From an uncultured Gammaproteobacteria bacterium (GTDB lineage: Bacteria; Pseudomonadota; Gammaproteobacteria; UBA4575), in NCBI GenBank assembly GCA_963976865.1, contig CAXBLY010000002.1, forward strand, positions 152,539 through 216,538: a DNA stretch of 64,000 bases, in the 5' to 3' direction. The notes below the pieces were generated by a model. That model searched no databases. It worked only from the letters and a program-made list of their open reading frames with translations, and was not told the DNA's origin. This document shows, in pieces, positions 1 to 64,000 of this stretch. Position 1 is the stretch's first letter; each line of letters opens with the position of its first letter. The position numbers and the translations under genes are program-made.

Positions 1-792
1 ACCGAATGGACCAGAAATTGTGACTTTATCTCCCGGCTTCAAACTATATATATACGAAGACATAATCCCTGGCGGAATATCTTTACCTGCTACCGGAGGT
101 GGAGATGCAATTCGGACATTTAACATGATCTGTCCTTTCTCATCAGGATAATTTGCCATTGAATATGCACGCGTGACTACCGCATCAGTTTTAGACTTAT
201 ATTGCCATAAATTAAAACGGTCCCAGTCTTCACGAAATTCTTTCTGTATATCAAAGTCACTATATTTGACCTCATGGGGCGGACACTCTATCTGTATATA
301 TCCACCCGCACGAAAATTAACCTCCTCACCCTCGGGAAGTTTCAACACCAGATTTTTAATAAATGTTGCAACGTTATCATTAGACTCAACAGTACACTCC
401 CATTTTCTAACACCAAATACTTCTTCAGGCACTTCAATGTTCATGTTTTGCTTAACAGCAACCTGACATGAAAGTCTGTCTCCCCTGGCCGCTTCACGTT
501 TGTTGATATGAGACTCTTCTGTAGGCAGCAGCGCGCCACCACCGTCAAAGATTTTAACACGGCATTGCGCACAGGTTCCGCCGCCACCACATGCGGAAGG
601 TACAAATAAATTTGCATCTGCTAAAGTTGCCAGCAATTTACCACCAACGGGTGCTGTGACTTCTTTTTCGCCATTGATAGTAATAACAACGTTTCCACTT
701 GAGACCAGTTTTGATTTTGCAAAAAGAATTAACAACACCAACGACACAACAATCGCTGAAAAAAAAGTGACGCCTAATGTTATTTCCATCAT
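1..792 (-). CDS. nqrF: Na+-translocating NADH:quinone reductase subunit F (3' part runs off the window)
   Basis: Not in the ORF track; translated by hand from ATG at 792: [35 protein letters not shown]...[14 protein letters not shown] (N-terminal TM helix and 2Fe-2S motif). Lies directly downstream of nqrE. Confidence 0.95.
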
Positions 793-809
793 AGCAATAC
801 TTCCATGCT

Positions 810-1418
810 CTATAATTGAATACCTGAAAATGCCATAAACCCCATCGACATTAATCCCACCGTAATAAATGTGATGCCCAGACCCTGCAAGCCATCAGGC
901 ACATCACTGTATTTCAGTTTTTCCCGTATACCTGCCAGGGCGGTTATCGCCAATGCCCAGCCTATGCCTGAACCAACGCCATACGTAACACTTTCAGTAA
1001 AGTTGTAATCGCGTTCAACCATGAATAACGACCCGCCTAAAATTGCACAGTTAACCGTGATTAATGGCAGGAAAACACCTAATGCGTTGTACAGCGCAGG
1101 AAAAAATCGATCCAGTATCATTTCCATAATTTGCACCATGGCAGCAATAACACCGATATAACTGATCAATCCGAGGAAACTCAGATCAACCTCGGGAAAT
1201 CCCATCCATGATAGCGCCCCTTCTTTCAGGACATATTGAAATAGAAGATTATTTGCGGGAACAGTGATCACCTGTACTGCTATTACTGCAGCACCAAGTC
1301 CCAGGGCTGTTTCAATTTTTTTTGACACTGCCAAAAATGTACACATACCCAAAAAGAAAGATAACGCTAAATTTTCAACAAATATCGCTTTAACAAGTAA
1401 ACTTATTGTTGCTTCCAT
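810..1418 (-). CDS. nqrE: Na+-NQR subunit E
   Basis: [20 protein letters not shown] and [13 protein letters not shown] motifs; operon position. Confidence 0.96.
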
Positions 1419-2080
1419 TAGTACGTCTCCGTACGGTGAATACGATGAACCTGATATTCACGCTTTTCTATCTGTTGTGGTTTCCAGGAACGAATTCCCC
1501 AGATCATCAACCCAATTATAAAAAACGCACTTGGTGGTAGTAACATCAATCCATTGGGCTCATACCAGCCTCCATCTTTAACAAGAGGCAATATTGTGTA
1601 ACCAAGCAAAGAACCAGACCCAAATAATTCCCGTACAACAGCAACAGATATCAATACCACGCTATATCCCAGTCCATTCCCAATACCATCCAAAAAGCTG
1701 ATACCTACCGGATTTTTCATGGCAAATGCTTCAGCTCTGCCCAGCACGATACAGTTGGTAATAATCAACCCTACAAATACTGACAGCGTTTTACTTGCTT
1801 CATAGGCATAGGCTTTTAATATCTGATCTACGACAATCACAAGCGATGCAATAATCGTCATCTGCACAATGATACGAATACTGCCAGGTATGCGATTCCG
1901 AATCATACTGATCGAGGCATTTGACAAAGCAGTGACCGAGGTTAATGCCAAACACATAATCAAGGCAGCACCCAGTGTTGTAGTCACTGCCAATGCGGAA
2001 CAGATTCCCAAAATCTGTAGTGTGATGGGATTGTTATCTATCAATGGATCAAGCACGACTTTTTTTGCACTTTCGCTCAT
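1418..2080 (-). CDS. nqrD: Na+-NQR subunit D
   Basis: [18 protein letters not shown] and [17 protein letters not shown] motifs. Confidence 0.96.
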
Positions 2081-2850
2081 AACACTTCTCCTGCACGTAC
2101 TTTATTCATCATTTTTTCAAATCCATATTCACCCATCCAGAAACGGAACATATTGGTTACTCCATTGCTGGTGAGTGTTGCGCCGGACAATCCGTCGACC
2201 TGATGAGGTTCATTTTCATTACCAGGAACAACTGCTCCTTTTATAACGGTAAGCGCTAATTCTTCTTTATCATTAAACAGTTTTTTACCTTTCCAGGAGG
2301 CCTGCCATTTTAGATTGTCAACCTCCCCACCCAATCCCGGTGTTTCGCGATGATCGTAAAACTTAAGGGCATAAACTGTATTCATATCCTTTTCCAGAGT
2401 GACATAACCATACAAGGTAGACCAAAGTCCGTATCCATGGACAGGAAACACATATCGATTCACCTGATCGTTTTCTTTAACTAAATAGACTGTGGCAAAG
2501 TTAGAACGGCGATTTATATTTGCAATATCGATATCACTCCCCAGCTCTATACTCAAATTACCTATCCTGGATGCCTTACGCTGATCAAACGTTGAAGCAT
2601 CGATTTCATCAGCAACTTCACCTGTATCAAGATTAATCACTCGCGACTCGATAGAAGCAAACAGCTTTTCAATATCTGCATTTTCTTTCCATAGCCCGGA
2701 TACTTTTAATATATTGATTTTTTGATCAAGCGCTTTATTTTCTTCCTGCAGCGGTCTTAACTTCACTGCAGCAGTCGATACAACGACAGAACACACCAGA
2801 CACAATACAATGGCGACCAGTAAAATATTTGTAGTGCTATCTTTAGACAT
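2077..2850 (-). CDS. nqrC: Na+-NQR subunit C
   Basis: [18 protein letters not shown] and the FMN-attachment motif [10 protein letters not shown]. Start moved to ATG 2850 (MSKDSTT), which overlaps the nqrB stop. Confidence 0.95.
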
Positions 2851-4057
2851 AGTTTCGTTTACGCCTCCTGACATTTGCCTGCACCACAAAGTGATCAATT
2901 AAGGGCGCGAAGATATTGGCAAATAAAATCGCCAGCATAATACCTTCAGGAAAGGCAGGATTAATAACTCGAATCAACACGGTCATAAATCCAATTAAAA
3001 AGCCAAACGCCCATCGACCTGCATCTGTCATCGATGCAGAAACGGGATCCGTTGCCATATACATCATGCCAAAGGCAAATCCACCCAGCGTTAAGTGCCA
3101 ATACCAGGGCATGGCAAACATGGGATTAGTGTCGCTACCAATCCAGTTTAATAATGTAGATGTCAGCACCATGCCACCAAATACACCAAAAATAATTCTC
3201 CATGATGCAATACGCGTATACATCAGAAACATACCACCAAGAATGCATGCAAATGTTGATGTGGAACCAATCGATCCCTGAATGGAACCCATGAACGCCT
3301 GTGTCCATGTGATTCCATTAGCAAAAATAGCCTGCATACCATCCAGTGCTGCCAAGCCAAGTGGTGTGGCCCCTGAAAAACCATCCACTGCTGTCCACAC
3401 CGCGTCGCCAGACATGTGCGCTGGATACGCAAAAAACAGGAAGCACCTCCCTGTTAATGCCGGGTTTAAAAAGTTTTTACCGGTGCCACCAAACACTTCC
3501 TTGCCAATCACTACTCCGAAGCTGATCCCTAATGCCACTTGCCACAGGGGAACATCGGGCGGCAAAGTTAAGGCGAAAAGCATGGATGTCACCAGAAACC
3601 CTTCATTGACCTCGTGGTTACGAACCGCTGCAAAAATCACTTCCCATATTCCACCTACTAGCAATGTGACAAAATAAATAGGGAAAAAATACATAAAGCC
3701 ATGCATGAAATTGCCAAATGGATTATTCGCGTCATAGGCAAATCCAAATAAAGACAGTATTGAGCCGCGCCAGCCTGGCGCATGCTCTATCCCCATAGAT
3801 GCCATCGCTGAATTGGCCTGATAGCCTATATTCCACAGTCCGATAATAATGCAGGGTAAGGTCGCAATAACGACGTAAGTCATTACCCGCTTAATATCTA
3901 ATGCATCTCTTGCGTGTGGTGCATGTGGCGTGACATCCGAAGGTGTATACAGGAAAGTATCCACCATTTCATATAAGGAGTAGAACTTTTCATAACGCCC
4001 ACCTTTAATAAAGTGAGGATGAATGCTATCCAAATAGTTTCTTAACTTTGACATCAA
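2843..4057 (-). CDS. nqrB: Na+-NQR subunit B
   Basis: [17 protein letters not shown] and the FMN site DGFSGATPL; polytopic membrane protein. Confidence 0.96.
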
Positions 4058-5403
4058 CCTTCCTTTTCTATTTGGATAAGATTTTCTCTCAGCATGGGCC
4101 CGAATTCATATTTGCTTGGACACACAAATGTACACAATGCCAGGTCTTCTTCATCCAGTTCCAGGCACCCCAGGGCTTGCGCAAGATCAGTGTCTTTGGT
4201 CACCAGCGCACGTAACAGTTGTGTGGGCAAAATATCCAGAGGCATTACTCGTTCGTAAACACCAATAGGCACCATCGCGCGAGGACTACCATTTTGCGAT
4301 GTGGTGAAATCGAAGCGCGCCTGTTTTCTAAAGAAGCTCGATAACAATGCATTGGACTTGGAATATTTTTTCATGCCAGGCACTATCCAGCCAAAGAACT
4401 CTCTTTCACGTCCCTCAAATATTGCTGTGATCTGTAAATTAAATCGCCCCAGATAACTTGCCCAGCCTGCAGCACGCCAACCCGCCAATGCTGAGCCGGA
4501 AATGATTCGACACTCACCGGATTTAACTTCACCTTCAATAATATCGTTAGTACTGGCACCCAGGCGTACACGTAACAGTCTGGGATTTTTTATCGCAGGC
4601 CCGGCCAAGGAAATAATACGATCGGTCCAGATTTTTCCTTCGGTAAATAATTTTCCATAAGCGATCACATCCTGGTAATTCAGATGCCACACGGATTTAG
4701 TCGCACTAACCGGGTCTATGTAATGTATATGTGTTCCAGGTATGCCTGCAGGATGAGGCCCTTCAAACACCGCTTTTTTAATTTGTGCATCATCTTTTAG
4801 ATCTAATGAATTTTCTTTGCCGCAGCATACGTAAACATTCCCTTCTGTAAGCCGTGCCAGCACTCTCAAACCGTTTTCAAAGTCCTGTTGATATTCAGTG
4901 ATAATGACTGTCGGATCAGCCGCCAAAGGTCTGGTATCCATTGCCGTGACGAAGATGGAATGGGGAGTATTCTGCGGATTGGGAGATTTACTATACGGTC
5001 GCGTCCTCATGGCTACCCACAAGCCTGAATCTAATAGCTGCTCAACGACATCTTCTCTATCCAGCTGAGATAATTTTTCTGCATCAAATACCGGAAAGGT
5101 CACTTCCTCATCACCATCCAGACGAATAACAAGCGATTGAAACACACGCCTTGCACCACGATGAATCACTTCGACCTCGCCTGCACCTGGAGCGACATAC
5201 TGGACACGAGGATTTTTCTTGTCAGTAAACAACGGTTGGCCAAGTTTTACTCGGTCACCTTCTTTTACAAGCATGGTAGGTTTCATCCCCACATGCTCTC
5301 TTCCTAGCACGGCAACGCGCGATATATTCGGCGCACCCTCTATCTTCTGCTTGGGTGTACCCGTAATAGGCAACTGAAGGCCTTTATTAATCCTGAATTG
5401 CAT
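4054..5403 (-). CDS. nqrA: Na+-NQR subunit A
   Basis: [15 protein letters not shown] start, GPHPAG, and C-terminal [21 protein letters not shown]. Confidence 0.96.
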
Positions 5404-5472
5404 TCTTTAGTTTTAGTCTGGTTCGAAGGATGTCAGCAATACGCTTGTTTTCATTAACCCATTCAAGCATAA

Positions 5473-5488
5473 AGCTATTTTCATGCCA
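5473..5488 (-). promoter_or_regulatory. Candidate sigma54 (-24/-12) promoter upstream of nqrA
   Basis: Minus strand reads TGGCATGAAAATAGCT, i.e. GG-N10-GC, close to the consensus TGGCAC-N5-TTGC, 70 bp upstream of the nqrA ATG. Confidence 0.35.
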
Positions 5489-5788
5489 ATGAATACTTGC
5501 CAATAGTATCGGCAGATCGTTACATTGCTGTAGATTGCCTGTGAAAGCGCCAATATTTTGTTGTTATCCGGCCGAATATGTTCACAATGCTGGTTTAGGA
5601 CCGGTTTACATGACGAATAGTGATGCGATCTGACCTGCCCGCAGAAATTTAATGGCAGGGTCTTGTATGATATGAACAGAAATTGCCAATTCTACAAACA
5701 CAAAACGATTACTTAACCACACGTCTCTTTAGCCAGCGACACATCAGGACGAACACGCTCATTCAAAAAAATAGCATCTAAAATTCAT

Positions 5789-6673
5789 ATGCATCATCAC
5801 CATCAACATTCCGCACCCTCGAATAATAAAGCCTTTTTGATAGGCGCAACCATCAATATCGCCTACGTCGTTATTGAGGCTATATTTGGACTTTTATCTG
5901 ACTCATTATCTTTACTGGCTGACGCAGGTCATAACTTTAGTGATGTGTGTATTTTATTACTCGCATGGGGCGCCAATATACTCGCCTCATCAAAACCCAC
6001 CGACAGTCATACATACGGGTATCGACGCGCAACGATTCTTGCTGCCCTGGTCAGTGGTGTAACCCTCGCCATCACAATGGCTTTCATTGCCATTGAGGCA
6101 ATCACGCGCTTGAACTCATTAGTTGAGCCAGACAGTATTACCATTATTGTTGTAGCAAGTGTGGGTGTTATTATAAATTTCATTACCGCTGCTTTATTCA
6201 TGTCTAATAAAGACGAAGACCTGAACGTTAAAGGTGCTTTTCTTCATATGGTTGCTGATGGATTAGTATCCGTCGCTGTTGTGTTAGGGGGTATTATTAT
6301 TTATTACACCGGCTGGCTAATCGTAGACCCCATATTAAGCCTATTAATTATTGTCGTTATTGCCATTAGCTCGTGGAGACTGATTAAAGACTCTTTCAAC
6401 CTGTCAGTTGATGGTGTACCTACCAGTATTGATATTGAATCTGTCAGAGAATATTTACTCAGCCTGCCGGATGTTAAAGAAATTCATGACCTGCATATAT
6501 GGGCAATGAGCACCACTCAGGTAGCACTGACAGCACATCTACTGCGAGCATCATCAGATATAGATGATGAACTGTTACACCAGGCAGCACAGCAGCTTAA
6601 AGAAAAATTTGGCATTCATCACTCCACTATTCAAGTGGAGAATGGTCATTGTGAACTGCAGTGTCAGGACTAG
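5789..6673 (+). CDS. Cation diffusion facilitator (CzcD/ZitB-like) metal exporter
   Basis: His-rich N-terminus MHHHHQH; SLSLLADAGHNFSD, NVKGAFLHMVAD, IHDLHIW and C-terminal HSTIQVE motifs. Confidence 0.93.
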   Translation: MHHHHQHSAPSNNKAFLIGATINIAYVVIEAIFGLLSDSLSLLADAGHNFSDVCILLLAWGANILASSKPTDSHTYGYRRATILAALVSGVTLAITMAFIAIEAITRLNSLVEPDSITIIVVASVGVIINFITAALFMSNKDEDLNVKGAFLHMVADGLVSVAVVLGGIIIYYTGWLIVDPILSLLIIVVIAISSWRLIKDSFNLSVDGVPTSIDIESVREYLLSLPDVKEIHDLHIWAMSTTQVALTAHLLRASSDIDDELLHQAAQQLKEKFGIHHSTIQVENGHCELQCQD

Positions 6674-6679
6674 ATAAGT

Positions 6680-7423
6680 TTAACTGTCTATCCATTCTGA
6701 GGGAATCCAGTAACCAGTAGCCTGAATGGGAGAAATATCGTCCATGCTGCTTATCCAGATGGCTAGCGCATATCTATCCGCATGTGGTGACGCTTCCTTT
6801 GGTAAATTTATCTTCCACCCATCCTGACTGGTTGCGTACATGTGATGAGAAAGCGCCACAAATTCCTGATTTAACACACGACCTTTATTTTCACCTCTCT
6901 GCACATCAGTCTTGATGCCTATCCCGAGTAAAGCTACGTTTAAAACATGCTCCTCAGAGACTTTGGAATATTTCACGGAAACAGTTTGAGGATTCGCAGT
7001 GAAACTTAATATACCTGCATCCTCTTTACCTTTGGGAAAATCTTTGCCCCTAATCCACCCTCGCCATTCTTCACCGTTGACCAGTATGCCGGGAGTATAC
7101 ACGGAGCGTACATGACCCTGTTGCTGATGCCGGTATTGTCGCGAACTATAGGCATGGTTTGCATAGGGATCAGGCCAGCCCAGTCGATCCCAGTAGTCCA
7201 CATGAAATGCAATCGGCACGACTTCTTTCCAAAGCTTATTATTGCTCTCAAATGTATTTAACCAGTGTTCAGCAGGAGGACAGCTACTGCACCCCTGAGA
7301 GGTAAACAGTTCCACCATGATTGTCTGTTTGTTTTCACTGGAATATTCAATAAATTGCTCCGCACAGGCAGCCCCCGCCATAACAAGTAATGAACACAAT
7401 GAAATATTGATAATATTCTTCAC
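6680..7423 (-). CDS. DUF1223-family secreted thioredoxin-like protein
   Basis: Signal peptide; VELFTSQGCSSCPPA, AFHVDYWDRLGWPDPY and YTPGILVNG motifs. Confidence 0.85.
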   Translation of the reverse strand: MKNIINISLCSLLVMAGAACAEQFIEYSSENKQTIMVELFTSQGCSSCPPAEHWLNTFESNNKLWKEVVPIAFHVDYWDRLGWPDPYANHAYSSRQYRHQQQGHVRSVYTPGILVNGEEWRGWIRGKDFPKGKEDAGILSFTANPQTVSVKYSKVSEEHVLNVALLGIGIKTDVQRGENKGRVLNQEFVALSHHMYATSQDGWKINLPKEASPHADRYALAIWISSMDDISPIQATGYWIPSEWIDS

Positions 7424-7540
7424 ACTACACCCTCTCTATGCATTCAGGAATTTTAAAACCAGAGCATAATAATTATTTTAGACAGGTAACTCTAAGTGAT
7501 AGACCGAAGGAATCAGTATTATCTGACAATATTTTTTCAT

Positions 7541-7556
7541 AGAGGGTTAACCCTCT
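7541..7556. promoter_or_regulatory. Perfect 16-bp palindrome in the DUF1223/fimT divergent intergenic region
   Basis: AGAGGGTTAACCCTCT; function unknown. Confidence 0.3.
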
Positions 7557-7740
7557 TAATACATGAATTAACAGATTTCGCAGAACTCAGCCAGTATGAC
7601 GAACCTCACAGAATCAACAATAAATCACGTCCCGTGTTAGCGCCTGATTTATTTGTTTTTGTATAAAAACAGATGAATCCGTTAGTTATATGTACAGCTC
7701 ATGACACCAAATGAACCTTTCAAAAACACACATAAAAGTA

Positions 7741-7756
7741 TGTGAGAAATTTCACA
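7741..7756. promoter_or_regulatory. CRP/Vfr-type binding site upstream of the minor pilin operon
   Basis: TGTGA-GAAATT-TCACA is an exact match to the TGTGA-N6-TCACA core, about 220 bp upstream of fimT. Confidence 0.7.
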
Positions 7757-7816
7757 GCTTGTTAATGCAGTTAGGTGTAATAAATATACTCAGGATTGTA
7801 CTTACGGAAAGAAATT

Positions 7817-7826
7817 ACCGTTCATC
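7817..7826 (+). promoter_or_regulatory. AlgR (LytTR)-like binding site
   Basis: ACCGTTCATC matches the P. aeruginosa AlgR site ACCGTTCGTC at 9/10 positions. Confidence 0.35.
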
Positions 7827-7976
7827 GAGAATTCTTTGCGGGTTATTTTTTTAACTATTTCAAGGATTTAATTACAACAACCACTCATCAGAGAAACGAA
7901 GCGAGTTATGTTTGATCAACTTAAATTACAACTTAGTTACAGTAAAGTAGCTGCAAGTTATCGCTAACAGGAAAAC

Positions 7977-8591
7977 ATGAAAGCAACAGACAACCCTAAA
8001 GTCAGCACAGCAACAACGCATAGTTCATATGGATTTAGCGTGATTGAACTCGTCATTACATTAGCATTACTGGCTGTCATGCTCACAGTTGCTGCACCCG
8101 CTTTCACGAATATTTTTGAAAATAATGCACTCGCTGGCACTGCCAATAGGTTTATTACCAGCCTAGCACTCGCACGCAGCGAGGCAATCTCAAGAAACAG
8201 AAGTGTAACAATGTGTCGATTAAACGCATCGAATAATGGATGTGCTTCAAATGGTAACTGGGAAGATGGATGGATAATTTGGGCTGATGTTGATGGTGAT
8301 GGCACTCTGGAAGCAACTAATCAAGATGGTGATGTGGAGGTAATCAATGCTGAAGAGGCGCTTGGTACTGGTTACACACTGAGAGCACTAAACAATCAGT
8401 TTACCAATCGTATTACTTTTAGTCCGATTGGTGAAGCAACTGGCAATGGCGGAAACCAGCAGGAAATCTTTCGCTTATGCGACCCAGACAACGATAGTGA
8501 CAAAGCCAGGCTAATTTACCTGAATGGTGTAGGCAATGCGTGGGTGAACCGTAATTCAGGAAGTACTTCCTCAGCAACAGATTGTCCTTAA
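7977..8591 (+). CDS. fimT: GspH/FimT-family minor pilin (FimT/FimU)
   Basis: Prepilin cleavage motif G/FSVIELVITL; ARSEAISRNRSV; Cys pairs; first gene of the pil operon. Confidence 0.85.
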   Translation: MKATDNPKVSTATTHSSYGFSVIELVITLALLAVMLTVAAPAFTNIFENNALAGTANRFITSLALARSEAISRNRSVTMCRLNASNNGCASNGNWEDGWIIWADVDGDGTLEATNQDGDVEVINAEEALGTGYTLRALNNQFTNRITFSPIGEATGNGGNQQEIFRLCDPDNDSDKARLIYLNGVGNAWVNRNSGSTSSATDCP

Positions 8592-8595
8592 TAAA

Positions 8596-9147
8596 ATGAA
8601 TATGAAAAGATTAAATTCCGGTTTTACCTTAATTGAAGTATTAGTTGCATTACTGATATTTGCAGTAGGCATGCTGGGCCTGGCTGGATTACAGCTTCAG
8701 GCACACCAATCGACCAGTTATGCACAAGGCAGAACTGCGACAACTATGGCAGCCAGTCACCTTTTTGAACGAATGCGTGCAAATATTAATGGTGTAACTG
8801 CAGGAGATTATGCTTACAACTCTACTGCTGGGTTACCAGACGCAGTTGCCGCCTGCAATACAGTTGCAGGTTGTGGCTCAGCTGCTCAGCTTGCCCAAAA
8901 TGATTTAAGAGAGTGGTTACTAACACTGGACCAGTCACTGCCAATATTTGATAGATCAGACTTCAGCTTTAATGATGATATTTCCATTCGTGTTTGCATA
9001 GATTCATCTCCAGAAATAGATGCTGCCACGGCTATTAATTGTGATGGCTTATTAGGGCAGTGGACTGTCTTTATTGACTGGACTGAAGAAAGAGAAGAGC
9101 TGACAGAATTTCAGTCAAACCGACAAACTTTTTCATTTGTCCCTTAA
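8596..9147 (+). CDS. pilV: Type IV pilus modification protein PilV
   Basis: G/FTLIEVLVALLIFAVGMLGLAGLQ; ERMRAN. Confidence 0.92.
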   Translation: MNMKRLNSGFTLIEVLVALLIFAVGMLGLAGLQLQAHQSTSYAQGRTATTMAASHLFERMRANINGVTAGDYAYNSTAGLPDAVAACNTVAGCGSAAQLAQNDLREWLLTLDQSLPIFDRSDFSFNDDISIRVCIDSSPEIDAATAINCDGLLGQWTVFIDWTEEREELTEFQSNRQTFSFVP

Positions 9148-9163
9148 ACTTAACGCTGTAATC

Positions 9164-10321
9164 ATGATGCAAAAAAATAAAACATCTGCAGGACTGGTAA
9201 ATATATCCCGAGGATTCGGATTAGTAGAGCTACTTATTGCTATTCTGCTAAGTTCTATAGTTGCTATTGTAGTGGTCCAGTTATTTATACAGAACAAGTC
9301 TTCATATCTCGCACAAGAAGCGACAACACGCACGCAGGAGAATGGTCGTTATGCAATTCACTTATTAACCAATGCGATCAAATCTGCAGACTTTTGGGGC
9401 TGCATCCCCTCTTTTGCGCCTGATACTCAAAGCACATCTTTTAGCTGGCCAGAAGATGGCGTATTAAATATCGTAGCGAATCTACCCGCAGGTTTTGTAG
9501 GAGTAAGAGGTGTTGAAGGTGCGGCGAGCACAGGGCTTGCGGGTTTCCCCTCACAGCCTGATTCGCTTATCATTAGCGGTGTTGAACGTGGTCGTTCATT
9601 TCCTCTTGAAGATGGCATCAGTGATGTTAGCACTGACCCCATCACCATCAGCTTAAACAAGAGTACACAATCCTCCATCGCGCCCAATGAAATATTAGTA
9701 ATATCCGACTGTGCAAATGCCGTTATATTTCAGGCAACCAATGATGTTGATACTACTGTAACAGTTTCTGGCTCAGCAGATATTCCAAATACAGCCACTA
9801 TTGCACATTCAACAACGCCCTTTTCCACAACGCCGGCATCACCTTATAACAATCAGCAAAACAATCTTGGATATCCATTTAAGAAACACACAACTACTGT
9901 ATTCAAAAATGTTAATACGGATGTAACGTACACTATTAACCCTTCTGTAGACCATGATGGCATTTCATCCACACCAACAGTACCCAGTCTTATGCGCTCG
10001 GTTAATGGGGCCGCGCCACAACCAATTATTCCAGGCATAGAAACACTACAGGTTATGTATGGTGAGGACACAAATGTGCCCTACGATTTTCAGGCAGATC
10101 GTTATGTGACAGCCAATAACGTTGCGGACTGGGAAAGCGTCGTCAGTGTAAGAATCAGCATTTTAGCACGATCACCTGATGCAAATAATGACGCAACACC
10201 AGATTATTCAATAGATGGAGTTAACGTCGACAGCTCAAACATTCCTGCCGATACGAATGGTAAATTTCATTCCCGCAAGGTCTACACAACAACCGTTTCT
10301 ATAAGAAATCGAATGAGCTAG
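9164..10321 (+). CDS. pilW: Type IV pilus assembly protein PilW
   Basis: G/FGLVELLIAI, QENGRYA, GIETLQVMYGED, VVSVRISILARS and YTTTVSIRN. ATG 9164 preferred over the track's TTG at 9137. Confidence 0.9.
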   Translation: MMQKNKTSAGLVNISRGFGLVELLIAILLSSIVAIVVVQLFIQNKSSYLAQEATTRTQENGRYAIHLLTNAIKSADFWGCIPSFAPDTQSTSFSWPEDGVLNIVANLPAGFVGVRGVEGAASTGLAGFPSQPDSLIISGVERGRSFPLEDGISDVSTDPITISLNKSTQSSIAPNEILVISDCANAVIFQATNDVDTTVTVSGSADIPNTATIAHSTTPFSTTPASPYNNQQNNLGYPFKKHTTTVFKNVNTDVTYTINPSVDHDGISSTPTVPSLMRSVNGAAPQPIIPGIETLQVMYGEDTNVPYDFQADRYVTANNVADWESVVSVRISILARSPDANNDATPDYSIDGVNVDSSNIPADTNGKFHSRKVYTTTVSIRNRMS

Positions 10322-10324
10322 TGA

Positions 10325-10897
10325 ATGATGAAAAATAATATCAACAAGTTGAATATCACGAAACAATCGGGAATTGTTTTAATATTCTCTTTATTACTGT
10401 TATCTGTACTGACAATACTTGCCCTAACAGGAATGAAAACAAGTGTCCTGGGTGAAAAAATGTCAGGTAATTTTCGTGACAGTGAACTGGCACATCAGGC
10501 TGCAGAAAGTGCGCTACGAGAGGCAGAAACATTTATTGACAGCATGGTCTCATTAACCGAACTGACTAATACCAATGGATTAATTCGAGAGGGCTCTGAT
10601 GCTTCAACACAAGAGTTAGACTATTTTTCCAGTGCTACCTGGGATCCCGGCTCACCAACAAACTATACAACTGCCAATGCTATAGGTGGAACCCAACTGG
10701 CACGCCCACCCAAGTACATAATCAAGCATATGGGGAAGCAGAAAATATGCAACGCTAACGTGCCTTTTGACTTAAATAGCGCTGCAAACACAAACAGATG
10801 CTATCGAGATGTGTTTAGAGTAACAGCACTTGGCACAGGTTTGACGCCCGATACTACAAAGCTTCTACAAGCTTACTTTGAACGCAATATACTTTAA
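10325..10897 (+). CDS. pilX: Type IV pilus assembly protein PilX
   Basis: G/IVLIFSL without Glu5 (typical of PilX); AHQAAESALREAE; FRVTALG. Confidence 0.9.
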   Translation: MMKNNINKLNITKQSGIVLIFSLLLLSVLTILALTGMKTSVLGEKMSGNFRDSELAHQAAESALREAETFIDSMVSLTELTNTNGLIREGSDASTQELDYFSSATWDPGSPTNYTTANAIGGTQLARPPKYIIKHMGKQKICNANVPFDLNSAANTNRCYRDVFRVTALGTGLTPDTTKLLQAYFERNIL

Positions 10898-10923
10898 CAG
10901 ACGTGCTTAAGCAGGAAACCAAT

Positions 10924-13900
10924 ATGAATATATTAACCAGACAATACATGAAACAGCTTCTGATTAGTCTATCAATGTCGCTTGCCATGTTTAGCACAGG
11001 TGCTAATGCCGCGCCCGGAAATCTGGCCAATCAACCACTATTTTTAAGTTCCAATGTGCAAGCAAATATTTTCTTTGCAACAGATGATTCAGGCAGCATG
11101 GACTGGGAAACAACACTGAATGATGGTACCTACAATCCTGGACAAGTAAATTTTAATTTTTTACCCAATCCACCTACTTCTGCAGGAGGCTTACCTGATG
11201 ATTGGTATCGTGAAATAAGAAGATCTCTATGTTTGGGTTTTAATGTACTTGCTTACAATCCAGATTCAGTATACACACCCTGGAAAGGTGAAGATGAAGA
11301 TGGCATAGATTATTCAAACAAGTCTTTGACATCAGCACTATTTGACCCATACGATAATGACAGCACAAGAGACATTTCCAATCATGTCTATTTTGTATGG
11401 AATGACGCTGATGCCGATGGACAATACGATGGCCCAGGAAGCGCCAGTTTCGGTGCCGCAAACAATGCAGCAACAGATGAGTGTGGGGACGTATCAGCAG
11501 ACATCACTGCAAATACTATTCAGGTAAATTCCCTGCCGGCAACGTTAAACCCGGGTGATACCGGTTACCCCAACTCACAACAGAATTATGCCAACTGGTG
11601 GACATATTATCGCAAACGTGAATATGTCGCTAAAAAAGCGATGTCAGAACTTATCTGGAATTCCAATCACAGAATGGGACTCGCAACGTTACATGATAAT
11701 AATAGCGTGGGTACACCAATAAGCGATATGACTGTTTCTACAAACAAAGATAACCTGTTAAGTGAATTAGGCCAAATTAATTCAACAGGTGGAACTCCGT
11801 TGAGACGCTTATTAAGGAACACCGGAAGATACTTTGATAAAGCAGGAAGTAATTCTGATCATTCAGATCTTGGTTTCACTTCTTCAAGCCCAATCTTAAG
11901 TACCACCAATGGTGGTGAATGCCAGCAAAATTTTGCTGTTCTATTCTCTGATGGTTTCTGGAATGGAGGCAGTCCTAGTGTAGGTAACACTGACGGCGGC
12001 ACCAGTAATTCCATGTGGGACGGTGGTTCCTACGCAGACTCAATTAGCAATACATTAGCTGATGTTGCCATGTATTACTATGAAACTGATTTAGCAACAG
12101 GTATCGCAGACAAAGTCAGGCCAATTGAAAATATTGACGAAAATGAGGCACAGCACCTGACAACTTATACGGTTGCCTTTGGTGTAAACGGCACTCTGAA
12201 TGCAAATCCGCCAAATACGACCGATCCTTTTGCATGGCCCGATCCAACTGACACAGAAGATGCAGAACGTGTTGATGACATGCGCCATGCCGCATGGAAT
12301 GCTCGCGGAGAGTTTCTCAATGCCAGAGACCCGGCAACGTTAATTTCTTCATTAGAAAATGCACTAGCGTCCATTGAAAACAGAATTGGTACTTCAACGG
12401 CAGTGACGTTTAACTCAAACGAACTTCAGGCCGAGACTCAGTTATATCTAACACAGTTTAATAGTGAAAACTGGTCCGGTGACGTTGTTGCATTCAATTT
12501 CAACACTGACGGCACAATTAATCCTACGGAAGCCTGGCGTATTTCGGACTATCTGGACTCTGCCAGTTACAATTACACCAACCGTGTCGCCTACACCATG
12601 AACAGTGCTACCAATGCAGCAACATTGCTTGAGTGGGGCAACATTTCAACAGCCCAGCAAAACGACTTCAAAACTGCTCCGGATGGAAGTCTAGGTAGTG
12701 ACACAGATGGTCAGGCCAGGCTTAATTTCTTCCTGGGTGATCGTACACATGAAGCAAGTGGTACGGCTTATAATTTCAGAAGACGAGATTCCATCATGGG
12801 CGATATTGTACACTCAGGCCCGGTATTTGTAGGCAAACCCAGTGAACTTTATCCTGATAGCAGTCCTTTTGGCAGCAGTTCAGAAAGATACTCAAGCTTT
12901 GTCGAAGCCAAGAAAAACCGTAAGGGTATTGTCTATGTGGGTGCAAACGATGGCATGGTACATGCGTTTGACACAACCCAAAGCGGTAGAGAGATAATGA
13001 CCTACACACCCAAAGAACTCTATCAAAGCGGATCAGCCACGGCAGGTCTTCACTATCTTTCAGACCCAGACTACACACACAACTATTATGTTGATGTTAA
13101 TCTAGCTGCCAACGATGTTTATATCAATGCATCAAGCGCTCCTCTGGGCACACCGAACTGGGAAACCATCCTGGCAGGCGGATATGGTGCAGGCGGCCGA
13201 GGTGTATTTGCCCTAAATGTTACTGACGCCAGTTTCCCGGACAGTGTTACAGGCGCACAGAATACTGTCTTGTGGGAATTCTCTGACGCAAATAGCACTT
13301 ACATGGGATACTCATATAGCGAACCTCGTATTGCTTTACTTAATAATAATAAGTGGGCTGTCATCTTTGGCAATGGATATAATAGCGACAATGGAAAAGC
13401 CGCTTTAATCATACTTTACATCGAAGGTGGTATTGATGGAACATGGGTTTTAAATAGCGACTATAAAATTATCGATACAGGTGTCGGTGACGCAGCTAAT
13501 AAGAGTGGTATTGGTGAGATTACAGCTATAGATCTGGACAATGATTTTGTTGTTGATCGAATTTACGGTAGTGGTATTGACGGAAAATTGTGGGCATTTG
13601 ACTTGTCAGATAGCAATGCCAGCAACTGGGATGTGGCATATGGTACCAGCTCAAATAAAAAGCCATTATTCACGTCATCATCAGGACAACCCATTACTGT
13701 AAAAAGTGCCATCACACGTGTGGCGGATTCCACAATCGCAGACGCGCCTAATGTTCTGGTTATACTTGGTACTGGTCAGTTCATTACCGATGCGGACCCA
13801 AGTAACACAAACCAGCAATCTCTGTATGGCGTATGGGATGCTGGCGAAAGCGAAATTACACGTGCAGATCTGGTGGAACAGACACTGGATTCATCTACTA

Positions 13901-14394
13901 CATCATCTCTTAGGGTAATGTCAGATAATACGGTGACATATAATACCGCCAATCCAAGCAGTGGTGATTTGGGCTGGTTCTTTGACCTACCTGAAAGCGG
14001 AGAACGCGTCAACATTGATCCAGTTGTCAGACTTGAACAGGTATTCTTTGCTACAAACATACCTTCTACTCAAAAGTGTACAGATGGAGGCGGTAGCGGT
14101 TGGATAATGATACTTGATGCTGAAAACGGTGGCGAACCGAGCAGAGGAGGATTTGATTTAAATTCTGATGGTAATTTTGATTCAAATGATCAGTTATCTA
14201 ATACATTTGTCGCAGGAGTTAAATTTGATAATGGTCTCCCAGCAGGATTAGGATTTCTGGGCGGTAGTGGAAACTTATACGTGACAGGAACAGGTGGTGG
14301 AACTAATATTTTAGACAGTGTATCCACTCAAAAAATTAAAACTATCAGTTTTGGTGCCAAAGGCAGATTAGCCTGGAAGGAGTTATTTGAATGA
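10924..14394 (+). CDS. pilY1: Type IV pilus tip adhesin PilY1/PilC
   Basis: Signal peptide; vWA-like DDSGSM; beta-propeller motifs VYVGANDGMVHAF and VIFGNGYNS; Ca-loop DLDNDFVVD; C-terminal GRLAWKEL. ATG 10924 has an upstream AGGA. Confidence 0.93.
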   Translation: MNILTRQYMKQLLISLSMSLAMFSTGANAAPGNLANQPLFLSSNVQANIFFATDDSGSMDWETTLNDGTYNPGQVNFNFLPNPPTSAGGLPDDWYREIRRSLCLGFNVLAYNPDSVYTPWKGEDEDGIDYSNKSLTSALFDPYDNDSTRDISNHVYFVWNDADADGQYDGPGSASFGAANNAATDECGDVSADITANTIQVNSLPATLNPGDTGYPNSQQNYANWWTYYRKREYVAKKAMSELIWNSNHRMGLATLHDNNSVGTPISDMTVSTNKDNLLSELGQINSTGGTPLRRLLRNTGRYFDKAGSNSDHSDLGFTSSSPILSTTNGGECQQNFAVLFSDGFWNGGSPSVGNTDGGTSNSMWDGGSYADSISNTLADVAMYYYETDLATGIADKVRPIENIDENEAQHLTTYTVAFGVNGTLNANPPNTTDPFAWPDPTDTEDAERVDDMRHAAWNARGEFLNARDPATLISSLENALASIENRIGTSTAVTFNSNELQAETQLYLTQFNSENWSGDVVAFNFNTDGTINPTEAWRISDYLDSASYNYTNRVAYTMNSATNAATLLEWGNISTAQQNDFKTAPDGSLGSDTDGQARLNFFLGDRTHEASGTAYNFRRRDSIMGDIVHSGPVFVGKPSELYPDSSPFGSSSERYSSFVEAKKNRKGIVYVGANDGMVHAFDTTQSGREIMTYTPKELYQSGSATAGLHYLSDPDYTHNYYVDVNLAANDVYINASSAPLGTPNWETILAGGYGAGGRGVFALNVTDASFPDSVTGAQNTVLWEFSDANSTYMGYSYSEPRIALLNNNKWAVIFGNGYNSDNGKAALIILYIEGGIDGTWVLNSDYKIIDTGVGDAANKSGIGEITAIDLDNDFVVDRIYGSGIDGKLWAFDLSDSNASNWDVAYGTSSNKKPLFTSSSGQPITVKSAITRVADSTIADAPNVLVILGTGQFITDADPSNTNQQSLYGVWDAGESEITRADLVEQTLDSSTTSSLRVMSDNTVTYNTANPSSGDLGWFFDLPESGERVNIDPVVRLEQVFFATNIPSTQKCTDGGGSGWIMILDAENGGEPSRGGFDLNSDGNFDSNDQLSNTFVAGVKFDNGLPAGLGFLGGSGNLYVTGTGGGTNILDSVSTQKIKTISFGAKGRLAWKELFE

Positions 14395-14768
14395 TAAATC
14401 AAGCTTTTATCACAGCCAGATTTTATTTTTTACTTGGCATCATAATGTTAATGTTCAGTGCATACACACATGCAGGACAGTTACCTAATCATTACCCTAG
14501 TGCATTTCGCTGGTCTGGTACTGTTGAGGAAATATCTAACAATACTATTGTGATTGGTGATAGAGAATTTACACTTACTCAGAGTGCAAGTTTCCATCGA
14601 CTGAATTCTTACAACTCAACGCTCCAAGATATCAAAGCAGGTATGCCTTTAGGTTGCATTATCTCAGATACGAATCAGATAATTTCATTATGGGAGTTCC
14701 CGAAGGAATTATCATCAACGGTTGGGCCCTGGGCTGAAGGTCTTCACGGAATTAACGTCAAGAGATAA
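14391..14768 (+). CDS. Small secreted protein, probable PilY2-like
   Basis: Overlaps the pilY1 stop, precedes pilE and has a signal peptide. FRWSGTVEEISNNTIVIGDREFTL and LQDIKAG resemble P. aeruginosa PilY2 as I recall it. Confidence 0.6.
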   Translation: MINQAFITARFYFLLGIIMLMFSAYTHAGQLPNHYPSAFRWSGTVEEISNNTIVIGDREFTLTQSASFHRLNSYNSTLQDIKAGMPLGCIISDTNQIISLWEFPKELSSTVGPWAEGLHGINVKR

Positions 14769-14773
14769 AACCT

Positions 14774-15205
14774 ATGCCCTATTCTAAACATTCCGGATTC
14801 ACATTAGTCGAACTGTTAATTGTTGTTGCAATTGTGGCCATTCTCGCTTCTATAGGTTATCCAGCCTACAATGAGCAGGTGCAAAAAGGCAGGCGTGCAG
14901 ATGCTAAAAACATGATTCTTCAAATCTCATCTTTACAGGAAAGATATCATTCAAATTTTGGCTATTACGGAAATATAGATGACCTTTTCGGCGCCAGTAG
15001 TGACCCTGTTTCCAGTGATGGAGGTTATTATTCCCTCACTGTCGCATGCACCCCATCAGCTGCATGTACAGCGGCCTCGAGGTCACAGCAATATACAATC
15101 ACTGCAACACCCAATGCCACAGATGCAAATTGTGGTGTATTTACCTATGATCAGGCAGGCAACATAACAGAAGGTGGAACAAAAGATTTAGCCTACTGCT
15201 GGTAA
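14774..15205 (+). CDS. pilE: Type IV minor pilin PilE
   Basis: G/FTLVELLIVVAIVAILASIGYPAY; KGRRADAK; YTITATP; terminal Cys-Trp. Confidence 0.92.
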   Translation: MPYSKHSGFTLVELLIVVAIVAILASIGYPAYNEQVQKGRRADAKNMILQISSLQERYHSNFGYYGNIDDLFGASSDPVSSDGGYYSLTVACTPSAACTAASRSQQYTITATPNATDANCGVFTYDQAGNITEGGTKDLAYCW

Positions 15206-15225
15206 CAGCGTTATAACAGCTTAGA

Positions 15226-16221
15226 CTAGAAGCCAATATTGATTGGCAACTCACTCAATTCTGAAAGCTGTTCTCTTAAGCTTAAAATATGCTCCTCCCA
15301 GTAACGTGATGTATTAAACCACGGGAATCCCAATGGAAAAGCCGGGTCATCCCAGCGCCTGGCTATCCAGGCTGAATAATGCAGCATTCTTAGTGTACGC
15401 AAACTTTCAATTAGCCTTAATTCATTTAAATCAAAATCAGCAAATTCATTATAGCCTTCTATTATTTCGCGTAGCTGTATTTGCTGCTCGTTTCGATCGC
15501 CCGAAAGCAGCATCCATACATCCTGTATAGCAGGCGCCATTCTTGAATCATCAAAATCGATAAAGTGTGGTAATTCATCTCGCCATAACATATTTCCAAT
15601 ATGACAATCTCCATGCGCACGAATATATTTTATATCCTGACTATCAGCCATGGCCTGATCTATAATTTTCAGAAGATCGTTAGTTAATGTTTCATAGGCA
15701 ATTTTAAGTTCATCGGGAATAAAATTATCCTTAATGTACTTAACACTGTCATGACCATAACTTTGACTATTGATTGCAGGACGAAATTCAAATGAAGATG
15801 CTGCGCCGATCATATGTATGCGCCCCAGGAAACGACCTAAAACAAGCAGGTTGTCATAATTATCCAGTTCCGGCGCCCTGCCACCTTTTCGTGGATACAA
15901 AGAAAATCGAAAATCACCATATTCAAACAGACTCAAACCCTGTTCATTTTTCATGGGCGCAACCACTGGCAGCTCTGCCTCAACTAATTCATAGCAGTAT
16001 TCATGCTCTTCCTTAATTTGTTGATTAGTCCAGCGACCTGGGCGATAAAATTTTGCGATAACCGGTTCATTATCTTCAATTCCAATTTGATAAACACGGT
16101 TTTCATAGCTATTCAAAATAGTGACACGACCATCCGTTTCGAATCCTATGCTATCTACTGCATCCAATATAAAACTTGGCCCAAGCGATTCAAAAGGATG
16201 TAAATCAGTTGAATTTTCCAT
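15226..16221 (-). CDS. srkA: Ser/Thr protein kinase SrkA/RdoA (YihE)
   Basis: LNSYENRVYQ, AKFYRPGRW, HGDCHIGN, DFDD and WIARRWDDPAFP. Confidence 0.92.
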   Translation of the reverse strand: MENSTDLHPFESLGPSFILDAVDSIGFETDGRVTILNSYENRVYQIGIEDNEPVIAKFYRPGRWTNQQIKEEHEYCYELVEAELPVVAPMKNEQGLSLFEYGDFRFSLYPRKGGRAPELDNYDNLLVLGRFLGRIHMIGAASSFEFRPAINSQSYGHDSVKYIKDNFIPDELKIAYETLTNDLLKIIDQAMADSQDIKYIRAHGDCHIGNMLWRDELPHFIDFDDSRMAPAIQDVWMLLSGDRNEQQIQLREIIEGYNEFADFDLNELRLIESLRTLRMLHYSAWIARRWDDPAFPLGFPWFNTSRYWEEHILSLREQLSELSELPINIGF

Positions 16222-16780
16222 TATTCACATCGTTTAAAAATTTAGTTGATTGAGAGGCATGATAGAAATGAGTCTGCCCGAGGAACTTTCTGGCGGCTGT
16301 AGAGAAATAACCATCAACCTGTTCTGAATCCGCTAGCTGCTGTATCAACGAATCGTCAACTTCACAGGACTTGACCAGACAGAGATGATTTGCAGATAGT
16401 TTACACGCGAGCCAGAGTGCTAAAGAATCTGACGTTGTCTGCCAGTTTTTTGGATAATCACATTCAGATATTACGTCAGAATATGGCAACCATATTGTTG
16501 AGCCCGTATCCTGGATATCTTTAAATGAATTAGCCACTTTTAGACTTCCATTAAGATTTGCTAACAGGCACCCATACTGTTGCATAGCCATTACCGCCAT
16601 ATCATGTGCAACGGCATCCGACAGATTCCACTGCTTATTCGCAGCACGTACCTGATCCGCAAATGGTCCACCCCCTGGCACAATCACAAGCGTTTGTTGA
16701 TGGATACGCGCAAGCTGATCACACCATTCTTTCAGGTGCGGGGATGCATATAAACTGCCTCCTATTTTGACAATAATCAC
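16205..16780 (-). CDS. Amino-acid-kinase-fold protein, MfnE/Orf21-like (methanofuran/methylofuran biosynthesis)
   Basis: VKIGGSL, VPGGGPFADQVR, AMQQYG and WQTTSDSLA; H4MPT cluster context. Confidence 0.8.
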   Translation of the reverse strand: MIIVKIGGSLYASPHLKEWCDQLARIHQQTLVIVPGGGPFADQVRAANKQWNLSDAVAHDMAVMAMQQYGCLLANLNGSLKVANSFKDIQDTGSTIWLPYSDVISECDYPKNWQTTSDSLALWLACKLSANHLCLVKSCEVDDSLIQQLADSEQVDGYFSTAARKFLGQTHFYHASQSTKFLNDVNNGKFN

Positions 16781-18156
16781 TATTGCCCAAAAAACCTGAA
16801 CATTGCAGCGGCTTTATCAAATGTTTCCTGATATTCCTCATCCACTTGAGAGTCCCACACCAGGCCTCCCCCTGCATAAAAATATGCCTGATTATCTTTC
16901 TGGATAATGGTCCTTATAGCAATATTAGTATCCATCTTTCGGTTAAAGCCTATATAACCTATGCTGCCACAGTATAATCCACGTCTGTGCGGTTCAAGTT
17001 CTTCTATAATTTCCATTGCTCTGATTTTGGGCGCGCCAGTGATTGAGCCGCCAGGAAAACATTCGCGTAACAGCTCAACAGGAGAAGTCTTATTCGGGAG
17101 CTTACCTTCTATAGTACTAACCAGATGATGCACTGTTGGATAACTTTCAATGTTGAATAACTTTGTCACCTTAACACTATTAACATCACAACATTTACTT
17201 AAGTCATTCCTCAATAGATCAACAATCATGACATTTTCTGCACGATCTTTTGTGCTGCTTTCCAGTTCCAATACGAGCTCATTATCAATTTTCTCATCTT
17301 TTGAGCGCGGCCTTGTTCCTTTAATAGGTTTCGTCTCCACTACGCCGTTATTCACCTGTAAAAAACGTTCAGGAGAAACACTTAAAACCTTACACTCAGG
17401 AATATTCATATAAGCACCAAATGGCGAAGGATTTATTTTTCGCAGATGTTGATATCCCGACCAGGAATCACCTTCGACCGGCACGTTAAATCGTTGCGCC
17501 AGATTTACCTGGTAACAGTCGCCTGAGCTTATGTAATTTTTAACTTTGGAAAACTTTTCAGCATACTGCTCTGCCGTCATATTGGACTGTATTTTATCTA
17601 ATGCTTTATACTCGCCATTAGAAGCAACATTACCCACCTGACTGACATTATCTATTATATCTTTCCAATTCAGGCGAACTCTTGGCTCTGAAAGATCCCC
17701 CACTAACACAGCCTTTTTCTCAAGATGATCAGCAATGTATGCCCAATGGTAAATACCTATTGCCATCTCGGGAATGCCAGTATCATCCAGCGCAGTACTT
17801 GGCATTTTTTCAATTCTTCTCCCCAAATCATAGGAAAAGAAACCTAGCGCCCCACCCGTAAACGGCAGCTCATCTGATTGAATAAAATTTGCTGATAGCT
17901 CATGCGCCAATAATTCAAATGGATCATCAGGAACAAGCTGTTGATTACCCCCTGTAGTGATTGTCGTTAATTTCCCTCGCGTCACAAATGTCGTTTTAGG
18001 ATAAGCAGAAAAAATATCATAGCGACCAAACTTGCTAACAGGCCTGCCACTATCAAGAAATATTGCCCACGGTTCGTGTGCGAATAGTGAAAAAACAGAT
18101 GTCACATCTTCAAAATAAGGAACACTGACACGCGTTAGTTTATTATTTCTGGACAC
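16780..18156 (-). CDS. pabB: Aminodeoxychorismate synthase component I
   Basis: GDCYQVNL, SPERFL, TKPIKGTRPR, ENVMIVDLLRND and PGGSITGAPK. Confidence 0.93.
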   Translation of the reverse strand: MSRNNKLTRVSVPYFEDVTSVFSLFAHEPWAIFLDSGRPVSKFGRYDIFSAYPKTTFVTRGKLTTITTGGNQQLVPDDPFELLAHELSANFIQSDELPFTGGALGFFSYDLGRRIEKMPSTALDDTGIPEMAIGIYHWAYIADHLEKKAVLVGDLSEPRVRLNWKDIIDNVSQVGNVASNGEYKALDKIQSNMTAEQYAEKFSKVKNYISSGDCYQVNLAQRFNVPVEGDSWSGYQHLRKINPSPFGAYMNIPECKVLSVSPERFLQVNNGVVETKPIKGTRPRSKDEKIDNELVLELESSTKDRAENVMIVDLLRNDLSKCCDVNSVKVTKLFNIESYPTVHHLVSTIEGKLPNKTSPVELLRECFPGGSITGAPKIRAMEIIEELEPHRRGLYCGSIGYIGFNRKMDTNIAIRTIIQKDNQAYFYAGGGLVWDSQVDEEYQETFDKAAAMFRFFGQ

Positions 18157-18165
18157 AGGAATGAA

Positions 18166-19182
18166 TTACTCGAAAACCAGCGAAACAGCGGGCGCACAAT
18201 CAGACGCATTGACCTGGTAACTGATACCTTCAGGAATAATAAAACGGGTGAAATCCTCATAATCCAGAGACATCGTCTTTGCTATCCTTTCAACCAGAAA
18301 TCTTCCTACACCTGCACCAACAACCATTGGCCTATCATCGCTAAACTTAAGTAAACTCTTTTTGACCATCTCTATTTGCTGGTCGGCAATGTATTGTGCG
18401 ACTGAAACCCATTCTTGTCTGTCCTCTTTTCGATAGTCTTCTCCAATCATGCGAGCAAGTCTGCGCATACTGGAGGTTTTATCTTTTGGCTGAGAATCCA
18501 GCGTATCACCATAGTCTGCATGAGATGGCAACCAGTCTAAAATCCGATAGACATCTGCAGACATGGAAAAATATTCTGCCATGAGTGGAATCCAGTCACC
18601 CTTGTAAGGTATTTTCTGACAAATTGTATTAACGCAGCTGCGAACCACGCCTGTATATACCAGTTCACCCGATCGTAACCTTTCAAAATCTGACACACCA
18701 TTTAACTGCAGTTGCCCATCCTTAATCAAGAGCACATCTGTTGTGGTACTTCCCATATCCACAAAAATAACAGTTTTATTTTTTTTGCTTACACAGCGTC
18801 CACTTGCAATCCAGTTGACAGATGCAACTGAAAGCGTGTCTAGCAATGCCTCCTTGTAATCCAGTAAACCGCGGCGCGAATAAAATCTGACGATATCCTC
18901 TGAAGAAACTTCCTCAAGAAAAACACGCACGATTTCTTTTACACCCTGATCACGGGAAAGAAATAAATCCACCAGCTCTCCCGTCATCGTGACATTGTGA
19001 GCACTTATATTGTCAGGAATTTTTTTTAAGGCTGTCTGTAACACAGCTACTAACTCGTCAAGTCCTTTCCACAGTGGACAGTCCCACTGCTGAACATGCA
19101 GTGTATTATCATCAATATAAGCCAGCTTGACATGAGCACCACCAATGTCCCAGCCTGCTTTATTAAATGCGTTTCTAGCCAA
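18166..19182 (-). CDS. Hydantoinase/oxoprolinase-family protein, MfnF/Orf9-like
   Basis: GWDIGGAHVK, TMTGELVD, DMGSTTTD and GELVYTGVVR. Start inferred at TTG 19182. Confidence 0.82.
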   Translation of the reverse strand: MARNAFNKAGWDIGGAHVKLAYIDDNTLHVQQWDCPLWKGLDELVAVLQTALKKIPDNISAHNVTMTGELVDLFLSRDQGVKEIVRVFLEEVSSEDIVRFYSRRGLLDYKEALLDTLSVASVNWIASGRCVSKKNKTVIFVDMGSTTTDVLLIKDGQLQLNGVSDFERLRSGELVYTGVVRSCVNTICQKIPYKGDWIPLMAEYFSMSADVYRILDWLPSHADYGDTLDSQPKDKTSSMRRLARMIGEDYRKEDRQEWVSVAQYIADQQIEMVKKSLLKFSDDRPMVVGAGVGRFLVERIAKTMSLDYEDFTRFIIPEGISYQVNASDCAPAVSLVFE

Positions 19183-20146
19183 GATGTACCTCAACAATTT
19201 TATTTTGTTGCATAATATTTTCAGGCAGTTTCTGATCAAGAACAGTTCTGATACATAACTCAGCAGGATTATCCATCAAGACTTCGCTCAGCCCTGCATA
19301 TGAAGAAGTTAAACGTGGATTAATATCAATGACAACATAAGATTCTCCTGTCTTAATTAAATCAACCCCGACATAGCCCGTCAAACCAGGCAGAGTCCTG
19401 GCAATATCATTACTGATGCTTCGCATTTTTTCAGTCACAGGCATCGCATTCACCTGACAGGTTTTAAGCTTTGGCTCGAGATCACCACTAAAGATTTGCC
19501 TGTTACAGGTAAGTGTTTTTGCATTACCAGCAAAACAAAGCAGGCTCAGACTTAAATGTTCACCGTCAATACAGGGTTGTACAACCCAGTTATTAAAATC
19601 ATCAATGCACGCCAGGCCGGATTTTCCAGAGTCGCATATTTTCAATCCTTCACAACCCACACCAAATCGACTTTTAATCACTACTTTACCTGTGTATTGC
19701 TGGGCTTCTGAATAGGACAGATTAGCTGCAGTCTTGATCCCTGCCGCAGACAGTTGTGTTGCACATTTAATTTTATCTCCAGCGATTCCAATACTTTCTG
19801 CATCACAATTAATCACAGGAATTTTTTCTTTTTCCAGTTGTGATACGAGAGACTTAAGCACACCCTCGCTTTCAGGCGCAATTATCCAGGTATAATTACT
19901 TTCATTTGCCAGGCGGTATACCGTTGTCAGATAGTCAGCAGAATTTTCGATCAGATGGTTTTCTATATTATTCAACGGCAAATCCACGCGTGAGTCCAGA
20001 CAGGTAATTAGCTGAATATCATTTATTTGCGAACAATCAGCCAGCACGGAATTGAGCATCAACAAGCCTTCTTGTTTTAATCCTTCTGGTAATGGATGAT
20101 TAGCAAAACCGCCACCGGTAATGAACTCAGTGATAAACAAACGCAT
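19175..20146 (-). CDS. ATP-grasp ligase, MfnD/Orf1-like (tyramine-glutamate ligase type)
   Basis: EFITGGG, IIAPESEG, KSRFGVGCEG, GYVGVDL and DINPRLTSSY. Confidence 0.82.
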   Translation of the reverse strand: MRLFITEFITGGGFANHPLPEGLKQEGLLMLNSVLADCSQINDIQLITCLDSRVDLPLNNIENHLIENSADYLTTVYRLANESNYTWIIAPESEGVLKSLVSQLEKEKIPVINCDAESIGIAGDKIKCATQLSAAGIKTAANLSYSEAQQYTGKVVIKSRFGVGCEGLKICDSGKSGLACIDDFNNWVVQPCIDGEHLSLSLLCFAGNAKTLTCNRQIFSGDLEPKLKTCQVNAMPVTEKMRSISNDIARTLPGLTGYVGVDLIKTGESYVVIDINPRLTSSYAGLSEVLMDNPAELCIRTVLDQKLPENIMQQNKIVEVHLG

Positions 20147-20149
20147 TTA

Positions 20150-20854
20150 ATGAAAATTATTCCTGTTATAGATTACCGGAAAGGCAATGTAGTACTAGCG
20201 CAATTGGGAAATCGTGATAGTTACCAGCCTGTTTCTTCAGCACTGTGTGATAAACCGGATATTAATAGTGTCATTGAAGGTATTTTAACGTTAGCTGAGT
20301 TCAAAACAATCTATATTGCGGATTTAGATTGCATAGAAAATCAGCAATTGGAGGAGAGTTTATGGCCTTCCCTGTGCTCCAGATACCCTGATATAGAATT
20401 TTGGATTGATCTTGGAAAACTCAGTCAACGCTGGGCCCAGTTTATGGCCAATATTTCCAATGCACGTCCTGTCATTGGCTCCGAATCCCATTCCAGCATT
20501 AAGTCATTAACGCTTAGTCTTAGTGCGTTGAATAATTATCGGCCATTGTTATCAATCGATATTAGACAAAGCAGGATTCTCGGGCCAGACCAACTGTTAT
20601 CCGGATTTGATAATTGGCCTGATGATGTCGTTATTCTATCACTAAGTCATGTAGGCAGTAATAGCGGCCCGGACTATGACTCAATCCGGAACGTTTCCAG
20701 TCATTTGTGCTCGCAGAATATATTTTACGGGGGCGGCACCAGAAATGAACAGGATATCAGACAACTTGCATCACTTAATATCAAAGGCGTACTCGTTGCC
20801 AGCAGTCTTCATTCAGAAAAAATTAACAAATGCTTTTTAGAAAAAGTCAGTTGA
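20150..20854 (+). CDS. HisA/HisF-like TIM barrel (Orf17-type, H4MPT/methylofuran cluster)
   Basis: MKIIPVIDYRKGNVV, IYIADLD, VGSNSGPD and YGGGTRN; start at ATG 20150 by family N-terminus. Confidence 0.82.
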   Translation: MKIIPVIDYRKGNVVLAQLGNRDSYQPVSSALCDKPDINSVIEGILTLAEFKTIYIADLDCIENQQLEESLWPSLCSRYPDIEFWIDLGKLSQRWAQFMANISNARPVIGSESHSSIKSLTLSLSALNNYRPLLSIDIRQSRILGPDQLLSGFDNWPDDVVILSLSHVGSNSGPDYDSIRNVSSHLCSQNIFYGGGTRNEQDIRQLASLNIKGVLVASSLHSEKINKCFLEKVS

Positions 20855-20860
20855 GCACCT

Positions 20861-22084
20861 TTACTTGGTAACCACTTTCAAGCCTTTCGCATTATTGTCA
20901 TTTTTCAATAACTGCCTCAGTACTGAGCGGCCTAAATCAGGCTGACTGAAATGCTTAAGTGGTGTCATGCCATGATTTTTTTTCATCTCGTCCAGACTGG
21001 GACCCTGATACTGACAGAAGGATTGTGTTGTCTCATAGGTCTGCAACTCAACCAGGCCTGGTAAAAACTCAATCAGCTGTTCCCAGATAAATATATTTAA
21101 CAATTCGGTGCTTGAACGCCAGCCTAAATCAGCGCAGACAAAATTTAGATTTTGGTGATCCAGTTTTTCAATAACATGTTTCTTTACAACTGACTTAAGA
21201 TAACCATAATCCACAACAAATCCTGTTAATGGGTCAATTCTCCCTTCAATCTTTACATGCAGCGCATAACGACCTCCATGTAGATTTTCACATTTTCCCG
21301 GATGGTCTGTTATAAAATGCGCAGAATCAAATACCAGTTCTTTACTAACCGTAGCACGCTGCACCTCTGCAAAGTAACGCTCAGAAACACAAGGCATTTC
21401 CTTTAAGTACAAAGACACCAGGGCTAATAATCTTTGCGCATCTTCCAGTGATTCAGTTCTGAATAAAGCTTTCTGAGTAGACGCATCATCTTCGAGCATT
21501 TTCCAGCGGATTTGATATTCTACAGTCAACTTATTTAGCAAAGAATTTATTTCATCATTGCGCGGCAAACTCAGGAATATATAACCATTGTGAAATTCCC
21601 CGGCCTGTGCAACTACAACCGCAAGGAGTAACTCAAAATTTACTTCAGAACTGTTGTTTGCAAATTTATGCTTATACGCAACAGGTGTTTTAATTGAATT
21701 ATTAGGCACCACACGATGGCTGGTAGCAGTGTAGGTATATTCCTGTCGGTACTGAAAACCATAAACTTGCAACTCGCGCAAATACCACAGCAATTCATCA
21801 AGTCTCCGCACGTCACTTTCCAGACATATAAAGTATTCATCCTCATGAAACGCCTGTGTTAATAATAACGCTTCAAGTATGGATGTCGCACGCACAGACG
21901 CCTGTTCTGCGGGTAATGAAAACTCCCCAACATCAGCAACTTTGTTGACCATCGATTCGTGCACCAGTAAATCCAGTGGCACATGATGACGAATTGCATA
22001 TTCCTGCAACGTCAGCCCGCAACAGCCACTCAGGTGGTGATTGTCCAGCTGGTCTACTTCTGATTTACATTCCTGACACTTCAT
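20861..22084 (-). CDS. Multidomain protein: N-terminal Zn-finger-like and LAGLIDADG-like regions fused to a C-terminal PTPS/QueD (T-fold) domain
   Basis: C-terminal domain has FDSAH, CENLHGGRY, VDYGYLK, LDH and YET (COG0720). N-terminus has CxxC...HHLxxCCGLTLQEY. The middle region is assigned by pattern only. Confidence 0.75.
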   Translation of the reverse strand: MKCQECKSEVDQLDNHHLSGCCGLTLQEYAIRHHVPLDLLVHESMVNKVADVGEFSLPAEQASVRATSILEALLLTQAFHEDEYFICLESDVRRLDELLWYLRELQVYGFQYRQEYTYTATSHRVVPNNSIKTPVAYKHKFANNSSEVNFELLLAVVVAQAGEFHNGYIFLSLPRNDEINSLLNKLTVEYQIRWKMLEDDASTQKALFRTESLEDAQRLLALVSLYLKEMPCVSERYFAEVQRATVSKELVFDSAHFITDHPGKCENLHGGRYALHVKIEGRIDPLTGFVVDYGYLKSVVKKHVIEKLDHQNLNFVCADLGWRSSTELLNIFIWEQLIEFLPGLVELQTYETTQSFCQYQGPSLDEMKKNHGMTPLKHFSQPDLGRSVLRQLLKNDNNAKGLKVVTK

Positions 22085-22112
22085 ATACTTACTTTACTGC
22101 TAAATCGCAGAC

Positions 22113-22149
22113 AAAAAAATACCCCGGATTGTAAAATCCGGGGTATTTT
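22113..22149 (-). terminator. Rho-independent terminator of fae
   Basis: 15-bp perfect stem AAAATACCCCGGATT/AATCCGGGGTATTTT with a 4-nt loop; T-run follows on the minus strand; 21 bp after the fae stop. Confidence 0.9.
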
Positions 22150-22170
22150 GTACTACGAAAAAGAGATTGC

Positions 22171-22698
22171 TTAGAATCCTTTGAATGGATGCTCTGCAGA
22201 ATCTTTCTTAGCAACAACTGTAGATGCTTTTGGCTCGTCTTTAATAGCACGCTCAATAGACTCTTTAACAGCTTTGTAGTTATTCTCGTAGATAGCTTCG
22301 TCGCTCTTGGCTTCCCAGTGAATGAATACACCAACACAGATGAAAATGTCGTCTGCTTCGTCAGCTGGAATAGTGCCGTCTTCAACACTGTCAGCAACTG
22401 CTTTAGCAACAGCAGCCTGAGCTGGACCAAACATTTGAACTGCTTGTGTAGCACCTTTGATGGTCACTTTGTTGAACATCATAGTGTTTGGTTTACAAGG
22501 AAGGTTAGGTGCAACAACAGCTAACAAAGTTGAAAAGCCATCTTTGTTGTTTACTAAACCGTTACAAAATGCTGTCTCAACTGCTGAACCACGTGGGCCC
22601 ATTAGCAAGTCGATGTGAGCGATTTCTGCCATATTGCCTGCTGGATCCGCGTCATTTACTAGTGACTCACCAACCATTACTCTGTTGACTACTGCCAT
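22171..22698 (-). CDS. fae: Formaldehyde-activating enzyme
   Basis: [37 protein letters not shown] and GVFIHWEA; AGGAG RBS. Confidence 0.97.
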
Positions 22699-22719
22699 TT
22701 AATTTCTCCTAATTAGTAT

Positions 22720-22751
22720 TGTTTGTTAACAAACAGCCGTAAAAATTTACG
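22720..22751. promoter_or_regulatory. Two adjacent inverted repeats upstream of fae
   Basis: TGTTTGTTAACAAACA (22720-22735, perfect) and CGTAAA-AA-TTTACG (22738-22751). Confidence 0.45.
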
Positions 22752-22831
22752 ATAAAAAAATTGTGTTATGGGCCCCTCCCTAATGAAAACTACTAGTAAG
22801 TCTTCACAACATAGTTCGTCCCTTATGCTTG

Positions 22832-23671
22832 CTAGCCTAGCGCTGCTACAAATAATGTAGCGACGGTGATATCCGCCGTTGTCCCAGGATTTATTCCAAC
22901 CGCTTTCAGCTCACCATCCAGAGATAGTAGCCCTGAAATATGATCGGTTGGATCTCGTGACAGCAGCACCTGATTTGCAAGAGGCGCAATCATATCACTA
23001 ATTTCACGTGCTTTTAATAGACCTTTTTTGCGAATTATCAGACTATCTGGCACCCTGAGCCATTGGCTGAGAAATACAGCCGTGGCAGCCCACTCTTCAC
23101 TACCCCATTTTTGTAGATATTCTCTATAGATGGGTAAATTATGTTCGAAAATGTCTGAAAAAGTGCTCGCATATTGATACGCAATACGATCTTTATCTGC
23201 AGAGAGCTGCATGGCCTCCAGTAAACTGACACTCGGCTCGCCAGAGACGTCTTGATCCTCTACCTCCCCCATTCCACCTGGCATGGCTATCTGTATGGCC
23301 TGATAACAGTATTTAGCATCATCAACAGACAAGTCAGCAAGCACCCTGGCAAGGTCATCTCTTAGCTTTTCGCTATATCCATACCTGATTATTGTCTCGG
23401 CAATCGGCGCTACAAGCAGAATAATGCCCAAATTGGTATTGTCTGTCACAGCATCATGAGTCGCATTCACAGCATATAAAATACGTGCACCGGTGCCATC
23501 AGATTCGTTAAATAATGGCTCAGCTGATGCTTTTGCACTCAGCTCAAACTGTTCAACGGTCATTCCATGACCACCAGAATGATAGCCAACATTTCCAGGC
23601 TTCAATGCCCGCAACTCAAGCAGACAGGCCTGCTGATAACACTGGATATAGTGACTGACTGAACTAGCCAT
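22832..23671 (-). CDS. Triphosphoribosyl-dephospho-CoA synthase (CitG)-like protein, Orf7 type
   Basis: ELRALKPGNV, NTNLGIILL, DSLIIRKKG and INPGTTADITVA; position between orf5 and fae. Confidence 0.85.
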   Translation of the reverse strand: MASSVSHYIQCYQQACLLELRALKPGNVGYHSGGHGMTVEQFELSAKASAEPLFNESDGTGARILYAVNATHDAVTDNTNLGIILLVAPIAETIIRYGYSEKLRDDLARVLADLSVDDAKYCYQAIQIAMPGGMGEVEDQDVSGEPSVSLLEAMQLSADKDRIAYQYASTFSDIFEHNLPIYREYLQKWGSEEWAATAVFLSQWLRVPDSLIIRKKGLLKAREISDMIAPLANQVLLSRDPTDHISGLLSLDGELKAVGINPGTTADITVATLFVAALG

Positions 23672-24572
23672 AGCTGGCAAGACCACAGTGAGCTAAAAAT
23701 TGACGGGAGATTGTATCCACCACCGCTTCAGAGGTGGTTTGCTGCAAACCTTTCCACGCAGGTACGCTATTTACTTCCGTGACCCAGAAGCGGCCCTGTT
23801 TATCACGGATCAGATCAACGCCCGCATATTCCAGTCCTGTTACCTGTGTGGCATTGATAGCCATCTGCATAACAGACTGATCAAGTGTTATCGTCTCAAC
23901 CTGGCCTCCTTGTGCCACATTGGTAATCCAGCTTTCACCGGTACGCTTCATACTGGCAATCACTTGCTCACCAATGACAAATACACGATAGTCAACACCC
24001 ACTCTTTCACCTGCATCGACATATTCCTGCACGTACATCACCCCGTGCATATCCTGGTAGTCGATAAACTGAGAAGCATGTTCGAGTAACTGCAAGCCTT
24101 TGCCCTGGGAACCAAAAATTGGTTTAAGAACCAGTTTTTTCCCCTCATTCAAATACTCGCGTATTTTCTTATTAATATAATGTAAGTCACTGCTGACAAA
24201 GGAATTAGGCGTGGGAATTCCGTTGAACTTAAGTAGATACGAAGTCATACCCTTATCCACACTACGCTCTATACCACGAGTGTTATTAAAAATCGGCACA
24301 CCGGCATACTCCAGGCCATGCAACACATCCAGGTAATACACCACTTCTTCGAGACTTCCACCGGGCACACCACGCACAAAGACACCTGCAGGTAATGCAG
24401 AGAATCCGGGAAGCGTTATTCGGGCAGTGTCGGAATCCAGGTTAAAATGACAGTCCTGCAGACGCACGAAGCGTGAGGTATAACCACTTTTCTGCAAAGA
24501 ATGCTTTAATTGCTGACCGTGCCACCCAGGATCGTCAGTGATGATGGCAATATCGGGGTCAGCACTAGCCAC
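23664..24572 (-). CDS. RimK-family ATP-grasp glutamate ligase (Orf5 type)
   Basis: [34 protein letters not shown] and EVNSVPAW; follows mch. Confidence 0.85.
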
Positions 24573-25533
24573 CAAATGATTCTTTTAACAGATCCAGATT
24601 TACCTCACCGCCAAAGTATGTGTTGCCACTTTCCATGGCTGTGACACTCACTTGCGCAGGACTAAATAACATTTGATCGATCTGGTAAAAATCATACTTT
24701 GCATCAGCGAACACTTTTGCAAAAGGTTTACCGTAATCTTTTGATGTATTTGAAGGCAGGTCATTGGCAAGTGCTTTGGCATCGTCATCTGAACCTGTCA
24801 CAAATAGCTGCACCCGGCCGGCAAATAAAATTGAATCGTTGGTTCGGCCCATCGCCTGAACGAAATCAGGAATAGGAGGACACAATGGTGCACTACCGGC
24901 ACCATCGACAATTCTTTCTAACGGGAACTTTAGCTCATGTGCCTTATGTAGCGCTGTCTCCAGAACTCTGGCAACAACTTGAACAACACCAGCCAAGCTC
25001 TTGGTTGGCGTAAGAATTATTGTTAAATTTTCAGGGCTAACACCACACTGTTCTGACATTTTGCCAAGCAGCTCTGACGGCGGATTTTTATCCACCTCCA
25101 TAACGAGACATACCTTGTCTGCCTTATCTTCATAAGCCAGCTCTTTATACAAAGGTTCACGCAGTGACGCCGCACGGCCAGGGCCTGAACCCAATGCATA
25201 GAACGCTTCTTTGCCTTCACCGTGGGATAACTGCCAGCCTGCATATTGACTACCCAAACACGCAAGCACCGGATTCGAGCTGTGTACATATACAGATAAT
25301 GGCCACTGCGGAGCAGTATTTGTGTGCGTCAGTGACACATTACCCAGTCCACCCAGGCAGATCTCACTAATCATACGTCCCGCTTCAAGCCCACCATGAA
25401 AATTGATTCCGGCATCGACTATTGTCACACCACTGGCATCCTGTTCAACTCCAATACGCAATGCATCTGCACCATCAATGAGCTGCTGCACAATCGGTTG
25501 TGCTAATTTATTTATACTTGGCTGCTTATTCAT
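24565..25533 (-). CDS. mch: Methenyl-H4MPT cyclohydrolase
   Basis: [33 protein letters not shown] and [13 protein letters not shown]. Confidence 0.96.
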
Positions 25534-25566
25534 ACTCGATTTTTTCTAGATTAGTTAATTAACTTG

Positions 25567-26712
25567 TTAATTTATAAGACTTATCACTTCATCAGCGCGT
25601 CTCTGAAGGAGAGAGTAAAGATCATCACCCGCCTCTTCTTCATCTGCATACACACTACAGACTGGTTCGTGCCTGGAGATTTTACGTAATGCTTCGGGCT
25701 TATCCTTTACCCATGCCGGCCACACCAATTGCTCTGAAATCATATAGTCATCTTTAGCATATACAATGAGATACGCACTCCGGGTCTGACTTAGCTCGAA
25801 TTCACAAAGGCGCTCACCCTCACACACTCTTATGTGTGCGTCAACCAAATTCAATCCAGGATTAATACGCTCATATAATTCAAAACTGGCAGAAATTCTT
25901 GGATTAACCTCGAGCACGTAAAGTGCCTCCTGAGTCGTCGATTCGGAATAGATCATGTCTAAACTAAACACACCTTTAATATTAAAGTAATTTATTAGTT
26001 TAGCTATATAACTTGTTGTTTTTTCTTTTATAAATTCGTTGGTTTCTACATTAGCCAGCGCGCCCTGGTAGACATAGGGGTAGCCCTCAAAATCTGATGT
26101 CGAATACTGTTGATTGATGCCAAGACACGTGACGTCTTGACCATCAGAAATACATAATGCGGAGACAGCCTGGCCCGGCACCTCCTGCTGCCAGTAGCCA
26201 GAAGTATCATCAACATAAGTTCGACTTACGCCCATTCCTCCACAACTATCTGTAAGTTTGTACAGCCACCCCCGCGACTCAGGTGCCGATTTAAAATTTA
26301 CGTCAGGATAGACAATCTCAAGCGTGTCCAGGGCATCGAAAAACGTGCGCGGATCCCGAATCCGAGTGGTAACTTTCAGATTATTGGCACAAAGTGCCCA
26401 ACCAGATATTTTTTCAATATCGCAAGCCAGGTGCTCGGCGCCCGCCCCAAGAATAACTTTTGCCTGAGGATAGCGCTCCCTCAACCTGGATAGACACGTT
26501 TTCAAATGACTTATTACAAATACACCTGCCTTCAGCGGCAGACACCAGCACTCAATAGAGGATTCAATCGTGTCAGTGTCAGCAAAGCCATCAACACAAA
26601 TGACCTTCCAGCCCGCTCGGGACGCAGACTCAGAGAGAGCCCGCGCCGAGTGGGAGATAATGATTAGGTAATTATTTTTTATGAACGTATTCGCGAGCAA
26701 CTTCGAATGCAT
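25567..26712 (-). CDS. ATP-grasp protein, OrfY type (between mtdB and mch)
   Basis: SARALSESA, YKLTDSCGGMG, EVNPRISAS and EPVCSV. Start uncertain; nearest in-frame ATG is 26712. Confidence 0.78.
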   Translation of the reverse strand: MHSKLLANTFIKNNYLIIISHSARALSESASRAGWKVICVDGFADTDTIESSIECWCLPLKAGVFVISHLKTCLSRLRERYPQAKVILGAGAEHLACDIEKISGWALCANNLKVTTRIRDPRTFFDALDTLEIVYPDVNFKSAPESRGWLYKLTDSCGGMGVSRTYVDDTSGYWQQEVPGQAVSALCISDGQDVTCLGINQQYSTSDFEGYPYVYQGALANVETNEFIKEKTTSYIAKLINYFNIKGVFSLDMIYSESTTQEALYVLEVNPRISASFELYERINPGLNLVDAHIRVCEGERLCEFELSQTRSAYLIVYAKDDYMISEQLVWPAWVKDKPEALRKISRHEPVCSVYADEEEAGDDLYSLLQRRADEVISLIN

Positions 26713-27577
26713 GCTCAAAATGCAGATATATAGGCTTATCTGTTTCACACATCTGCTTTAGCAGTATATTTTGCGTCTGATACTTAACGTTGCCAATCGC
26801 TAGCGCACCTATACCAACTGCGCCACTTGGAGAGTCGTCAATGGGCGCGGCATTATCCATCACACCCAGACCTGCGATCCCTGAAGGTGGTACAGCATTA
26901 ACATCGGCTGCCACCTTAAGATTACCCGCTTTCAATACCAGATCCCTGCTCATTACTTCAATACCGGCTGAAGCAGTCGCTAAAATCACGTCCACATTGC
27001 CGATGACAGAATCCAGCGTGTCAATTGCTTCACCTTTTATATCGGTTTTGCCAGAGCCGTACTCAGCATTACAAATACCAGCAATTCGCTGTGATTTGTC
27101 CTTTTGACGACCAAAAATAGTCACATCCGCACCCGCTTTTGCTGCAATAACCGCACCCGCCATGCCCACAGGACCTGTTCCTCCCAATGCTGCTACTGTC
27201 TTGCCTTTAAGGTCTGTATCAAATTTGTCCTGAAGCGCTTTTTCAACCGCTGCCAACATACCTGCTGCCGTAGTAAACGCTCCACTAGGATCCGCAAATG
27301 CTGACACCTCAAAAGGCGGCACCATGGATTTCTCACAGATTTTCATCATTTCCATGGCATCATGCATATCCCTGCCACCAAAAAATATTCCTGTTCTCTT
27401 AACCCCGCTGGGGCCACGGGAAAATATTGCATCCTGAACCAGCGCCTGAACTTCGTCATTTTCTACTGATATATAAGGGATACAGTTCGACCATCCCGCA
27501 TCTATGGCCATGTTGACGTCGAATGGACTAAGATTCTTCGCGGCGGTGATCATATGTAAAATGTATGGCTTTTCCAT
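26672..27577 (-). CDS. mtdB: NAD(P)-dependent methylene-H4MPT dehydrogenase
   Basis: ILHMITAAKNLSPFDVNMAIDAGW, DPSGAFTTAA, GGTGPVG and DVNAVPPSGI. Confidence 0.94.
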   Translation of the reverse strand: MEKPYILHMITAAKNLSPFDVNMAIDAGWSNCIPYISVENDEVQALVQDAIFSRGPSGVKRTGIFFGGRDMHDAMEMMKICEKSMVPPFEVSAFADPSGAFTTAAGMLAAVEKALQDKFDTDLKGKTVAALGGTGPVGMAGAVIAAKAGADVTIFGRQKDKSQRIAGICNAEYGSGKTDIKGEAIDTLDSVIGNVDVILATASAGIEVMSRDLVLKAGNLKVAADVNAVPPSGIAGLGVMDNAAPIDDSPSGAVGIGALAIGNVKYQTQNILLKQMCETDKPIYLHFEHAFEVAREYVHKK

Positions 27578-27683
27578 GTCTAATATCTCTCTAAAGTTGT
27601 ATCCCAGTGTATTAAGAACAGATTCATCAGCAATACTCCACAGATGAAGGTTCTTGGCTAAATCGTGCTTAAATTAATTATGT

Positions 27684-28727
27684 TTAACCGTTAATCTGAC
27701 CTGAATCATGATCAGAACCATGACCAGTGTTTTGGTTGTTCTGTTTTTGCTCAACGGTGTTGGCAAGTGTCATTACTGCGCCTTCATTATTGCCCTGAAC
27801 GACTTTATAACCAAGTTGAGGTAGGTGTGTAAACTGATTTTGCAATTCTCTTAGCATCGAATGTGCTGCAACATCACTGTCAAAAAACGCAAATCCTGTT
27901 GGGCCCCATGAACTCTGCCCGACGCCAGGTATGTTCTTTCCTATCAAATATTCTATGACTTCAGCCACGGCAGCACTTGTATAGCGTCCTCCCTGCGCAG
28001 GCGCGAAATAATCGCCTACTCTTTGCTGAATTTCACGTACTCCCATTCCAAATTCCTGAATATTTTTTTCGATCACGCCAGGTAATATTCTTGCCAGTAC
28101 TTGTCTTGATAAAAATCCGGCGCAATTATCCGAGAATCTTGGCAGTGTTGAAAATGCATCAGATTCAGGAGCACCATGAAGACCCAGGTCGTTACTGTCC
28201 TCGATAATTAATATACGCCATGCCTCGGGAAACGGATGCCGGGCTACAGTAGGTGGAACTCGTGTATTACTGCCTCTTCCACCGTCTACGATCATTCCAC
28301 CCTGCACAAATGCGGCGACTCCTATGCCCGAGCGAGCTCCTCTGCCCAATTCCTGAGCAATACCGACAGCATCAACTTTAATATTCCAGAGTTTTGCAAT
28401 ACAGCTGCCAACACACAATGCCAATTGCGTGCCTGAACCAAGTCCGGAATGTTCCGGGATTGAACGATGAACGTTTATCGCACAACCCCCATCCAGATTC
28501 CATTTTTCAAATAATTCCCGGGCAAAATCCAGGGCACGTTCACTACGTGGACCGCTGGCTTCAAATTTTTTACTGGGTTCGAGCGTCAGTTCTGTACTGA
28601 AACCGTCAATTGTTACACCCGCACTAATAAACTTGCGCCCCAGGGCTCCCCCAAGATCGACAAATCCCAGGTGTAATCTGGCTGGAGTTCTTACAGTAAC
28701 ATTTTGATTTTTGTGGTATAACATCAA
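27684..28727 (-). CDS. mptG: Beta-ribofuranosylaminobenzene 5'-phosphate synthase
   Basis: PARLHLGF, HSGLGSGTQL, GRGARSGIG and GQSSWGPT (GHMP fold). Confidence 0.93.
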   Translation of the reverse strand: MMLYHKNQNVTVRTPARLHLGFVDLGGALGRKFISAGVTIDGFSTELTLEPSKKFEASGPRSERALDFARELFEKWNLDGGCAINVHRSIPEHSGLGSGTQLALCVGSCIAKLWNIKVDAVGIAQELGRGARSGIGVAAFVQGGMIVDGGRGSNTRVPPTVARHPFPEAWRILIIEDSNDLGLHGAPESDAFSTLPRFSDNCAGFLSRQVLARILPGVIEKNIQEFGMGVREIQQRVGDYFAPAQGGRYTSAAVAEVIEYLIGKNIPGVGQSSWGPTGFAFFDSDVAAHSMLRELQNQFTHLPQLGYKVVQGNNEGAVMTLANTVEQKQNNQNTGHGSDHDSGQING

Positions 28728-28781
28728 TATTCTACAGTTGATTATTCATCTAGTATCACTGGACCATAACTGAGCAATAAT

Positions 28782-28795
28782 TCACCGATCGGTGA
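28782..28795. promoter_or_regulatory. Perfect 14-bp palindrome upstream of mptG
   Basis: TCACCGATCGGTGA, 54 bp from the mptG start. Confidence 0.35.
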
Positions 28796-28862
28796 GTGAA
28801 ATTCTTAGTAGGTTAGCCTGCTTGCGCAGTAGCGTTATTTTATACTGAACTGCAGCGCCCAA

Positions 28863-28896
28863 ACTAGTAGAAATACAGGATCCGTACTAGTAGAAA
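28863..28896 (+). promoter_or_regulatory. 11-bp direct repeat in the mptG/fhcB divergent promoter
   Basis: ACTAGTAGAAA at 28863-28873 and 28886-28896 (23-bp period). Confidence 0.55.
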
Positions 28897-29010
28897 CAGT
28901 CACAATCGAAGACAATATGTCAGTATCTTGATAAATCATAACAAAATCGCAGACTGCTGGCTGAATCAGCACTCTTGAAATAACCAGTTAATACTACTAA
29001 AAATAAACTA

Positions 29011-30273
29011 ATGCAGTTTGAACATGTCACTTGCCCACATTGTGGAATTCTTTGCGATGACTTAACCATTGAGGTTAAAGACTCACAAATAACGCCACTC
29101 AATGTTGATCACCCCAAATGTACACGGGGATTCTCTCAGGCGTCTATCGACAGCGCAAACCCGCCTTCAGCAACAGTAGATGGCGAAAATGTTACTGTAG
29201 AAGAAGCGATTAATAAAGCTGTGGAAATACTCCAGTCTTCCTCTCAACCACTTGTAAGCGGATTAATTGCCGATGTTGAAGCATGCAGGGAAGCCGTAGC
29301 ACTTACTGAAAAGCTTGGGGGTGTCATTGATCATGCCAATGGCAAATACATTCGCGCCAACATCGCGGTGATGCAACGTATGGGGAAAGTGAAAACCACC
29401 TTGGCAGAAGTACGCAATCGCGCCGATCATGTCATTATATTTGGCGCAGAAGTACTCGAGCGTTTTCCACGCTTGCTGCAGAGAGTTTTATCTCCACAGA
29501 AAAGCCTGGGGCCAGACGCTACAATAAACAAATCCATAACTATTATTGATTCACAGGCCCAACCGGATGCAAGTAAATCTTTTGCTCAGGCCAATATAAA
29601 TTATTTGCGCCTGGACGCAGCGAGCCTCGAATCAATCATACTGTCATTACAGGCAATCATTCAGTCACCAGATCAGTCTGCTGACAAGGAAAATGATATC
29701 TCAGCAAGGCTTAAAGAAGTCTATCAGAAAATATTAGACAGCCAGTACACGACAATTGTCTGGAATACAGGATTACTTGACACAGATACCGCCGAGCAAA
29801 CTGTACAGGCAATAACGCTTTCAATAAAAACGCTAATGAAAGAAATTCGCTGCGTTGGTTTGCCGTTGGGTGGATCAAAAGGTGAAATTACTGCCAGTCA
29901 GGTTTCAACCTGGCAAACAGGAGTACCCTTACCTGTCGCCTTTATGAGCGGAACACCCGTACACGATCCTGTTTTATATGATGGCAGCACCATGCTGGAA
30001 AATAACGAAGCCGATACACTGGTATGGTTATCTACCTACAACGCTGATGACACTCCTCCCGTAACAGATATACCAACCATTGTTCTTGGCCATCCCAATA
30101 TGCAGGCAGCGAAACAATCTGCTGTATTTATTCCTGTCGGCGTGCCGGGAATAGATCACCGCGGGCTCGCATGCAGAACAGATAGTGTGGCTACCTTGCC
30201 ACTTCAAAAGATTCGCAGCAATGACTTACCAGTGGCTAGTGATGTGTTGAACAAAATTAACGAGATGCTCTAG
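29011..30273 (+). CDS. fhcB: Formyltransferase/hydrolase complex subunit B (FwdB-like)
   Basis: CPHCGILCDDL, TLAEVRNRAD and CRTDSVATLPL; no Cys at the FwdB pterin-ligand position. Confidence 0.92.
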   Translation: MQFEHVTCPHCGILCDDLTIEVKDSQITPLNVDHPKCTRGFSQASIDSANPPSATVDGENVTVEEAINKAVEILQSSSQPLVSGLIADVEACREAVALTEKLGGVIDHANGKYIRANIAVMQRMGKVKTTLAEVRNRADHVIIFGAEVLERFPRLLQRVLSPQKSLGPDATINKSITIIDSQAQPDASKSFAQANINYLRLDAASLESIILSLQAIIQSPDQSADKENDISARLKEVYQKILDSQYTTIVWNTGLLDTDTAEQTVQAITLSIKTLMKEIRCVGLPLGGSKGEITASQVSTWQTGVPLPVAFMSGTPVHDPVLYDGSTMLENNEADTLVWLSTYNADDTPPVTDIPTIVLGHPNMQAAKQSAVFIPVGVPGIDHRGLACRTDSVATLPLQKIRSNDLPVASDVLNKINEML

Positions 30274-30281
30274 AGGGAACT

Positions 30282-31940
30282 ATGGCAATTAAACTCACAG
30301 GTGGTGAAATTTATGATCCGGCGCATCAGGTTGATGGCAAAAAGCAGGATCTCTACATCGTTGGTGGCAAGATTACACACGAATTACCTGATAATGAAAA
30401 AGTAACAGAAACGCATGACTTAAATGGCTGCATAGTCATGGCAGGCGCCATCGACTTACATACTCACATTGGTGGCGGCAAAGTCAATATTGCCCGAACA
30501 ATGATGCTTGAAGACGAACATGCTCACCCTCATGACGGGAATCATATATGCCGTTCCGGCAATGGTCATGTTGTGCCCTCTACATTCTCAACAGGTTATC
30601 GCTATGCCGAAATGGGTTACACCGCCTGCTTCGAACCTGCCGTACTTCCAGTAAACGCCCGCCAGGCACATATGGAAATGGCAGACACACCAATGGTTGA
30701 TAAAGGTGGCTATGTATTGCTGGGCAATGATGATTTCCTACTTGGCATGATGCAGAAAAATGTAAGTCAGGCCGCTATTAACGATTATGTCGCCTGGATC
30801 CTTGATGCCAGCCAGTGTATTGGTATTAAAGTTGTTAATGCAGGGGGTGTACATGCATTCAAATACAACCAGCGCCGACTCGATGTTGACGAAAGCGGTC
30901 CTGCAGGCAGCACACCTAGAGAAATTATTACCAAATTAAGTCGCGCAGTACATGAACTTGGTGTGACACATCCATTACACGTACATGCAAGCAACCTGGG
31001 TATTCCGGGTAACTTTAAATCTACTCTGGCCACTATGGCCGCCGCTGATGGACTACCAATACATTTAACTCATATTCAATTTCACAGCTACGGCACGGAA
31101 GGCGATTACAAATTCTCGTCTGCCGCCTGCGAAATTGCAGAAGCAATAAACAACACACCGAATGTCACTGCGGATGTTGGTCAAATCATGTTTGGCCAGA
31201 CAATTACTACTTCAGGTGACACCATGATGCAGTACTTTGGTCACGAACATGCACACCCAAAGAAGTGGACAGTCATGGATATTGAATGTGAAATGGGTTG
31301 CGGTGTAATTCCATTCAAGTATCGCGATAAAAGTTTCGTCAATGCACTTCAGTGGGCGATTGGTCTGGAAATTTTCTTACAGGTCAATGACCCATGGCGA
31401 GTGTTCCTGACAACAGACCATCCCAATGGCGCTCCATTCACCAGTTATCCGCACCTGATAAAACTTTTGATGAACCGCTCTTTCCGTAATGATGCATTCA
31501 ACATCATTCACGAAGATGCGCAGAAGATGTCAAATCTTGCCTCAATGGACAGAGAATACAGTCTGTATGAGATTGCCATCATGACACGTGCAGCACCCGC
31601 AAGAATATTAGGCCTGACCAGCCAGGGGCATTTGGGAGAAGGTGCAAGCGCCAATATCACTGTGTATCGCAAACAGGATGATATTGAACAGATGTTTGCA
31701 AAACCCTCTCTCGTCTTCAAGAACGGTACATTAATCGTCAAGGATGGCGAAGTAATCAAAGTGGTTAAGGGTGTCACACATGTGGTCAAACCTGAATATG
31801 ACAAAGGGGTTGAAAAGTCTCTCAGCAAATATTTTGATGATTACCAGACTATTTCATTACCCAACTTCAAAATTTCAACGGATGAAATGATTGAATGCAT
31901 AGGCAGTGATGTAGAAGTTCATCCATGTACTCCAAAATAA
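30282..31940 (+). CDS. fhcA: Formyltransferase/hydrolase complex subunit A (amidohydrolase)
   Basis: DLHTHIGGG, YAEMGYT, HVHASNLG, QWAIGLE and TTDHPNG. Confidence 0.96.
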   Translation: MAIKLTGGEIYDPAHQVDGKKQDLYIVGGKITHELPDNEKVTETHDLNGCIVMAGAIDLHTHIGGGKVNIARTMMLEDEHAHPHDGNHICRSGNGHVVPSTFSTGYRYAEMGYTACFEPAVLPVNARQAHMEMADTPMVDKGGYVLLGNDDFLLGMMQKNVSQAAINDYVAWILDASQCIGIKVVNAGGVHAFKYNQRRLDVDESGPAGSTPREIITKLSRAVHELGVTHPLHVHASNLGIPGNFKSTLATMAAADGLPIHLTHIQFHSYGTEGDYKFSSAACEIAEAINNTPNVTADVGQIMFGQTITTSGDTMMQYFGHEHAHPKKWTVMDIECEMGCGVIPFKYRDKSFVNALQWAIGLEIFLQVNDPWRVFLTTDHPNGAPFTSYPHLIKLLMNRSFRNDAFNIIHEDAQKMSNLASMDREYSLYEIAIMTRAAPARILGLTSQGHLGEGASANITVYRKQDDIEQMFAKPSLVFKNGTLIVKDGEVIKVVKGVTHVVKPEYDKGVEKSLSKYFDDYQTISLPNFKISTDEMIECIGSDVEVHPCTPK

Positions 31941-31944
31941 AATT

Positions 31945-32844
31945 ATGATTATTAACGGCGTTGTAATTGATGATACTTTCTCTGAAGCATTCTCCATGCG
32001 TGCTACACGAGTCATTATCACTGCAATAAATTATAAATGGGCACGTCATGCCGCAGAAACCATGACTGGCTTTGCTACGTCTGTGATTGGTTGCAAAGTC
32101 GAAGCTGGTATAGAACGCGCTATGGGCAATCACGAAACTCCAGATGGCCGGCCAGGCATGTCTGTACTTCTGTTTTCAACAGACAGAAAAACATTACAGC
32201 AGCAACTTGAAGCCCGTGTTGGTCAGTGTGTACTGACCTGCCCTACGACTGCGGTTTTTTCAGGAATGGAGAGCGAAGAACAAATTGCGCTTGGAAAAAA
32301 TTTACGCTATTTCGGCGATGGCTATCAAAGCTCAAAGCAGATCGGTGGTAAACGCTACTGGAGAATTCCCGTTATGGATGGCGAGTTTGTCTGTGAAGAG
32401 ATGGCAGGCGTTCAGAAAGCCATTGGTGGCGGCAACATTCTTGTCTTTGCGAGAACCGTTTCGCAGGTGTTACTTGCATGCGAAGCCGCGATTGACTCTA
32501 TGAGCATGTTACCAAACATTATCTTACCTTTCCCCGGCGGCGGGGTTCGCTCCGGATCAAAAGTGGGATCCAAGTATAAAGCCTTAAGTGCATCCACCAA
32601 TCATAATTTCTGCCCGACCTTAAAAGGCCTGCCAGGTAACGTGCTGGACAAAAATATTGAGGCCGTCATGGAAATAGTTATCGATGGTTTAACAGCGGAA
32701 GATATACGCCTGGCCATGAAACGAGGCATAGAAGCCGTATGCGATCTGGGCAAGTCACAAGGTATTGAAAAAATTACAGGTGGAAATTATGGCGGCAAAC
32801 TTGGCCAACACCATTTCCACTTAAGAGAGATTGTCAATGAGTAA
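31945..32844 (+). CDS. fhcD: Formylmethanofuran:H4MPT formyltransferase
   Basis: DDTFSEAF, TPDGRPG, RVGQCVLTCPTT, GSKVGSKY and GNYGGKLG. Confidence 0.96.
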   Translation: MIINGVVIDDTFSEAFSMRATRVIITAINYKWARHAAETMTGFATSVIGCKVEAGIERAMGNHETPDGRPGMSVLLFSTDRKTLQQQLEARVGQCVLTCPTTAVFSGMESEEQIALGKNLRYFGDGYQSSKQIGGKRYWRIPVMDGEFVCEEMAGVQKAIGGGNILVFARTVSQVLLACEAAIDSMSMLPNIILPFPGGGVRSGSKVGSKYKALSASTNHNFCPTLKGLPGNVLDKNIEAVMEIVIDGLTAEDIRLAMKRGIEAVCDLGKSQGIEKITGGNYGGKLGQHHFHLREIVNE

Positions 32845-33661
32845 TACAACTGTCACTTTTAATGGCCTGGCTAGCGCACGCATTGATATGCGCTGGTTGA
32901 CTGATGCTATTACTAACGCATACACAGCGGATCAAGCCAGCAAAATCACTATTCCAGTAGGCAATAAATCCATTGAGGTGGGCGAACTGTTCAAACTTTC
33001 TGGCAACTTCAGTAACAACGCCATCGAACTCAAAGACTCAACTGCAAAGCTGGATTACATTGGCTGCGCCTTGCCTGAAGGCACACACCTTACTGTCACG
33101 GGTGACTGCGGCCACTATCTCGGCGCACAACTCGCAGGTGGGAAAATCACTATTACGGGCGATACAAAAGATTATGCCGGCTGTTCGATGCGTAAAGGCT
33201 TAATTGAAATTAAAGGTAATTGTACAAATTATTTAGGCAGCGCCTTTCACGGACAAAAGAAAGGCATGTCTGGTGGAACAATTCTGGTTCATGGAAACAC
33301 TGGTAACTTCACTGGTGACCTGATGCGCAGAGGTATCATTATGGTCACTGGCAATATAGGTGACTACTGTGGAAGCCGCATGATAGCCGGCACCATCACA
33401 AACCTGGGCAAAATGGGTAAACAGCCGGGCATGGGCATGCGCAGAGGCACGCTGTTGCTACCGGAATTACCTGAAGATATGCCAGCATCTCATACGTATT
33501 GCGGTCGACATAACCTGGGTTATCTAACCTTACTTCTTCATGAACTAAGAACCTATGATAGTGAGTTCAAATCACTGCATTCAATGAGGCGCCGTGTTCA
33601 GAAATACATGGGCGATACATCCGTTGGTGGCCTAGGGGAAATTCTTATTTGGATAGGATAG
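32837..33661 (+). CDS. fhcC: Formyltransferase/hydrolase complex subunit C (GXGXG beta-helix)
   Basis: Repeated GXXMXXG motifs (GCSMRKG, GDLMRRG, GMGMRRG). Confidence 0.94.
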   Translation: MSNTTVTFNGLASARIDMRWLTDAITNAYTADQASKITIPVGNKSIEVGELFKLSGNFSNNAIELKDSTAKLDYIGCALPEGTHLTVTGDCGHYLGAQLAGGKITITGDTKDYAGCSMRKGLIEIKGNCTNYLGSAFHGQKKGMSGGTILVHGNTGNFTGDLMRRGIIMVTGNIGDYCGSRMIAGTITNLGKMGKQPGMGMRRGTLLLPELPEDMPASHTYCGRHNLGYLTLLLHELRTYDSEFKSLHSMRRRVQKYMGDTSVGGLGEILIWIG

Positions 33662-33711
33662 AAAACTGTTAAAATAAGTACCATCATACAAAATCATTAA
33701 AGGAGGCAAAC

Positions 33712-33984
33712 ATGCCTAAATACATCATAGAAAGGGAAATACCAGACGCTGGTAGTTTAACAGCAGCTGACCTACAGGGCATCTCACAGAAATCCTGCAG
33801 CATTCTTAAAAACATGGGTCCACAAATCCAGTGGGTAGAAAGCTTTGTTACTCAAAACAAAGTTTACTGTACATACATTGCACCCAATGAAGAAGAAATC
33901 CGCAAACACGCTGAAGAAGGTGGTTTTCCAGCGAACAGTATTGCAGAAATCAAATCAGTCATCGACCCAACTACTTCAGAGTAA
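33712..33984 (+). CDS. DUF4242-family small protein
   Basis: MPKYIIEREIP...QWVESFV...KVYCTYIAP...HAEEGGFPAN; strong AAGGAGG RBS. Confidence 0.8.
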   Translation: MPKYIIEREIPDAGSLTAADLQGISQKSCSILKNMGPQIQWVESFVTQNKVYCTYIAPNEEEIRKHAEEGGFPANSIAEIKSVIDPTTSE

Positions 33985-34006
33985 GTAACAGCTCCTCGAC
34001 AGACTC

Positions 34007-34077
34007 TCACATTCATTATCGCGGTGAATGTGAATATCCCGCAATACCTAAAGCCCTCACACAAGGGCTTTAGGTAT
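34007..34077. terminator. Two tandem hairpins between convergent genes (probable bidirectional terminator)
   Basis: TCACATTCA-N9-TGAATGTGA (34007-34033) and the 14-bp stem ATACCTAAAGCCCT-CACACA-AGGGCTTTAGGTAT (34044-34077). Confidence 0.65.
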
Positions 34078-34147
34078 ATGCAAATCCATAAGACTGGAAT
34101 AAAACAGACAATTACGTAAGCGGAAATTATCCAGATTAATCAAAACG

Positions 34148-35320
34148 CTACTTTAAGCGCAAATATTTTGTGTCAGTATACGACTGTCTCTCAGGAAGAG
34201 AATCCAGCAAACAAGATATTGCCCGCTCTGAAGTTGCACGATAGGCAGTAAGTTTCCCACCAAAAATTGATAGCATCCTAGGTTTCACTTTACGGTCACG
34301 CAAATAAATTGTCTCTCTCGATCTTTGATTGGCATCCTCTTTCTCATTTGGAAGGACACGCAACCCAGAAAACTGGTGTTTTATTTGCAATTGCTCCGGC
34401 TTAAGCTCTCGAAAATAGTGGCAGAATGTTTTCAGAAGATATTCAACTTCCTCAGCTAACGGCATCGTCTTACCAGGTTCCTGGGTGAATAAAGTTTCAG
34501 TTGTGCCAATGAGCGTATCTCCGTACCAGGGCATAACGAATACAGGTCTTTTATCATCCGGGCTTTCCAGGTAAAAAATTGCTTCGCCAAGTGATACCGG
34601 CAAAACGATATGCGCACCCTGCACGAGATCAACGGATACCTTCTCTTGTCTGGGCTGAACATGTGCAAGCACGCTTGAAGCCCACGGCCCTCCCGCATTT
34701 ATAATGGTTTTACTTGTTATAGTGATAGCTTCACCAGACGCCGGCATACAGCTCAGCTCACAGGAATTATCATACAGCTTAATGTCATTCACTTTAGTAC
34801 CAAGCATTAGCTCAGCACCATATTCTTGTGCAGAATCCATAACCGCACGAGTGAGCAATGCATCGTCAGTTTGTGCTTCATAATATTCAAAAACGGCCTG
34901 CAGGTTTTCCACATTTAAACCGTATAGCTGCTTCCATTCATGTTTTGTAGTGCATTTGAATCGCGCATCTCTCGAAAGATTTCCCAATAATGCATATATT
35001 GACAAGCCCGCAAAGATCATCCACGGCGGTCTCTTTGAATCTTTATAAACAGGAATATAAACCTTTTTAAGCTGAACAAGATCTGGTGCATTTTTTAATA
35101 AATAACTACGCTCCTGCAAACATTCACGCACCAGAGAAATTTGAAATTGCTCCAGATAGCGCAGCCCTCCATGAATCAGCTTGCTTGATCGTGAGGACGT
35201 TCCATGTGCAAGACCATCATATTGCTCTATTAAAATGGTTTTGTACCCGCGTACAGCCGCTGCCTGGGCTGCTCCTACACCGTGAATCCCACCTCCAATG
35301 ATTGCTACGTCATAATTCAT
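34148..35320 (-). CDS. glpD: FAD-dependent glycerol-3-phosphate dehydrogenase-like protein
   Basis: IIGGGIHG, GTSSRSSKLIHGGLRYLE, INAGGPW and GGKLTAYR. ATG 35320 overlaps the upstream stop (TAATG). Confidence 0.8.
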   Translation of the reverse strand: MNYDVAIIGGGIHGVGAAQAAAVRGYKTILIEQYDGLAHGTSSRSSKLIHGGLRYLEQFQISLVRECLQERSYLLKNAPDLVQLKKVYIPVYKDSKRPPWMIFAGLSIYALLGNLSRDARFKCTTKHEWKQLYGLNVENLQAVFEYYEAQTDDALLTRAVMDSAQEYGAELMLGTKVNDIKLYDNSCELSCMPASGEAITITSKTIINAGGPWASSVLAHVQPRQEKVSVDLVQGAHIVLPVSLGEAIFYLESPDDKRPVFVMPWYGDTLIGTTETLFTQEPGKTMPLAEEVEYLLKTFCHYFRELKPEQLQIKHQFSGLRVLPNEKEDANQRSRETIYLRDRKVKPRMLSIFGGKLTAYRATSERAISCLLDSLPERQSYTDTKYLRLK

Positions 35321-36051
35321 TACTGACATTCTTTAGCGTTGGCTAGTTTTACAATATCGCCCGTTTCAATAAAATGCACACCTTTCGTTAGCAGTTCACA
35401 GGCATAAGCGGGATCACGCACATCATACAAAGCCCATTGCCAGCTGCCGTTCCATAAGCAGGCGATATCATTAATCTTTTCAATATTACAAAATAAAAAA
35501 TCCGGCTGAATTTGTTGCGCCAGTTGTTTATGTTGCTGATCAAATTTACTTACAGCCCACCCTGAAGAAATGTCTCCCCTGGATTTAAGAAAAGAAATTA
35601 CATCTGCAACAAATGAAATGATAACAACTTTAAATTTCACATTAGCCAATACTTTTAACACTGCATCGACAACAACCTGCAATCCAAAATATTCAATACT
35701 TTGTTTTTTTATTTCCACAAATAAAGTAGTTTCAGAATAGTTATTCATTATATCAACAACTGACTGCAATGTTGGTATCCGTAACATTTCTATTTCATGA
35801 TCGTCAGTATTAGAATAATTAACCAGACAGGCATCAAGCTGCTTGGAAGTTAAGTCGTATATATTTTTATCTACACCTGCAGTTCTTAGCAGACTAGCAT
35901 CATGCACTACCATTGGCACAGCATCTCTGGATAGCTGTACATCTATTTCGATGTAAGACATACCCAAATTTAACGCTGACTGTATCGCCAACAAAGTATT
36001 TTCAGGATATGTGACCATATCTCCACGATGTGCGATCAACCTTTTCTTCAA
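35320..36051 (-). CDS. Glycerophosphodiester phosphodiesterase (cytoplasmic, UgpQ-like)
   Basis: IAHRG, PENTL, EIDVQLSRD, VVHD and EIK; no signal peptide; TTG start. Confidence 0.88.
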   Translation of the reverse strand: MKKRLIAHRGDMVTYPENTLLAIQSALNLGMSYIEIDVQLSRDAVPMVVHDASLLRTAGVDKNIYDLTSKQLDACLVNYSNTDDHEIEMLRIPTLQSVVDIMNNYSETTLFVEIKKQSIEYFGLQVVVDAVLKVLANVKFKVVIISFVADVISFLKSRGDISSGWAVSKFDQQHKQLAQQIQPDFLFCNIEKINDIACLWNGSWQWALYDVRDPAYACELLTKGVHFIETGDIVKLANAKECQ

Positions 36052-37472
36052 GGAAGTAACCTTTCAATCTCGGCTACAAACATTCTATAACGCAACATAA
36101 TTGCAGCGTCATTCTCCGGATATATGATTTCTGAAGCATCAAACTCCCAGGCAGGCCGTCCCAGTGCCAGCCAGGCAGCCCCTCGCGAAGTCGTCTCCTG
36201 ATAGCTGGAGAGCATAACTGGAATGGCGCATACATCTGCCAGACGTTGACAAAAATACTTATCCGCCGTTAATCCACCTGATGTTACAAGCATGTTCACC
36301 GCTATTCCAGATAATTGCATTTCTTCAATATTTTTCGCGATTAAAAATACAATACTTTCCATCAATGCAGCCTTACACTGTTTTACAGAATAATCATGGC
36401 AGGTTTTATTATTGTCCAAAAATCCTGGTGCAATAGAACTATTCCACCAGGGTGAGCCTAAGCCACCCACTGTATTTAGAAAGATTGGTACATCATTCGC
36501 GTCGTGCCACGCAATGTTTTCAATATCCTCAACGCCCCACTGATCCTCGGCCCAGCTCAAACTCGAGCCCGCACCATTGATAGTCCCCTCTACCGCAAAC
36601 TCACGTTTATTTTCTGAACTATACATAATGCTGTTCAGCATTTTAGAAGCTGCCGGTGCTTTCTGAAAATCACGTGCCAGCACAAACCCACCAGTGCCAA
36701 CATTTACAAAAATGCTTTTCGCCGGCACATTGGCATGGCCATACACGGCACTGTTTTGGTCACCATTCACAAGTATCAGCGGGAATCCAGCTTCATTTAT
36801 CACTCCGTAACTATATGTATTCGGAACCGGCACAGGTAACAAGTCCGAATCAATAGAAAATGTATCCAGCAAAAAATGATCCCATAGACAGGTGTTTAAA
36901 TTCCATAACAAAGTGCGATGGGCATTAGAATAATCGACATAAGCGGGATTATTTTCTACTAAATTATATATTAAGAACCCTGCAAGTGGCCCCAGTAAGA
37001 GCGATTTCTGTTGACGGGCATTTTGCACTGCTTCGCAATGTTCTAACAACCAGCGCAATTTGGAAGCACCATAATGCGGCGATATCTGCAAGCCAGTTAT
37101 AGATTTAATTTTCTGATTTGATAAATTCAGTTGCTCCAATACACATTGCGCACGTGTATCCAACCAGCTTAATGCAGGACTTAAAGCATTACCACTATTC
37201 ACATCCCATGCAATAACAGTTGATCTTTGTGTCGCAAGTGCAACAGCAACATCACTTAATTTATTTTTTAATACAAACTCATTAGCTTTACTCAATACAA
37301 GCTTGCATGAATCAAGAATTGAGTTTCCATTCTGTTCGAAATGAAACTGCTCAGGATTGATTAATTCAATAGCCTGGCGAGATTTAAATATCGCCTCTCC
37401 ATTTTTATTATAAATAATCGCACGCGTTGAATTTGTTCCCTGATCTATAACAATGATATGCGAATAGTTCAT
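36048..37472 (-). CDS. FGGY-family kinase, glycerol kinase-like
   Basis: DQGTNSTRA, TQRSTVIAWD, SPHYGASK, GDQNSA, GTGGF and ETTSRGAA. Confidence 0.85.
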   Translation of the reverse strand: MNYSHIIVIDQGTNSTRAIIYNKNGEAIFKSRQAIELINPEQFHFEQNGNSILDSCKLVLSKANEFVLKNKLSDVAVALATQRSTVIAWDVNSGNALSPALSWLDTRAQCVLEQLNLSNQKIKSITGLQISPHYGASKLRWLLEHCEAVQNARQQKSLLLGPLAGFLIYNLVENNPAYVDYSNAHRTLLWNLNTCLWDHFLLDTFSIDSDLLPVPVPNTYSYGVINEAGFPLILVNGDQNSAVYGHANVPAKSIFVNVGTGGFVLARDFQKAPAASKMLNSIMYSSENKREFAVEGTINGAGSSLSWAEDQWGVEDIENIAWHDANDVPIFLNTVGGLGSPWWNSSIAPGFLDNNKTCHDYSVKQCKAALMESIVFLIAKNIEEMQLSGIAVNMLVTSGGLTADKYFCQRLADVCAIPVMLSSYQETTSRGAAWLALGRPAWEFDASEIIYPENDAAIMLRYRMFVAEIERLLP

Positions 37473-37574
37473 AAGTGCGGTCAACCAGTCAATATTAGAA
37501 CTCAGCAACCTCAACCAGCCAGGAAACAGTATTAAATATGTCAGTCAATACTGACTCAATATCTTAAATACCAC

Positions 37575-37862
37575 TTAAGGCGAACCGAACATACATCCCT
37601 GTTCTGTCACAACGACAGGAAATTCACCCAGGTTTCTCATGGTACCGGCAACAGCATATTGCTCCAGTAGTGTGCCGATCCCACCTGCATCACAGCTTTG
37701 AGTTGCGGAATACAGCACGCGTAGAAAGTGAGTATCTGGTTGCTTACTTAGACGAAAACAATAACTTTCATTATCTGGCTCTTCCTGAATATCAAACCCA
37801 GAAAACTCATTTCTCAAGTAGTGTAATACAGCATCACGAATATCTATTCGGTATTCAGACAC
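37575..37862 (-). CDS. Hypothetical protein (~95 aa)
   Basis: Fills the gap behind tlpA on the same strand; GTG 37862 lies 10 bp after the tlpA stop. No recognised motif. Confidence 0.55.
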   Translation of the reverse strand: MSEYRIDIRDAVLHYLRNEFSGFDIQEEPDNESYCFRLSKQPDTHFLRVLYSATQSCDAGGIGTLLEQYAVAGTMRNLGEFPVVVTEQGCMFGSP

Positions 37863-37872
37863 AAGCTTAAAT

Positions 37873-38463
37873 TTAACCCTTAGTCTGCATGGTTTCAAAA
37901 ACCGCTAATCGCTCATACTCTTTCATAATGCCACGAATGAATTCAACCATTTCGTCAGAACCCCACTCACGCTCGCCAGTCGCTTTGTAAATAAGTTTAC
38001 CCGATGGACTAATCAGAAATGTAGTGGGCAGCCCTGATACCTCCCAACTAGATAAAGACATGCTTTTATCTATGAGAATATCAAAGTCGACCGGCTTATC
38101 TTTCAGGAATTGCTTTACAGTCGCCAGTGCAGGGCCCACATGGACGCCGACAACAACCAGGCCATTACTGCCATTTAACTTTTTATGCAGTTCATTCAAC
38201 GCAGGCATTTCCTTCACGCAGGGCGGACACCACGTTGCCCAGAAGTTGAGCAGAACAAATTTCCCTTCATAATCTGACAAACTGATATCTGAACCATGAG
38301 CGCTCATTAAGGTGAAATTAGAGGCTTCTGTGACAGGGATTTTATCCATTAATCCCCCTGCACTGGATACCGATACTACTGTTAGCGCCAGGACAGTCAT
38401 CATTACGACAGACAAGGTTTTAGTTTTGAAGAAGTTACTTATTCTTTTAACACTGTGTTTCAT
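37873..38463 (-). CDS. TlpA-family thiol:disulfide oxidoreductase
   Basis: N-terminal signal; LNFWATWCPPCVKEMP; GLPTTFLI. Confidence 0.92.
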   Translation of the reverse strand: MKHSVKRISNFFKTKTLSVVMMTVLALTVVSVSSAGGLMDKIPVTEASNFTLMSAHGSDISLSDYEGKFVLLNFWATWCPPCVKEMPALNELHKKLNGSNGLVVVGVHVGPALATVKQFLKDKPVDFDILIDKSMSLSSWEVSGLPTTFLISPSGKLIYKATGEREWGSDEMVEFIRGIMKEYERLAVFETMQTKG

Positions 38464-38494
38464 ATTTACCGCTTTGTTGGAGATATAACAATTA

Positions 38495-38521
38495 GTAGAG
38501 TCGAATTATTTAATTAAGTTC
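38495..38521 (-). promoter_or_regulatory. Candidate sigmaE promoter for the second tlpA
   Basis: Minus strand GAACTT-N16-TCTAC; the -10 element deviates at the last base. Confidence 0.4.
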
Positions 38522-38568
38522 GTCACTCCGTATTCGGTTAGCCATTGCGAGATAACCTTTTGTCAGGC

Positions 38569-39102
38569 TTATTTCTCAGATGTATCAGCCTTGGCATAAT
38601 CCTCAAATACTATTTTCAGGAAATCTACCATTTGCGGCGAATTCCACAGCCTTGAGCCGACTGCTCGATACGCAAAATCACCATCTGGCGTCAGTAAATA
38701 TGTTGTTGGCAGGGATGGAATTCCCCAATGCCCTAATTCCAGGTTTATATCCATAACGACTGGATAGTTAACAGGTGATATCTCTAAGTGTTCATTAACA
38801 CCAATCACATCTGGGCCGGCATGAATCGCAACCACTTCCAGAATATCCTCATCTTCAAATTGTTTGCGCAAATCTTCCAGCAATGATAGTTCTGTGCGGC
38901 ATGGTACACATTTTGTCGTCCAGAATGTCACTATCACAAACTTGCCCTGCAGATCTTCCAGGCTCATTTTGCCACCCGTTGAATATGGCAACGTGAAGTT
39001 CTCAGCATGCATAGTGCGCGGCATGGCATCTAACAACCTGTCAGCATATACGACAGAGCTTAAAAACATTAAAACAGTATAGACAATCAGTGTTATTTTC
39101 AT
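38569..39102 (-). CDS. TlpA-family thiol:disulfide oxidoreductase
   Basis: Signal peptide; VTFWTTKCVPCRTEL; SLPTTYLL. Confidence 0.88.
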   Translation of the reverse strand: MKITLIVYTVLMFLSSVVYADRLLDAMPRTMHAENFTLPYSTGGKMSLEDLQGKFVIVTFWTTKCVPCRTELSLLEDLRKQFEDEDILEVVAIHAGPDVIGVNEHLEISPVNYPVVMDINLELGHWGIPSLPTTYLLTPDGDFAYRAVGSRLWNSPQMVDFLKIVFEDYAKADTSEK

Positions 39103-39111
39103 ATATTTTAC

Positions 39112-40464
39112 TTATTCCACTTTAAATTCTGTGTCATGCGCCCAGTTCGGGTCATGTGAACGTATGTCACCAATGGGTGCTGCAAATCCATCAGCCACGA
39201 GTATTTCAATGTTATCGCCTGTCAGGCTGCGCATAAAAGCAACGAGCTGATCCATCTCTTTATCCGTCAAATTCAGCGGCGTTATTAGCGGACTCAAAAG
39301 CTCGTTCGGGACACCACCCTTATTATAGAATTCAACAACTTTGCGTAAACTGGTAAAAGCACCATCATGCATGTAAGGAGCAGTTAATGCCACATTTCGC
39401 AAAATCGGCGTTCTGAATTTCCAGCGGTCAAACGGATTTTGTGTGATCGTATATAAACCTACATCATTCTGTTTTGGTGTCTGCCGTACCGAGTCTATGA
39501 TTTCGGCATCAACATTTACAAACACTCCAGGAGCTAACTGCACACGTGTTTTCTCAGGCGTTTTACCCATAGAGACAGAGTAACCATGCCCTGTATTATG
39601 AAGCTGGTTATCAGTGAATAATGCATATTCTTCGTTGATCAGGTGACATGCAGAGCACTTAGCTTTGCCTGTAAACAGCCTGAAACCTTCTTTCTCATCC
39701 TCGGTCAACGCATCCTGCTGTTTTCCGTAATACCATTGATCAAATCTAGAATTGCCGGAATTGAGCGTTCTCTGATAACTGGCCAATGCCATTCCCACCG
39801 TTTCCATTGTAGGACCTTTGCCATCAAAAGCAGCTTCAAATAACCCCTCGTACTCTTCGATACGTTTTATTTTATTGATAACATAGCCGATAGAGGGATT
39901 AGCCATTTCGTTTCTTGCCAGCAGAGGCGACCACACCTGTTGCTCAAGACTATCTTCTCTTGCATCGTGAAAAAATACACTATAGTAGCCAACATTATAC
40001 ATCGTCGGACTATTGCGCTTTACACTACGCCCTTCAAGACCAATCGCCGTGGCTAATTCGTTATTAGCAAAGCCCTGTTCAGGAATATGACAGATTGCAC
40101 AGGAAAATGTGTCATTTAATGACAGACGACGATCGAAAAAAAGACGACGCCCAAGACTCACCTTTTCTTCAGTAATCGGATTATCGTCAGGTATCACCAT
40201 CTCAGGCAATCCCAGCGGCGCCTGCTCCACAAACTGAAGCAGATCAGCCTGTTTACCGGTTCGCGCGGTCACGCTTAATGAATTGGTTACATATGTTTCC
40301 TGATCGTAACCATGTTTGCGATCACCAGGTCCAAATATTGCCTCTTTGTTAACACCATCATCATTATCTGAACTTGCGATCAGGATAGTAGAGGTACTGA
40401 CCAGTACACAGCAAACAGCTAGTGATATAACCCAATAACGAGGCGTCAAAGAAGAAAATTTCAT
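39112..40464 (-). CDS. MauG-like diheme cytochrome c (bCcP/MauG superfamily)
   Basis: CAICH and CSACH heme motifs; LGRRLFFD, RNSPT and TAPYMHDG; Tyr380 at the MauG Tyr294 position. Confidence 0.9.
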   Translation of the reverse strand: MKFSSLTPRYWVISLAVCCVLVSTSTILIASSDNDDGVNKEAIFGPGDRKHGYDQETYVTNSLSVTARTGKQADLLQFVEQAPLGLPEMVIPDDNPITEEKVSLGRRLFFDRRLSLNDTFSCAICHIPEQGFANNELATAIGLEGRSVKRNSPTMYNVGYYSVFFHDAREDSLEQQVWSPLLARNEMANPSIGYVINKIKRIEEYEGLFEAAFDGKGPTMETVGMALASYQRTLNSGNSRFDQWYYGKQQDALTEDEKEGFRLFTGKAKCSACHLINEEYALFTDNQLHNTGHGYSVSMGKTPEKTRVQLAPGVFVNVDAEIIDSVRQTPKQNDVGLYTITQNPFDRWKFRTPILRNVALTAPYMHDGAFTSLRKVVEFYNKGGVPNELLSPLITPLNLTDKEMDQLVAFMRSLTGDNIEILVADGFAAPIGDIRSHDPNWAHDTEFKVE

Positions 40465-40471
40465 TTTGGGG

Positions 40472-41203
40472 TCAGTTATCCTGTTCTTCCATTAACAATG
40501 TTTTAAAATCAGCTACCAATGACTCATCGTGCAGAAAACTCGCGCTGTATTGAGAACGTTTAACGCCATTCTTGTCGATTAGAAATACTCGCAGAATATG
40601 CGCAAATTTATTGCTGGGGTTACCTTCTTCATCGTATTCCTGATTAACGTATTGTCCAAACCCCTGTGTAATCGGCTCCAGCTCTTCCTGAGAAGCGGTG
40701 GTTAGAAATTGCCATTCTGGCCCACCAAAATCCTTACTTCCCTGGCCATAAAACTTCATGACCTCAGGTGTATCATATTTAGGATCAAAGCTCAGGCTAA
40801 TCAACCTTAGCTGGTCAGATAACTCCGGATGGTCTTTTAGCGCATCTTTCAATTTATAAAAAACTGCTGTAACCAGTGGACAGCCGTTGAGGTCCGAACA
40901 TTGGGTATAAATAAAACTCAGTACAACAATTTTATCGCCGTAAAAATCTGACAGGCGTTTTTCTTCGCCTTCGTCTGTGAGTACATTACCATCCGCAGCT
41001 TTGCCGAACGGAGGCAGATTGTATGTTCCAGGCTCAGGTAATTCGAATTCCATATCGCCCCAGCCTGGCGCATGAAGCCGTACCTGGTTTTCATGGCTGG
41101 CAACCTTGGCGGTATGTTCTGTCTCGTTATCTGTTGCTTTATCGCACCCGTACAGCGACAAGCTTAACAATAGTGAAAAACAAGTTATGTAAACGTTTTT
41201 CAT
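40472..41203 (-). CDS. SCO1/SenC-family copper chaperone (lipoprotein)
   Basis: Lipobox LYGC; FIYTQCSDLNGC; SLSFDPKYDTPE; HILRVFLID. Confidence 0.88.
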   Translation of the reverse strand: MKNVYITCFSLLLSLSLYGCDKATDNETEHTAKVASHENQVRLHAPGWGDMEFELPEPGTYNLPPFGKAADGNVLTDEGEEKRLSDFYGDKIVVLSFIYTQCSDLNGCPLVTAVFYKLKDALKDHPELSDQLRLISLSFDPKYDTPEVMKFYGQGSKDFGGPEWQFLTTASQEELEPITQGFGQYVNQEYDEEGNPSNKFAHILRVFLIDKNGVKRSQYSASFLHDESLVADFKTLLMEEQDN

Positions 41204-41231
41204 GATTCCTGTTTTAATCCTCTATATAAAC

Positions 41232-41259
41232 AAAAGGCCGCCTACTAGGGCGGCCTTTT
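41232..41259 (-). terminator. Rho-independent terminator downstream of mtoX
   Basis: AAAAGGCCGCC-TACTAG-GGCGGCCTTTT; TTTTGTTT tail on the minus strand. A second hairpin GACGTTTA-TTCGC-TAAACGTC lies at 41273-41293. Confidence 0.8.
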
Positions 41260-41313
41260 ATATGACTGCTAGGACGTTTATTCGCTAAACGTCAGCCTAA
41301 CCTCTAGATTCAA

Positions 41314-42693
41314 TTACTGCTCTAATTGAGACATCATTGTATCTGAAGAGTTCGGCGCTTGAGAGTATAGCGAGTACGCACCAAATCTCATTTGATGTGC
41401 ACGGCCCAGCTTCAACTGATAGAAGTCAATTGTGAACTGGTGATCAAGCTTCTTGCCATTCCAGTGGTACAGCTTGAACCATTGCTCATCATCTTTACCA
41501 GTCTTGTCCCAGCTTCCTAACAGAGAAGTTGTGAAGTAAGCACGCTTACCATCCCAGCTTTGAGAGATCATGTTTACCTGTGAACCAATCTTGTGCTCAT
41601 AAGTCTGCTTGGGATTGTGTGGATCGCTGATATCAAAGTAACGAGTCTTTCCATCCATGAATGTTTGCACCCAAAGACCTTTATCATCAGCAGTGATTGA
41701 GATATCTACAGGAAGTGGTACTTTTGAAGGGTCACCTATATCAGCAACATCTTCAGCCTGCCACTCGCCTTTTTCATCCAGGTAAATCAGCCAGATTTTA
41801 GAAGTTAAAGCAGTAGTAGTGAAACAGTAGTTGTTGTCACCTGCCCACGCGCATCGTATTTCTAATGGTGCACCAGGTACGTCAAATACTTTCTTTGGCT
41901 TACGAGTGTGCAGATCCCAAACTACCATTGTATTACCAAAACGCTTCATGGCTTCCGGATCAGATAGCATCTGACCAAAGTCCATCATGTAGTTTGACCA
42001 TCCTGTGAACGATGATGTGAACATGGCATTAACACGTGGTAGTACACGTACATCATATCCATAACCATCAGCGAAGTTACCCGTCTTATGAGAACCGCGA
42101 AGGTCATCATCCGTTGGGAACCAGTGAGCAGCAATGAATTCACCTTCACTAGTGTATTCCGCCATGCCTGTACGTCCACCATGATCGACATTGTTAGACA
42201 GTGCAGAAACCATAATACGGCCAGGTAACGCATAGAAAGTATGAGGTCCAACCATACCGCCAGTTTTATCAACAAAGTTAGTGATCACTTTGTGTAACTT
42301 GGGTTCACGCGGATTTGAATGAACATCAAAAATAAAGATCTTGTTACTATCCAGACCACCAGCCCATAGGAAACGACGGTCATCAGATAAACCAGAGTGA
42401 TGGGCTTCATTGCGGCCACCAACAGATACAATGTGAACAACTTCGCCGTAATCATCTGCATCAGGGTTAACAGAAATTGTGACCAGCTTGTCTTGCTCGT
42501 CTCCCATTCCTTCAACACCCAAAGTCCATACGTATACAAAGTCTTCCTGACCTACGATCTTGGCCATGTATGGTGACATGCATGTCTCATCAGCTTGAGC
42601 TGTGCCGGGCATTCCACCTACTAATGCTGCTGCACCGAATACCGCTGAAGCGACTGCGCCTTTTGCCCATTTAAATGGAAGCATTTTTTTCAT
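41314..42693 (-). CDS. mtoX: Methanethiol oxidase (SBP56/SELENBP1 family)
   Basis: Signal peptide then DETC; EAHH, GPHTFYALPGR, FTGWSNYMMD (W232), GAPLEIR, LLGSWDK (W395) and LGRAHQM. The two putative TTQ Trp are 163 aa apart, as W211/W374 of Hyphomicrobium MtoX. SCO and MauG-like neighbours support the call. Confidence 0.92.
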   Translation of the reverse strand: MKKMLPFKWAKGAVASAVFGAAALVGGMPGTAQADETCMSPYMAKIVGQEDFVYVWTLGVEGMGDEQDKLVTISVNPDADDYGEVVHIVSVGGRNEAHHSGLSDDRRFLWAGGLDSNKIFIFDVHSNPREPKLHKVITNFVDKTGGMVGPHTFYALPGRIMVSALSNNVDHGGRTGMAEYTSEGEFIAAHWFPTDDDLRGSHKTGNFADGYGYDVRVLPRVNAMFTSSFTGWSNYMMDFGQMLSDPEAMKRFGNTMVVWDLHTRKPKKVFDVPGAPLEIRCAWAGDNNYCFTTTALTSKIWLIYLDEKGEWQAEDVADIGDPSKVPLPVDISITADDKGLWVQTFMDGKTRYFDISDPHNPKQTYEHKIGSQVNMISQSWDGKRAYFTTSLLGSWDKTGKDDEQWFKLYHWNGKKLDHQFTIDFYQLKLGRAHQMRFGAYSLYSQAPNSSDTMMSQLEQ

Positions 42694-43061
42694 TGTTTAA
42701 ACTCCGTAAATATTACTTAAAAGTAAACCTAATCTCGAATCAAGATATAAATACATGGTAACGTTTTAGGTCCACATAAACACACACCCACGTATGGGTA
42801 ACCAAAATCCAGTTCGATGTGCGACATTATGCCGCATCCAGCACTACTATCAAGTTCTAATAAGATACTAGTTGTCCTCTATCTGTTGAACGTAAAATAC
42901 TAAAATGCCTTGATTTATAGGGATATTTACTCATTACTGACTGAAATTTATTCATTATGACTACTTCGCCACTGTTAATTACAAATAATGAACGAAACTG
43001 CCGGACACTATTTCAGTCTCACACTTATTATTAATATGAAATAACCACTAAATTATTCAAT

Positions 43062-43634
43062 ATGCACACATCAGCCACTACCCTGTCAGCCCGCTTACTG
43101 CTTGTCATTATTGTATGCGCGTTCATGAGCATCACACATGCGAATACCCCTAAACTGGGGGGTGATTTCGAGTTGACCACTCACAAAGGCAAGCTGTTTC
43201 ATTTGAGCGACATAAAAGGAAAAGTTGGCATTATATTTTTTGGATTCACCCACTGCCCTGACGTTTGCCCAAATACCTTATTGGAAATTCAACGCCTGAT
43301 CGCAGCACTGGATGACCAGGCAGAGCAAATACAGGTACTCTTTATTAGCGTTGACCCGAAGCGAGATACACCAGAGAAATTAGATAGTTATGTTGCCTAC
43401 TTCAACAAGAATATAATTGGTTTGACGGGTTCAGAAGACGACATCGCCAAAGTACTGAAGCAGTTTAATGCCAGTGTGAAGTTCAGTGGTGACGTCAGCA
43501 CTGACAACTATAATGTCGACCACACTGCCAATATGTTTCTGATTGACCGACAGGGCAATATTGGCAGTATCATTCTTCCACGCACACCCTTTGCAGTACT
43601 GGAGCAACAGGTGCGCAAGCTGATCGCTCAATAA
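43062..43634 (+). CDS. SCO-family protein (canonical)
   Basis: FFGFTHCPDVCP, SVDPKRDTPE and DHTA. Confidence 0.92.
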   Translation: MHTSATTLSARLLLVIIVCAFMSITHANTPKLGGDFELTTHKGKLFHLSDIKGKVGIIFFGFTHCPDVCPNTLLEIQRLIAALDDQAEQIQVLFISVDPKRDTPEKLDSYVAYFNKNIIGLTGSEDDIAKVLKQFNASVKFSGDVSTDNYNVDHTANMFLIDRQGNIGSIILPRTPFAVLEQQVRKLIAQ

Positions 43635-44021
43635 TTAGTCATATTTGATATAGGCAAAACGCTGGTCATTGGGCACACCATCCAGGTCAGGCTCGTCCTT
43701 GCCTGGATTCCACTGGATAACTTCTTCAATCTTTTTCGCCAGTGCAAAATCTTTATTGGTCACACCTTTGGCGGCATGATTCATCAGCTTAACCACCACA
43801 AAAGCATATGAAACGGTTAAATCCGGATGATGCCATGCTGCTTCTGCCAGATGGCCCACGGTATTGACCACCATTAAAGTGCCTTTCCAGCTATTGGTCT
43901 TGTATTTACGTCTGATCCAGCCGTTTTCGTAGTACCACTTTGGCAATTCCTCAGACAGACGCAGTTCTATTTGCTCATCTGTATAAGTCTGTTCCGGCTT
44001 AATATCTCGCCACTTCGACAT
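43635..44021 (-). CDS. Pterin-4a-carbinolamine dehydratase-like protein (PcbD type of H4MPT islands)
   Basis: GHLAEAAWHHPDL, NHAAKGVTNKDFALA. Confidence 0.88.
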   Translation of the reverse strand: MSKWRDIKPEQTYTDEQIELRLSEELPKWYYENGWIRRKYKTNSWKGTLMVVNTVGHLAEAAWHHPDLTVSYAFVVVKLMNHAAKGVTNKDFALAKKIEEVIQWNPGKDEPDLDGVPNDQRFAYIKYD

Positions 44022-44173
44022 GACAGGCCTCCTTTTTCTAGATAGTACAAAATTTACTCACCGCGAAAATCGCGAAATTAATAAAACGATGATATACGCA
44101 TTCCATTAGAAATCACGTAAAATAACGAGCTCGCATTATCTCAAATAAAATTACTTAGGAATTCAGGCACATT

Positions 44174-45850
44174 ATGGACAAGGCTGTTACGCGCAAACGC
44201 AATAAAATGCGGGGTGAGCAACGTGGAAGAAACGTTAATCCTCTGGCTTTACAACAAGTTCACGATCTACTGGGTGACATGCCGATCCGACGCGATCTAC
44301 TCATTGAATATCTGCATTTAATTCAAGACAAATATAACCATATCTCAGCAGATCATATGACGGCACTCGCCAGCGTGATGAAACTGGCTACTACCGAAGT
44401 CTACGAAGTCGCCTCGTTCTATCATCACTTTGATCTGGTCAAAGAAGGCCATCATGCACCCCCGGAACTGACCATCAGAGTGTGCGACTCCGTTAGTTGC
44501 GAACTGAATAATTCCCAGCAGATTATTAAAGCACTGGAAGGAAAATATAACGGTGAAATCCGTATCCAGCCTGTGCCATGTGTGGGCCGTTGCGAACAGG
44601 CACCAGTGGCAGTGGTTGGCACAAATGCTATTCCATATGCGGATGTCGATAAAATCGTTTCGGCTGTAAACAACAAAGAAAAAGACGCTGTTGCACCGGA
44701 CTGTATTTCTTTTGAAGATTACAAAAAAGATGGCGGCTACGAAACATTAAACAAATTAATTAATGGCTCGCTTACTAAAGAAGATGTCATCACGACTCTT
44801 GAAGATTCAAATTTACGTGGACTAGGCGGCGCAGGATTTCCAGCCGGAAGAAAATGGAGAATTGTTGGCGATCAAGACGCACCAAGAATTATGGCAGTGA
44901 ACATCGATGAAGGCGAACCCGGTACTTTCAAGGATCGTTACTACCTTGAAAGAGATCCACACAGATTTTTAGAAGGCATGCTAATTGCCGCACATGTTGT
45001 CGGTACTGAAGCTATTTATATTTATCTGCGCGACGAATATGCAGGTGTGCGCAAAGCATTAACAAATGAATTAGACAAATTAAAAGCCAATCCCCCTCAT
45101 ACACTTCCGCATATTGAATTAAGACGTGGTGCCGGCGCATATATCTGCGGTGAAGAATCAGCAATGATTGAGTCCATTGAAGGCAAGCGAGGCATGCCTC
45201 GCCTGCGTCCTCCTTTTGTGGCACAGGTTGGCGTCTTTGGCCGCCCAACACTTGAACACAACATGGAAACATTATACTGGGTCAGAGATTTAATCGAGCG
45301 AGGCGCAGACTGGTTTACATCAAATGGCAGAAACGGGCGTAAAGGTTTGCGTTCCTTTTCTGTTAGTGGTCGCGTGAAGAAGCCTGGTGTGCACCTGGCA
45401 CCTGCAGGTATCACCGTTAAAGAGTTAATCGATGAATATTGTGACGGCATGCTTGATGGTCATGAATTTTACGGTTATTTCCCCGGAGGCGCGTCAGGAG
45501 GAATTCTTCCTGCCAGCATGGGCGACATTCCGATGGACTTTGATACTCTCAACGAGTACGGATGCTTTATTGGTTCTGCCGCCGTCATGATTTTCTCAAA
45601 TCAGGATAGCGCAAAAGCGTTGGCACACAATGCCATGAAATTCTTTTCACATGAATCATGTGGCAAGTGCACACCTTGCCGGGTTGGCACATCCAAGGCA
45701 GTGATGCTAATGGACAAAGGCAAGTGGGACCAGCCTTTAATGAAAGAACTTTCGCAAACCATGAATGATGCTTCAATTTGCGGTTTGGGTCAGGCAGCTT
45801 CAAACCCGATGCAATGCGTGATGAAATATTTTCCCGATGAACTCAAATAA
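44174..45850 (+). CDS. NAD-dependent formate dehydrogenase beta subunit (NuoE/NuoF-like fusion)
   Basis: CDSVSC...CVGRC (2Fe-2S); LRGLGGAGFPAG, DEGEPGTFKDR and YICGEESA; CGKCTPC...C (4Fe-4S). Confidence 0.9.
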   Translation: MDKAVTRKRNKMRGEQRGRNVNPLALQQVHDLLGDMPIRRDLLIEYLHLIQDKYNHISADHMTALASVMKLATTEVYEVASFYHHFDLVKEGHHAPPELTIRVCDSVSCELNNSQQIIKALEGKYNGEIRIQPVPCVGRCEQAPVAVVGTNAIPYADVDKIVSAVNNKEKDAVAPDCISFEDYKKDGGYETLNKLINGSLTKEDVITTLEDSNLRGLGGAGFPAGRKWRIVGDQDAPRIMAVNIDEGEPGTFKDRYYLERDPHRFLEGMLIAAHVVGTEAIYIYLRDEYAGVRKALTNELDKLKANPPHTLPHIELRRGAGAYICGEESAMIESIEGKRGMPRLRPPFVAQVGVFGRPTLEHNMETLYWVRDLIERGADWFTSNGRNGRKGLRSFSVSGRVKKPGVHLAPAGITVKELIDEYCDGMLDGHEFYGYFPGGASGGILPASMGDIPMDFDTLNEYGCFIGSAAVMIFSNQDSAKALAHNAMKFFSHESCGKCTPCRVGTSKAVMLMDKGKWDQPLMKELSQTMNDASICGLGQAASNPMQCVMKYFPDELK

Positions 45851-45869
45851 GGAAATGGAGTAACAATAA

Positions 45870-48629
45870 ATGGCAGCTAATCCAAAAGATTTAAAAGAAT
45901 TAAAAACCGTTGAGTTCTCGTTAAACGGAGAAAAAATTCACGCGTTTGAAGATGAAACAATTTTACAGGCCGCACGTAGAAACGGTGTTGAAATTCCACA
46001 CCTTTGTTATACCGATGGCATGCGCGCTGACGGCAACTGCCGTGCCTGTGTCGTTGAAATTGAAGGTGAGCGTGTACTTCAACCCTCATGTGTGCGCACG
46101 CCAACTGAGGGCATGGTCGTCAATACCGGTAATGATCGCGTACTTCACTCTCAGAAAATGGTGCTTGAATTACTTCAATCTGATATCGCTGAAAAAGAAT
46201 ACACTTTAAACAGTGAGCTTGATCAATGGTCACAAAAACTGGAAGTCGGTCTACCCCGTTTTGAATCGCGTCATAATCCACAGGCCGATCTTTCCCACCC
46301 GGCTATTGCAGTCAACCTGGATGCCTGCATTCAATGCACTCGCTGCGTGCGTGCATGCCGTGAAATACAAAACAATGATGTGATTGGCTACGCTAATCGT
46401 GGCTCACACTCGGAAATTGTCTTTGATATTGCTGACCCTATGGGTGACAGCTCATGCGTTGCCTGTGGCGAGTGTGTTCAGGCCTGCCCTACTGGCGCGC
46501 TAATGCCTTCCAATGAATTAGGTCTGCTTGAACCAGACAGAAAAGTGGAGTCAACCTGTCCTTACTGTGGTGTTGGCTGCCTGCTCACATTTAACATTAA
46601 AGATGAAAAGATTATTTATGTCGAAGGCCGCGATGGTCCGGCCAACAAGAGCCGCTTATGTGTTAAAGGCCGCTATGGCTTCGATTACATTCATAATGAT
46701 CGTCGATTAACCAAACCTTTAATTCGCAAGGAAGGTGCCGCTAAAGTTTCTAATATCGAAGCACTGACTGAAGAAGACATAAGTGCAATGTTCAGAGAAG
46801 CAAGCTGGGACGAAGCACTGGAATTTGCCGCCAAAGGACTACGTGATATCCGTGACGAACTTGGTGGAAACGCGCTCGCTGGTTTTGGCTCAGCCAAAGG
46901 ATCCAACGAAGAAGCGTACCTGTTCCAAAAGCTCATTCGTACCGGCTTTAAAACCAACAACGTTGATCACTGTACACGTCTGTGTCATGCCTCTTCTGTT
47001 GTTGCGTTACTAGAAGGTCTGGGTTCGGGGGCGGTATCCAATCAGGTCGCTGAAGTTGAAGACGCTGAAGTAATTGTGATTATTGGCTCCAACCCCACCA
47101 CCAATCATCCAGTAGCAGCAACCTTTATTAAAAACGCAGCACGCGCTGGCAAGAAATTGATTGTGATGGATCCTCGTGGCACTGAAATTGCGCGCCATGC
47201 TGATTACTTTTTGCAATTCAAACCAGATACTGATGTCGCCATGCTGAATGCCATCATGCATTCAATCATTAAACAGGGTTTGGTCGACAAGGAATTTATT
47301 GCCAATCGTACCGAAGGTTATGCAGAGCTTGAGCAACACTTAAAAGATTTCTCGCCAGAAGAAATGGAAAAAATCTGTGGCATTCCTGCTGAGACATTAC
47401 ATGAAGTAGCGCGTGTTTACGCATCATCCAAAGCATCAATCATTTTCTGGGGCATGGGTATATCACAACACATACATGGTACTGACAATTCTCGCTGCCT
47501 GATTGCACTGTCTCTCATTACTGGTCAGATAGGCAAACCTGGTACAGGCTTGCATCCGCTACGAGGACAAAATAATGTCCAGGGTGCTTCAGACGTCGGC
47601 CTGATTCCGATGGTTTTCCCGGATTATCAACGCGTGGACAACCCGGAAGCGCAAGCAAGATTTGAAAAACTGTGGAATGCCGAGCTTGACCCAAAACCTG
47701 GTCTGACTGTGGTTGAGATCATGGATGAAATTACGGATGGCAATATTTTAGGCATGTACATTGAAGGGGAAAATCCGGCAATGTCAGATCCTAATCTTAA
47801 CCATGCGCGAAAAGCACTAGCATCACTTAAACACTTGGTTGTTCAGGATATCTTCCTCACTGAAACCGCTTTGTTTGCTGACGTCGTCCTGCCCGCTTCT
47901 GCATTTCCGGAGAAAGATGGCTCGTTTACCAACACTGACCGTCGTGTACAGTTGGGCCGCAAGGCCGTCAACCCGCCTGGTGATGCCAGACAAGACTTGT
48001 GGATCATCCAGGAAATAGCCAAACGACTTGGCTGTGACTGGAGTTATGCTGGTCCTAGTGATGTATTTGCTGAAATGCGTTTAGGTATGGATTCAATTAA
48101 GGGCATGTCATGGGACCGTCTGGAAAATCATGATTCCGTGACATACCCATGCGATAGTCCGGAAGATCCTGGTCAGGGAATTATATTTATCGATGACTTC
48201 CCGACTGAAAGTGGTAAGGGCCGTTTAGTACCGGCTAAATTTACCAATGCTGATGAGCTTCCAGACAGCGAATACAATTTTGTATTGATTACAGGCCGTC
48301 AGCTTGAGCACTGGCATACAGGTGCTATGACCAGACACGCCTCAATGCTTGATGCTATTGAACCGGTACCTGTCGCATCTATTAATCCAAAAGATCTGGA
48401 AAAACTGGGCTTAAGCGCAGACGAGATGATTCGCCTGACTTCACGCCGCGGCAGCATCGAATGCTACGCGCGAGTTGATGATGGGTTGAGAGAAGGCCAG
48501 ATATTCATGCCATTTTGCTATCACGAAGCGGCCGCGAATTTGTTAACAACTGATGCGCTTGATCCGTTTGCTAAAATCCCGGAATTTAAATTCTGCGCAA
48601 TAAAACTGGGCGCTGTAGAAAAGCACTAA
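45870..48629 (+). CDS. NAD-dependent formate dehydrogenase alpha subunit (Mo/W-bisPGD, Cys ligand)
   Basis: N-terminal Fe-S motifs; CPYCGVGC, RLCHASS, LRGQNNVQG and AKIPEFKFCA. Confidence 0.93.
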   Translation: MAANPKDLKELKTVEFSLNGEKIHAFEDETILQAARRNGVEIPHLCYTDGMRADGNCRACVVEIEGERVLQPSCVRTPTEGMVVNTGNDRVLHSQKMVLELLQSDIAEKEYTLNSELDQWSQKLEVGLPRFESRHNPQADLSHPAIAVNLDACIQCTRCVRACREIQNNDVIGYANRGSHSEIVFDIADPMGDSSCVACGECVQACPTGALMPSNELGLLEPDRKVESTCPYCGVGCLLTFNIKDEKIIYVEGRDGPANKSRLCVKGRYGFDYIHNDRRLTKPLIRKEGAAKVSNIEALTEEDISAMFREASWDEALEFAAKGLRDIRDELGGNALAGFGSAKGSNEEAYLFQKLIRTGFKTNNVDHCTRLCHASSVVALLEGLGSGAVSNQVAEVEDAEVIVIIGSNPTTNHPVAATFIKNAARAGKKLIVMDPRGTEIARHADYFLQFKPDTDVAMLNAIMHSIIKQGLVDKEFIANRTEGYAELEQHLKDFSPEEMEKICGIPAETLHEVARVYASSKASIIFWGMGISQHIHGTDNSRCLIALSLITGQIGKPGTGLHPLRGQNNVQGASDVGLIPMVFPDYQRVDNPEAQARFEKLWNAELDPKPGLTVVEIMDEITDGNILGMYIEGENPAMSDPNLNHARKALASLKHLVVQDIFLTETALFADVVLPASAFPEKDGSFTNTDRRVQLGRKAVNPPGDARQDLWIIQEIAKRLGCDWSYAGPSDVFAEMRLGMDSIKGMSWDRLENHDSVTYPCDSPEDPGQGIIFIDDFPTESGKGRLVPAKFTNADELPDSEYNFVLITGRQLEHWHTGAMTRHASMLDAIEPVPVASINPKDLEKLGLSADEMIRLTSRRGSIECYARVDDGLREGQIFMPFCYHEAAANLLTTDALDPFAKIPEFKFCAIKLGAVEKH

Positions 48630-48649
48630 ATTAACGTTAACACAGCACG

Positions 48650-48678
48650 GGCTCTGCTGTTGATTTAGCAGCAGAGCC
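48650..48678. terminator. Hairpin downstream of the FDH alpha gene
   Basis: GGCTCTGCTG...CAGCAGAGCC 10-bp stem; no U-tract on the plus strand. Confidence 0.45.
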
Positions 48679-48875
48679 AAAATCCCGTAATTTTCTAATA
48701 TAACCTATAAATACAGGGTTATATCACGTCAACCAAATATCTCTTCCAACGTTGTTATCATTGAGAATATACATAAATACCTGGATGTATTCTCATACGC
48801 ATTAGGCATTGATGTACTTTATATATTCAGTGCTTGCCTGTAATCAAACGCCTATCAGGGCGAGGAGATTTAATT

Positions 48876-49172
48876 ATGACGACACATTTCGCCAAATTAA
48901 CAAAAGTAGCAGGAGTGGTTTTACTGCTTTCACTTTCATCGAATAGTTTTGCGGGCGGCCTTTACGGAAGTGTTGGCTATATTGATCATCCGATCAAAAT
49001 TGTGATTGGTCACAATGGTCATGGAAAGCACTACAAACACAGAAGCAATCACTATCGCCATTACAAGAAAGATTATTACGCTCATCGATACAATCATAGA
49101 CGCGCGCATCGTTATGAGCACAGAGTGCACCATTACGCTCCACCAAGGAGATACTGTAGATCAGGCTATTAA
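48876..49172 (+). CDS. Small secreted His/Tyr/Arg-rich protein
   Basis: GAGGAG RBS, ATG 48876, signal peptide ending SFA, low-complexity basic His-rich mature part. Confidence 0.7.
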   Translation: MTTHFAKLTKVAGVVLLLSLSSNSFAGGLYGSVGYIDHPIKIVIGHNGHGKHYKHRSNHYRHYKKDYYAHRYNHRRAHRYEHRVHHYAPPRRYCRSGY

Positions 49173-49194
49173 ACTTTAGCCTGGGTATTGATAG

Positions 49195-49214
49195 AGCCTC
49201 TCACGTGAGAGGCT
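49195..49214. terminator. Perfect 20-bp palindrome between convergent genes
   Basis: AGCCTCTCACGTGAGAGGCT followed by TT. Confidence 0.6.
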
Positions 49215-49238
49215 TTCCAAATACGGCGGTGTATTATT

Positions 49239-50078
49239 TTACCCTGACAATTGCTTGCACATTTTTATCGCATAACTGACATCAGCGGCCTGCCTGTTCT
49301 GCCAGACGTCATGAACTCTGAAAATTTTGGCGCCAGCTTCTACACCTAACGCGGTTGTGGCACAGGTTGCGGGCATACGCTGCGCAGGATCTTCAGTAGC
49401 ACAAATCTCACCCATAAACCGTTTGCGACTGGTCCCCAGTAATACCAGATAGTCAGTTTCACAAATTTTATCCAGTTGATTTAGCAACTCAAGGTTATGC
49501 TGAGTGCGTTTACCAAAACCAATACCAGGATCCAGAATAATATTATTTTTTGATAATCCCAGGTCCTGCATTTTTTGTGCTTGAACAAGCAGAAATTCTT
49601 TTACTTCTTTTGCAGCATTTTCATAGCTGGGGTTATCCTGCATATTATCAGGACGACCCTGCATATGCATAATGCAGTAAGGCACATCGCGTTCGGCAAC
49701 GAGTTTCATGAGATCTACATCATCAGTACCGCCAGTGACATCATTCACAAACCCTGCGCCTGCATCGAGGGCTGCTTCGGCAACATCACTAAGTGTTGTA
49801 TCTATACTGATAAGCACATCACTGGAAATTTCCCGGGATAAAGCAGAAATAACATCCAGAACTCGTCTTTTTTGCTCAGTGGCATCGACTCGCTCTGATC
49901 CCGGTCGTGTAGACTCCCCGCCAATATCAATAATATCTGCGCCTTCATCTATCATTTCCAAACCACGCGCAACCGCATCACGCGTACTCACGTAACGACC
50001 CCCATCAGAAAAACTGTCGGGCGTGACATTTAGGATACCCATAATTAATGGGCCTTTTTTATCTAGAAGTTTACTCAT
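49239..50078 (-). CDS. folP: Dihydropteroate synthase
   Basis: MGILNVTPDSFSDGG, DIGGESTRPG, SIDT, LDPGIGFGK, GTSRKRF and FRVHDV. Confidence 0.95.
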   Translation of the reverse strand: MSKLLDKKGPLIMGILNVTPDSFSDGGRYVSTRDAVARGLEMIDEGADIIDIGGESTRPGSERVDATEQKRRVLDVISALSREISSDVLISIDTTLSDVAEAALDAGAGFVNDVTGGTDDVDLMKLVAERDVPYCIMHMQGRPDNMQDNPSYENAAKEVKEFLLVQAQKMQDLGLSKNNIILDPGIGFGKRTQHNLELLNQLDKICETDYLVLLGTSRKRFMGEICATEDPAQRMPATCATTALGVEAGAKIFRVHDVWQNRQAADVSYAIKMCKQLSG

Positions 50079-50084
50079 AATTAA

Positions 50085-51005
50085 CTACTCTGCATTGATG
50101 CGCTGAATATCGATAGTATTACCCACGCCAATTTTCATTAAATCATAACCCATAACAATATCTCCAGAATACATCTGCTTGATCTCGTCAATAACCTGAT
50201 CCTCAGACACACCAAACAGCAGGACGTGATTAAGAATTGCCGCTCTTGGTTTAATTTTATTGAGTATTTCAGCCATTTGAACAGGGTTCGTGTGATAGGC
50301 CACTACATTACCCAGGCGCTTATTTCGTTTTAATAAAACAGGTTTCGCAGCAACAATTTCATGAATGAGTAAATCAGCTTGTTGTGCATGCTTAATAAGA
50401 TTTTCTGAATAGGTTGTATCACCGGAAATGACAACCGCACGGTCACCAAATTCAAGACGGTAGCCATAAGCCGGTTTCACTGGCGCATGCTCCACCAGAA
50501 AAGCATGTATTGTCACACCATCTTTCTGATAGACCACGCCCGGTTCAATTTCAGCACTGTCAATGTCGGCCTTGCTATCATCCAGATCAACATTGGCAAC
50601 GCGATATGAAATATCTGCTTTGTAAGCATCACGCAAGCCTTTTATTAATTGATGTGTCCCCTTGGGGCCGCTCACATTGAGTAATTGCTGTCGCTGCCAT
50701 ATCCAGCCTGTTATCCACAGATCATCCAGCCCTGAAATATGGTCTGAATGCAGGTGTGTCAGGAATACCTTGTCAATCAGATTGGGAGTAATACCGGCCT
50801 GCTTTAATCTGATGGTGGCACCACGACCAACATCAAATAGAAAATACTGGCCACCTGCATAAACCAGAGTGGCTGAACCAAATCGTTCCACACTGGGACG
50901 GGGCGTACCTGTACCGAGAAGTGTCACTTCAAGATAATCTGCATGGGCGAAATTAAGCACCATCAGTGTCACAAATATCAACTTGAGTATTTTATTCATA
51001 AGCAC
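50085..51005 (-). CDS. Secreted MBL-fold hydrolase (RNase Z/AtsA-like)
   Basis: LLGTGTP, THLHSDH, SGDT and HT; N-terminal signal peptide. Confidence 0.85.
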   Translation of the reverse strand: MLMNKILKLIFVTLMVLNFAHADYLEVTLLGTGTPRPSVERFGSATLVYAGGQYFLFDVGRGATIRLKQAGITPNLIDKVFLTHLHSDHISGLDDLWITGWIWQRQQLLNVSGPKGTHQLIKGLRDAYKADISYRVANVDLDDSKADIDSAEIEPGVVYQKDGVTIHAFLVEHAPVKPAYGYRLEFGDRAVVISGDTTYSENLIKHAQQADLLIHEIVAAKPVLLKRNKRLGNVVAYHTNPVQMAEILNKIKPRAAILNHVLLFGVSEDQVIDEIKQMYSGDIVMGYDLMKIGVGNTIDIQRINAE

Positions 51006-51068
51006 AAATTCCTATACAACCACCACCATGAAGACGTAAACAATGTGACTGACAAAATATAATGTGTG

Positions 51069-52859
51069 TTATTTACCAACCTTCAACACAGCCAGAAACG
51101 CAGCCTGAGGAACTTCCACGCTACCGATTTGCTTCATTCGCTTCTTGCCTGCTTTCTGTTTTTCTAACAGTTTTTTCTTGCGGGTGATATCACCACCGTA
51201 ACACTTCGCCGTTACATTTTTGCGTAGCGCTTTAATTGAAGTACGTGCGATTATTTGTGTCCCAATCGCTGCCTGAATGGCGACATCATACATTTGACGA
51301 GGAATCAGATCCTTCAGCTTCACTGCCAGTGCATTTCCATAGGTACGCGAATGATCAGAATGAACAATCACTGATAATGCATCCACCCTTTCACTATTAA
51401 TCAATATATCAAGCTTGACTAAAGGTGCTGGTGAAAAATGCGAATGCTGGTAGTCAAACGAGGCGTAGCCACGACTGACTGATTTAAGTCGATCAAAGAA
51501 ATCCAGTACAACTTCATTTAATGGAATATCAAACGTAATCGCTACCTGACTTCCATGATAAACAAGATTTTTTTGTATGCCTCTTTTTTCAATACATAAT
51601 GTAATCACATTACCGACAAATTCATGCGGCACGAGAATATTTGCGGTAATGACGGGCTCATGAATTGAGTCAACTTTGTTTGGTGGTGGTAATTGCGACG
51701 GATTATGAATCTGCATAATTTCACCACTGGTCAAATGTATCTGGTAGACAACAGTTGGCGCTGTTGTAATCAGGTCCAGATCATATTCTCTTTCCAGACG
51801 TTCCTGGACAATCTCCATATGCAGCATGCCGAGGAATCCACAACGGAAACCAAAGCCAAGAGCTTGCGATGTTTCGGGTTCGAATGAAAAAGATGCATCA
51901 TTTAATTTCAGTTTATCTAGCGCATCACGAAAATTTTCGTAGTCATCAGCATTCACAGGAAATATACCTGCAAATACATTCGGATTAACTTCTTTAAAAC
52001 CGGGTAATGCCTTTTCTGCCTGGGTATCTGCAGATGTAAGAGTATCTCCCACTTTTGCGCTGGAGATATCTTTAATGCCGCATATCAAAAACCCAACTTC
52101 ACCCGCTGATAATTCACTGCGGTCTACACGTTTAGGTGTAAACACACCTAATTTTTCCACCTGAAAATTACGTCCTGTCGACATTGACACAATTTTTTGT
52201 TTTGGTTTCAGACAACCATCAAACACGCGTATCAATGTAATCACACCGACATAACTATCAAACCACGAATCGATAATTAATGCTTTTAGTGGTTTGTCAG
52301 GATCACCTTTCGGTTCCGGGATATTAAGTACCAGCGCTTCCAGCACCTCTTGCACACCCTGGCCGGTCTTGGCACTCACCAGTATAGGATCAGTGGCATC
52401 AATGCCGATGACTTCTTCAATTTCTTCAGCGACCCTATCGGGGTCGGCGGCAGGCAAGTCTATTTTATTCAGGACAGGTAACACTTCCAGCCCCAGCTCA
52501 ACTGCGGTGTAGCAGTTTGCTACACTCTGCGCTTCTACACCCTGAGAAGCATCTACAATTAGTAGCGCCCCTTCACAGGCAGCAAGTGAGCGGGATACTT
52601 CATATGAAAAATCAACATGGCCAGGTGTATCAATAAAATTCAGGTGATAAGTATTTCCGTCTTTGGCTTTGTAAGGTAAGGATACGGCCTGGGCTTTAAT
52701 CGTAATGCCTCTCTCCTGCTCCAGGTCCATAGAGTCCAGAACCTGGGCACTCATTTCGCGATCACTTAAACCGCCACAGAGCTGAATAAAACGATCTGCC
52801 AAAGTGGATTTGCCGTGATCAATATGGGCAATAATGGAAAAATTACGTATATGTTTCAT
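51069..52859 (-). CDS. lepA: Elongation factor 4
   Basis: [30 protein letters not shown] and [10 protein letters not shown]. Confidence 0.98.
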
Positions 52860-52892
52860 TTACGAGCGAGTCAAAAATAATCTATCAACAAT

Positions 52893-52919
52893 AAAAAAGC
52901 GGGCTAATATAGCCCGCTT
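52893..52919 (-). terminator. Rho-independent terminator after mucD/degP
   Basis: AAGCGGGCTA-ATA-TAGCCCGCTT; T-run on the minus strand. Confidence 0.8.
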
Positions 52920-52961
52920 CGAATAATACACTGCAATTATGAGGGAAGTGTATGCGAACCG

Positions 52962-54395
52962 CTACTTTTCCTCATCCTGTGGGATTTTAAGCGCCAGAAA
53001 TTGTGGCCCCTGACGGCGCTGAACCAGAATTGAAGCAAATTTACCTTTAGGTAATTTTTCTACTATCTCCTTCAATTCCATCACTGTCTGCACTTTATCA
53101 CCATTGATTAATTGCAAAACATCTCCTTTACGTATGCCTGCTGATTTAGCAGCACCCTCAGCAACCGACTGAACGTATAAACCATGGGATAATTCCATTT
53201 CTTCCAGTTCATCCTTGGTTAACGCACGAACATCCAAACCAAGAATACCTTCTGACACTTTTTCAATAGCGTCACCGGCAAGAGGCTGATCTGAATCCGG
53301 CAACTGACCGATCTTGACTTTGACTGTGCTCAACTTGCCGTCTCGCATGATCTTAAGCTTAACCTGTTCACCAACGCGAACACGCCCAACCATTGGCGGC
53401 AATGCAGCAGAACTTTGAACTTCCTGCCCATTAAAGGAAAGAATTACATCACCTACTTTAATGTCTGCATCTTCCACCGGACTGCCATCCATGATTTTTG
53501 CAACCAGTGCACCCATGGGTTTATCCATTCCAAAGGACTCGGCGAGTTCACGTGTCACTTCCTGTATGTACACTCCCAGCCAGCCACGTGACACATAACC
53601 GTTCGCTTTAAGCTGATCAATAACATCCATGGCGACTTCAACAGGAATTGCGAATGACAATCCCATAAAACCACCCGTACGACTGTAAATTTGAGAGTTG
53701 ATACCGACGACTTCACCATTCAGGTTAAACAGTGGTCCGCCTGAATTGCCAGGATTAATAGCCACATCAGTCTGTATAAAAGGCACGTAGTTCTCATTTG
53801 GCAAACTTCTGCCTTTAGCACTGACAATGCCTGACGTTACAGAATGATCAAAACCAAAAGGTGAGCCAATTGCCAACACCCATTGACCAACTTTAAGCTC
53901 ATTGGCAGAACCAAGTTTCACTACCGGAAGATCACTTGCTTCAATTTTCAATAAGGCAATATCACTTCGCGGATCACTGCCGATAAGCTTTGCTTCCAGC
54001 TCACGACGATCACTCAGTTTAACAATAATCTCATCCGCCTCTTTAACGACATGATGATTCGTTACGACATAACCGTCATTGGAAATAATAAAACCTGAAC
54101 CTAATGAACGAGAATTAAAATAGTCTTCATGCGGACCCTGTTGACCTCCAAAGAATTTCTCCAGAAAGTCACCTAATGGCCCATCCTGAGGCATGTCAGG
54201 AATTTCCATATTGGGTGGCAAGGTGCGACGTGTAACCTGTTGTTTGGTGGTGCTGATATTCACGACTGCACCTGCATTGCTCTCTACCAGTTTTGTGAAA
54301 TCTGGCAAGCCTGTATCAGCATTAGCAACGCTTAAAAATGCGATTGAAATTAAAATAAAAAAGTATATAAAAGATATTCTATTTTTCTGAAGCAA
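52962..54395 (-). CDS. mucD: DegP/DegQ-family periplasmic serine protease (MucD position)
   Basis: GSGFII, TNHHV, SDIALL and NPGNSGGPL; two PDZ domains; synteny rpoE-rseA-rseB-X-lepA. Confidence 0.9.
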   Translation of the reverse strand: MLQKNRISFIYFFILISIAFLSVANADTGLPDFTKLVESNAGAVVNISTTKQQVTRRTLPPNMEIPDMPQDGPLGDFLEKFFGGQQGPHEDYFNSRSLGSGFIISNDGYVVTNHHVVKEADEIIVKLSDRRELEAKLIGSDPRSDIALLKIEASDLPVVKLGSANELKVGQWVLAIGSPFGFDHSVTSGIVSAKGRSLPNENYVPFIQTDVAINPGNSGGPLFNLNGEVVGINSQIYSRTGGFMGLSFAIPVEVAMDVIDQLKANGYVSRGWLGVYIQEVTRELAESFGMDKPMGALVAKIMDGSPVEDADIKVGDVILSFNGQEVQSSAALPPMVGRVRVGEQVKLKIMRDGKLSTVKVKIGQLPDSDQPLAGDAIEKVSEGILGLDVRALTKDELEEMELSHGLYVQSVAEGAAKSAGIRKGDVLQLINGDKVQTVMELKEIVEKLPKGKFASILVQRRQGPQFLALKIPQDEEK

Positions 54396-54504
54396 AGCTA
54401 TTCTCCTTCAACAAGTAGCTTTATGTAATAGCAGTTTCGCTGTATTTGACTCATTTTTTTATTCCATTTGAGCCATGATTCATTCCCTTTTTACGAATCA
54501 CTTT

Positions 54505-54532
54505 ACTGACAATACTGGCAAGCCAAAAGTTC
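54505..54532 (-). promoter_or_regulatory. Candidate sigmaE promoter for mucD
   Basis: Minus strand GAACTT-N17-TCAGT. Confidence 0.4.
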
Positions 54533-54544
54533 TAAAGAATTTAG

Positions 54545-55561
54545 CTACTCACCATGTATGATAGACGAACCGATCATCTTAACGGTTTCGTTAGGTACTT
54601 CTCCTAACACGGTAATCTGGTGATTATCAAACCCTCTGGAAAAAGCATTAATAGATCCGCGCTGACTTAGCCCTTCAAACATATTGCCAAGCTTGCGTGG
54701 TTTGATAATAAACACTGACACAGACGCGACACCATCAGTCACCACCATATGGTGGACTGGTTCATCACTGGTTGTCATGATTCGCTGACTGATTTTACTG
54801 ACAGAAAATCCTGGTGGCAGTTTGGAAACACGCCAGACTTTACTATCTTGTGATGGCGCCTTCATATTCTCACCCAGGCGTTTTGATTTGCGCCATGTGA
54901 AGTCTTGTATATCATTTTCCGGATGGAAATTTATATGCTCGACCGAATCCAGATATTCCACACTTGTAAACATCACTTCTTCAAGCAGATGTCCACGCGG
55001 ATGAATCATTTTAGAACGTAACAACATACCACTTTCAGGCTCGATACATAATTCATAGCCATAGCGGTATTCATCAACCGGTTTAATTGCCAGTAATTTA
55101 CAGTCATGCTCTGCAATTCTACCGTCAGGCCCTGTTATTACCATATAGTTTTGAGTCAGGCTTTCCAGCTCTCTCGGTACAATAGTAGGAATGCCGTGAT
55201 GTGCAGAAGATGGGTTCACTGTTACCAGATTGCGCATAGGCCATACACAAGTCACTGTTTCATCATCACGAACCACTTCACGGGTTTCACCACTCAATGA
55301 CGTTAATCTTTCTTTTACTTCACCATCAACAACGCCATGAACTATTCGCATTGAATCCAGCTGACCATTATGCATAAACACAAACGTGCCTTGATAATTA
55401 ATCTGGTCGGCCTGGTCGAGCATTTTAGTAATAAGCCTGTGACCCTCGGATTCGGCATCACTATTTGCTGGTGATACAGCTGGCGGTTGCGCTTGCACAC
55501 TTGCCGCAAATAAAATCAGTAATGAAGCAAGTATTGCGTGCATGGGATTTCTATTTAACAT
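54545..55561 (-). CDS. rseB: Anti-sigmaE regulator RseB/MucB
   Basis: NYQGTFV, ERLTSLSG, DEYRYGY, SDG-like TDGVASVSVF and TVLGEVP. Confidence 0.92.
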   Translation of the reverse strand: MLNRNPMHAILASLLILFAASVQAQPPAVSPANSDAESEGHRLITKMLDQADQINYQGTFVFMHNGQLDSMRIVHGVVDGEVKERLTSLSGETREVVRDDETVTCVWPMRNLVTVNPSSAHHGIPTIVPRELESLTQNYMVITGPDGRIAEHDCKLLAIKPVDEYRYGYELCIEPESGMLLRSKMIHPRGHLLEEVMFTSVEYLDSVEHINFHPENDIQDFTWRKSKRLGENMKAPSQDSKVWRVSKLPPGFSVSKISQRIMTTSDEPVHHMVVTDGVASVSVFIIKPRKLGNMFEGLSQRGSINAFSRGFDNHQITVLGEVPNETVKMIGSSIIHGE

Positions 55562-56198
55562 CCTTTAGTTCAATGATTTCCACATATGGCGAAATAATTC
55601 GCTGACTGCCATATCCTGCATGCCCCTGAATATAGGGATTCAGCTCCTGATAATAAATTTTTTCTTCTACCTGTGGATTACTCTGTATGGCTTCCAGTTG
55701 CTGGACTGTGGCCGGTGCAAACTCAACTTGTTGTGCACTTTGAAGTGTCATTGCTGCGGCAGGCTTCATTTCATCTGCTGCTTTTTGTTCACTGATGGCA
55801 AGCTCGGGAGCATCGATACCTGTTGGCTGATTGAAATTCTGGTATGTGACAATTGAGAATGCAGCGACAGAGGCTGCAACAGCAAGACCGGCGACCTGTT
55901 TGACATGGCTGCCAATCCGTTTGATACCAGCCTTGGCAGTCGACTCCTGGTCCTGATGATAACCTTCCTGGCTGATTGCCTGCATCACCTGCTGAGAAAA
56001 GTTGCCGTCGATTTGCGCAGGAAAATGTTTATTCATTACCGCGCTAACAGCGTTATACCGCACCCAGGTTTTTTCACCTTCAGAGGTGGCCAGCAAACTG
56101 GTATTTAGTCTGCGTCTTTCAAATTCAGACAAGTCTTCATCAAGACTCGCGCTGATTAATTCCAGGTCTTTTTCAGATAATTCTGTTTCTGTACTCAT
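55551..56198 (-). CDS. rseA: Anti-sigma factor RseA/MucA
   Basis: ELISASLD, WVRYNAVSAVM and TM GLAVAASVAA; YIQGH. Confidence 0.85.
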   Translation of the reverse strand: MSTETELSEKDLELISASLDEDLSEFERRRLNTSLLATSEGEKTWVRYNAVSAVMNKHFPAQIDGNFSQQVMQAISQEGYHQDQESTAKAGIKRIGSHVKQVAGLAVAASVAAFSIVTYQNFNQPTGIDAPELAISEQKAADEMKPAAAMTLQSAQQVEFAPATVQQLEAIQSNPQVEEKIYYQELNPYIQGHAGYGSQRIISPYVEIIELKDVK

Positions 56199-56221
56199 AA
56201 TAGTGACTCACTTATAAATAA

Positions 56222-56797
56222 TTAACTCATCAATGGCTGAACAACTTTATCGATCGCCTCTCGCGCTCTGAATATTCGCGATCTGACAGTACCGATCGGA
56301 CAATCCATTGCCTCTGCAATTTCTTCGTAGCTCATTCCTTCCAGCTCTCGCAGCGTTATCGCCATTTTCAAATCATCAGGCAGTTGATGAATGACATCAA
56401 ACACCCGTGTTTCCAGCTCCTGCGACTGTAAAACCCGGTCCGGTGTTGCGTGATCGCGTAATACAGCAGCATCGTCAAAATACTCTGCATCATCAACATC
56501 AACCTGACGATCCGACTGTCTGCGTGATGCCGATAGCAGGTAATTCTTAGCGGAGTTCACTGCGATTCTATACAACCATGTATAAAACGCTGCGTCCCCG
56601 CGAAAATTCTTTAACCCCCGATAAGCTTTAATGAACGCTTCCTGCGCAACGTCCTGAGCTTCGTCGGGGCGAACATAGCGGCCCACCAAGTTAACTACTT
56701 TGAACTGGTATTTCTTCACTAGCAGGTCGAAGGCGCGTGTATCACCTTCTTTAGCCCGTGCAACCAGCTCCTTATCGTTATTATTGTTCTCGCCCAT
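56222..56797 (-). CDS. rpoE: ECF sigma factor sigmaE/AlgU
   Basis: DKELVAR, DVAQEAFIKAYR, AFYTWLYRIAVN and CPIGTVRSRIFRARE. Start moved to ATG 56797. Confidence 0.97.
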   Translation of the reverse strand: MGENNNNDKELVARAKEGDTRAFDLLVKKYQFKVVNLVGRYVRPDEAQDVAQEAFIKAYRGLKNFRGDAAFYTWLYRIAVNSAKNYLLSASRRQSDRQVDVDDAEYFDDAAVLRDHATPDRVLQSQELETRVFDVIHQLPDDLKMAITLRELEGMSYEEIAEAMDCPIGTVRSRIFRAREAIDKVVQPLMS

Positions 56798-56838
56798 CGT
56801 GGGCTTATCTCCTTGGGCGAATAGGTATCCGCTAATAG

Positions 56839-56865
56839 TACGACTATATAGAATCGGTGAAGTTC
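56839..56865 (-). promoter_or_regulatory. SigmaE autoregulatory promoter of rpoE
   Basis: Minus strand GAACTT-N16-TCGTA (fits GAACTT-N16-TCnnA), 41 bp upstream of the rpoE ATG. Confidence 0.8.
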
Positions 56866-56954
56866 GCCCAGCCTCGGAATGAGTGAGCAATTACGGCGAT
56901 ATACTAACGATAGATGTTAACGGCGTCACATATTTTATGACAGAATTAGGAAAT

Positions 56955-58613
56955 ATGAGTTCAAAATCACCAAAATCCCACGATTATGATGTTCTTATCC
57001 TCGGCAGCGGCGCCGCGGGGCTGAGCACTGCACTGCATATCGACCAGAATTTGCGCATTGCCGTGCTTTCCAAAGCTGAATTAAGTAGCGGGAATACGTC
57101 ATACGCCCAGGGTGGCATTTCTGCCGTGCTGGATGACGATGATTCATTCGAACAGCATATCGGTGACACCATCTCGGCAGGTGCAGGCCTGTGTGACCCT
57201 GATGTGGTGGCAAAAACTGTCTCGGAAGGCAGCGAAGTGATCGACTGGCTACTCTCCATCGGGGTAGATTTCACCCGTGATAGCAATCCGCAGAATGCCC
57301 AGCAATTACACCTGACTCGCGAAGGTGGCCACACACGTCGTCGTGTTGCACATGTGGCCGATGCCACTGGCAATGCGGTGCAAAACCAGCTTATCGATGA
57401 AGTCCGCAAACGTGACCATATCGACCTGCACTCCAACTATATTGCGGTAGATCTTATCACTACGCAAAAACTGGGCATGAAAGACAATCGCTGTGTCGGT
57501 GCCTATATTCTCAATATTGAAAGTGGCGAAGTAGAAGTATTTCGCGCCAAAAATGTGGTGCTCGCCACTGGCGGGGCGAGCAAAGTGTACTTATATACCA
57601 GCAACCCTGACGGTGCCTGTGGCGATGGGCTTGCCATGGCATGGCGCGCGGGCTGTCGTGCCGCGAATATGGAGTTCATGCAATTTCACCCAACCTGTCT
57701 GTATCACCCGAAAGCCAAGTCCTACTTATTAAGCGAGGCCATTCGGGGTGAAGGCGGCAAGATTATTTTAGAAGACGGGACCGAGTTTCTGCATCAATTT
57801 GACCCAAGGGGTGTACTCGCTCCCCGCGATATCGTGGCACGCGCCATTGACTACATGATGAAAAAACATGGCCTCGATAGCGTCTATCTGGACATCAGCC
57901 ACAAATCCGCAAAATTTATTCAGGATCATTTCCCCAACATTCATGCGCGCTGCCTCTCGCTTGGCTACGACATGACCAAACAGCCCATTCCGGTCGTTCC
58001 TGCTGCTCATTATACCTGTGGCGGCATCGTTACCAATGAACACGGACAGACCGATATTGATCAACTATATGCCATTGGCGAAGTTGCCTTTACCGGCCTG
58101 CATGGTGCCAACCGCATGGCGAGTAATTCGTTACTGGAATGTTTGGCCTACGGACGTTTTGCCGGCCGGCATATTAACCAGTCCACCAACACCAGCGCAC
58201 AACATGTAGATATACCCGCATGGGATTCCAGTCGAGTATCAGATTCTGATGAAGAAATTGTTGTGGCCCACAACTGGGATGAACTGCGTCGATTTATGTG
58301 GGATTACGTAGGCATTGTGCGCAGCACTAAACGAATGCAACGTGCCAAACACCGTATAGATTTACTATTAAGCGAAATCGACGAGTACTACAGCAACTTT
58401 AATGTCACCAGCGATTTAATCGAGCTACGTAACATAGCGGTGGTTGCTGACTTGATAATTCGCAGCGCACTGGTACGCAAGGAAAGCCGAGGACTGCATT
58501 ACACACTGGATTACCCGGAAACCAACCCTGCGCTGGATAACATCAACACGATTCTAACGCCGGATTTAAGCGAGGCGGATAACAGCACGCAATTAACTGG
58601 CAGTCACAAATAG
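56955..58613 (+). CDS. nadB: L-aspartate oxidase
   Basis: [32 protein letters not shown] and [13 protein letters not shown]; divergent from rpoE. Confidence 0.97.
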
Positions 58614-59150
58614 CTTCGCACGATAGTGCTTCAACTCATCAATGGAATCACGAATATCTGCCAGCGCAAGGTGTTCTGATTCTTTATCAAACTCAAATTC
58701 CTTGCCAGGATACCATCGTTTAACCAGTTCCTTCAGAGTGCTTACATCCAGATTCCGATAGTGAAAAAATTCTTCAAGCAATGGCATCTGACGCGCCATA
58801 AAACGGCGATCCTGACAGATACTGTTGCCGCACATGGGCGACTTACCCGCCTCAATATACTTCTGTAAAAATGCAATTGTTTCAGCCTCTGCCTGCGCCA
58901 GAGTATAGTGACTTGCCAGCACGCGCTTTATGAGGCCTGATTTACCGTGTTGATTCTGATTCCATTCGTCCATCTGATCCAGACGACTTTGCGGCTGGTG
59001 AATGGCAATCATGGGACCTTCAGCAATAATATTTAGCTCTTTGTCTGTGACGATAGTGGCTATTTCTATAATTTCGTCGTTGACGGTATCCAGACCCGTC
59101 ATTTCCAGATCAATCCAGATCAGATTACTATTGTTTATTAAATCATCCAT
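58593..59150 (-). CDS. orn: Oligoribonuclease
   Basis: [34 protein letters not shown] and HLALADI. Confidence 0.97.
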
Positions 59151-59244
59151 ATGTAGTGTCCACTATGTTTTCACACGTTGTATAATCAGTATTTAACGGA
59201 GTGTACACCAACTACATTCATATTATAAAAATTCGACCTTTAAC

Positions 59245-59553
59245 ATGACCGAGAAACAATACCCCATGAAATTATTGCCAAGCCTGTTATCACTTTCGTT
59301 AATCTTTATCAGCGTCAATTTGCACGCAGAAGATGGTCAGGCACTACACCAGTCAGAATGCATTGAATGCCACAGCAATATGACTGGCGGCGATGGACAC
59401 GTTATTTATACACGCGAAGAGCGTATTGTTAACAACCTTGCCGCATTAAACGCACGCGTGACACACTGCGCAAACGGAGCAGACACTGGCTGGAATGATT
59501 CTCAGATCAGTGCAGTAACCCAATACCTGAACAAACAGTTTTATCACTACTGA
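59245..59553 (+). CDS. Small monoheme cytochrome c (candidate His/Cys ligation, GHP-like)
   Basis: Signal peptide; CIECH; RVTHC...W...VTQYLNKQFY; no distal Met. Start may be ATG 59266. Confidence 0.8.
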   Translation: MTEKQYPMKLLPSLLSLSLIFISVNLHAEDGQALHQSECIECHSNMTGGDGHVIYTREERIVNNLAALNARVTHCANGADTGWNDSQISAVTQYLNKQFYHY

Positions 59554-59568
59554 GCGCATCATACTTCC

Positions 59569-60450
59569 ATGTATCTAGCCCACGTCATCGCGCGGCAAGG
59601 CAAAACTTTTATTGTCGAAGATGAACACGGTGAACAGCATGCCTGTCATGCAAGAAGCAAATCGGTCGACGCAGTATGTGGTGATAATGTTGAGTGTGAA
59701 ACAAAAAGCCAGTCTAAAGACGTTATCGAAAAAATATGCGCACGTAAAAACCAGATCACACGCATAGACAATTTCAGGCGTGAGAAAACAATTGCCGCCA
59801 ATATTGATCATATTATTATTGTTGTCGCCGCCACTCCGGCATTCTCAACCCTGCTGATTGATAAATACCTGGCCTGCGCCGAACTTAACCACTGCAAGGC
59901 AACATTAGTCATCAACAAGGCCGAAATGCTTAATGACTACCACGTTGACATCACACCACTGGAGACCACCTACAAGGATTTAGTCGACAACTTTATCATT
60001 GCCAGCGCCAAACTGGGCTATGGCATCCAGACACTACGGTTAGCTCTGACAAACGAAACCAGTATATTGGTTGGCCAGTCAGGTGTTGGGAAATCATCAT
60101 TAATCAACCGCCTTCTCAACAACAATAATATAAGAGTCGGCGAACTCTCTGAAAACATACAACAGGGAAAACACACCACTACCAATGCTTTCGCTCACAA
60201 CATAAATAACAGCGGCCGGCTTATCGACTCCCCTGGCGTACGCACCTTTATGCCCGTGTTCAAAGACGTAAAACAGGTTATGCTGGGTTACAGCGAATTC
60301 CTGCCTCACATTGGCCGATGCAAATTCTCTGACTGCCAACACATAAAAGAACCCGGTTGCGCAATTAAAGCCGCCGTGGATAACAACACCATTCACCCAC
60401 AACGCTACCAAAGCTACCTTGAAAACAGACAGGAAGTGATCAGCACATAA
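59569..60450 (+). CDS. rsgA: Ribosome small subunit-dependent GTPase A
   Basis: IAANID, GQSGVGKSS, GKHTT, DSPG and the Zn site CKFSDCQH..EPGC. Confidence 0.95.
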   Translation: MYLAHVIARQGKTFIVEDEHGEQHACHARSKSVDAVCGDNVECETKSQSKDVIEKICARKNQITRIDNFRREKTIAANIDHIIIVVAATPAFSTLLIDKYLACAELNHCKATLVINKAEMLNDYHVDITPLETTYKDLVDNFIIASAKLGYGIQTLRLALTNETSILVGQSGVGKSSLINRLLNNNNIRVGELSENIQQGKHTTTNAFAHNINNSGRLIDSPGVRTFMPVFKDVKQVMLGYSEFLPHIGRCKFSDCQHIKEPGCAIKAAVDNNTIHPQRYQSYLENRQEVIST

Positions 60451-60586
60451 CTGACAAAACAACCTTCATACCACCCATTACTATATTGTAATCCAGCATT
60501 CCTACCTTGCCTTTTTGCGCGGCAGTCAACAACACTTCCATTCCCAGCAAGACTAACCCACCGCCATTTGCGAAAGCTCATCTGTT

Positions 60587-60728
60587 GATACCGCCATCAT
60601 CATCCATACCGACGTTCGTCTTCACCGAAATTGCCATCTACACCATCATTGCCACTTACACCGCCAAGACCATCCATACTGCTATCAACGTTCACACCGT
60701 CATTAACACTCACACTGTCATTCCCGCG
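60587..60728 (+). repeat. Degenerate 18-bp tandem repeat array (8 units)
   Basis: Units start at 60587, 60605 (16 bp), 60621, 60639, 60657, 60675, 60693 and 60711; approximate consensus YAYACYGYCATYRMCRYY. Confidence 0.75.
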
Positions 60729-60743
60729 AAAGCGGGAATCCAG
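60717..60743. repeat. dRS3/REP-like palindrome
   Basis: GTCATTCCCGCGAAAGCGGGAATCCAG: 8-bp stem with GAAA loop, fits ATTCCC-N8-GGGAAT. Confidence 0.85.
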
Positions 60744-60912
60744 CAAATACAAGATAAAACCCAAATATATACAGTGATAATAGTTGCATATTACATCTAT
60801 TAATTCTATAGTTATTTCATGTACTTACCCATACAGCTTCCAAGTCATTCAACAAGGTTGTGCATTACACGCACACCTGTTGAGACCATTCGTTAGACAT
60901 TAGATTAAAAAC

Positions 60913-61623
60913 ATGGAAATAATCTTAGCGCTTGCAGTTCTTGCTATCATTGCTTTAGTAGTATTTGCAGCACTTAAAAATAAAACTGGCAATAACAGCG
61001 AAGAATTCTCCTACACAAAAAAGGCCGAGTTCCTGAGTAACGCGGAGCGTTCATTTTTTGGAGTACTGGTTCAGGCTGTTGACAATCACGGCACTGTTCT
61101 GGCGAAAGTTCGGGTAGCAGATGTACTTGCGCCCAAAAAAGGAAATGATAAATCCACATGGCAAAAAGCGTTTAATCGCATTTCAGCCAAACATTTTGAT
61201 TTCATCATTTGTGAATCGTCGTCACTCGATCCAATAGTCGCCGTAGAGCTTGATGACCGGTCCCACAAAAGCAAATCAGCTTCAAAACGAGATGCCATCA
61301 AAGACTCATCCTGCGAATCCGCCGGGGTTCCATTGGTTCGCATCAAAGCCGCGCACAGCTATGTTGTCTCTGATCTTCGGCAAATGCTAGCTGATCATCT
61401 CCCAGGCTTAAGCGTTCAATCTGCTAAGCCATCTCTTGAAACCGCCAAATCCAAGCTAACAACAGAGTCTGAACCAAGATTACAATCCAGTTCTCCTTCG
61501 TGCCCAAAATGCAATTCCGACATGTTACTCAGAGAAAGCAAAAAAGGTAAACATGCAGGTAAGAAATTTTGGGGTTGCAGCCAGTTCCCGAACTGCCGTG
61601 GTGTTTTTCTGGTTGACACCTAA
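60913..61623 (+). CDS. DUF2726 domain plus C-terminal topoisomerase-type C4 Zn finger protein
   Basis: N-terminal TM; FLSNAERSFF, KVRVADVL, KHFDFII and VELDDRSH; CPKC...FWGCSQFPNC. Confidence 0.85.
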   Translation: MEIILALAVLAIIALVVFAALKNKTGNNSEEFSYTKKAEFLSNAERSFFGVLVQAVDNHGTVLAKVRVADVLAPKKGNDKSTWQKAFNRISAKHFDFIICESSSLDPIVAVELDDRSHKSKSASKRDAIKDSSCESAGVPLVRIKAAHSYVVSDLRQMLADHLPGLSVQSAKPSLETAKSKLTTESEPRLQSSSPSCPKCNSDMLLRESKKGKHAGKKFWGCSQFPNCRGVFLVDT

Positions 61624-61784
61624 CAAAATTATATGAAGAAAAACTTTTCCAACAGATTCATGGAATATGGCCGAACGCTGTATAGCAGCGCCAGCAATTG
61701 AAGCATTACAAACCACTACAGTACAAAATATTGTATAATTTATTACAGCAAGCACCAATTCCCGCTATTCACACATAATTGCAC

Positions 61785-62006
61785 ATGACTATTGTCGAAA
61801 TCACATCTGAACCTGTCGAACTGTATAAAATATTAAAATTTGAAGGCGTGGTGTCCAGCGGTGCTGAAGCGAAGTCTGTGATTGCAGATGGGCAAGTGCA
61901 TGTAAACAATGAGATTGAAACCCGCAAGCGCAAAAAAATAGTATCTGGTGACATGATTGAATTTGCGGGTGAAAAAATGCAGATTCAACTCATACAATCC
62001 TCTTAA
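61785..62006 (+). CDS. S4-domain RNA-binding protein (YbcJ/YaaA-like)
   Basis: LYKILK...SGAEAK...GQVHVN...ETRKRKKI..GD. Confidence 0.9.
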   Translation: MTIVEITSEPVELYKILKFEGVVSSGAEAKSVIADGQVHVNNEIETRKRKKIVSGDMIEFAGEKMQIQLIQSS

Positions 62007-62109
62007 CCAGACTCACTATCAATATTAGCGGCCTGCGTGGCTTTAATTTTCTGCACTGTTTTTGCCAAAATACATTATCATTAAGAAATCATTTCATCAG
62101 GATAAAACT

Positions 62110-63099
62110 ATGGACTTTGCTGCTGATTTACTTTCCAGCCCATTATTATGGATTGCGCTAGTCATCCTATATACCCTAAAGAAAGGGATTCATTTTGTTC
62201 CCCAGAACCGCGGCTATGTCATCTATACGTTTGGCAAATATGACAAAACATTATCTTCAGGCCTGAATTTTATTATTCCCTTCATTCAAACAGTAGCGGC
62301 GGATCAAAGCCTGAAAGAGGAAGCACTGGATATTTCCTCACAGTCAGCCATCACTAAAGATAATATTTCATTACAGATTGATGGCATTCTTTTTATGAAA
62401 GTCACTGATGCTGCTGCCGCTACCAATAACGTCACTGATTATAAAATGGCGGTTATTCAGCTCGCAATGACCACTATGCGTAACGCAATAGGATCAATGG
62501 AACTTGATGAATGTTTCCAAAGTCGCGATAACATTAACGCCACCATATTAAATGCGATGACGGAAGCCACCCAACCATGGGGTGTTATGGTGACACGTTA
62601 TGAAATTAAAGATATTTCTCCTCCCCAGTCGATTCGCGAAGACATGGAAAAGCAGATGACAGCAGAGCGTGAAAAGCGTTCTGTTATTTTGACTGCAGAA
62701 GGCGTTAAAACCTCTGCTATCACTGAAGCAGAAGGCTTAAAAGCTGCACGAGTACTGGACGCAGAAGCGGCTAAAGCGGAGCAGGTACTTGCCGCGGAAG
62801 CTGATAAGGAAGCACAAATTTTACAAGCCATGGGTAAAGCCACTGCTATTCGACTAGTTGCTGAAGCTGATGCCAGTGCGCTGAAAACGGTGGGCGAGAT
62901 TGCCAAAACCGAATCAGGTGAATCAGCAATGACATTACAACTGGGACGGGAAGCTATCGCCGCACATCGTGCGATTGCCGCTGAAAGTACGGTCGTCTTA
63001 AGTGATGGCAAAACCAGTGAAAATGTTGTCAATACCGTGGCACAGGCAATTGCTGTTTCCAGTAGTCTGAAATTGCCTAACCAGCCTGAAGGAGCCTAG
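62110..63099 (+). CDS. SPFH/band-7 protein (QmcA-like)
   Basis: GLNFIIPFI, ITKDN, TTMRNAIG, PWGVMVTRYEIKDI and QMTAEREKR. Confidence 0.92.
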   Translation: MDFAADLLSSPLLWIALVILYTLKKGIHFVPQNRGYVIYTFGKYDKTLSSGLNFIIPFIQTVAADQSLKEEALDISSQSAITKDNISLQIDGILFMKVTDAAAATNNVTDYKMAVIQLAMTTMRNAIGSMELDECFQSRDNINATILNAMTEATQPWGVMVTRYEIKDISPPQSIREDMEKQMTAEREKRSVILTAEGVKTSAITEAEGLKAARVLDAEAAKAEQVLAAEADKEAQILQAMGKATAIRLVAEADASALKTVGEIAKTESGESAMTLQLGREAIAAHRAIAAESTVVLSDGKTSENVVNTVAQAIAVSSSLKLPNQPEGA

Positions 63100-63101
63100 T
63101 C

Positions 63102-63578
63102 GTGAATATCGTGCATTACTTCGCTGAGCACCATGATCATTTGTTTTATCTGATTGCTGGCGTCAGTTTCATTGTAGAACTGGCCGTTATTGGTTTAGGT
63201 GGCCCGTTACTGTTTATTGCAATTGCCAGTTTTATAACCGGAATACTGATAGGACTAGGTGTCATATCGGGCTGGGAAATGGAAATATTTACACTAGGCA
63301 TACTCACTGCAATCACCACCCTGCTTTTATGGAAACCTTTAAAGAATTTTCAGAATTCTGGAGGCGGTGCCGATACCAGTAGCGATATGATTGGCAGACA
63401 AGTCACTGCCAGCAGTGAGATTAGTACAAGCTCGGGAACGATTCGTTATTCAGGAATTGACTGGAATAGCCGCCTGGATAGTCATGCAGGTGTCGATGCG
63501 ATTGCCAATGGAGCAAAGTGCACCATTACATCAGTGGATGGGAATATAATGATCGTTAAACCTGACATATCTCGCTAG
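63102..63578 (+). CDS. NfeD-family membrane protein (YbbJ-like)
   Basis: Three TM helices and a C-terminal OB-fold (MIGR...G.IRYSG..W); paired with the SPFH gene. Confidence 0.85.
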   Translation: MNIVHYFAEHHDHLFYLIAGVSFIVELAVIGLGGPLLFIAIASFITGILIGLGVISGWEMEIFTLGILTAITTLLLWKPLKNFQNSGGGADTSSDMIGRQVTASSEISTSSGTIRYSGIDWNSRLDSHAGVDAIANGAKCTITSVDGNIMIVKPDISR

Positions 63579-63632
63579 CTCCACTCATATGCTTAAGCAT
63601 TAAATTTTACTCATACATATATAAGGCCCAAC

Positions 63633-63899
63633 TTGAAAATAGATATTTATAACAGCGCCATTAAGGGCGATAAATTTTTATCCGTTCCTAAAGGCACAAA
63701 GATCAGCGATTTAAAATTACCGGAATCCGTTGATAAAGATTTATTAACACTGTCCCCGTTCAGAACCCGTTTAGAGGTTGAACCTGGAAAAACGCATCCG
63801 GCACTCGACCAGAAAGACGTGCTCAGACAGATCGAAAAAAACGGATATGCCATTCATGGCACGACATTATTGCTGAAAATCGGTGAAAATTCGAAATAA
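63633..63899 (+). CDS. YcgL-like small protein
   Basis: IYNS.K..KFLSV...LDQKDVLRQIEKNGYAIH resembles the YcgL pattern; TTG start. Confidence 0.55.
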   Translation: MKIDIYNSAIKGDKFLSVPKGTKISDLKLPESVDKDLLTLSPFRTRLEVEPGKTHPALDQKDVLRQIEKNGYAIHGTTLLLKIGENSK

Positions 63900-64000
63900 T
63901 CGCGGTTTAAACTGGATTTTATCCCTCAAACAGCCAATTAAAATGTGTATATAGGCCAGCCTTCAGTTACACTCAGGCCTGTCGTTTTATTTACACAGTT

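Follow-up and report, generated by a model that had tools for sequence, protein, structure and literature searches.

Why would genes that oxidize formaldehyde to CO2 lie beside a gene for methanethiol oxidation, and do they serve one pathway? The question is raised by a 64-kb stretch of DNA (the window) from an uncultured gammaproteobacterium that is marine and in part animal-associated. Between 16.2 and 49.2 kb, it holds the methanethiol oxidase gene mtoX with its helpers, fae, mtd, mch, fhcBADC, about ten cofactor genes and a two-subunit formate dehydrogenase (FDH). The region is probably a conserved chromosomal neighbourhood for dissimilatory methanethiol oxidation. The pathway is already known: a methanethiol-to-CO2 route has been published for Methylophaga (PMC6548844) and for Hyphomicrobium. 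What appears to be new is the conserved side-by-side layout of mtoX and the H4MPT/FDH genes, with its two strongly expressed genes; no published description of this linkage was found, in keeping with the initial annotation, which knew of none.

Gene content of the region

The gene mtoX (41314-42693, minus strand) encodes a periplasmic SBP56-type methanethiol oxidase that scores 759.1 bits against NF052453, the curated MtoX equivalog model (cutoff 650 bits), over profile positions 1-407 of 408. Its signal peptide ends in GTAQA, which leaves a predicted mature N-terminus, DETCMSPY, resembling the processed start DETXNSPF of the MTO purified from Hyphomicrobium (PMC5739008). Directly downstream, as at known mtoX loci, are genes for a SCO1-like lipoprotein with a SCO1-SenC domain and the motif CSDLNGCP (40472-41203) and a MauG/MbnH-like di-haem enzyme (39112-40464). 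These are followed by a CVPC thioredoxin-like protein (38569-39102), a TlpA-like CPPC thioredoxin (37873-38463) and a 107-aa unknown protein (37575-37898). All five helper genes (37575-41203) are on the minus strand and carry signal or lipoprotein leaders, and about 60 of the 80 related loci keep them in this order. A canonical SCO1 with CPDVC (43062-43634, plus strand) lies on the other side, next to a pterin-4a-carbinolamine dehydratase (PCD; 43635-44021, minus strand). The proposal of an mtoX gene accompanied by maturation genes is thus borne out on both sides of mtoX.

About ten genes are annotated by family matches as serving H4MPT/methylofuran synthesis. The leftmost block (16205-22084) reads, on the minus strand except where stated, MfnE-like kinase (16205-16780), PabB (16780-18156; TIGR00553, 384 bits, cutoff 328), a TIGR03123 H4MPT-linked/MfnF-like protein (18166-19239; 300 bits, cutoff 244), MfnD-like ATP-grasp (19175-20146), a HisA/HisF-like gene on the plus strand (20096-20854) and a PTPS-domain protein (20861-22084). 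The HisA/HisF-like assignment is a domain-level match, as are those of the kinase, the MfnD-like and the PTPS-domain proteins, which fall below equivalog cutoffs. The block has the identical order on 15 independent contigs. Next, also on the minus strand, come fae for the formaldehyde-activating enzyme (22171-22698; TIGR03126, 235 bits, cutoff 118), a CitG-like gene (22832-23686), a MptN/RimK-type ligase (23664-24575), mch (24565-25533; TIGR03120, 413 bits, cutoff 229), an ATP-grasp_3 gene (25567-26748), mtd of the Mpt_N type (26672-27577; PF09176, 118 bits) and a beta-RFAP synthase/MptG (27684-28727; TIGR00144, 143 bits, cutoff 113.5). Mtd matches MtdA structures at only 110 bits, and the models used do not separate MtdB from MtdA.

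The fhc genes are on the plus strand: fhcB (29011-30273), fhcA (30282-31940; TIGR03121, 724 bits, cutoff 393), fhcD (31945-32844; TIGR03119, 429 bits, cutoff 293) and fhcC (32831-33661; TIGR03122, 217 bits, cutoff 131). Fae, Mch, FhcA, FhcC and FhcD all exceed the equivalog cutoffs of their TIGR models. The fae, mch, fhcA, fhcC and fhcD assignments of the initial annotation therefore hold. The putative FhcB scores below its family cutoff (TIGR03129, 261 bits against 328); its location and the order of the genes are those of an FhcB. In relatives, a second FwdB, with a full score (508 bits), occurs along with FwdD. A co-directional 90-aa SCO4226-like gene (33712-33984, plus strand) follows, whose homologue in the related locus L015 matches PF14026 at 99 bits; the five-gene order of fhcBADC and this gene recurs in L091.

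Divergently paired with the PCD gene is an FDH whose beta subunit (44174-45850, plus strand) is a 558-aa NuoE-NuoF fusion (NuoE residues 27-167, NuoF 177-557). The alpha subunit (45870-48629, plus strand) scores 778 bits against TIGR01591 (cutoff 666); with the Methylorubrum tungsten FDH1 structure (7vw6_A) it aligns across residues 12-913 at 1239 bits. The enzyme is of the FDH1 type and, as had been proposed, predicted to be NAD-linked; its use of NAD and of a W or Mo cofactor is judged by homology. A His-rich secreted 112-aa ORF (48834-49172, plus strand) follows the alpha subunit.

The window's annotated ORFs of at least 100 aa include neither a PQQ methanol dehydrogenase nor a methylamine dehydrogenase, and no gene of the hps/phi or serine-cycle type, in agreement with the earlier statement that methanol and methylamine dehydrogenases and C1-assimilation genes are absent from the window. 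Likewise, sqr, pdo, fcc and sox are missing from the 64 kb.

How would these products work together? Periplasmic MtoX would be matured by the Cx5CP SCO1-like lipoprotein, the MauG-like di-haem enzyme, the canonical SCO1 and the two thioredoxin-like proteins, and would oxidize CH3SH to formaldehyde, H2S and H2O2. Fae, very highly expressed, would bind the formaldehyde to H4MPT. Mtd, Mch and the Fhc complex would then carry the C1 unit to formate, with cofactors made by the products of the adjacent genes, and the FDH would oxidize formate to CO2, giving NAD(P)H. The substrate, the flux between modules and the NAD specificity in this scheme are inferred from the genes.

Extent of the region and its neighbours

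Could the contig be chimeric? This objection fails: independent metagenomes reassemble identical joints. A 43-kb contig spans the region with 0 differences and flat depth, every junction is bridged by contigs of independent studies, and the fae neighbourhood recurs on 15 contigs from other metagenomes. The initial annotation spoke of a contiguous gene set, and every gene class that it named was found where it had been placed, but the contiguity is approximate. Positions 34148-37514 (minus strand) hold three unrelated genes, for a GlpD-like FAD oxidoreductase, a GlpQ-like phosphodiesterase and an FGGY kinase. This glycerol-phosphate-type segment is a lineage-specific insert outside the module. 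It is seen in the window only, plus a degraded copy in L002, and is missing in L005-L013, while L001 has a 13.4-kb insert instead; RNA depth over it is 0-2.

At the right end, folP (dihydropteroate synthase; 49239-50078, minus strand; TIGR01496, 321 bits, cutoff 163) is present as annotated. It is probably housekeeping and not module-specific, because the lepA-mbl-folP block is also retained where mtoX lacks C1 neighbours (L048-L062). The suggestion that NADH from the region feeds the Na+-NQR about 11 kb away is right as to distance: nqrF-A occupies 1-5403, 10.8 kb from 16205. However, nothing specific supports the link. Pilus and transporter genes lie between, the Na+-NQR genes are almost absent from the RNA runs, and the complex looks like a housekeeping neighbour.

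Transcription of the region

Expression was read from Logan contig depth in five probable RNA runs, a proxy that reflects expression poorly. The only consistently high RNA peaks across the 64 kb are fae and mtoX: fae is deepest in all five runs, and mtoX comes second in four of them. DNA runs show flat depth over the window. High fae expression is usual in methylotrophs regardless of substrate. The fae transcript (about 22975 to 22138; RNA contig 22138-22970, depth 19-119 in the five runs) forms its own unit, with an extended -10 promoter-like site at 23017-22989 and, after the gene, a predicted terminator with a 15-bp stem at 22149-22116. The mtoX transcript runs from about 42810 to 41255 at a depth of 4.5-32, and the helper genes reach roughly one tenth of the mtoX depth. 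Between mtoX and the SCO1-like gene lies a predicted intrinsic terminator or attenuator (41204-41313, minus strand), whose 13-bp stem is GC-rich and leads into a U run; its hairpin folds at -36.7 kcal/mol (z = -3.8), a value reached by 0 of 200 shuffles. RNA contigs stop at about 41255-41296, within this region, and begin at about 42810, near a predicted mtoX promoter TTGATA-16-CATAAT that is preceded by the repeat CTAGTAT-N15-TAGTAG (together 42826-42875, minus strand). The ends of the RNA contigs thus agree with the predicted promoters and terminators of both fae and mtoX.

Across 12 type-A loci, the -35 and -10 blocks of mtoX are near-invariant, each varying at a single column. Upstream of the promoter, the block CAACTAGTAT is kept in 6 of 11 aligned type-A relatives (L001, L003, L004, L007, L009 and L002, the last differing in a flanking base only), and L005 and L006 have one change each. 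Upstream of fhcB, an exact repeat, ACTAGTAG, occurs at 28863 and 28886. The bipartite form CTAGTAK-N12-18-TAGTAG, a motif defined post hoc, is found in the window only 5' of fhcB and mtoX, with 0 expected by chance. Its second half is not conserved among relatives, and the fae copy of the motif falls within the transcribed leader.

Is the region then an operon? A single operon would be co-directional and free of internal promoters and terminators, but both strands are used here and strong terminators follow fae and mtoX. The region is a chromosomal neighbourhood of separate transcription units on both strands. Of the earlier description as one unit, the physical linkage of the modules and its conservation in relatives stand; the unity does not extend to transcription, which involves at least five units on both strands with their own promoters and terminators.

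Conservation of the linkage

Linkage, meaning that H4MPT-pathway genes lie no more than 10 kb from mtoX, was counted in 60 related mtoX loci with enough flank. It is present in 34 of them, in four architectures, so the objection that the modules are unlinked in relatives fails. In these, fhc lies downstream of mtoX and convergent with it; fhcBADC-fdhBA lies upstream; a FwdD-type cluster lies downstream and co-directional; or mch-fae lies downstream, as in Porisulfidus, a trio that branches separately in the MtoX tree. Architectures A to C share the pcd-sco1b-mtoX arrangement (PCD identity 76-94%), and the identical FDH type is found in 21 of the 60 loci. Among close relatives, the sole apparent exception (L001) keeps the gene order around its 13.4-kb insert. 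One locus within the window's MtoX clade (L010) is that of UBA1858, in the order o__UBA4575.

Linkage is not universal: 25 of the 60 loci have no H4MPT genes within 10 kb of mtoX. Outside the clade, three sampled genomes, one of them a methanotroph, have the mtoX unit and no H4MPT or FDH genes within 10 kb. In a fourth outside locus, from a Sedimenticola MAG, FDH lies beside SCO1-mtoX on a contig that ends just after mtoX. Additionally, the gap between fhc and the mtoX operon accommodates unrelated inserts of 3.4 to 13.4 kb, and close coupling is therefore not required. Selection rather than descent may keep the genes together, although shared descent in one clade could explain much of the conservation.

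What the neighbourhood is for

Could mtoX be a bystander? The other genes might form an island for formaldehyde and C1 units from any source, such as methanol via an XoxF encoded elsewhere or the demethylation of DMSP, methylamine or betaine, with mtoX nearby by descent and not by function. This is an unlikely account, but the most serious of the competitors. The separate promoters and terminators, the convergent orientation and the inserts tolerated at the fhc/mtoX junction all speak for it, as do the 25 unlinked relatives and the three fully flanked outside loci. In methylotrophs without mtoX, moreover, H4MPT, cofactor and fhc genes are clustered in like order, as in the Methylorubrum gene islands. 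However, in four rearranged architectures, that of the Porisulfidus trio included, H4MPT-pathway genes stay no more than 10 kb from mtoX; mtoX and fae together give the top transcripts, and the published UBA4575 analysis gives methanol dehydrogenase for other clades only (PMC8371827).

A payoff in sulfur or detoxification, in which MtoX clears toxic methanethiol and feeds sulfide to sulfur oxidation while the H4MPT/FDH genes dispose of formaldehyde, seems improbable as the main function. In its favour, the relatives Porisulfidus and Sedimenticola oxidize sulfur, sponge UBA4575 is reported to have sox genes and RuBisCO (PMC8941161), and many mtoX loci lack nearby C1 genes. Against this, an NAD-linked FDH1-type enzyme and a complete cofactor set are a large outlay for detoxification alone, and the window's lack of sulfur-oxidation genes contrasts with the pdo and sqr of Methylophaga mtoX clusters. 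This account also overlaps with dissimilatory methanethiol oxidation and is compatible with it. Very improbable indeed is an SBP56 protein of another kind, selenium- or metal-binding for example, which would make the apparent pathway a coincidence. Relatives are labelled merely 'selenium-binding protein', and the sole solved homologue is an uncharacterised archaeal SBP, but the NF052453 score above the curated cutoff, the adjacent SCO1 and MauG genes, the defining context of characterised mtoX loci, and the N-terminus like that of the purified enzyme all argue for MtoX. Dissimilatory methanethiol oxidation thus remains the preferred reading.

Comparison with known systems

'Archaeal-like' C1-transfer islands for H4MPT and methylofuran reportedly occur in Methylorubrum extorquens AM1 and other methylotrophs. 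The window has the matching set of fae, mtd, mch, fhcBADC, mptG and ATP-grasp, CitG-like, HisA/F-like, PTPS-like and kinase-like genes. Unlike those islands, its 64 kb have no methanol or methylamine dehydrogenase or assimilation genes, and mtoX and FDH adjoin. The alpha subunit and NuoE-NuoF fusion beta subunit match the tungsten, NAD-dependent Fdh1AB of M. extorquens (PDB 7vw6, 7e5z); the window's enzyme differs in being divergently paired with a PCD gene.

The mtoX-SCO1/senC-mauG operon of Hyphomicrobium sp. VS and Ruegeria pomeroyi DSS-3 (Eyice et al. 2018, PMC5739008) shares the SBP56-type oxidase followed by SCO1-domain and MauG-like genes. In the gene context given there, SCO1 and mauG are the only neighbours named, whereas the window's mtoX unit sits between FDH and H4MPT/fhc genes. 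The window also adds another SCO1, of the canonical type, a further thioredoxin-like gene, the conserved 107-aa unknown and the conserved PCD.

Going by locus tags, the pathway genes of Methylophaga are presumably scattered. A TlpA-like gene is common to Methylophaga and the window. The route proposed for Methylophaga thiooxydans, where mtoX is highly expressed, equals the one inferred here, from MtoX to formaldehyde, through H4MPT (and H4F) to formate and by FDH to CO2 (PMC6548844). M. thiooxydans also possesses XoxF/MxaF and the RuMP cycle, and in its mtoX clusters there are pdo, sqr and sulP genes, all missing from the window.

A further precedent is the dissimilatory methylotrophy proposed for the GTDB order UBA4575, the 'CMS clade' (Francis et al. 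2021, PMC8371827), which is probably the window's own lineage. For UBA4575, that study reports an H4MPT pathway, the presence of SBP56 in metaproteomes and the lack of a RuMP pathway; it annotates RuMP genes only in Methylophagaceae and gives methanol dehydrogenase only for two other clades. To that picture, which does not include them, the window adds gene linkage, FDH type and transcript structure.

Gene content and integrity of the region

ORF listing together with NCBIfam and Pfam profile scans of the window bears out the gene set named in the initial annotation. Cofactor-synthesis genes for H4MPT and methylofuran occupy 16205-28727 on the minus strand: an MfnE-like kinase, PabB, the TIGR03123 "H4MPT-linked C1 transfer" protein, two or three ATP-grasp ligases, PTPS-domain and CitG-like genes, an MptN/RimK ligase and beta-RFAP synthase, with a HisA/F-like gene among them on the plus strand. 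Interleaved with these, also on the minus strand, are fae (235 bits, cutoff 118), mch (413 bits, cutoff 229) and an Mpt_N-type methylene-H4MPT dehydrogenase gene. The plus-strand fhcB-A-D-C genes (29011-33661), of which A, D and C score above their cutoffs and B reaches 261 bits against a cutoff of 328, are directly followed by a 90-aa SCO4226-like gene (PF14026, "nickel-responsive"; 33712-33984, plus strand). mtoX lies at 41314-42693 on the minus strand (759 bits, cutoff 650). Its product carries a signal peptide, and the predicted mature N-terminus, DETCMSPY, is similar to the DETXNSPF of MtoX purified from Hyphomicrobium (PMC5739008).

Downstream of mtoX, on the same strand, are an adjoining SCO1-like lipoprotein gene (40472-41203), in which CSDLNGCP (Cx5CP) replaces the canonical CxxxC, a MauG/MbnH-like di-haem enzyme, CVPC and CPPC thioredoxin-like proteins and a 107-aa unknown protein. 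Upstream are a canonical SCO1 gene (sco1b; 43062-43634, plus strand; CPDVC motif), a pterin-4a-carbinolamine dehydratase gene (pcd; 43635-44021, minus strand) and then a two-subunit formate dehydrogenase (FDH), whose alpha subunit matches the Methylorubrum tungsten FDH1 structure 7vw6 with 1239 bits and whose beta subunit is a NuoE-NuoF fusion. A 112-aa ORF after fdhA (48834-49172, plus strand) encodes a protein with a signal peptide whose tail is extremely rich in His, Tyr and Arg (GHNGHGKHYKHRSNHYRHY); the ORF has no family match and is 46-66% conserved in close relatives. As the annotation also held, no methanol dehydrogenase, methylamine dehydrogenase or C1-assimilation gene is found in the 64-kb window.

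Could the juxtaposition be an assembly chimera? The best DNA run yields a single 43,433-nt contig identical to 30000-49000 at a flat depth of 27.6, and every junction is bridged by contigs of other studies, for example 31652-36029 and 36612-38525 in one DNA metagenome (X2), and 30275-35072, 35070-41346 and 42652-44758 in another (X5) holding a strain 98-99% identical. In TARA, JGI and ENA assemblies, 15 contigs encode an identical Fae, with unchanged gene order between fhcD and the pilus genes. The contig is therefore real.

Not everything in the region belongs to the module. The GlpD-like, GlpQ-like and FGGY kinase genes between fhc and the mtoX operon (34148-37514) are seen, across 80 compared loci, only in the window and, degraded, in one relative (L002). 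folP is part of a lepA-mbl-folP block that is also kept in relatives lacking neighbouring C1 genes, and is probably a housekeeping gene outside the module. The initial annotation had further proposed that the module's NADH could feed the Na+-NQR (nqrA-F, 1-5403). This specific tie falls away, since a CDF transporter, a type IV pilus cluster and a kinase intervene and the nqr genes have almost no signal in the probable RNA runs.

Conservation of the linkage

The survey took the 80 nearest MtoX loci in species-representative genomes, all from uncultured marine or sponge Gammaproteobacteria, and tblastn with window proteins sorted them into six architectures. In type A, which includes the window, lepA-mbl-folP, fdhAB, pcd, sco1b and the mtoX operon are followed by convergent fhcBADC and RFAP. 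Type B has fhcBADC-fdhBA as one co-directional array directly upstream of pcd-sco1b-mtoX and a second, FwdD-type cluster downstream, and type C has a Fwd-type cluster alone downstream, with FDH upstream present or absent. In type D, seen in three Porisulfidus genomes (L035, L037, L038), mtoX has no adjacent SCO1 or MauG gene and is followed by a radical-SAM gene of the PA0069 family and then, on the mtoX strand, by ATP-grasp, mch, mptN, citG and fae (e.g. L037:9992-17404). Types E and F have the mtoX unit alone. Sixty loci have 8 kb or more of flank on both sides; in 34 of these H4MPT-pathway genes lie within 10 kb of mtoX, and in 21 an FDH1-type enzyme does. The linkage is kept in relatives. 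In the MtoX tree types A-C form one 46-row clade and type D is placed elsewhere. A second mtoX paralogue in L042, L045 and L051 (OZ244982.1, OZ245760.1, CBDCUI01) has neither SCO1/thioredoxin helpers nor C1 neighbours. The record of one typical gammaproteobacterial type-B mtoX/fhc/FDH region (L018) is titled "uncultured Mycobacterium sp."; this MAG is probably mislabelled or mis-binned.

The downstream cluster of relatives encodes, at L015:15936-21183, FwdD-like, FwdB (508 bits, cutoff 328), FwdA, Ftr and FwdC proteins, and lies directly downstream of the mtoX operon also in L016, L018, L020-L023, L025-L034 and others. These relatives hold a true formylmethanofuran dehydrogenase set, which could oxidise formyl-methanofuran directly to CO2; the window has only the Fhc-type set. 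pcd, at 76-94% identity, stays beside sco1b-mtoX throughout types A-C, always divergent from the fdh or fhc operon, and may serve the upkeep of pterin/H4MPT or of molybdopterin.

The closest relative (L001) at first appeared unlinked, but on a contig walk its gene order proved unchanged, save for a 13.4-kb insert that separates fhcBADC-SCO4226-like from the mtoX operon (L091:5847-18856). The insert carries MerC, TruD, Zn-ADH, YtkA, a 410-aa MauG-like protein and a 2400-aa oxidase-like giant with PA14/glyoxal-oxidase/MauG/Big_7 domains. The same gap (33985-37574 in the window) is nearly empty in L007-L013, and the differing inserts mark it as an insertion hot spot.

Of four MtoX homologues sampled outside the clade, those of Methylotuvimicrobium KM1 and two other genomes come with the mtoX unit only. 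The fourth, in a Sedimenticola MAG, belongs to an FDH-SCO1-mtoX arrangement on a contig that stops just after mtoX; this arrangement extends the FDH-mtoX adjacency beyond the window's clade. There (L094:3749-9626) an FDH1-type FDH and a neighbouring FolE2-type GTP cyclohydrolase adjoin SCO1-mtoX. The 90-aa SCO4226-like gene accompanies mtoX in distant lineages (L093:9551-9826, L095:9594-9869); it is the gene immediately upstream of mtoX, beside a TetR gene, in Methylotuvimicrobium KM1 and one further genome. Shared descent still explains part of the linkage between mtoX and the H4MPT genes. Together, the survey counts, the rearranged architectures and the outside loci indicate a linkage that is lineage-specific, persistent and kept through rearrangement.

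Transcription and candidate control elements

Five runs guessed to be RNA carry an organism label in place of "metagenome"; their contigs match the window at 100% identity, with very uneven depth. DNA runs are flat. Contig depth is only a rough proxy for expression, and by this measure fae (22138-22970) is the deepest piece in all five, at 57, 119, 60, 25 and 19 in X7, X9, X10, X14 and X15, respectively. mtoX (about 41255-42810), at 32, 26, 19, 4-13 and 5 in the same order, is second in the first four. Nearly all remaining pieces stay at or below 7, including the SCO4226-like gene (33712-33984; depth 3-7), with exceptions in X7 only (rpoE-rseAB 18, degP 12, tlpA 10.5). High fae expression is general among methylotrophs.

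The ends of the mtoX RNA contig coincide with a predicted TTGATA-16-CATAAT promoter (42853-42826) and a predicted strong hairpin terminator just 3' of the gene (z = -3.8), and those of the fae contig with a predicted extended -10 promoter (23017-22989) and, after the gene, a predicted terminator with a 15-bp stem (22149-22116). These ends, with the depths, indicate that mtoX and fae are transcribed separately and strongly, and the module is not the single unit that had been proposed. Read-through from mtoX into the maturation genes is roughly 10% by contig depth.

Do the separate promoters share a control element? The 8-mer ACTAGTAG has three copies in 64 kb, all upstream of fae or fhcB and gene-oriented. 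A bipartite pattern, CTAGTAK-N12-18-TAGTAG, has one copy upstream of fhcB and one upstream of mtoX, against none expected. This pattern was drawn up after the fact, its second half is variable, none of the 80 loci has it, and the fae copy of the 8-mer lies inside the transcribed leader. The promoter block of mtoX, CAACTAGTAT included, is kept in L001, L003, L004, L007 and L009, differs in a flanking base only in L002 and has one change each in L005 and L006, and CAAACTAGTAG upstream of fhcB is kept in L007 and L009. As a family-wide motif ACTAGTAG was rejected, its exact form upstream of fhcB recurring only in these last two loci. On sequence grounds the repeats are a possible shared control element of mtoX and fhcB, to be taken as a lead. 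Sigma-54 promoters were discarded as candidates: loose matches numbered 39, with 46 expected, and the intergenic regions concerned had none. Known RNA families are absent from the whole window, and over its full length the mtoX 5' leader is no more stably folded than shuffled sequences (z = 0.69). Within it a short hairpin, ACCCATACGTGGGT (42785-42800, minus strand), is conserved in type-A relatives and shows an apparently compensatory change in L005 (GCCCA...TGGGC); it has no Rfam match.

Meaning and comparison with known systems

Methanethiol is an intermediate at the centre of DMSP and DMS turnover in the sea, with biological sinks that are poorly resolved. Here a widespread uncultured gammaproteobacterial lineage has mtoX beside a complete formaldehyde-to-CO2 route, with mtoX and fae as standout transcripts in natural samples, which together make it a concrete candidate for a specialist that would gain energy by burning methanethiol and would not assimilate its carbon. 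A broader reading, which we offer tentatively and hold to be rather less than an even bet, concerns marine and sponge-associated Gammaproteobacteria of the UBA4575 type and related kinds. In them the H4MPT/methylofuran pathway, instead of forming a methylotrophy module, would be dedicated to the downstream half of a unit that burns methanethiol, with co-regulation through the ACTAGTA-type repeats that lie at the promoters of mtoX and fhc. Methanethiol from DMSP or methionine would be a main in-situ energy source, and these organisms would make up a methanethiol sink, significant but overlooked, in seawater and animal hosts. If so, the sulfur and the carbon of methanethiol would both yield electrons. 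A practical genomic marker for such organisms is an mtoX gene that has fhc, fae or an FDH1-type dehydrogenase gene no more than 10 kb away.

The initial interpretation is borne out in part: the region is a real, conserved and expressed neighbourhood for a known pathway, and no new enzyme or mechanism is involved. A literature search found no description of the physical linkage of mtoX with H4MPT or FDH genes; searches on Taurinisymbion with methanethiol and on Thioglobus returned nothing relevant. The taxonomy labels of the loci were uninformative, and the window's probable lineage was read instead from one locus inside its MtoX clade (L010, UBA1858), which belongs to the GTDB order UBA4575. 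For this order Francis et al. 2021 (PMC8371827) reported the H4MPT pathway and, in metaproteomes, SBP56; they reported no RuMP pathway, and methanol dehydrogenase only in other clades. A sponge study reported sox genes and RuBisCO in UBA4575 (PMC8941161). The mtoX-SCO1-mauG gene context is already published (PMC5739008), and the methanethiol-to-CO2 route is also assumed in genome reconstructions such as a lucinid-symbiont preprint. In Methylophaga thiooxydans the oxidation of methanethiol to CO2 by way of formaldehyde, H4MPT and formate has already been described, with high mtoX expression on DMS (PMC6548844).
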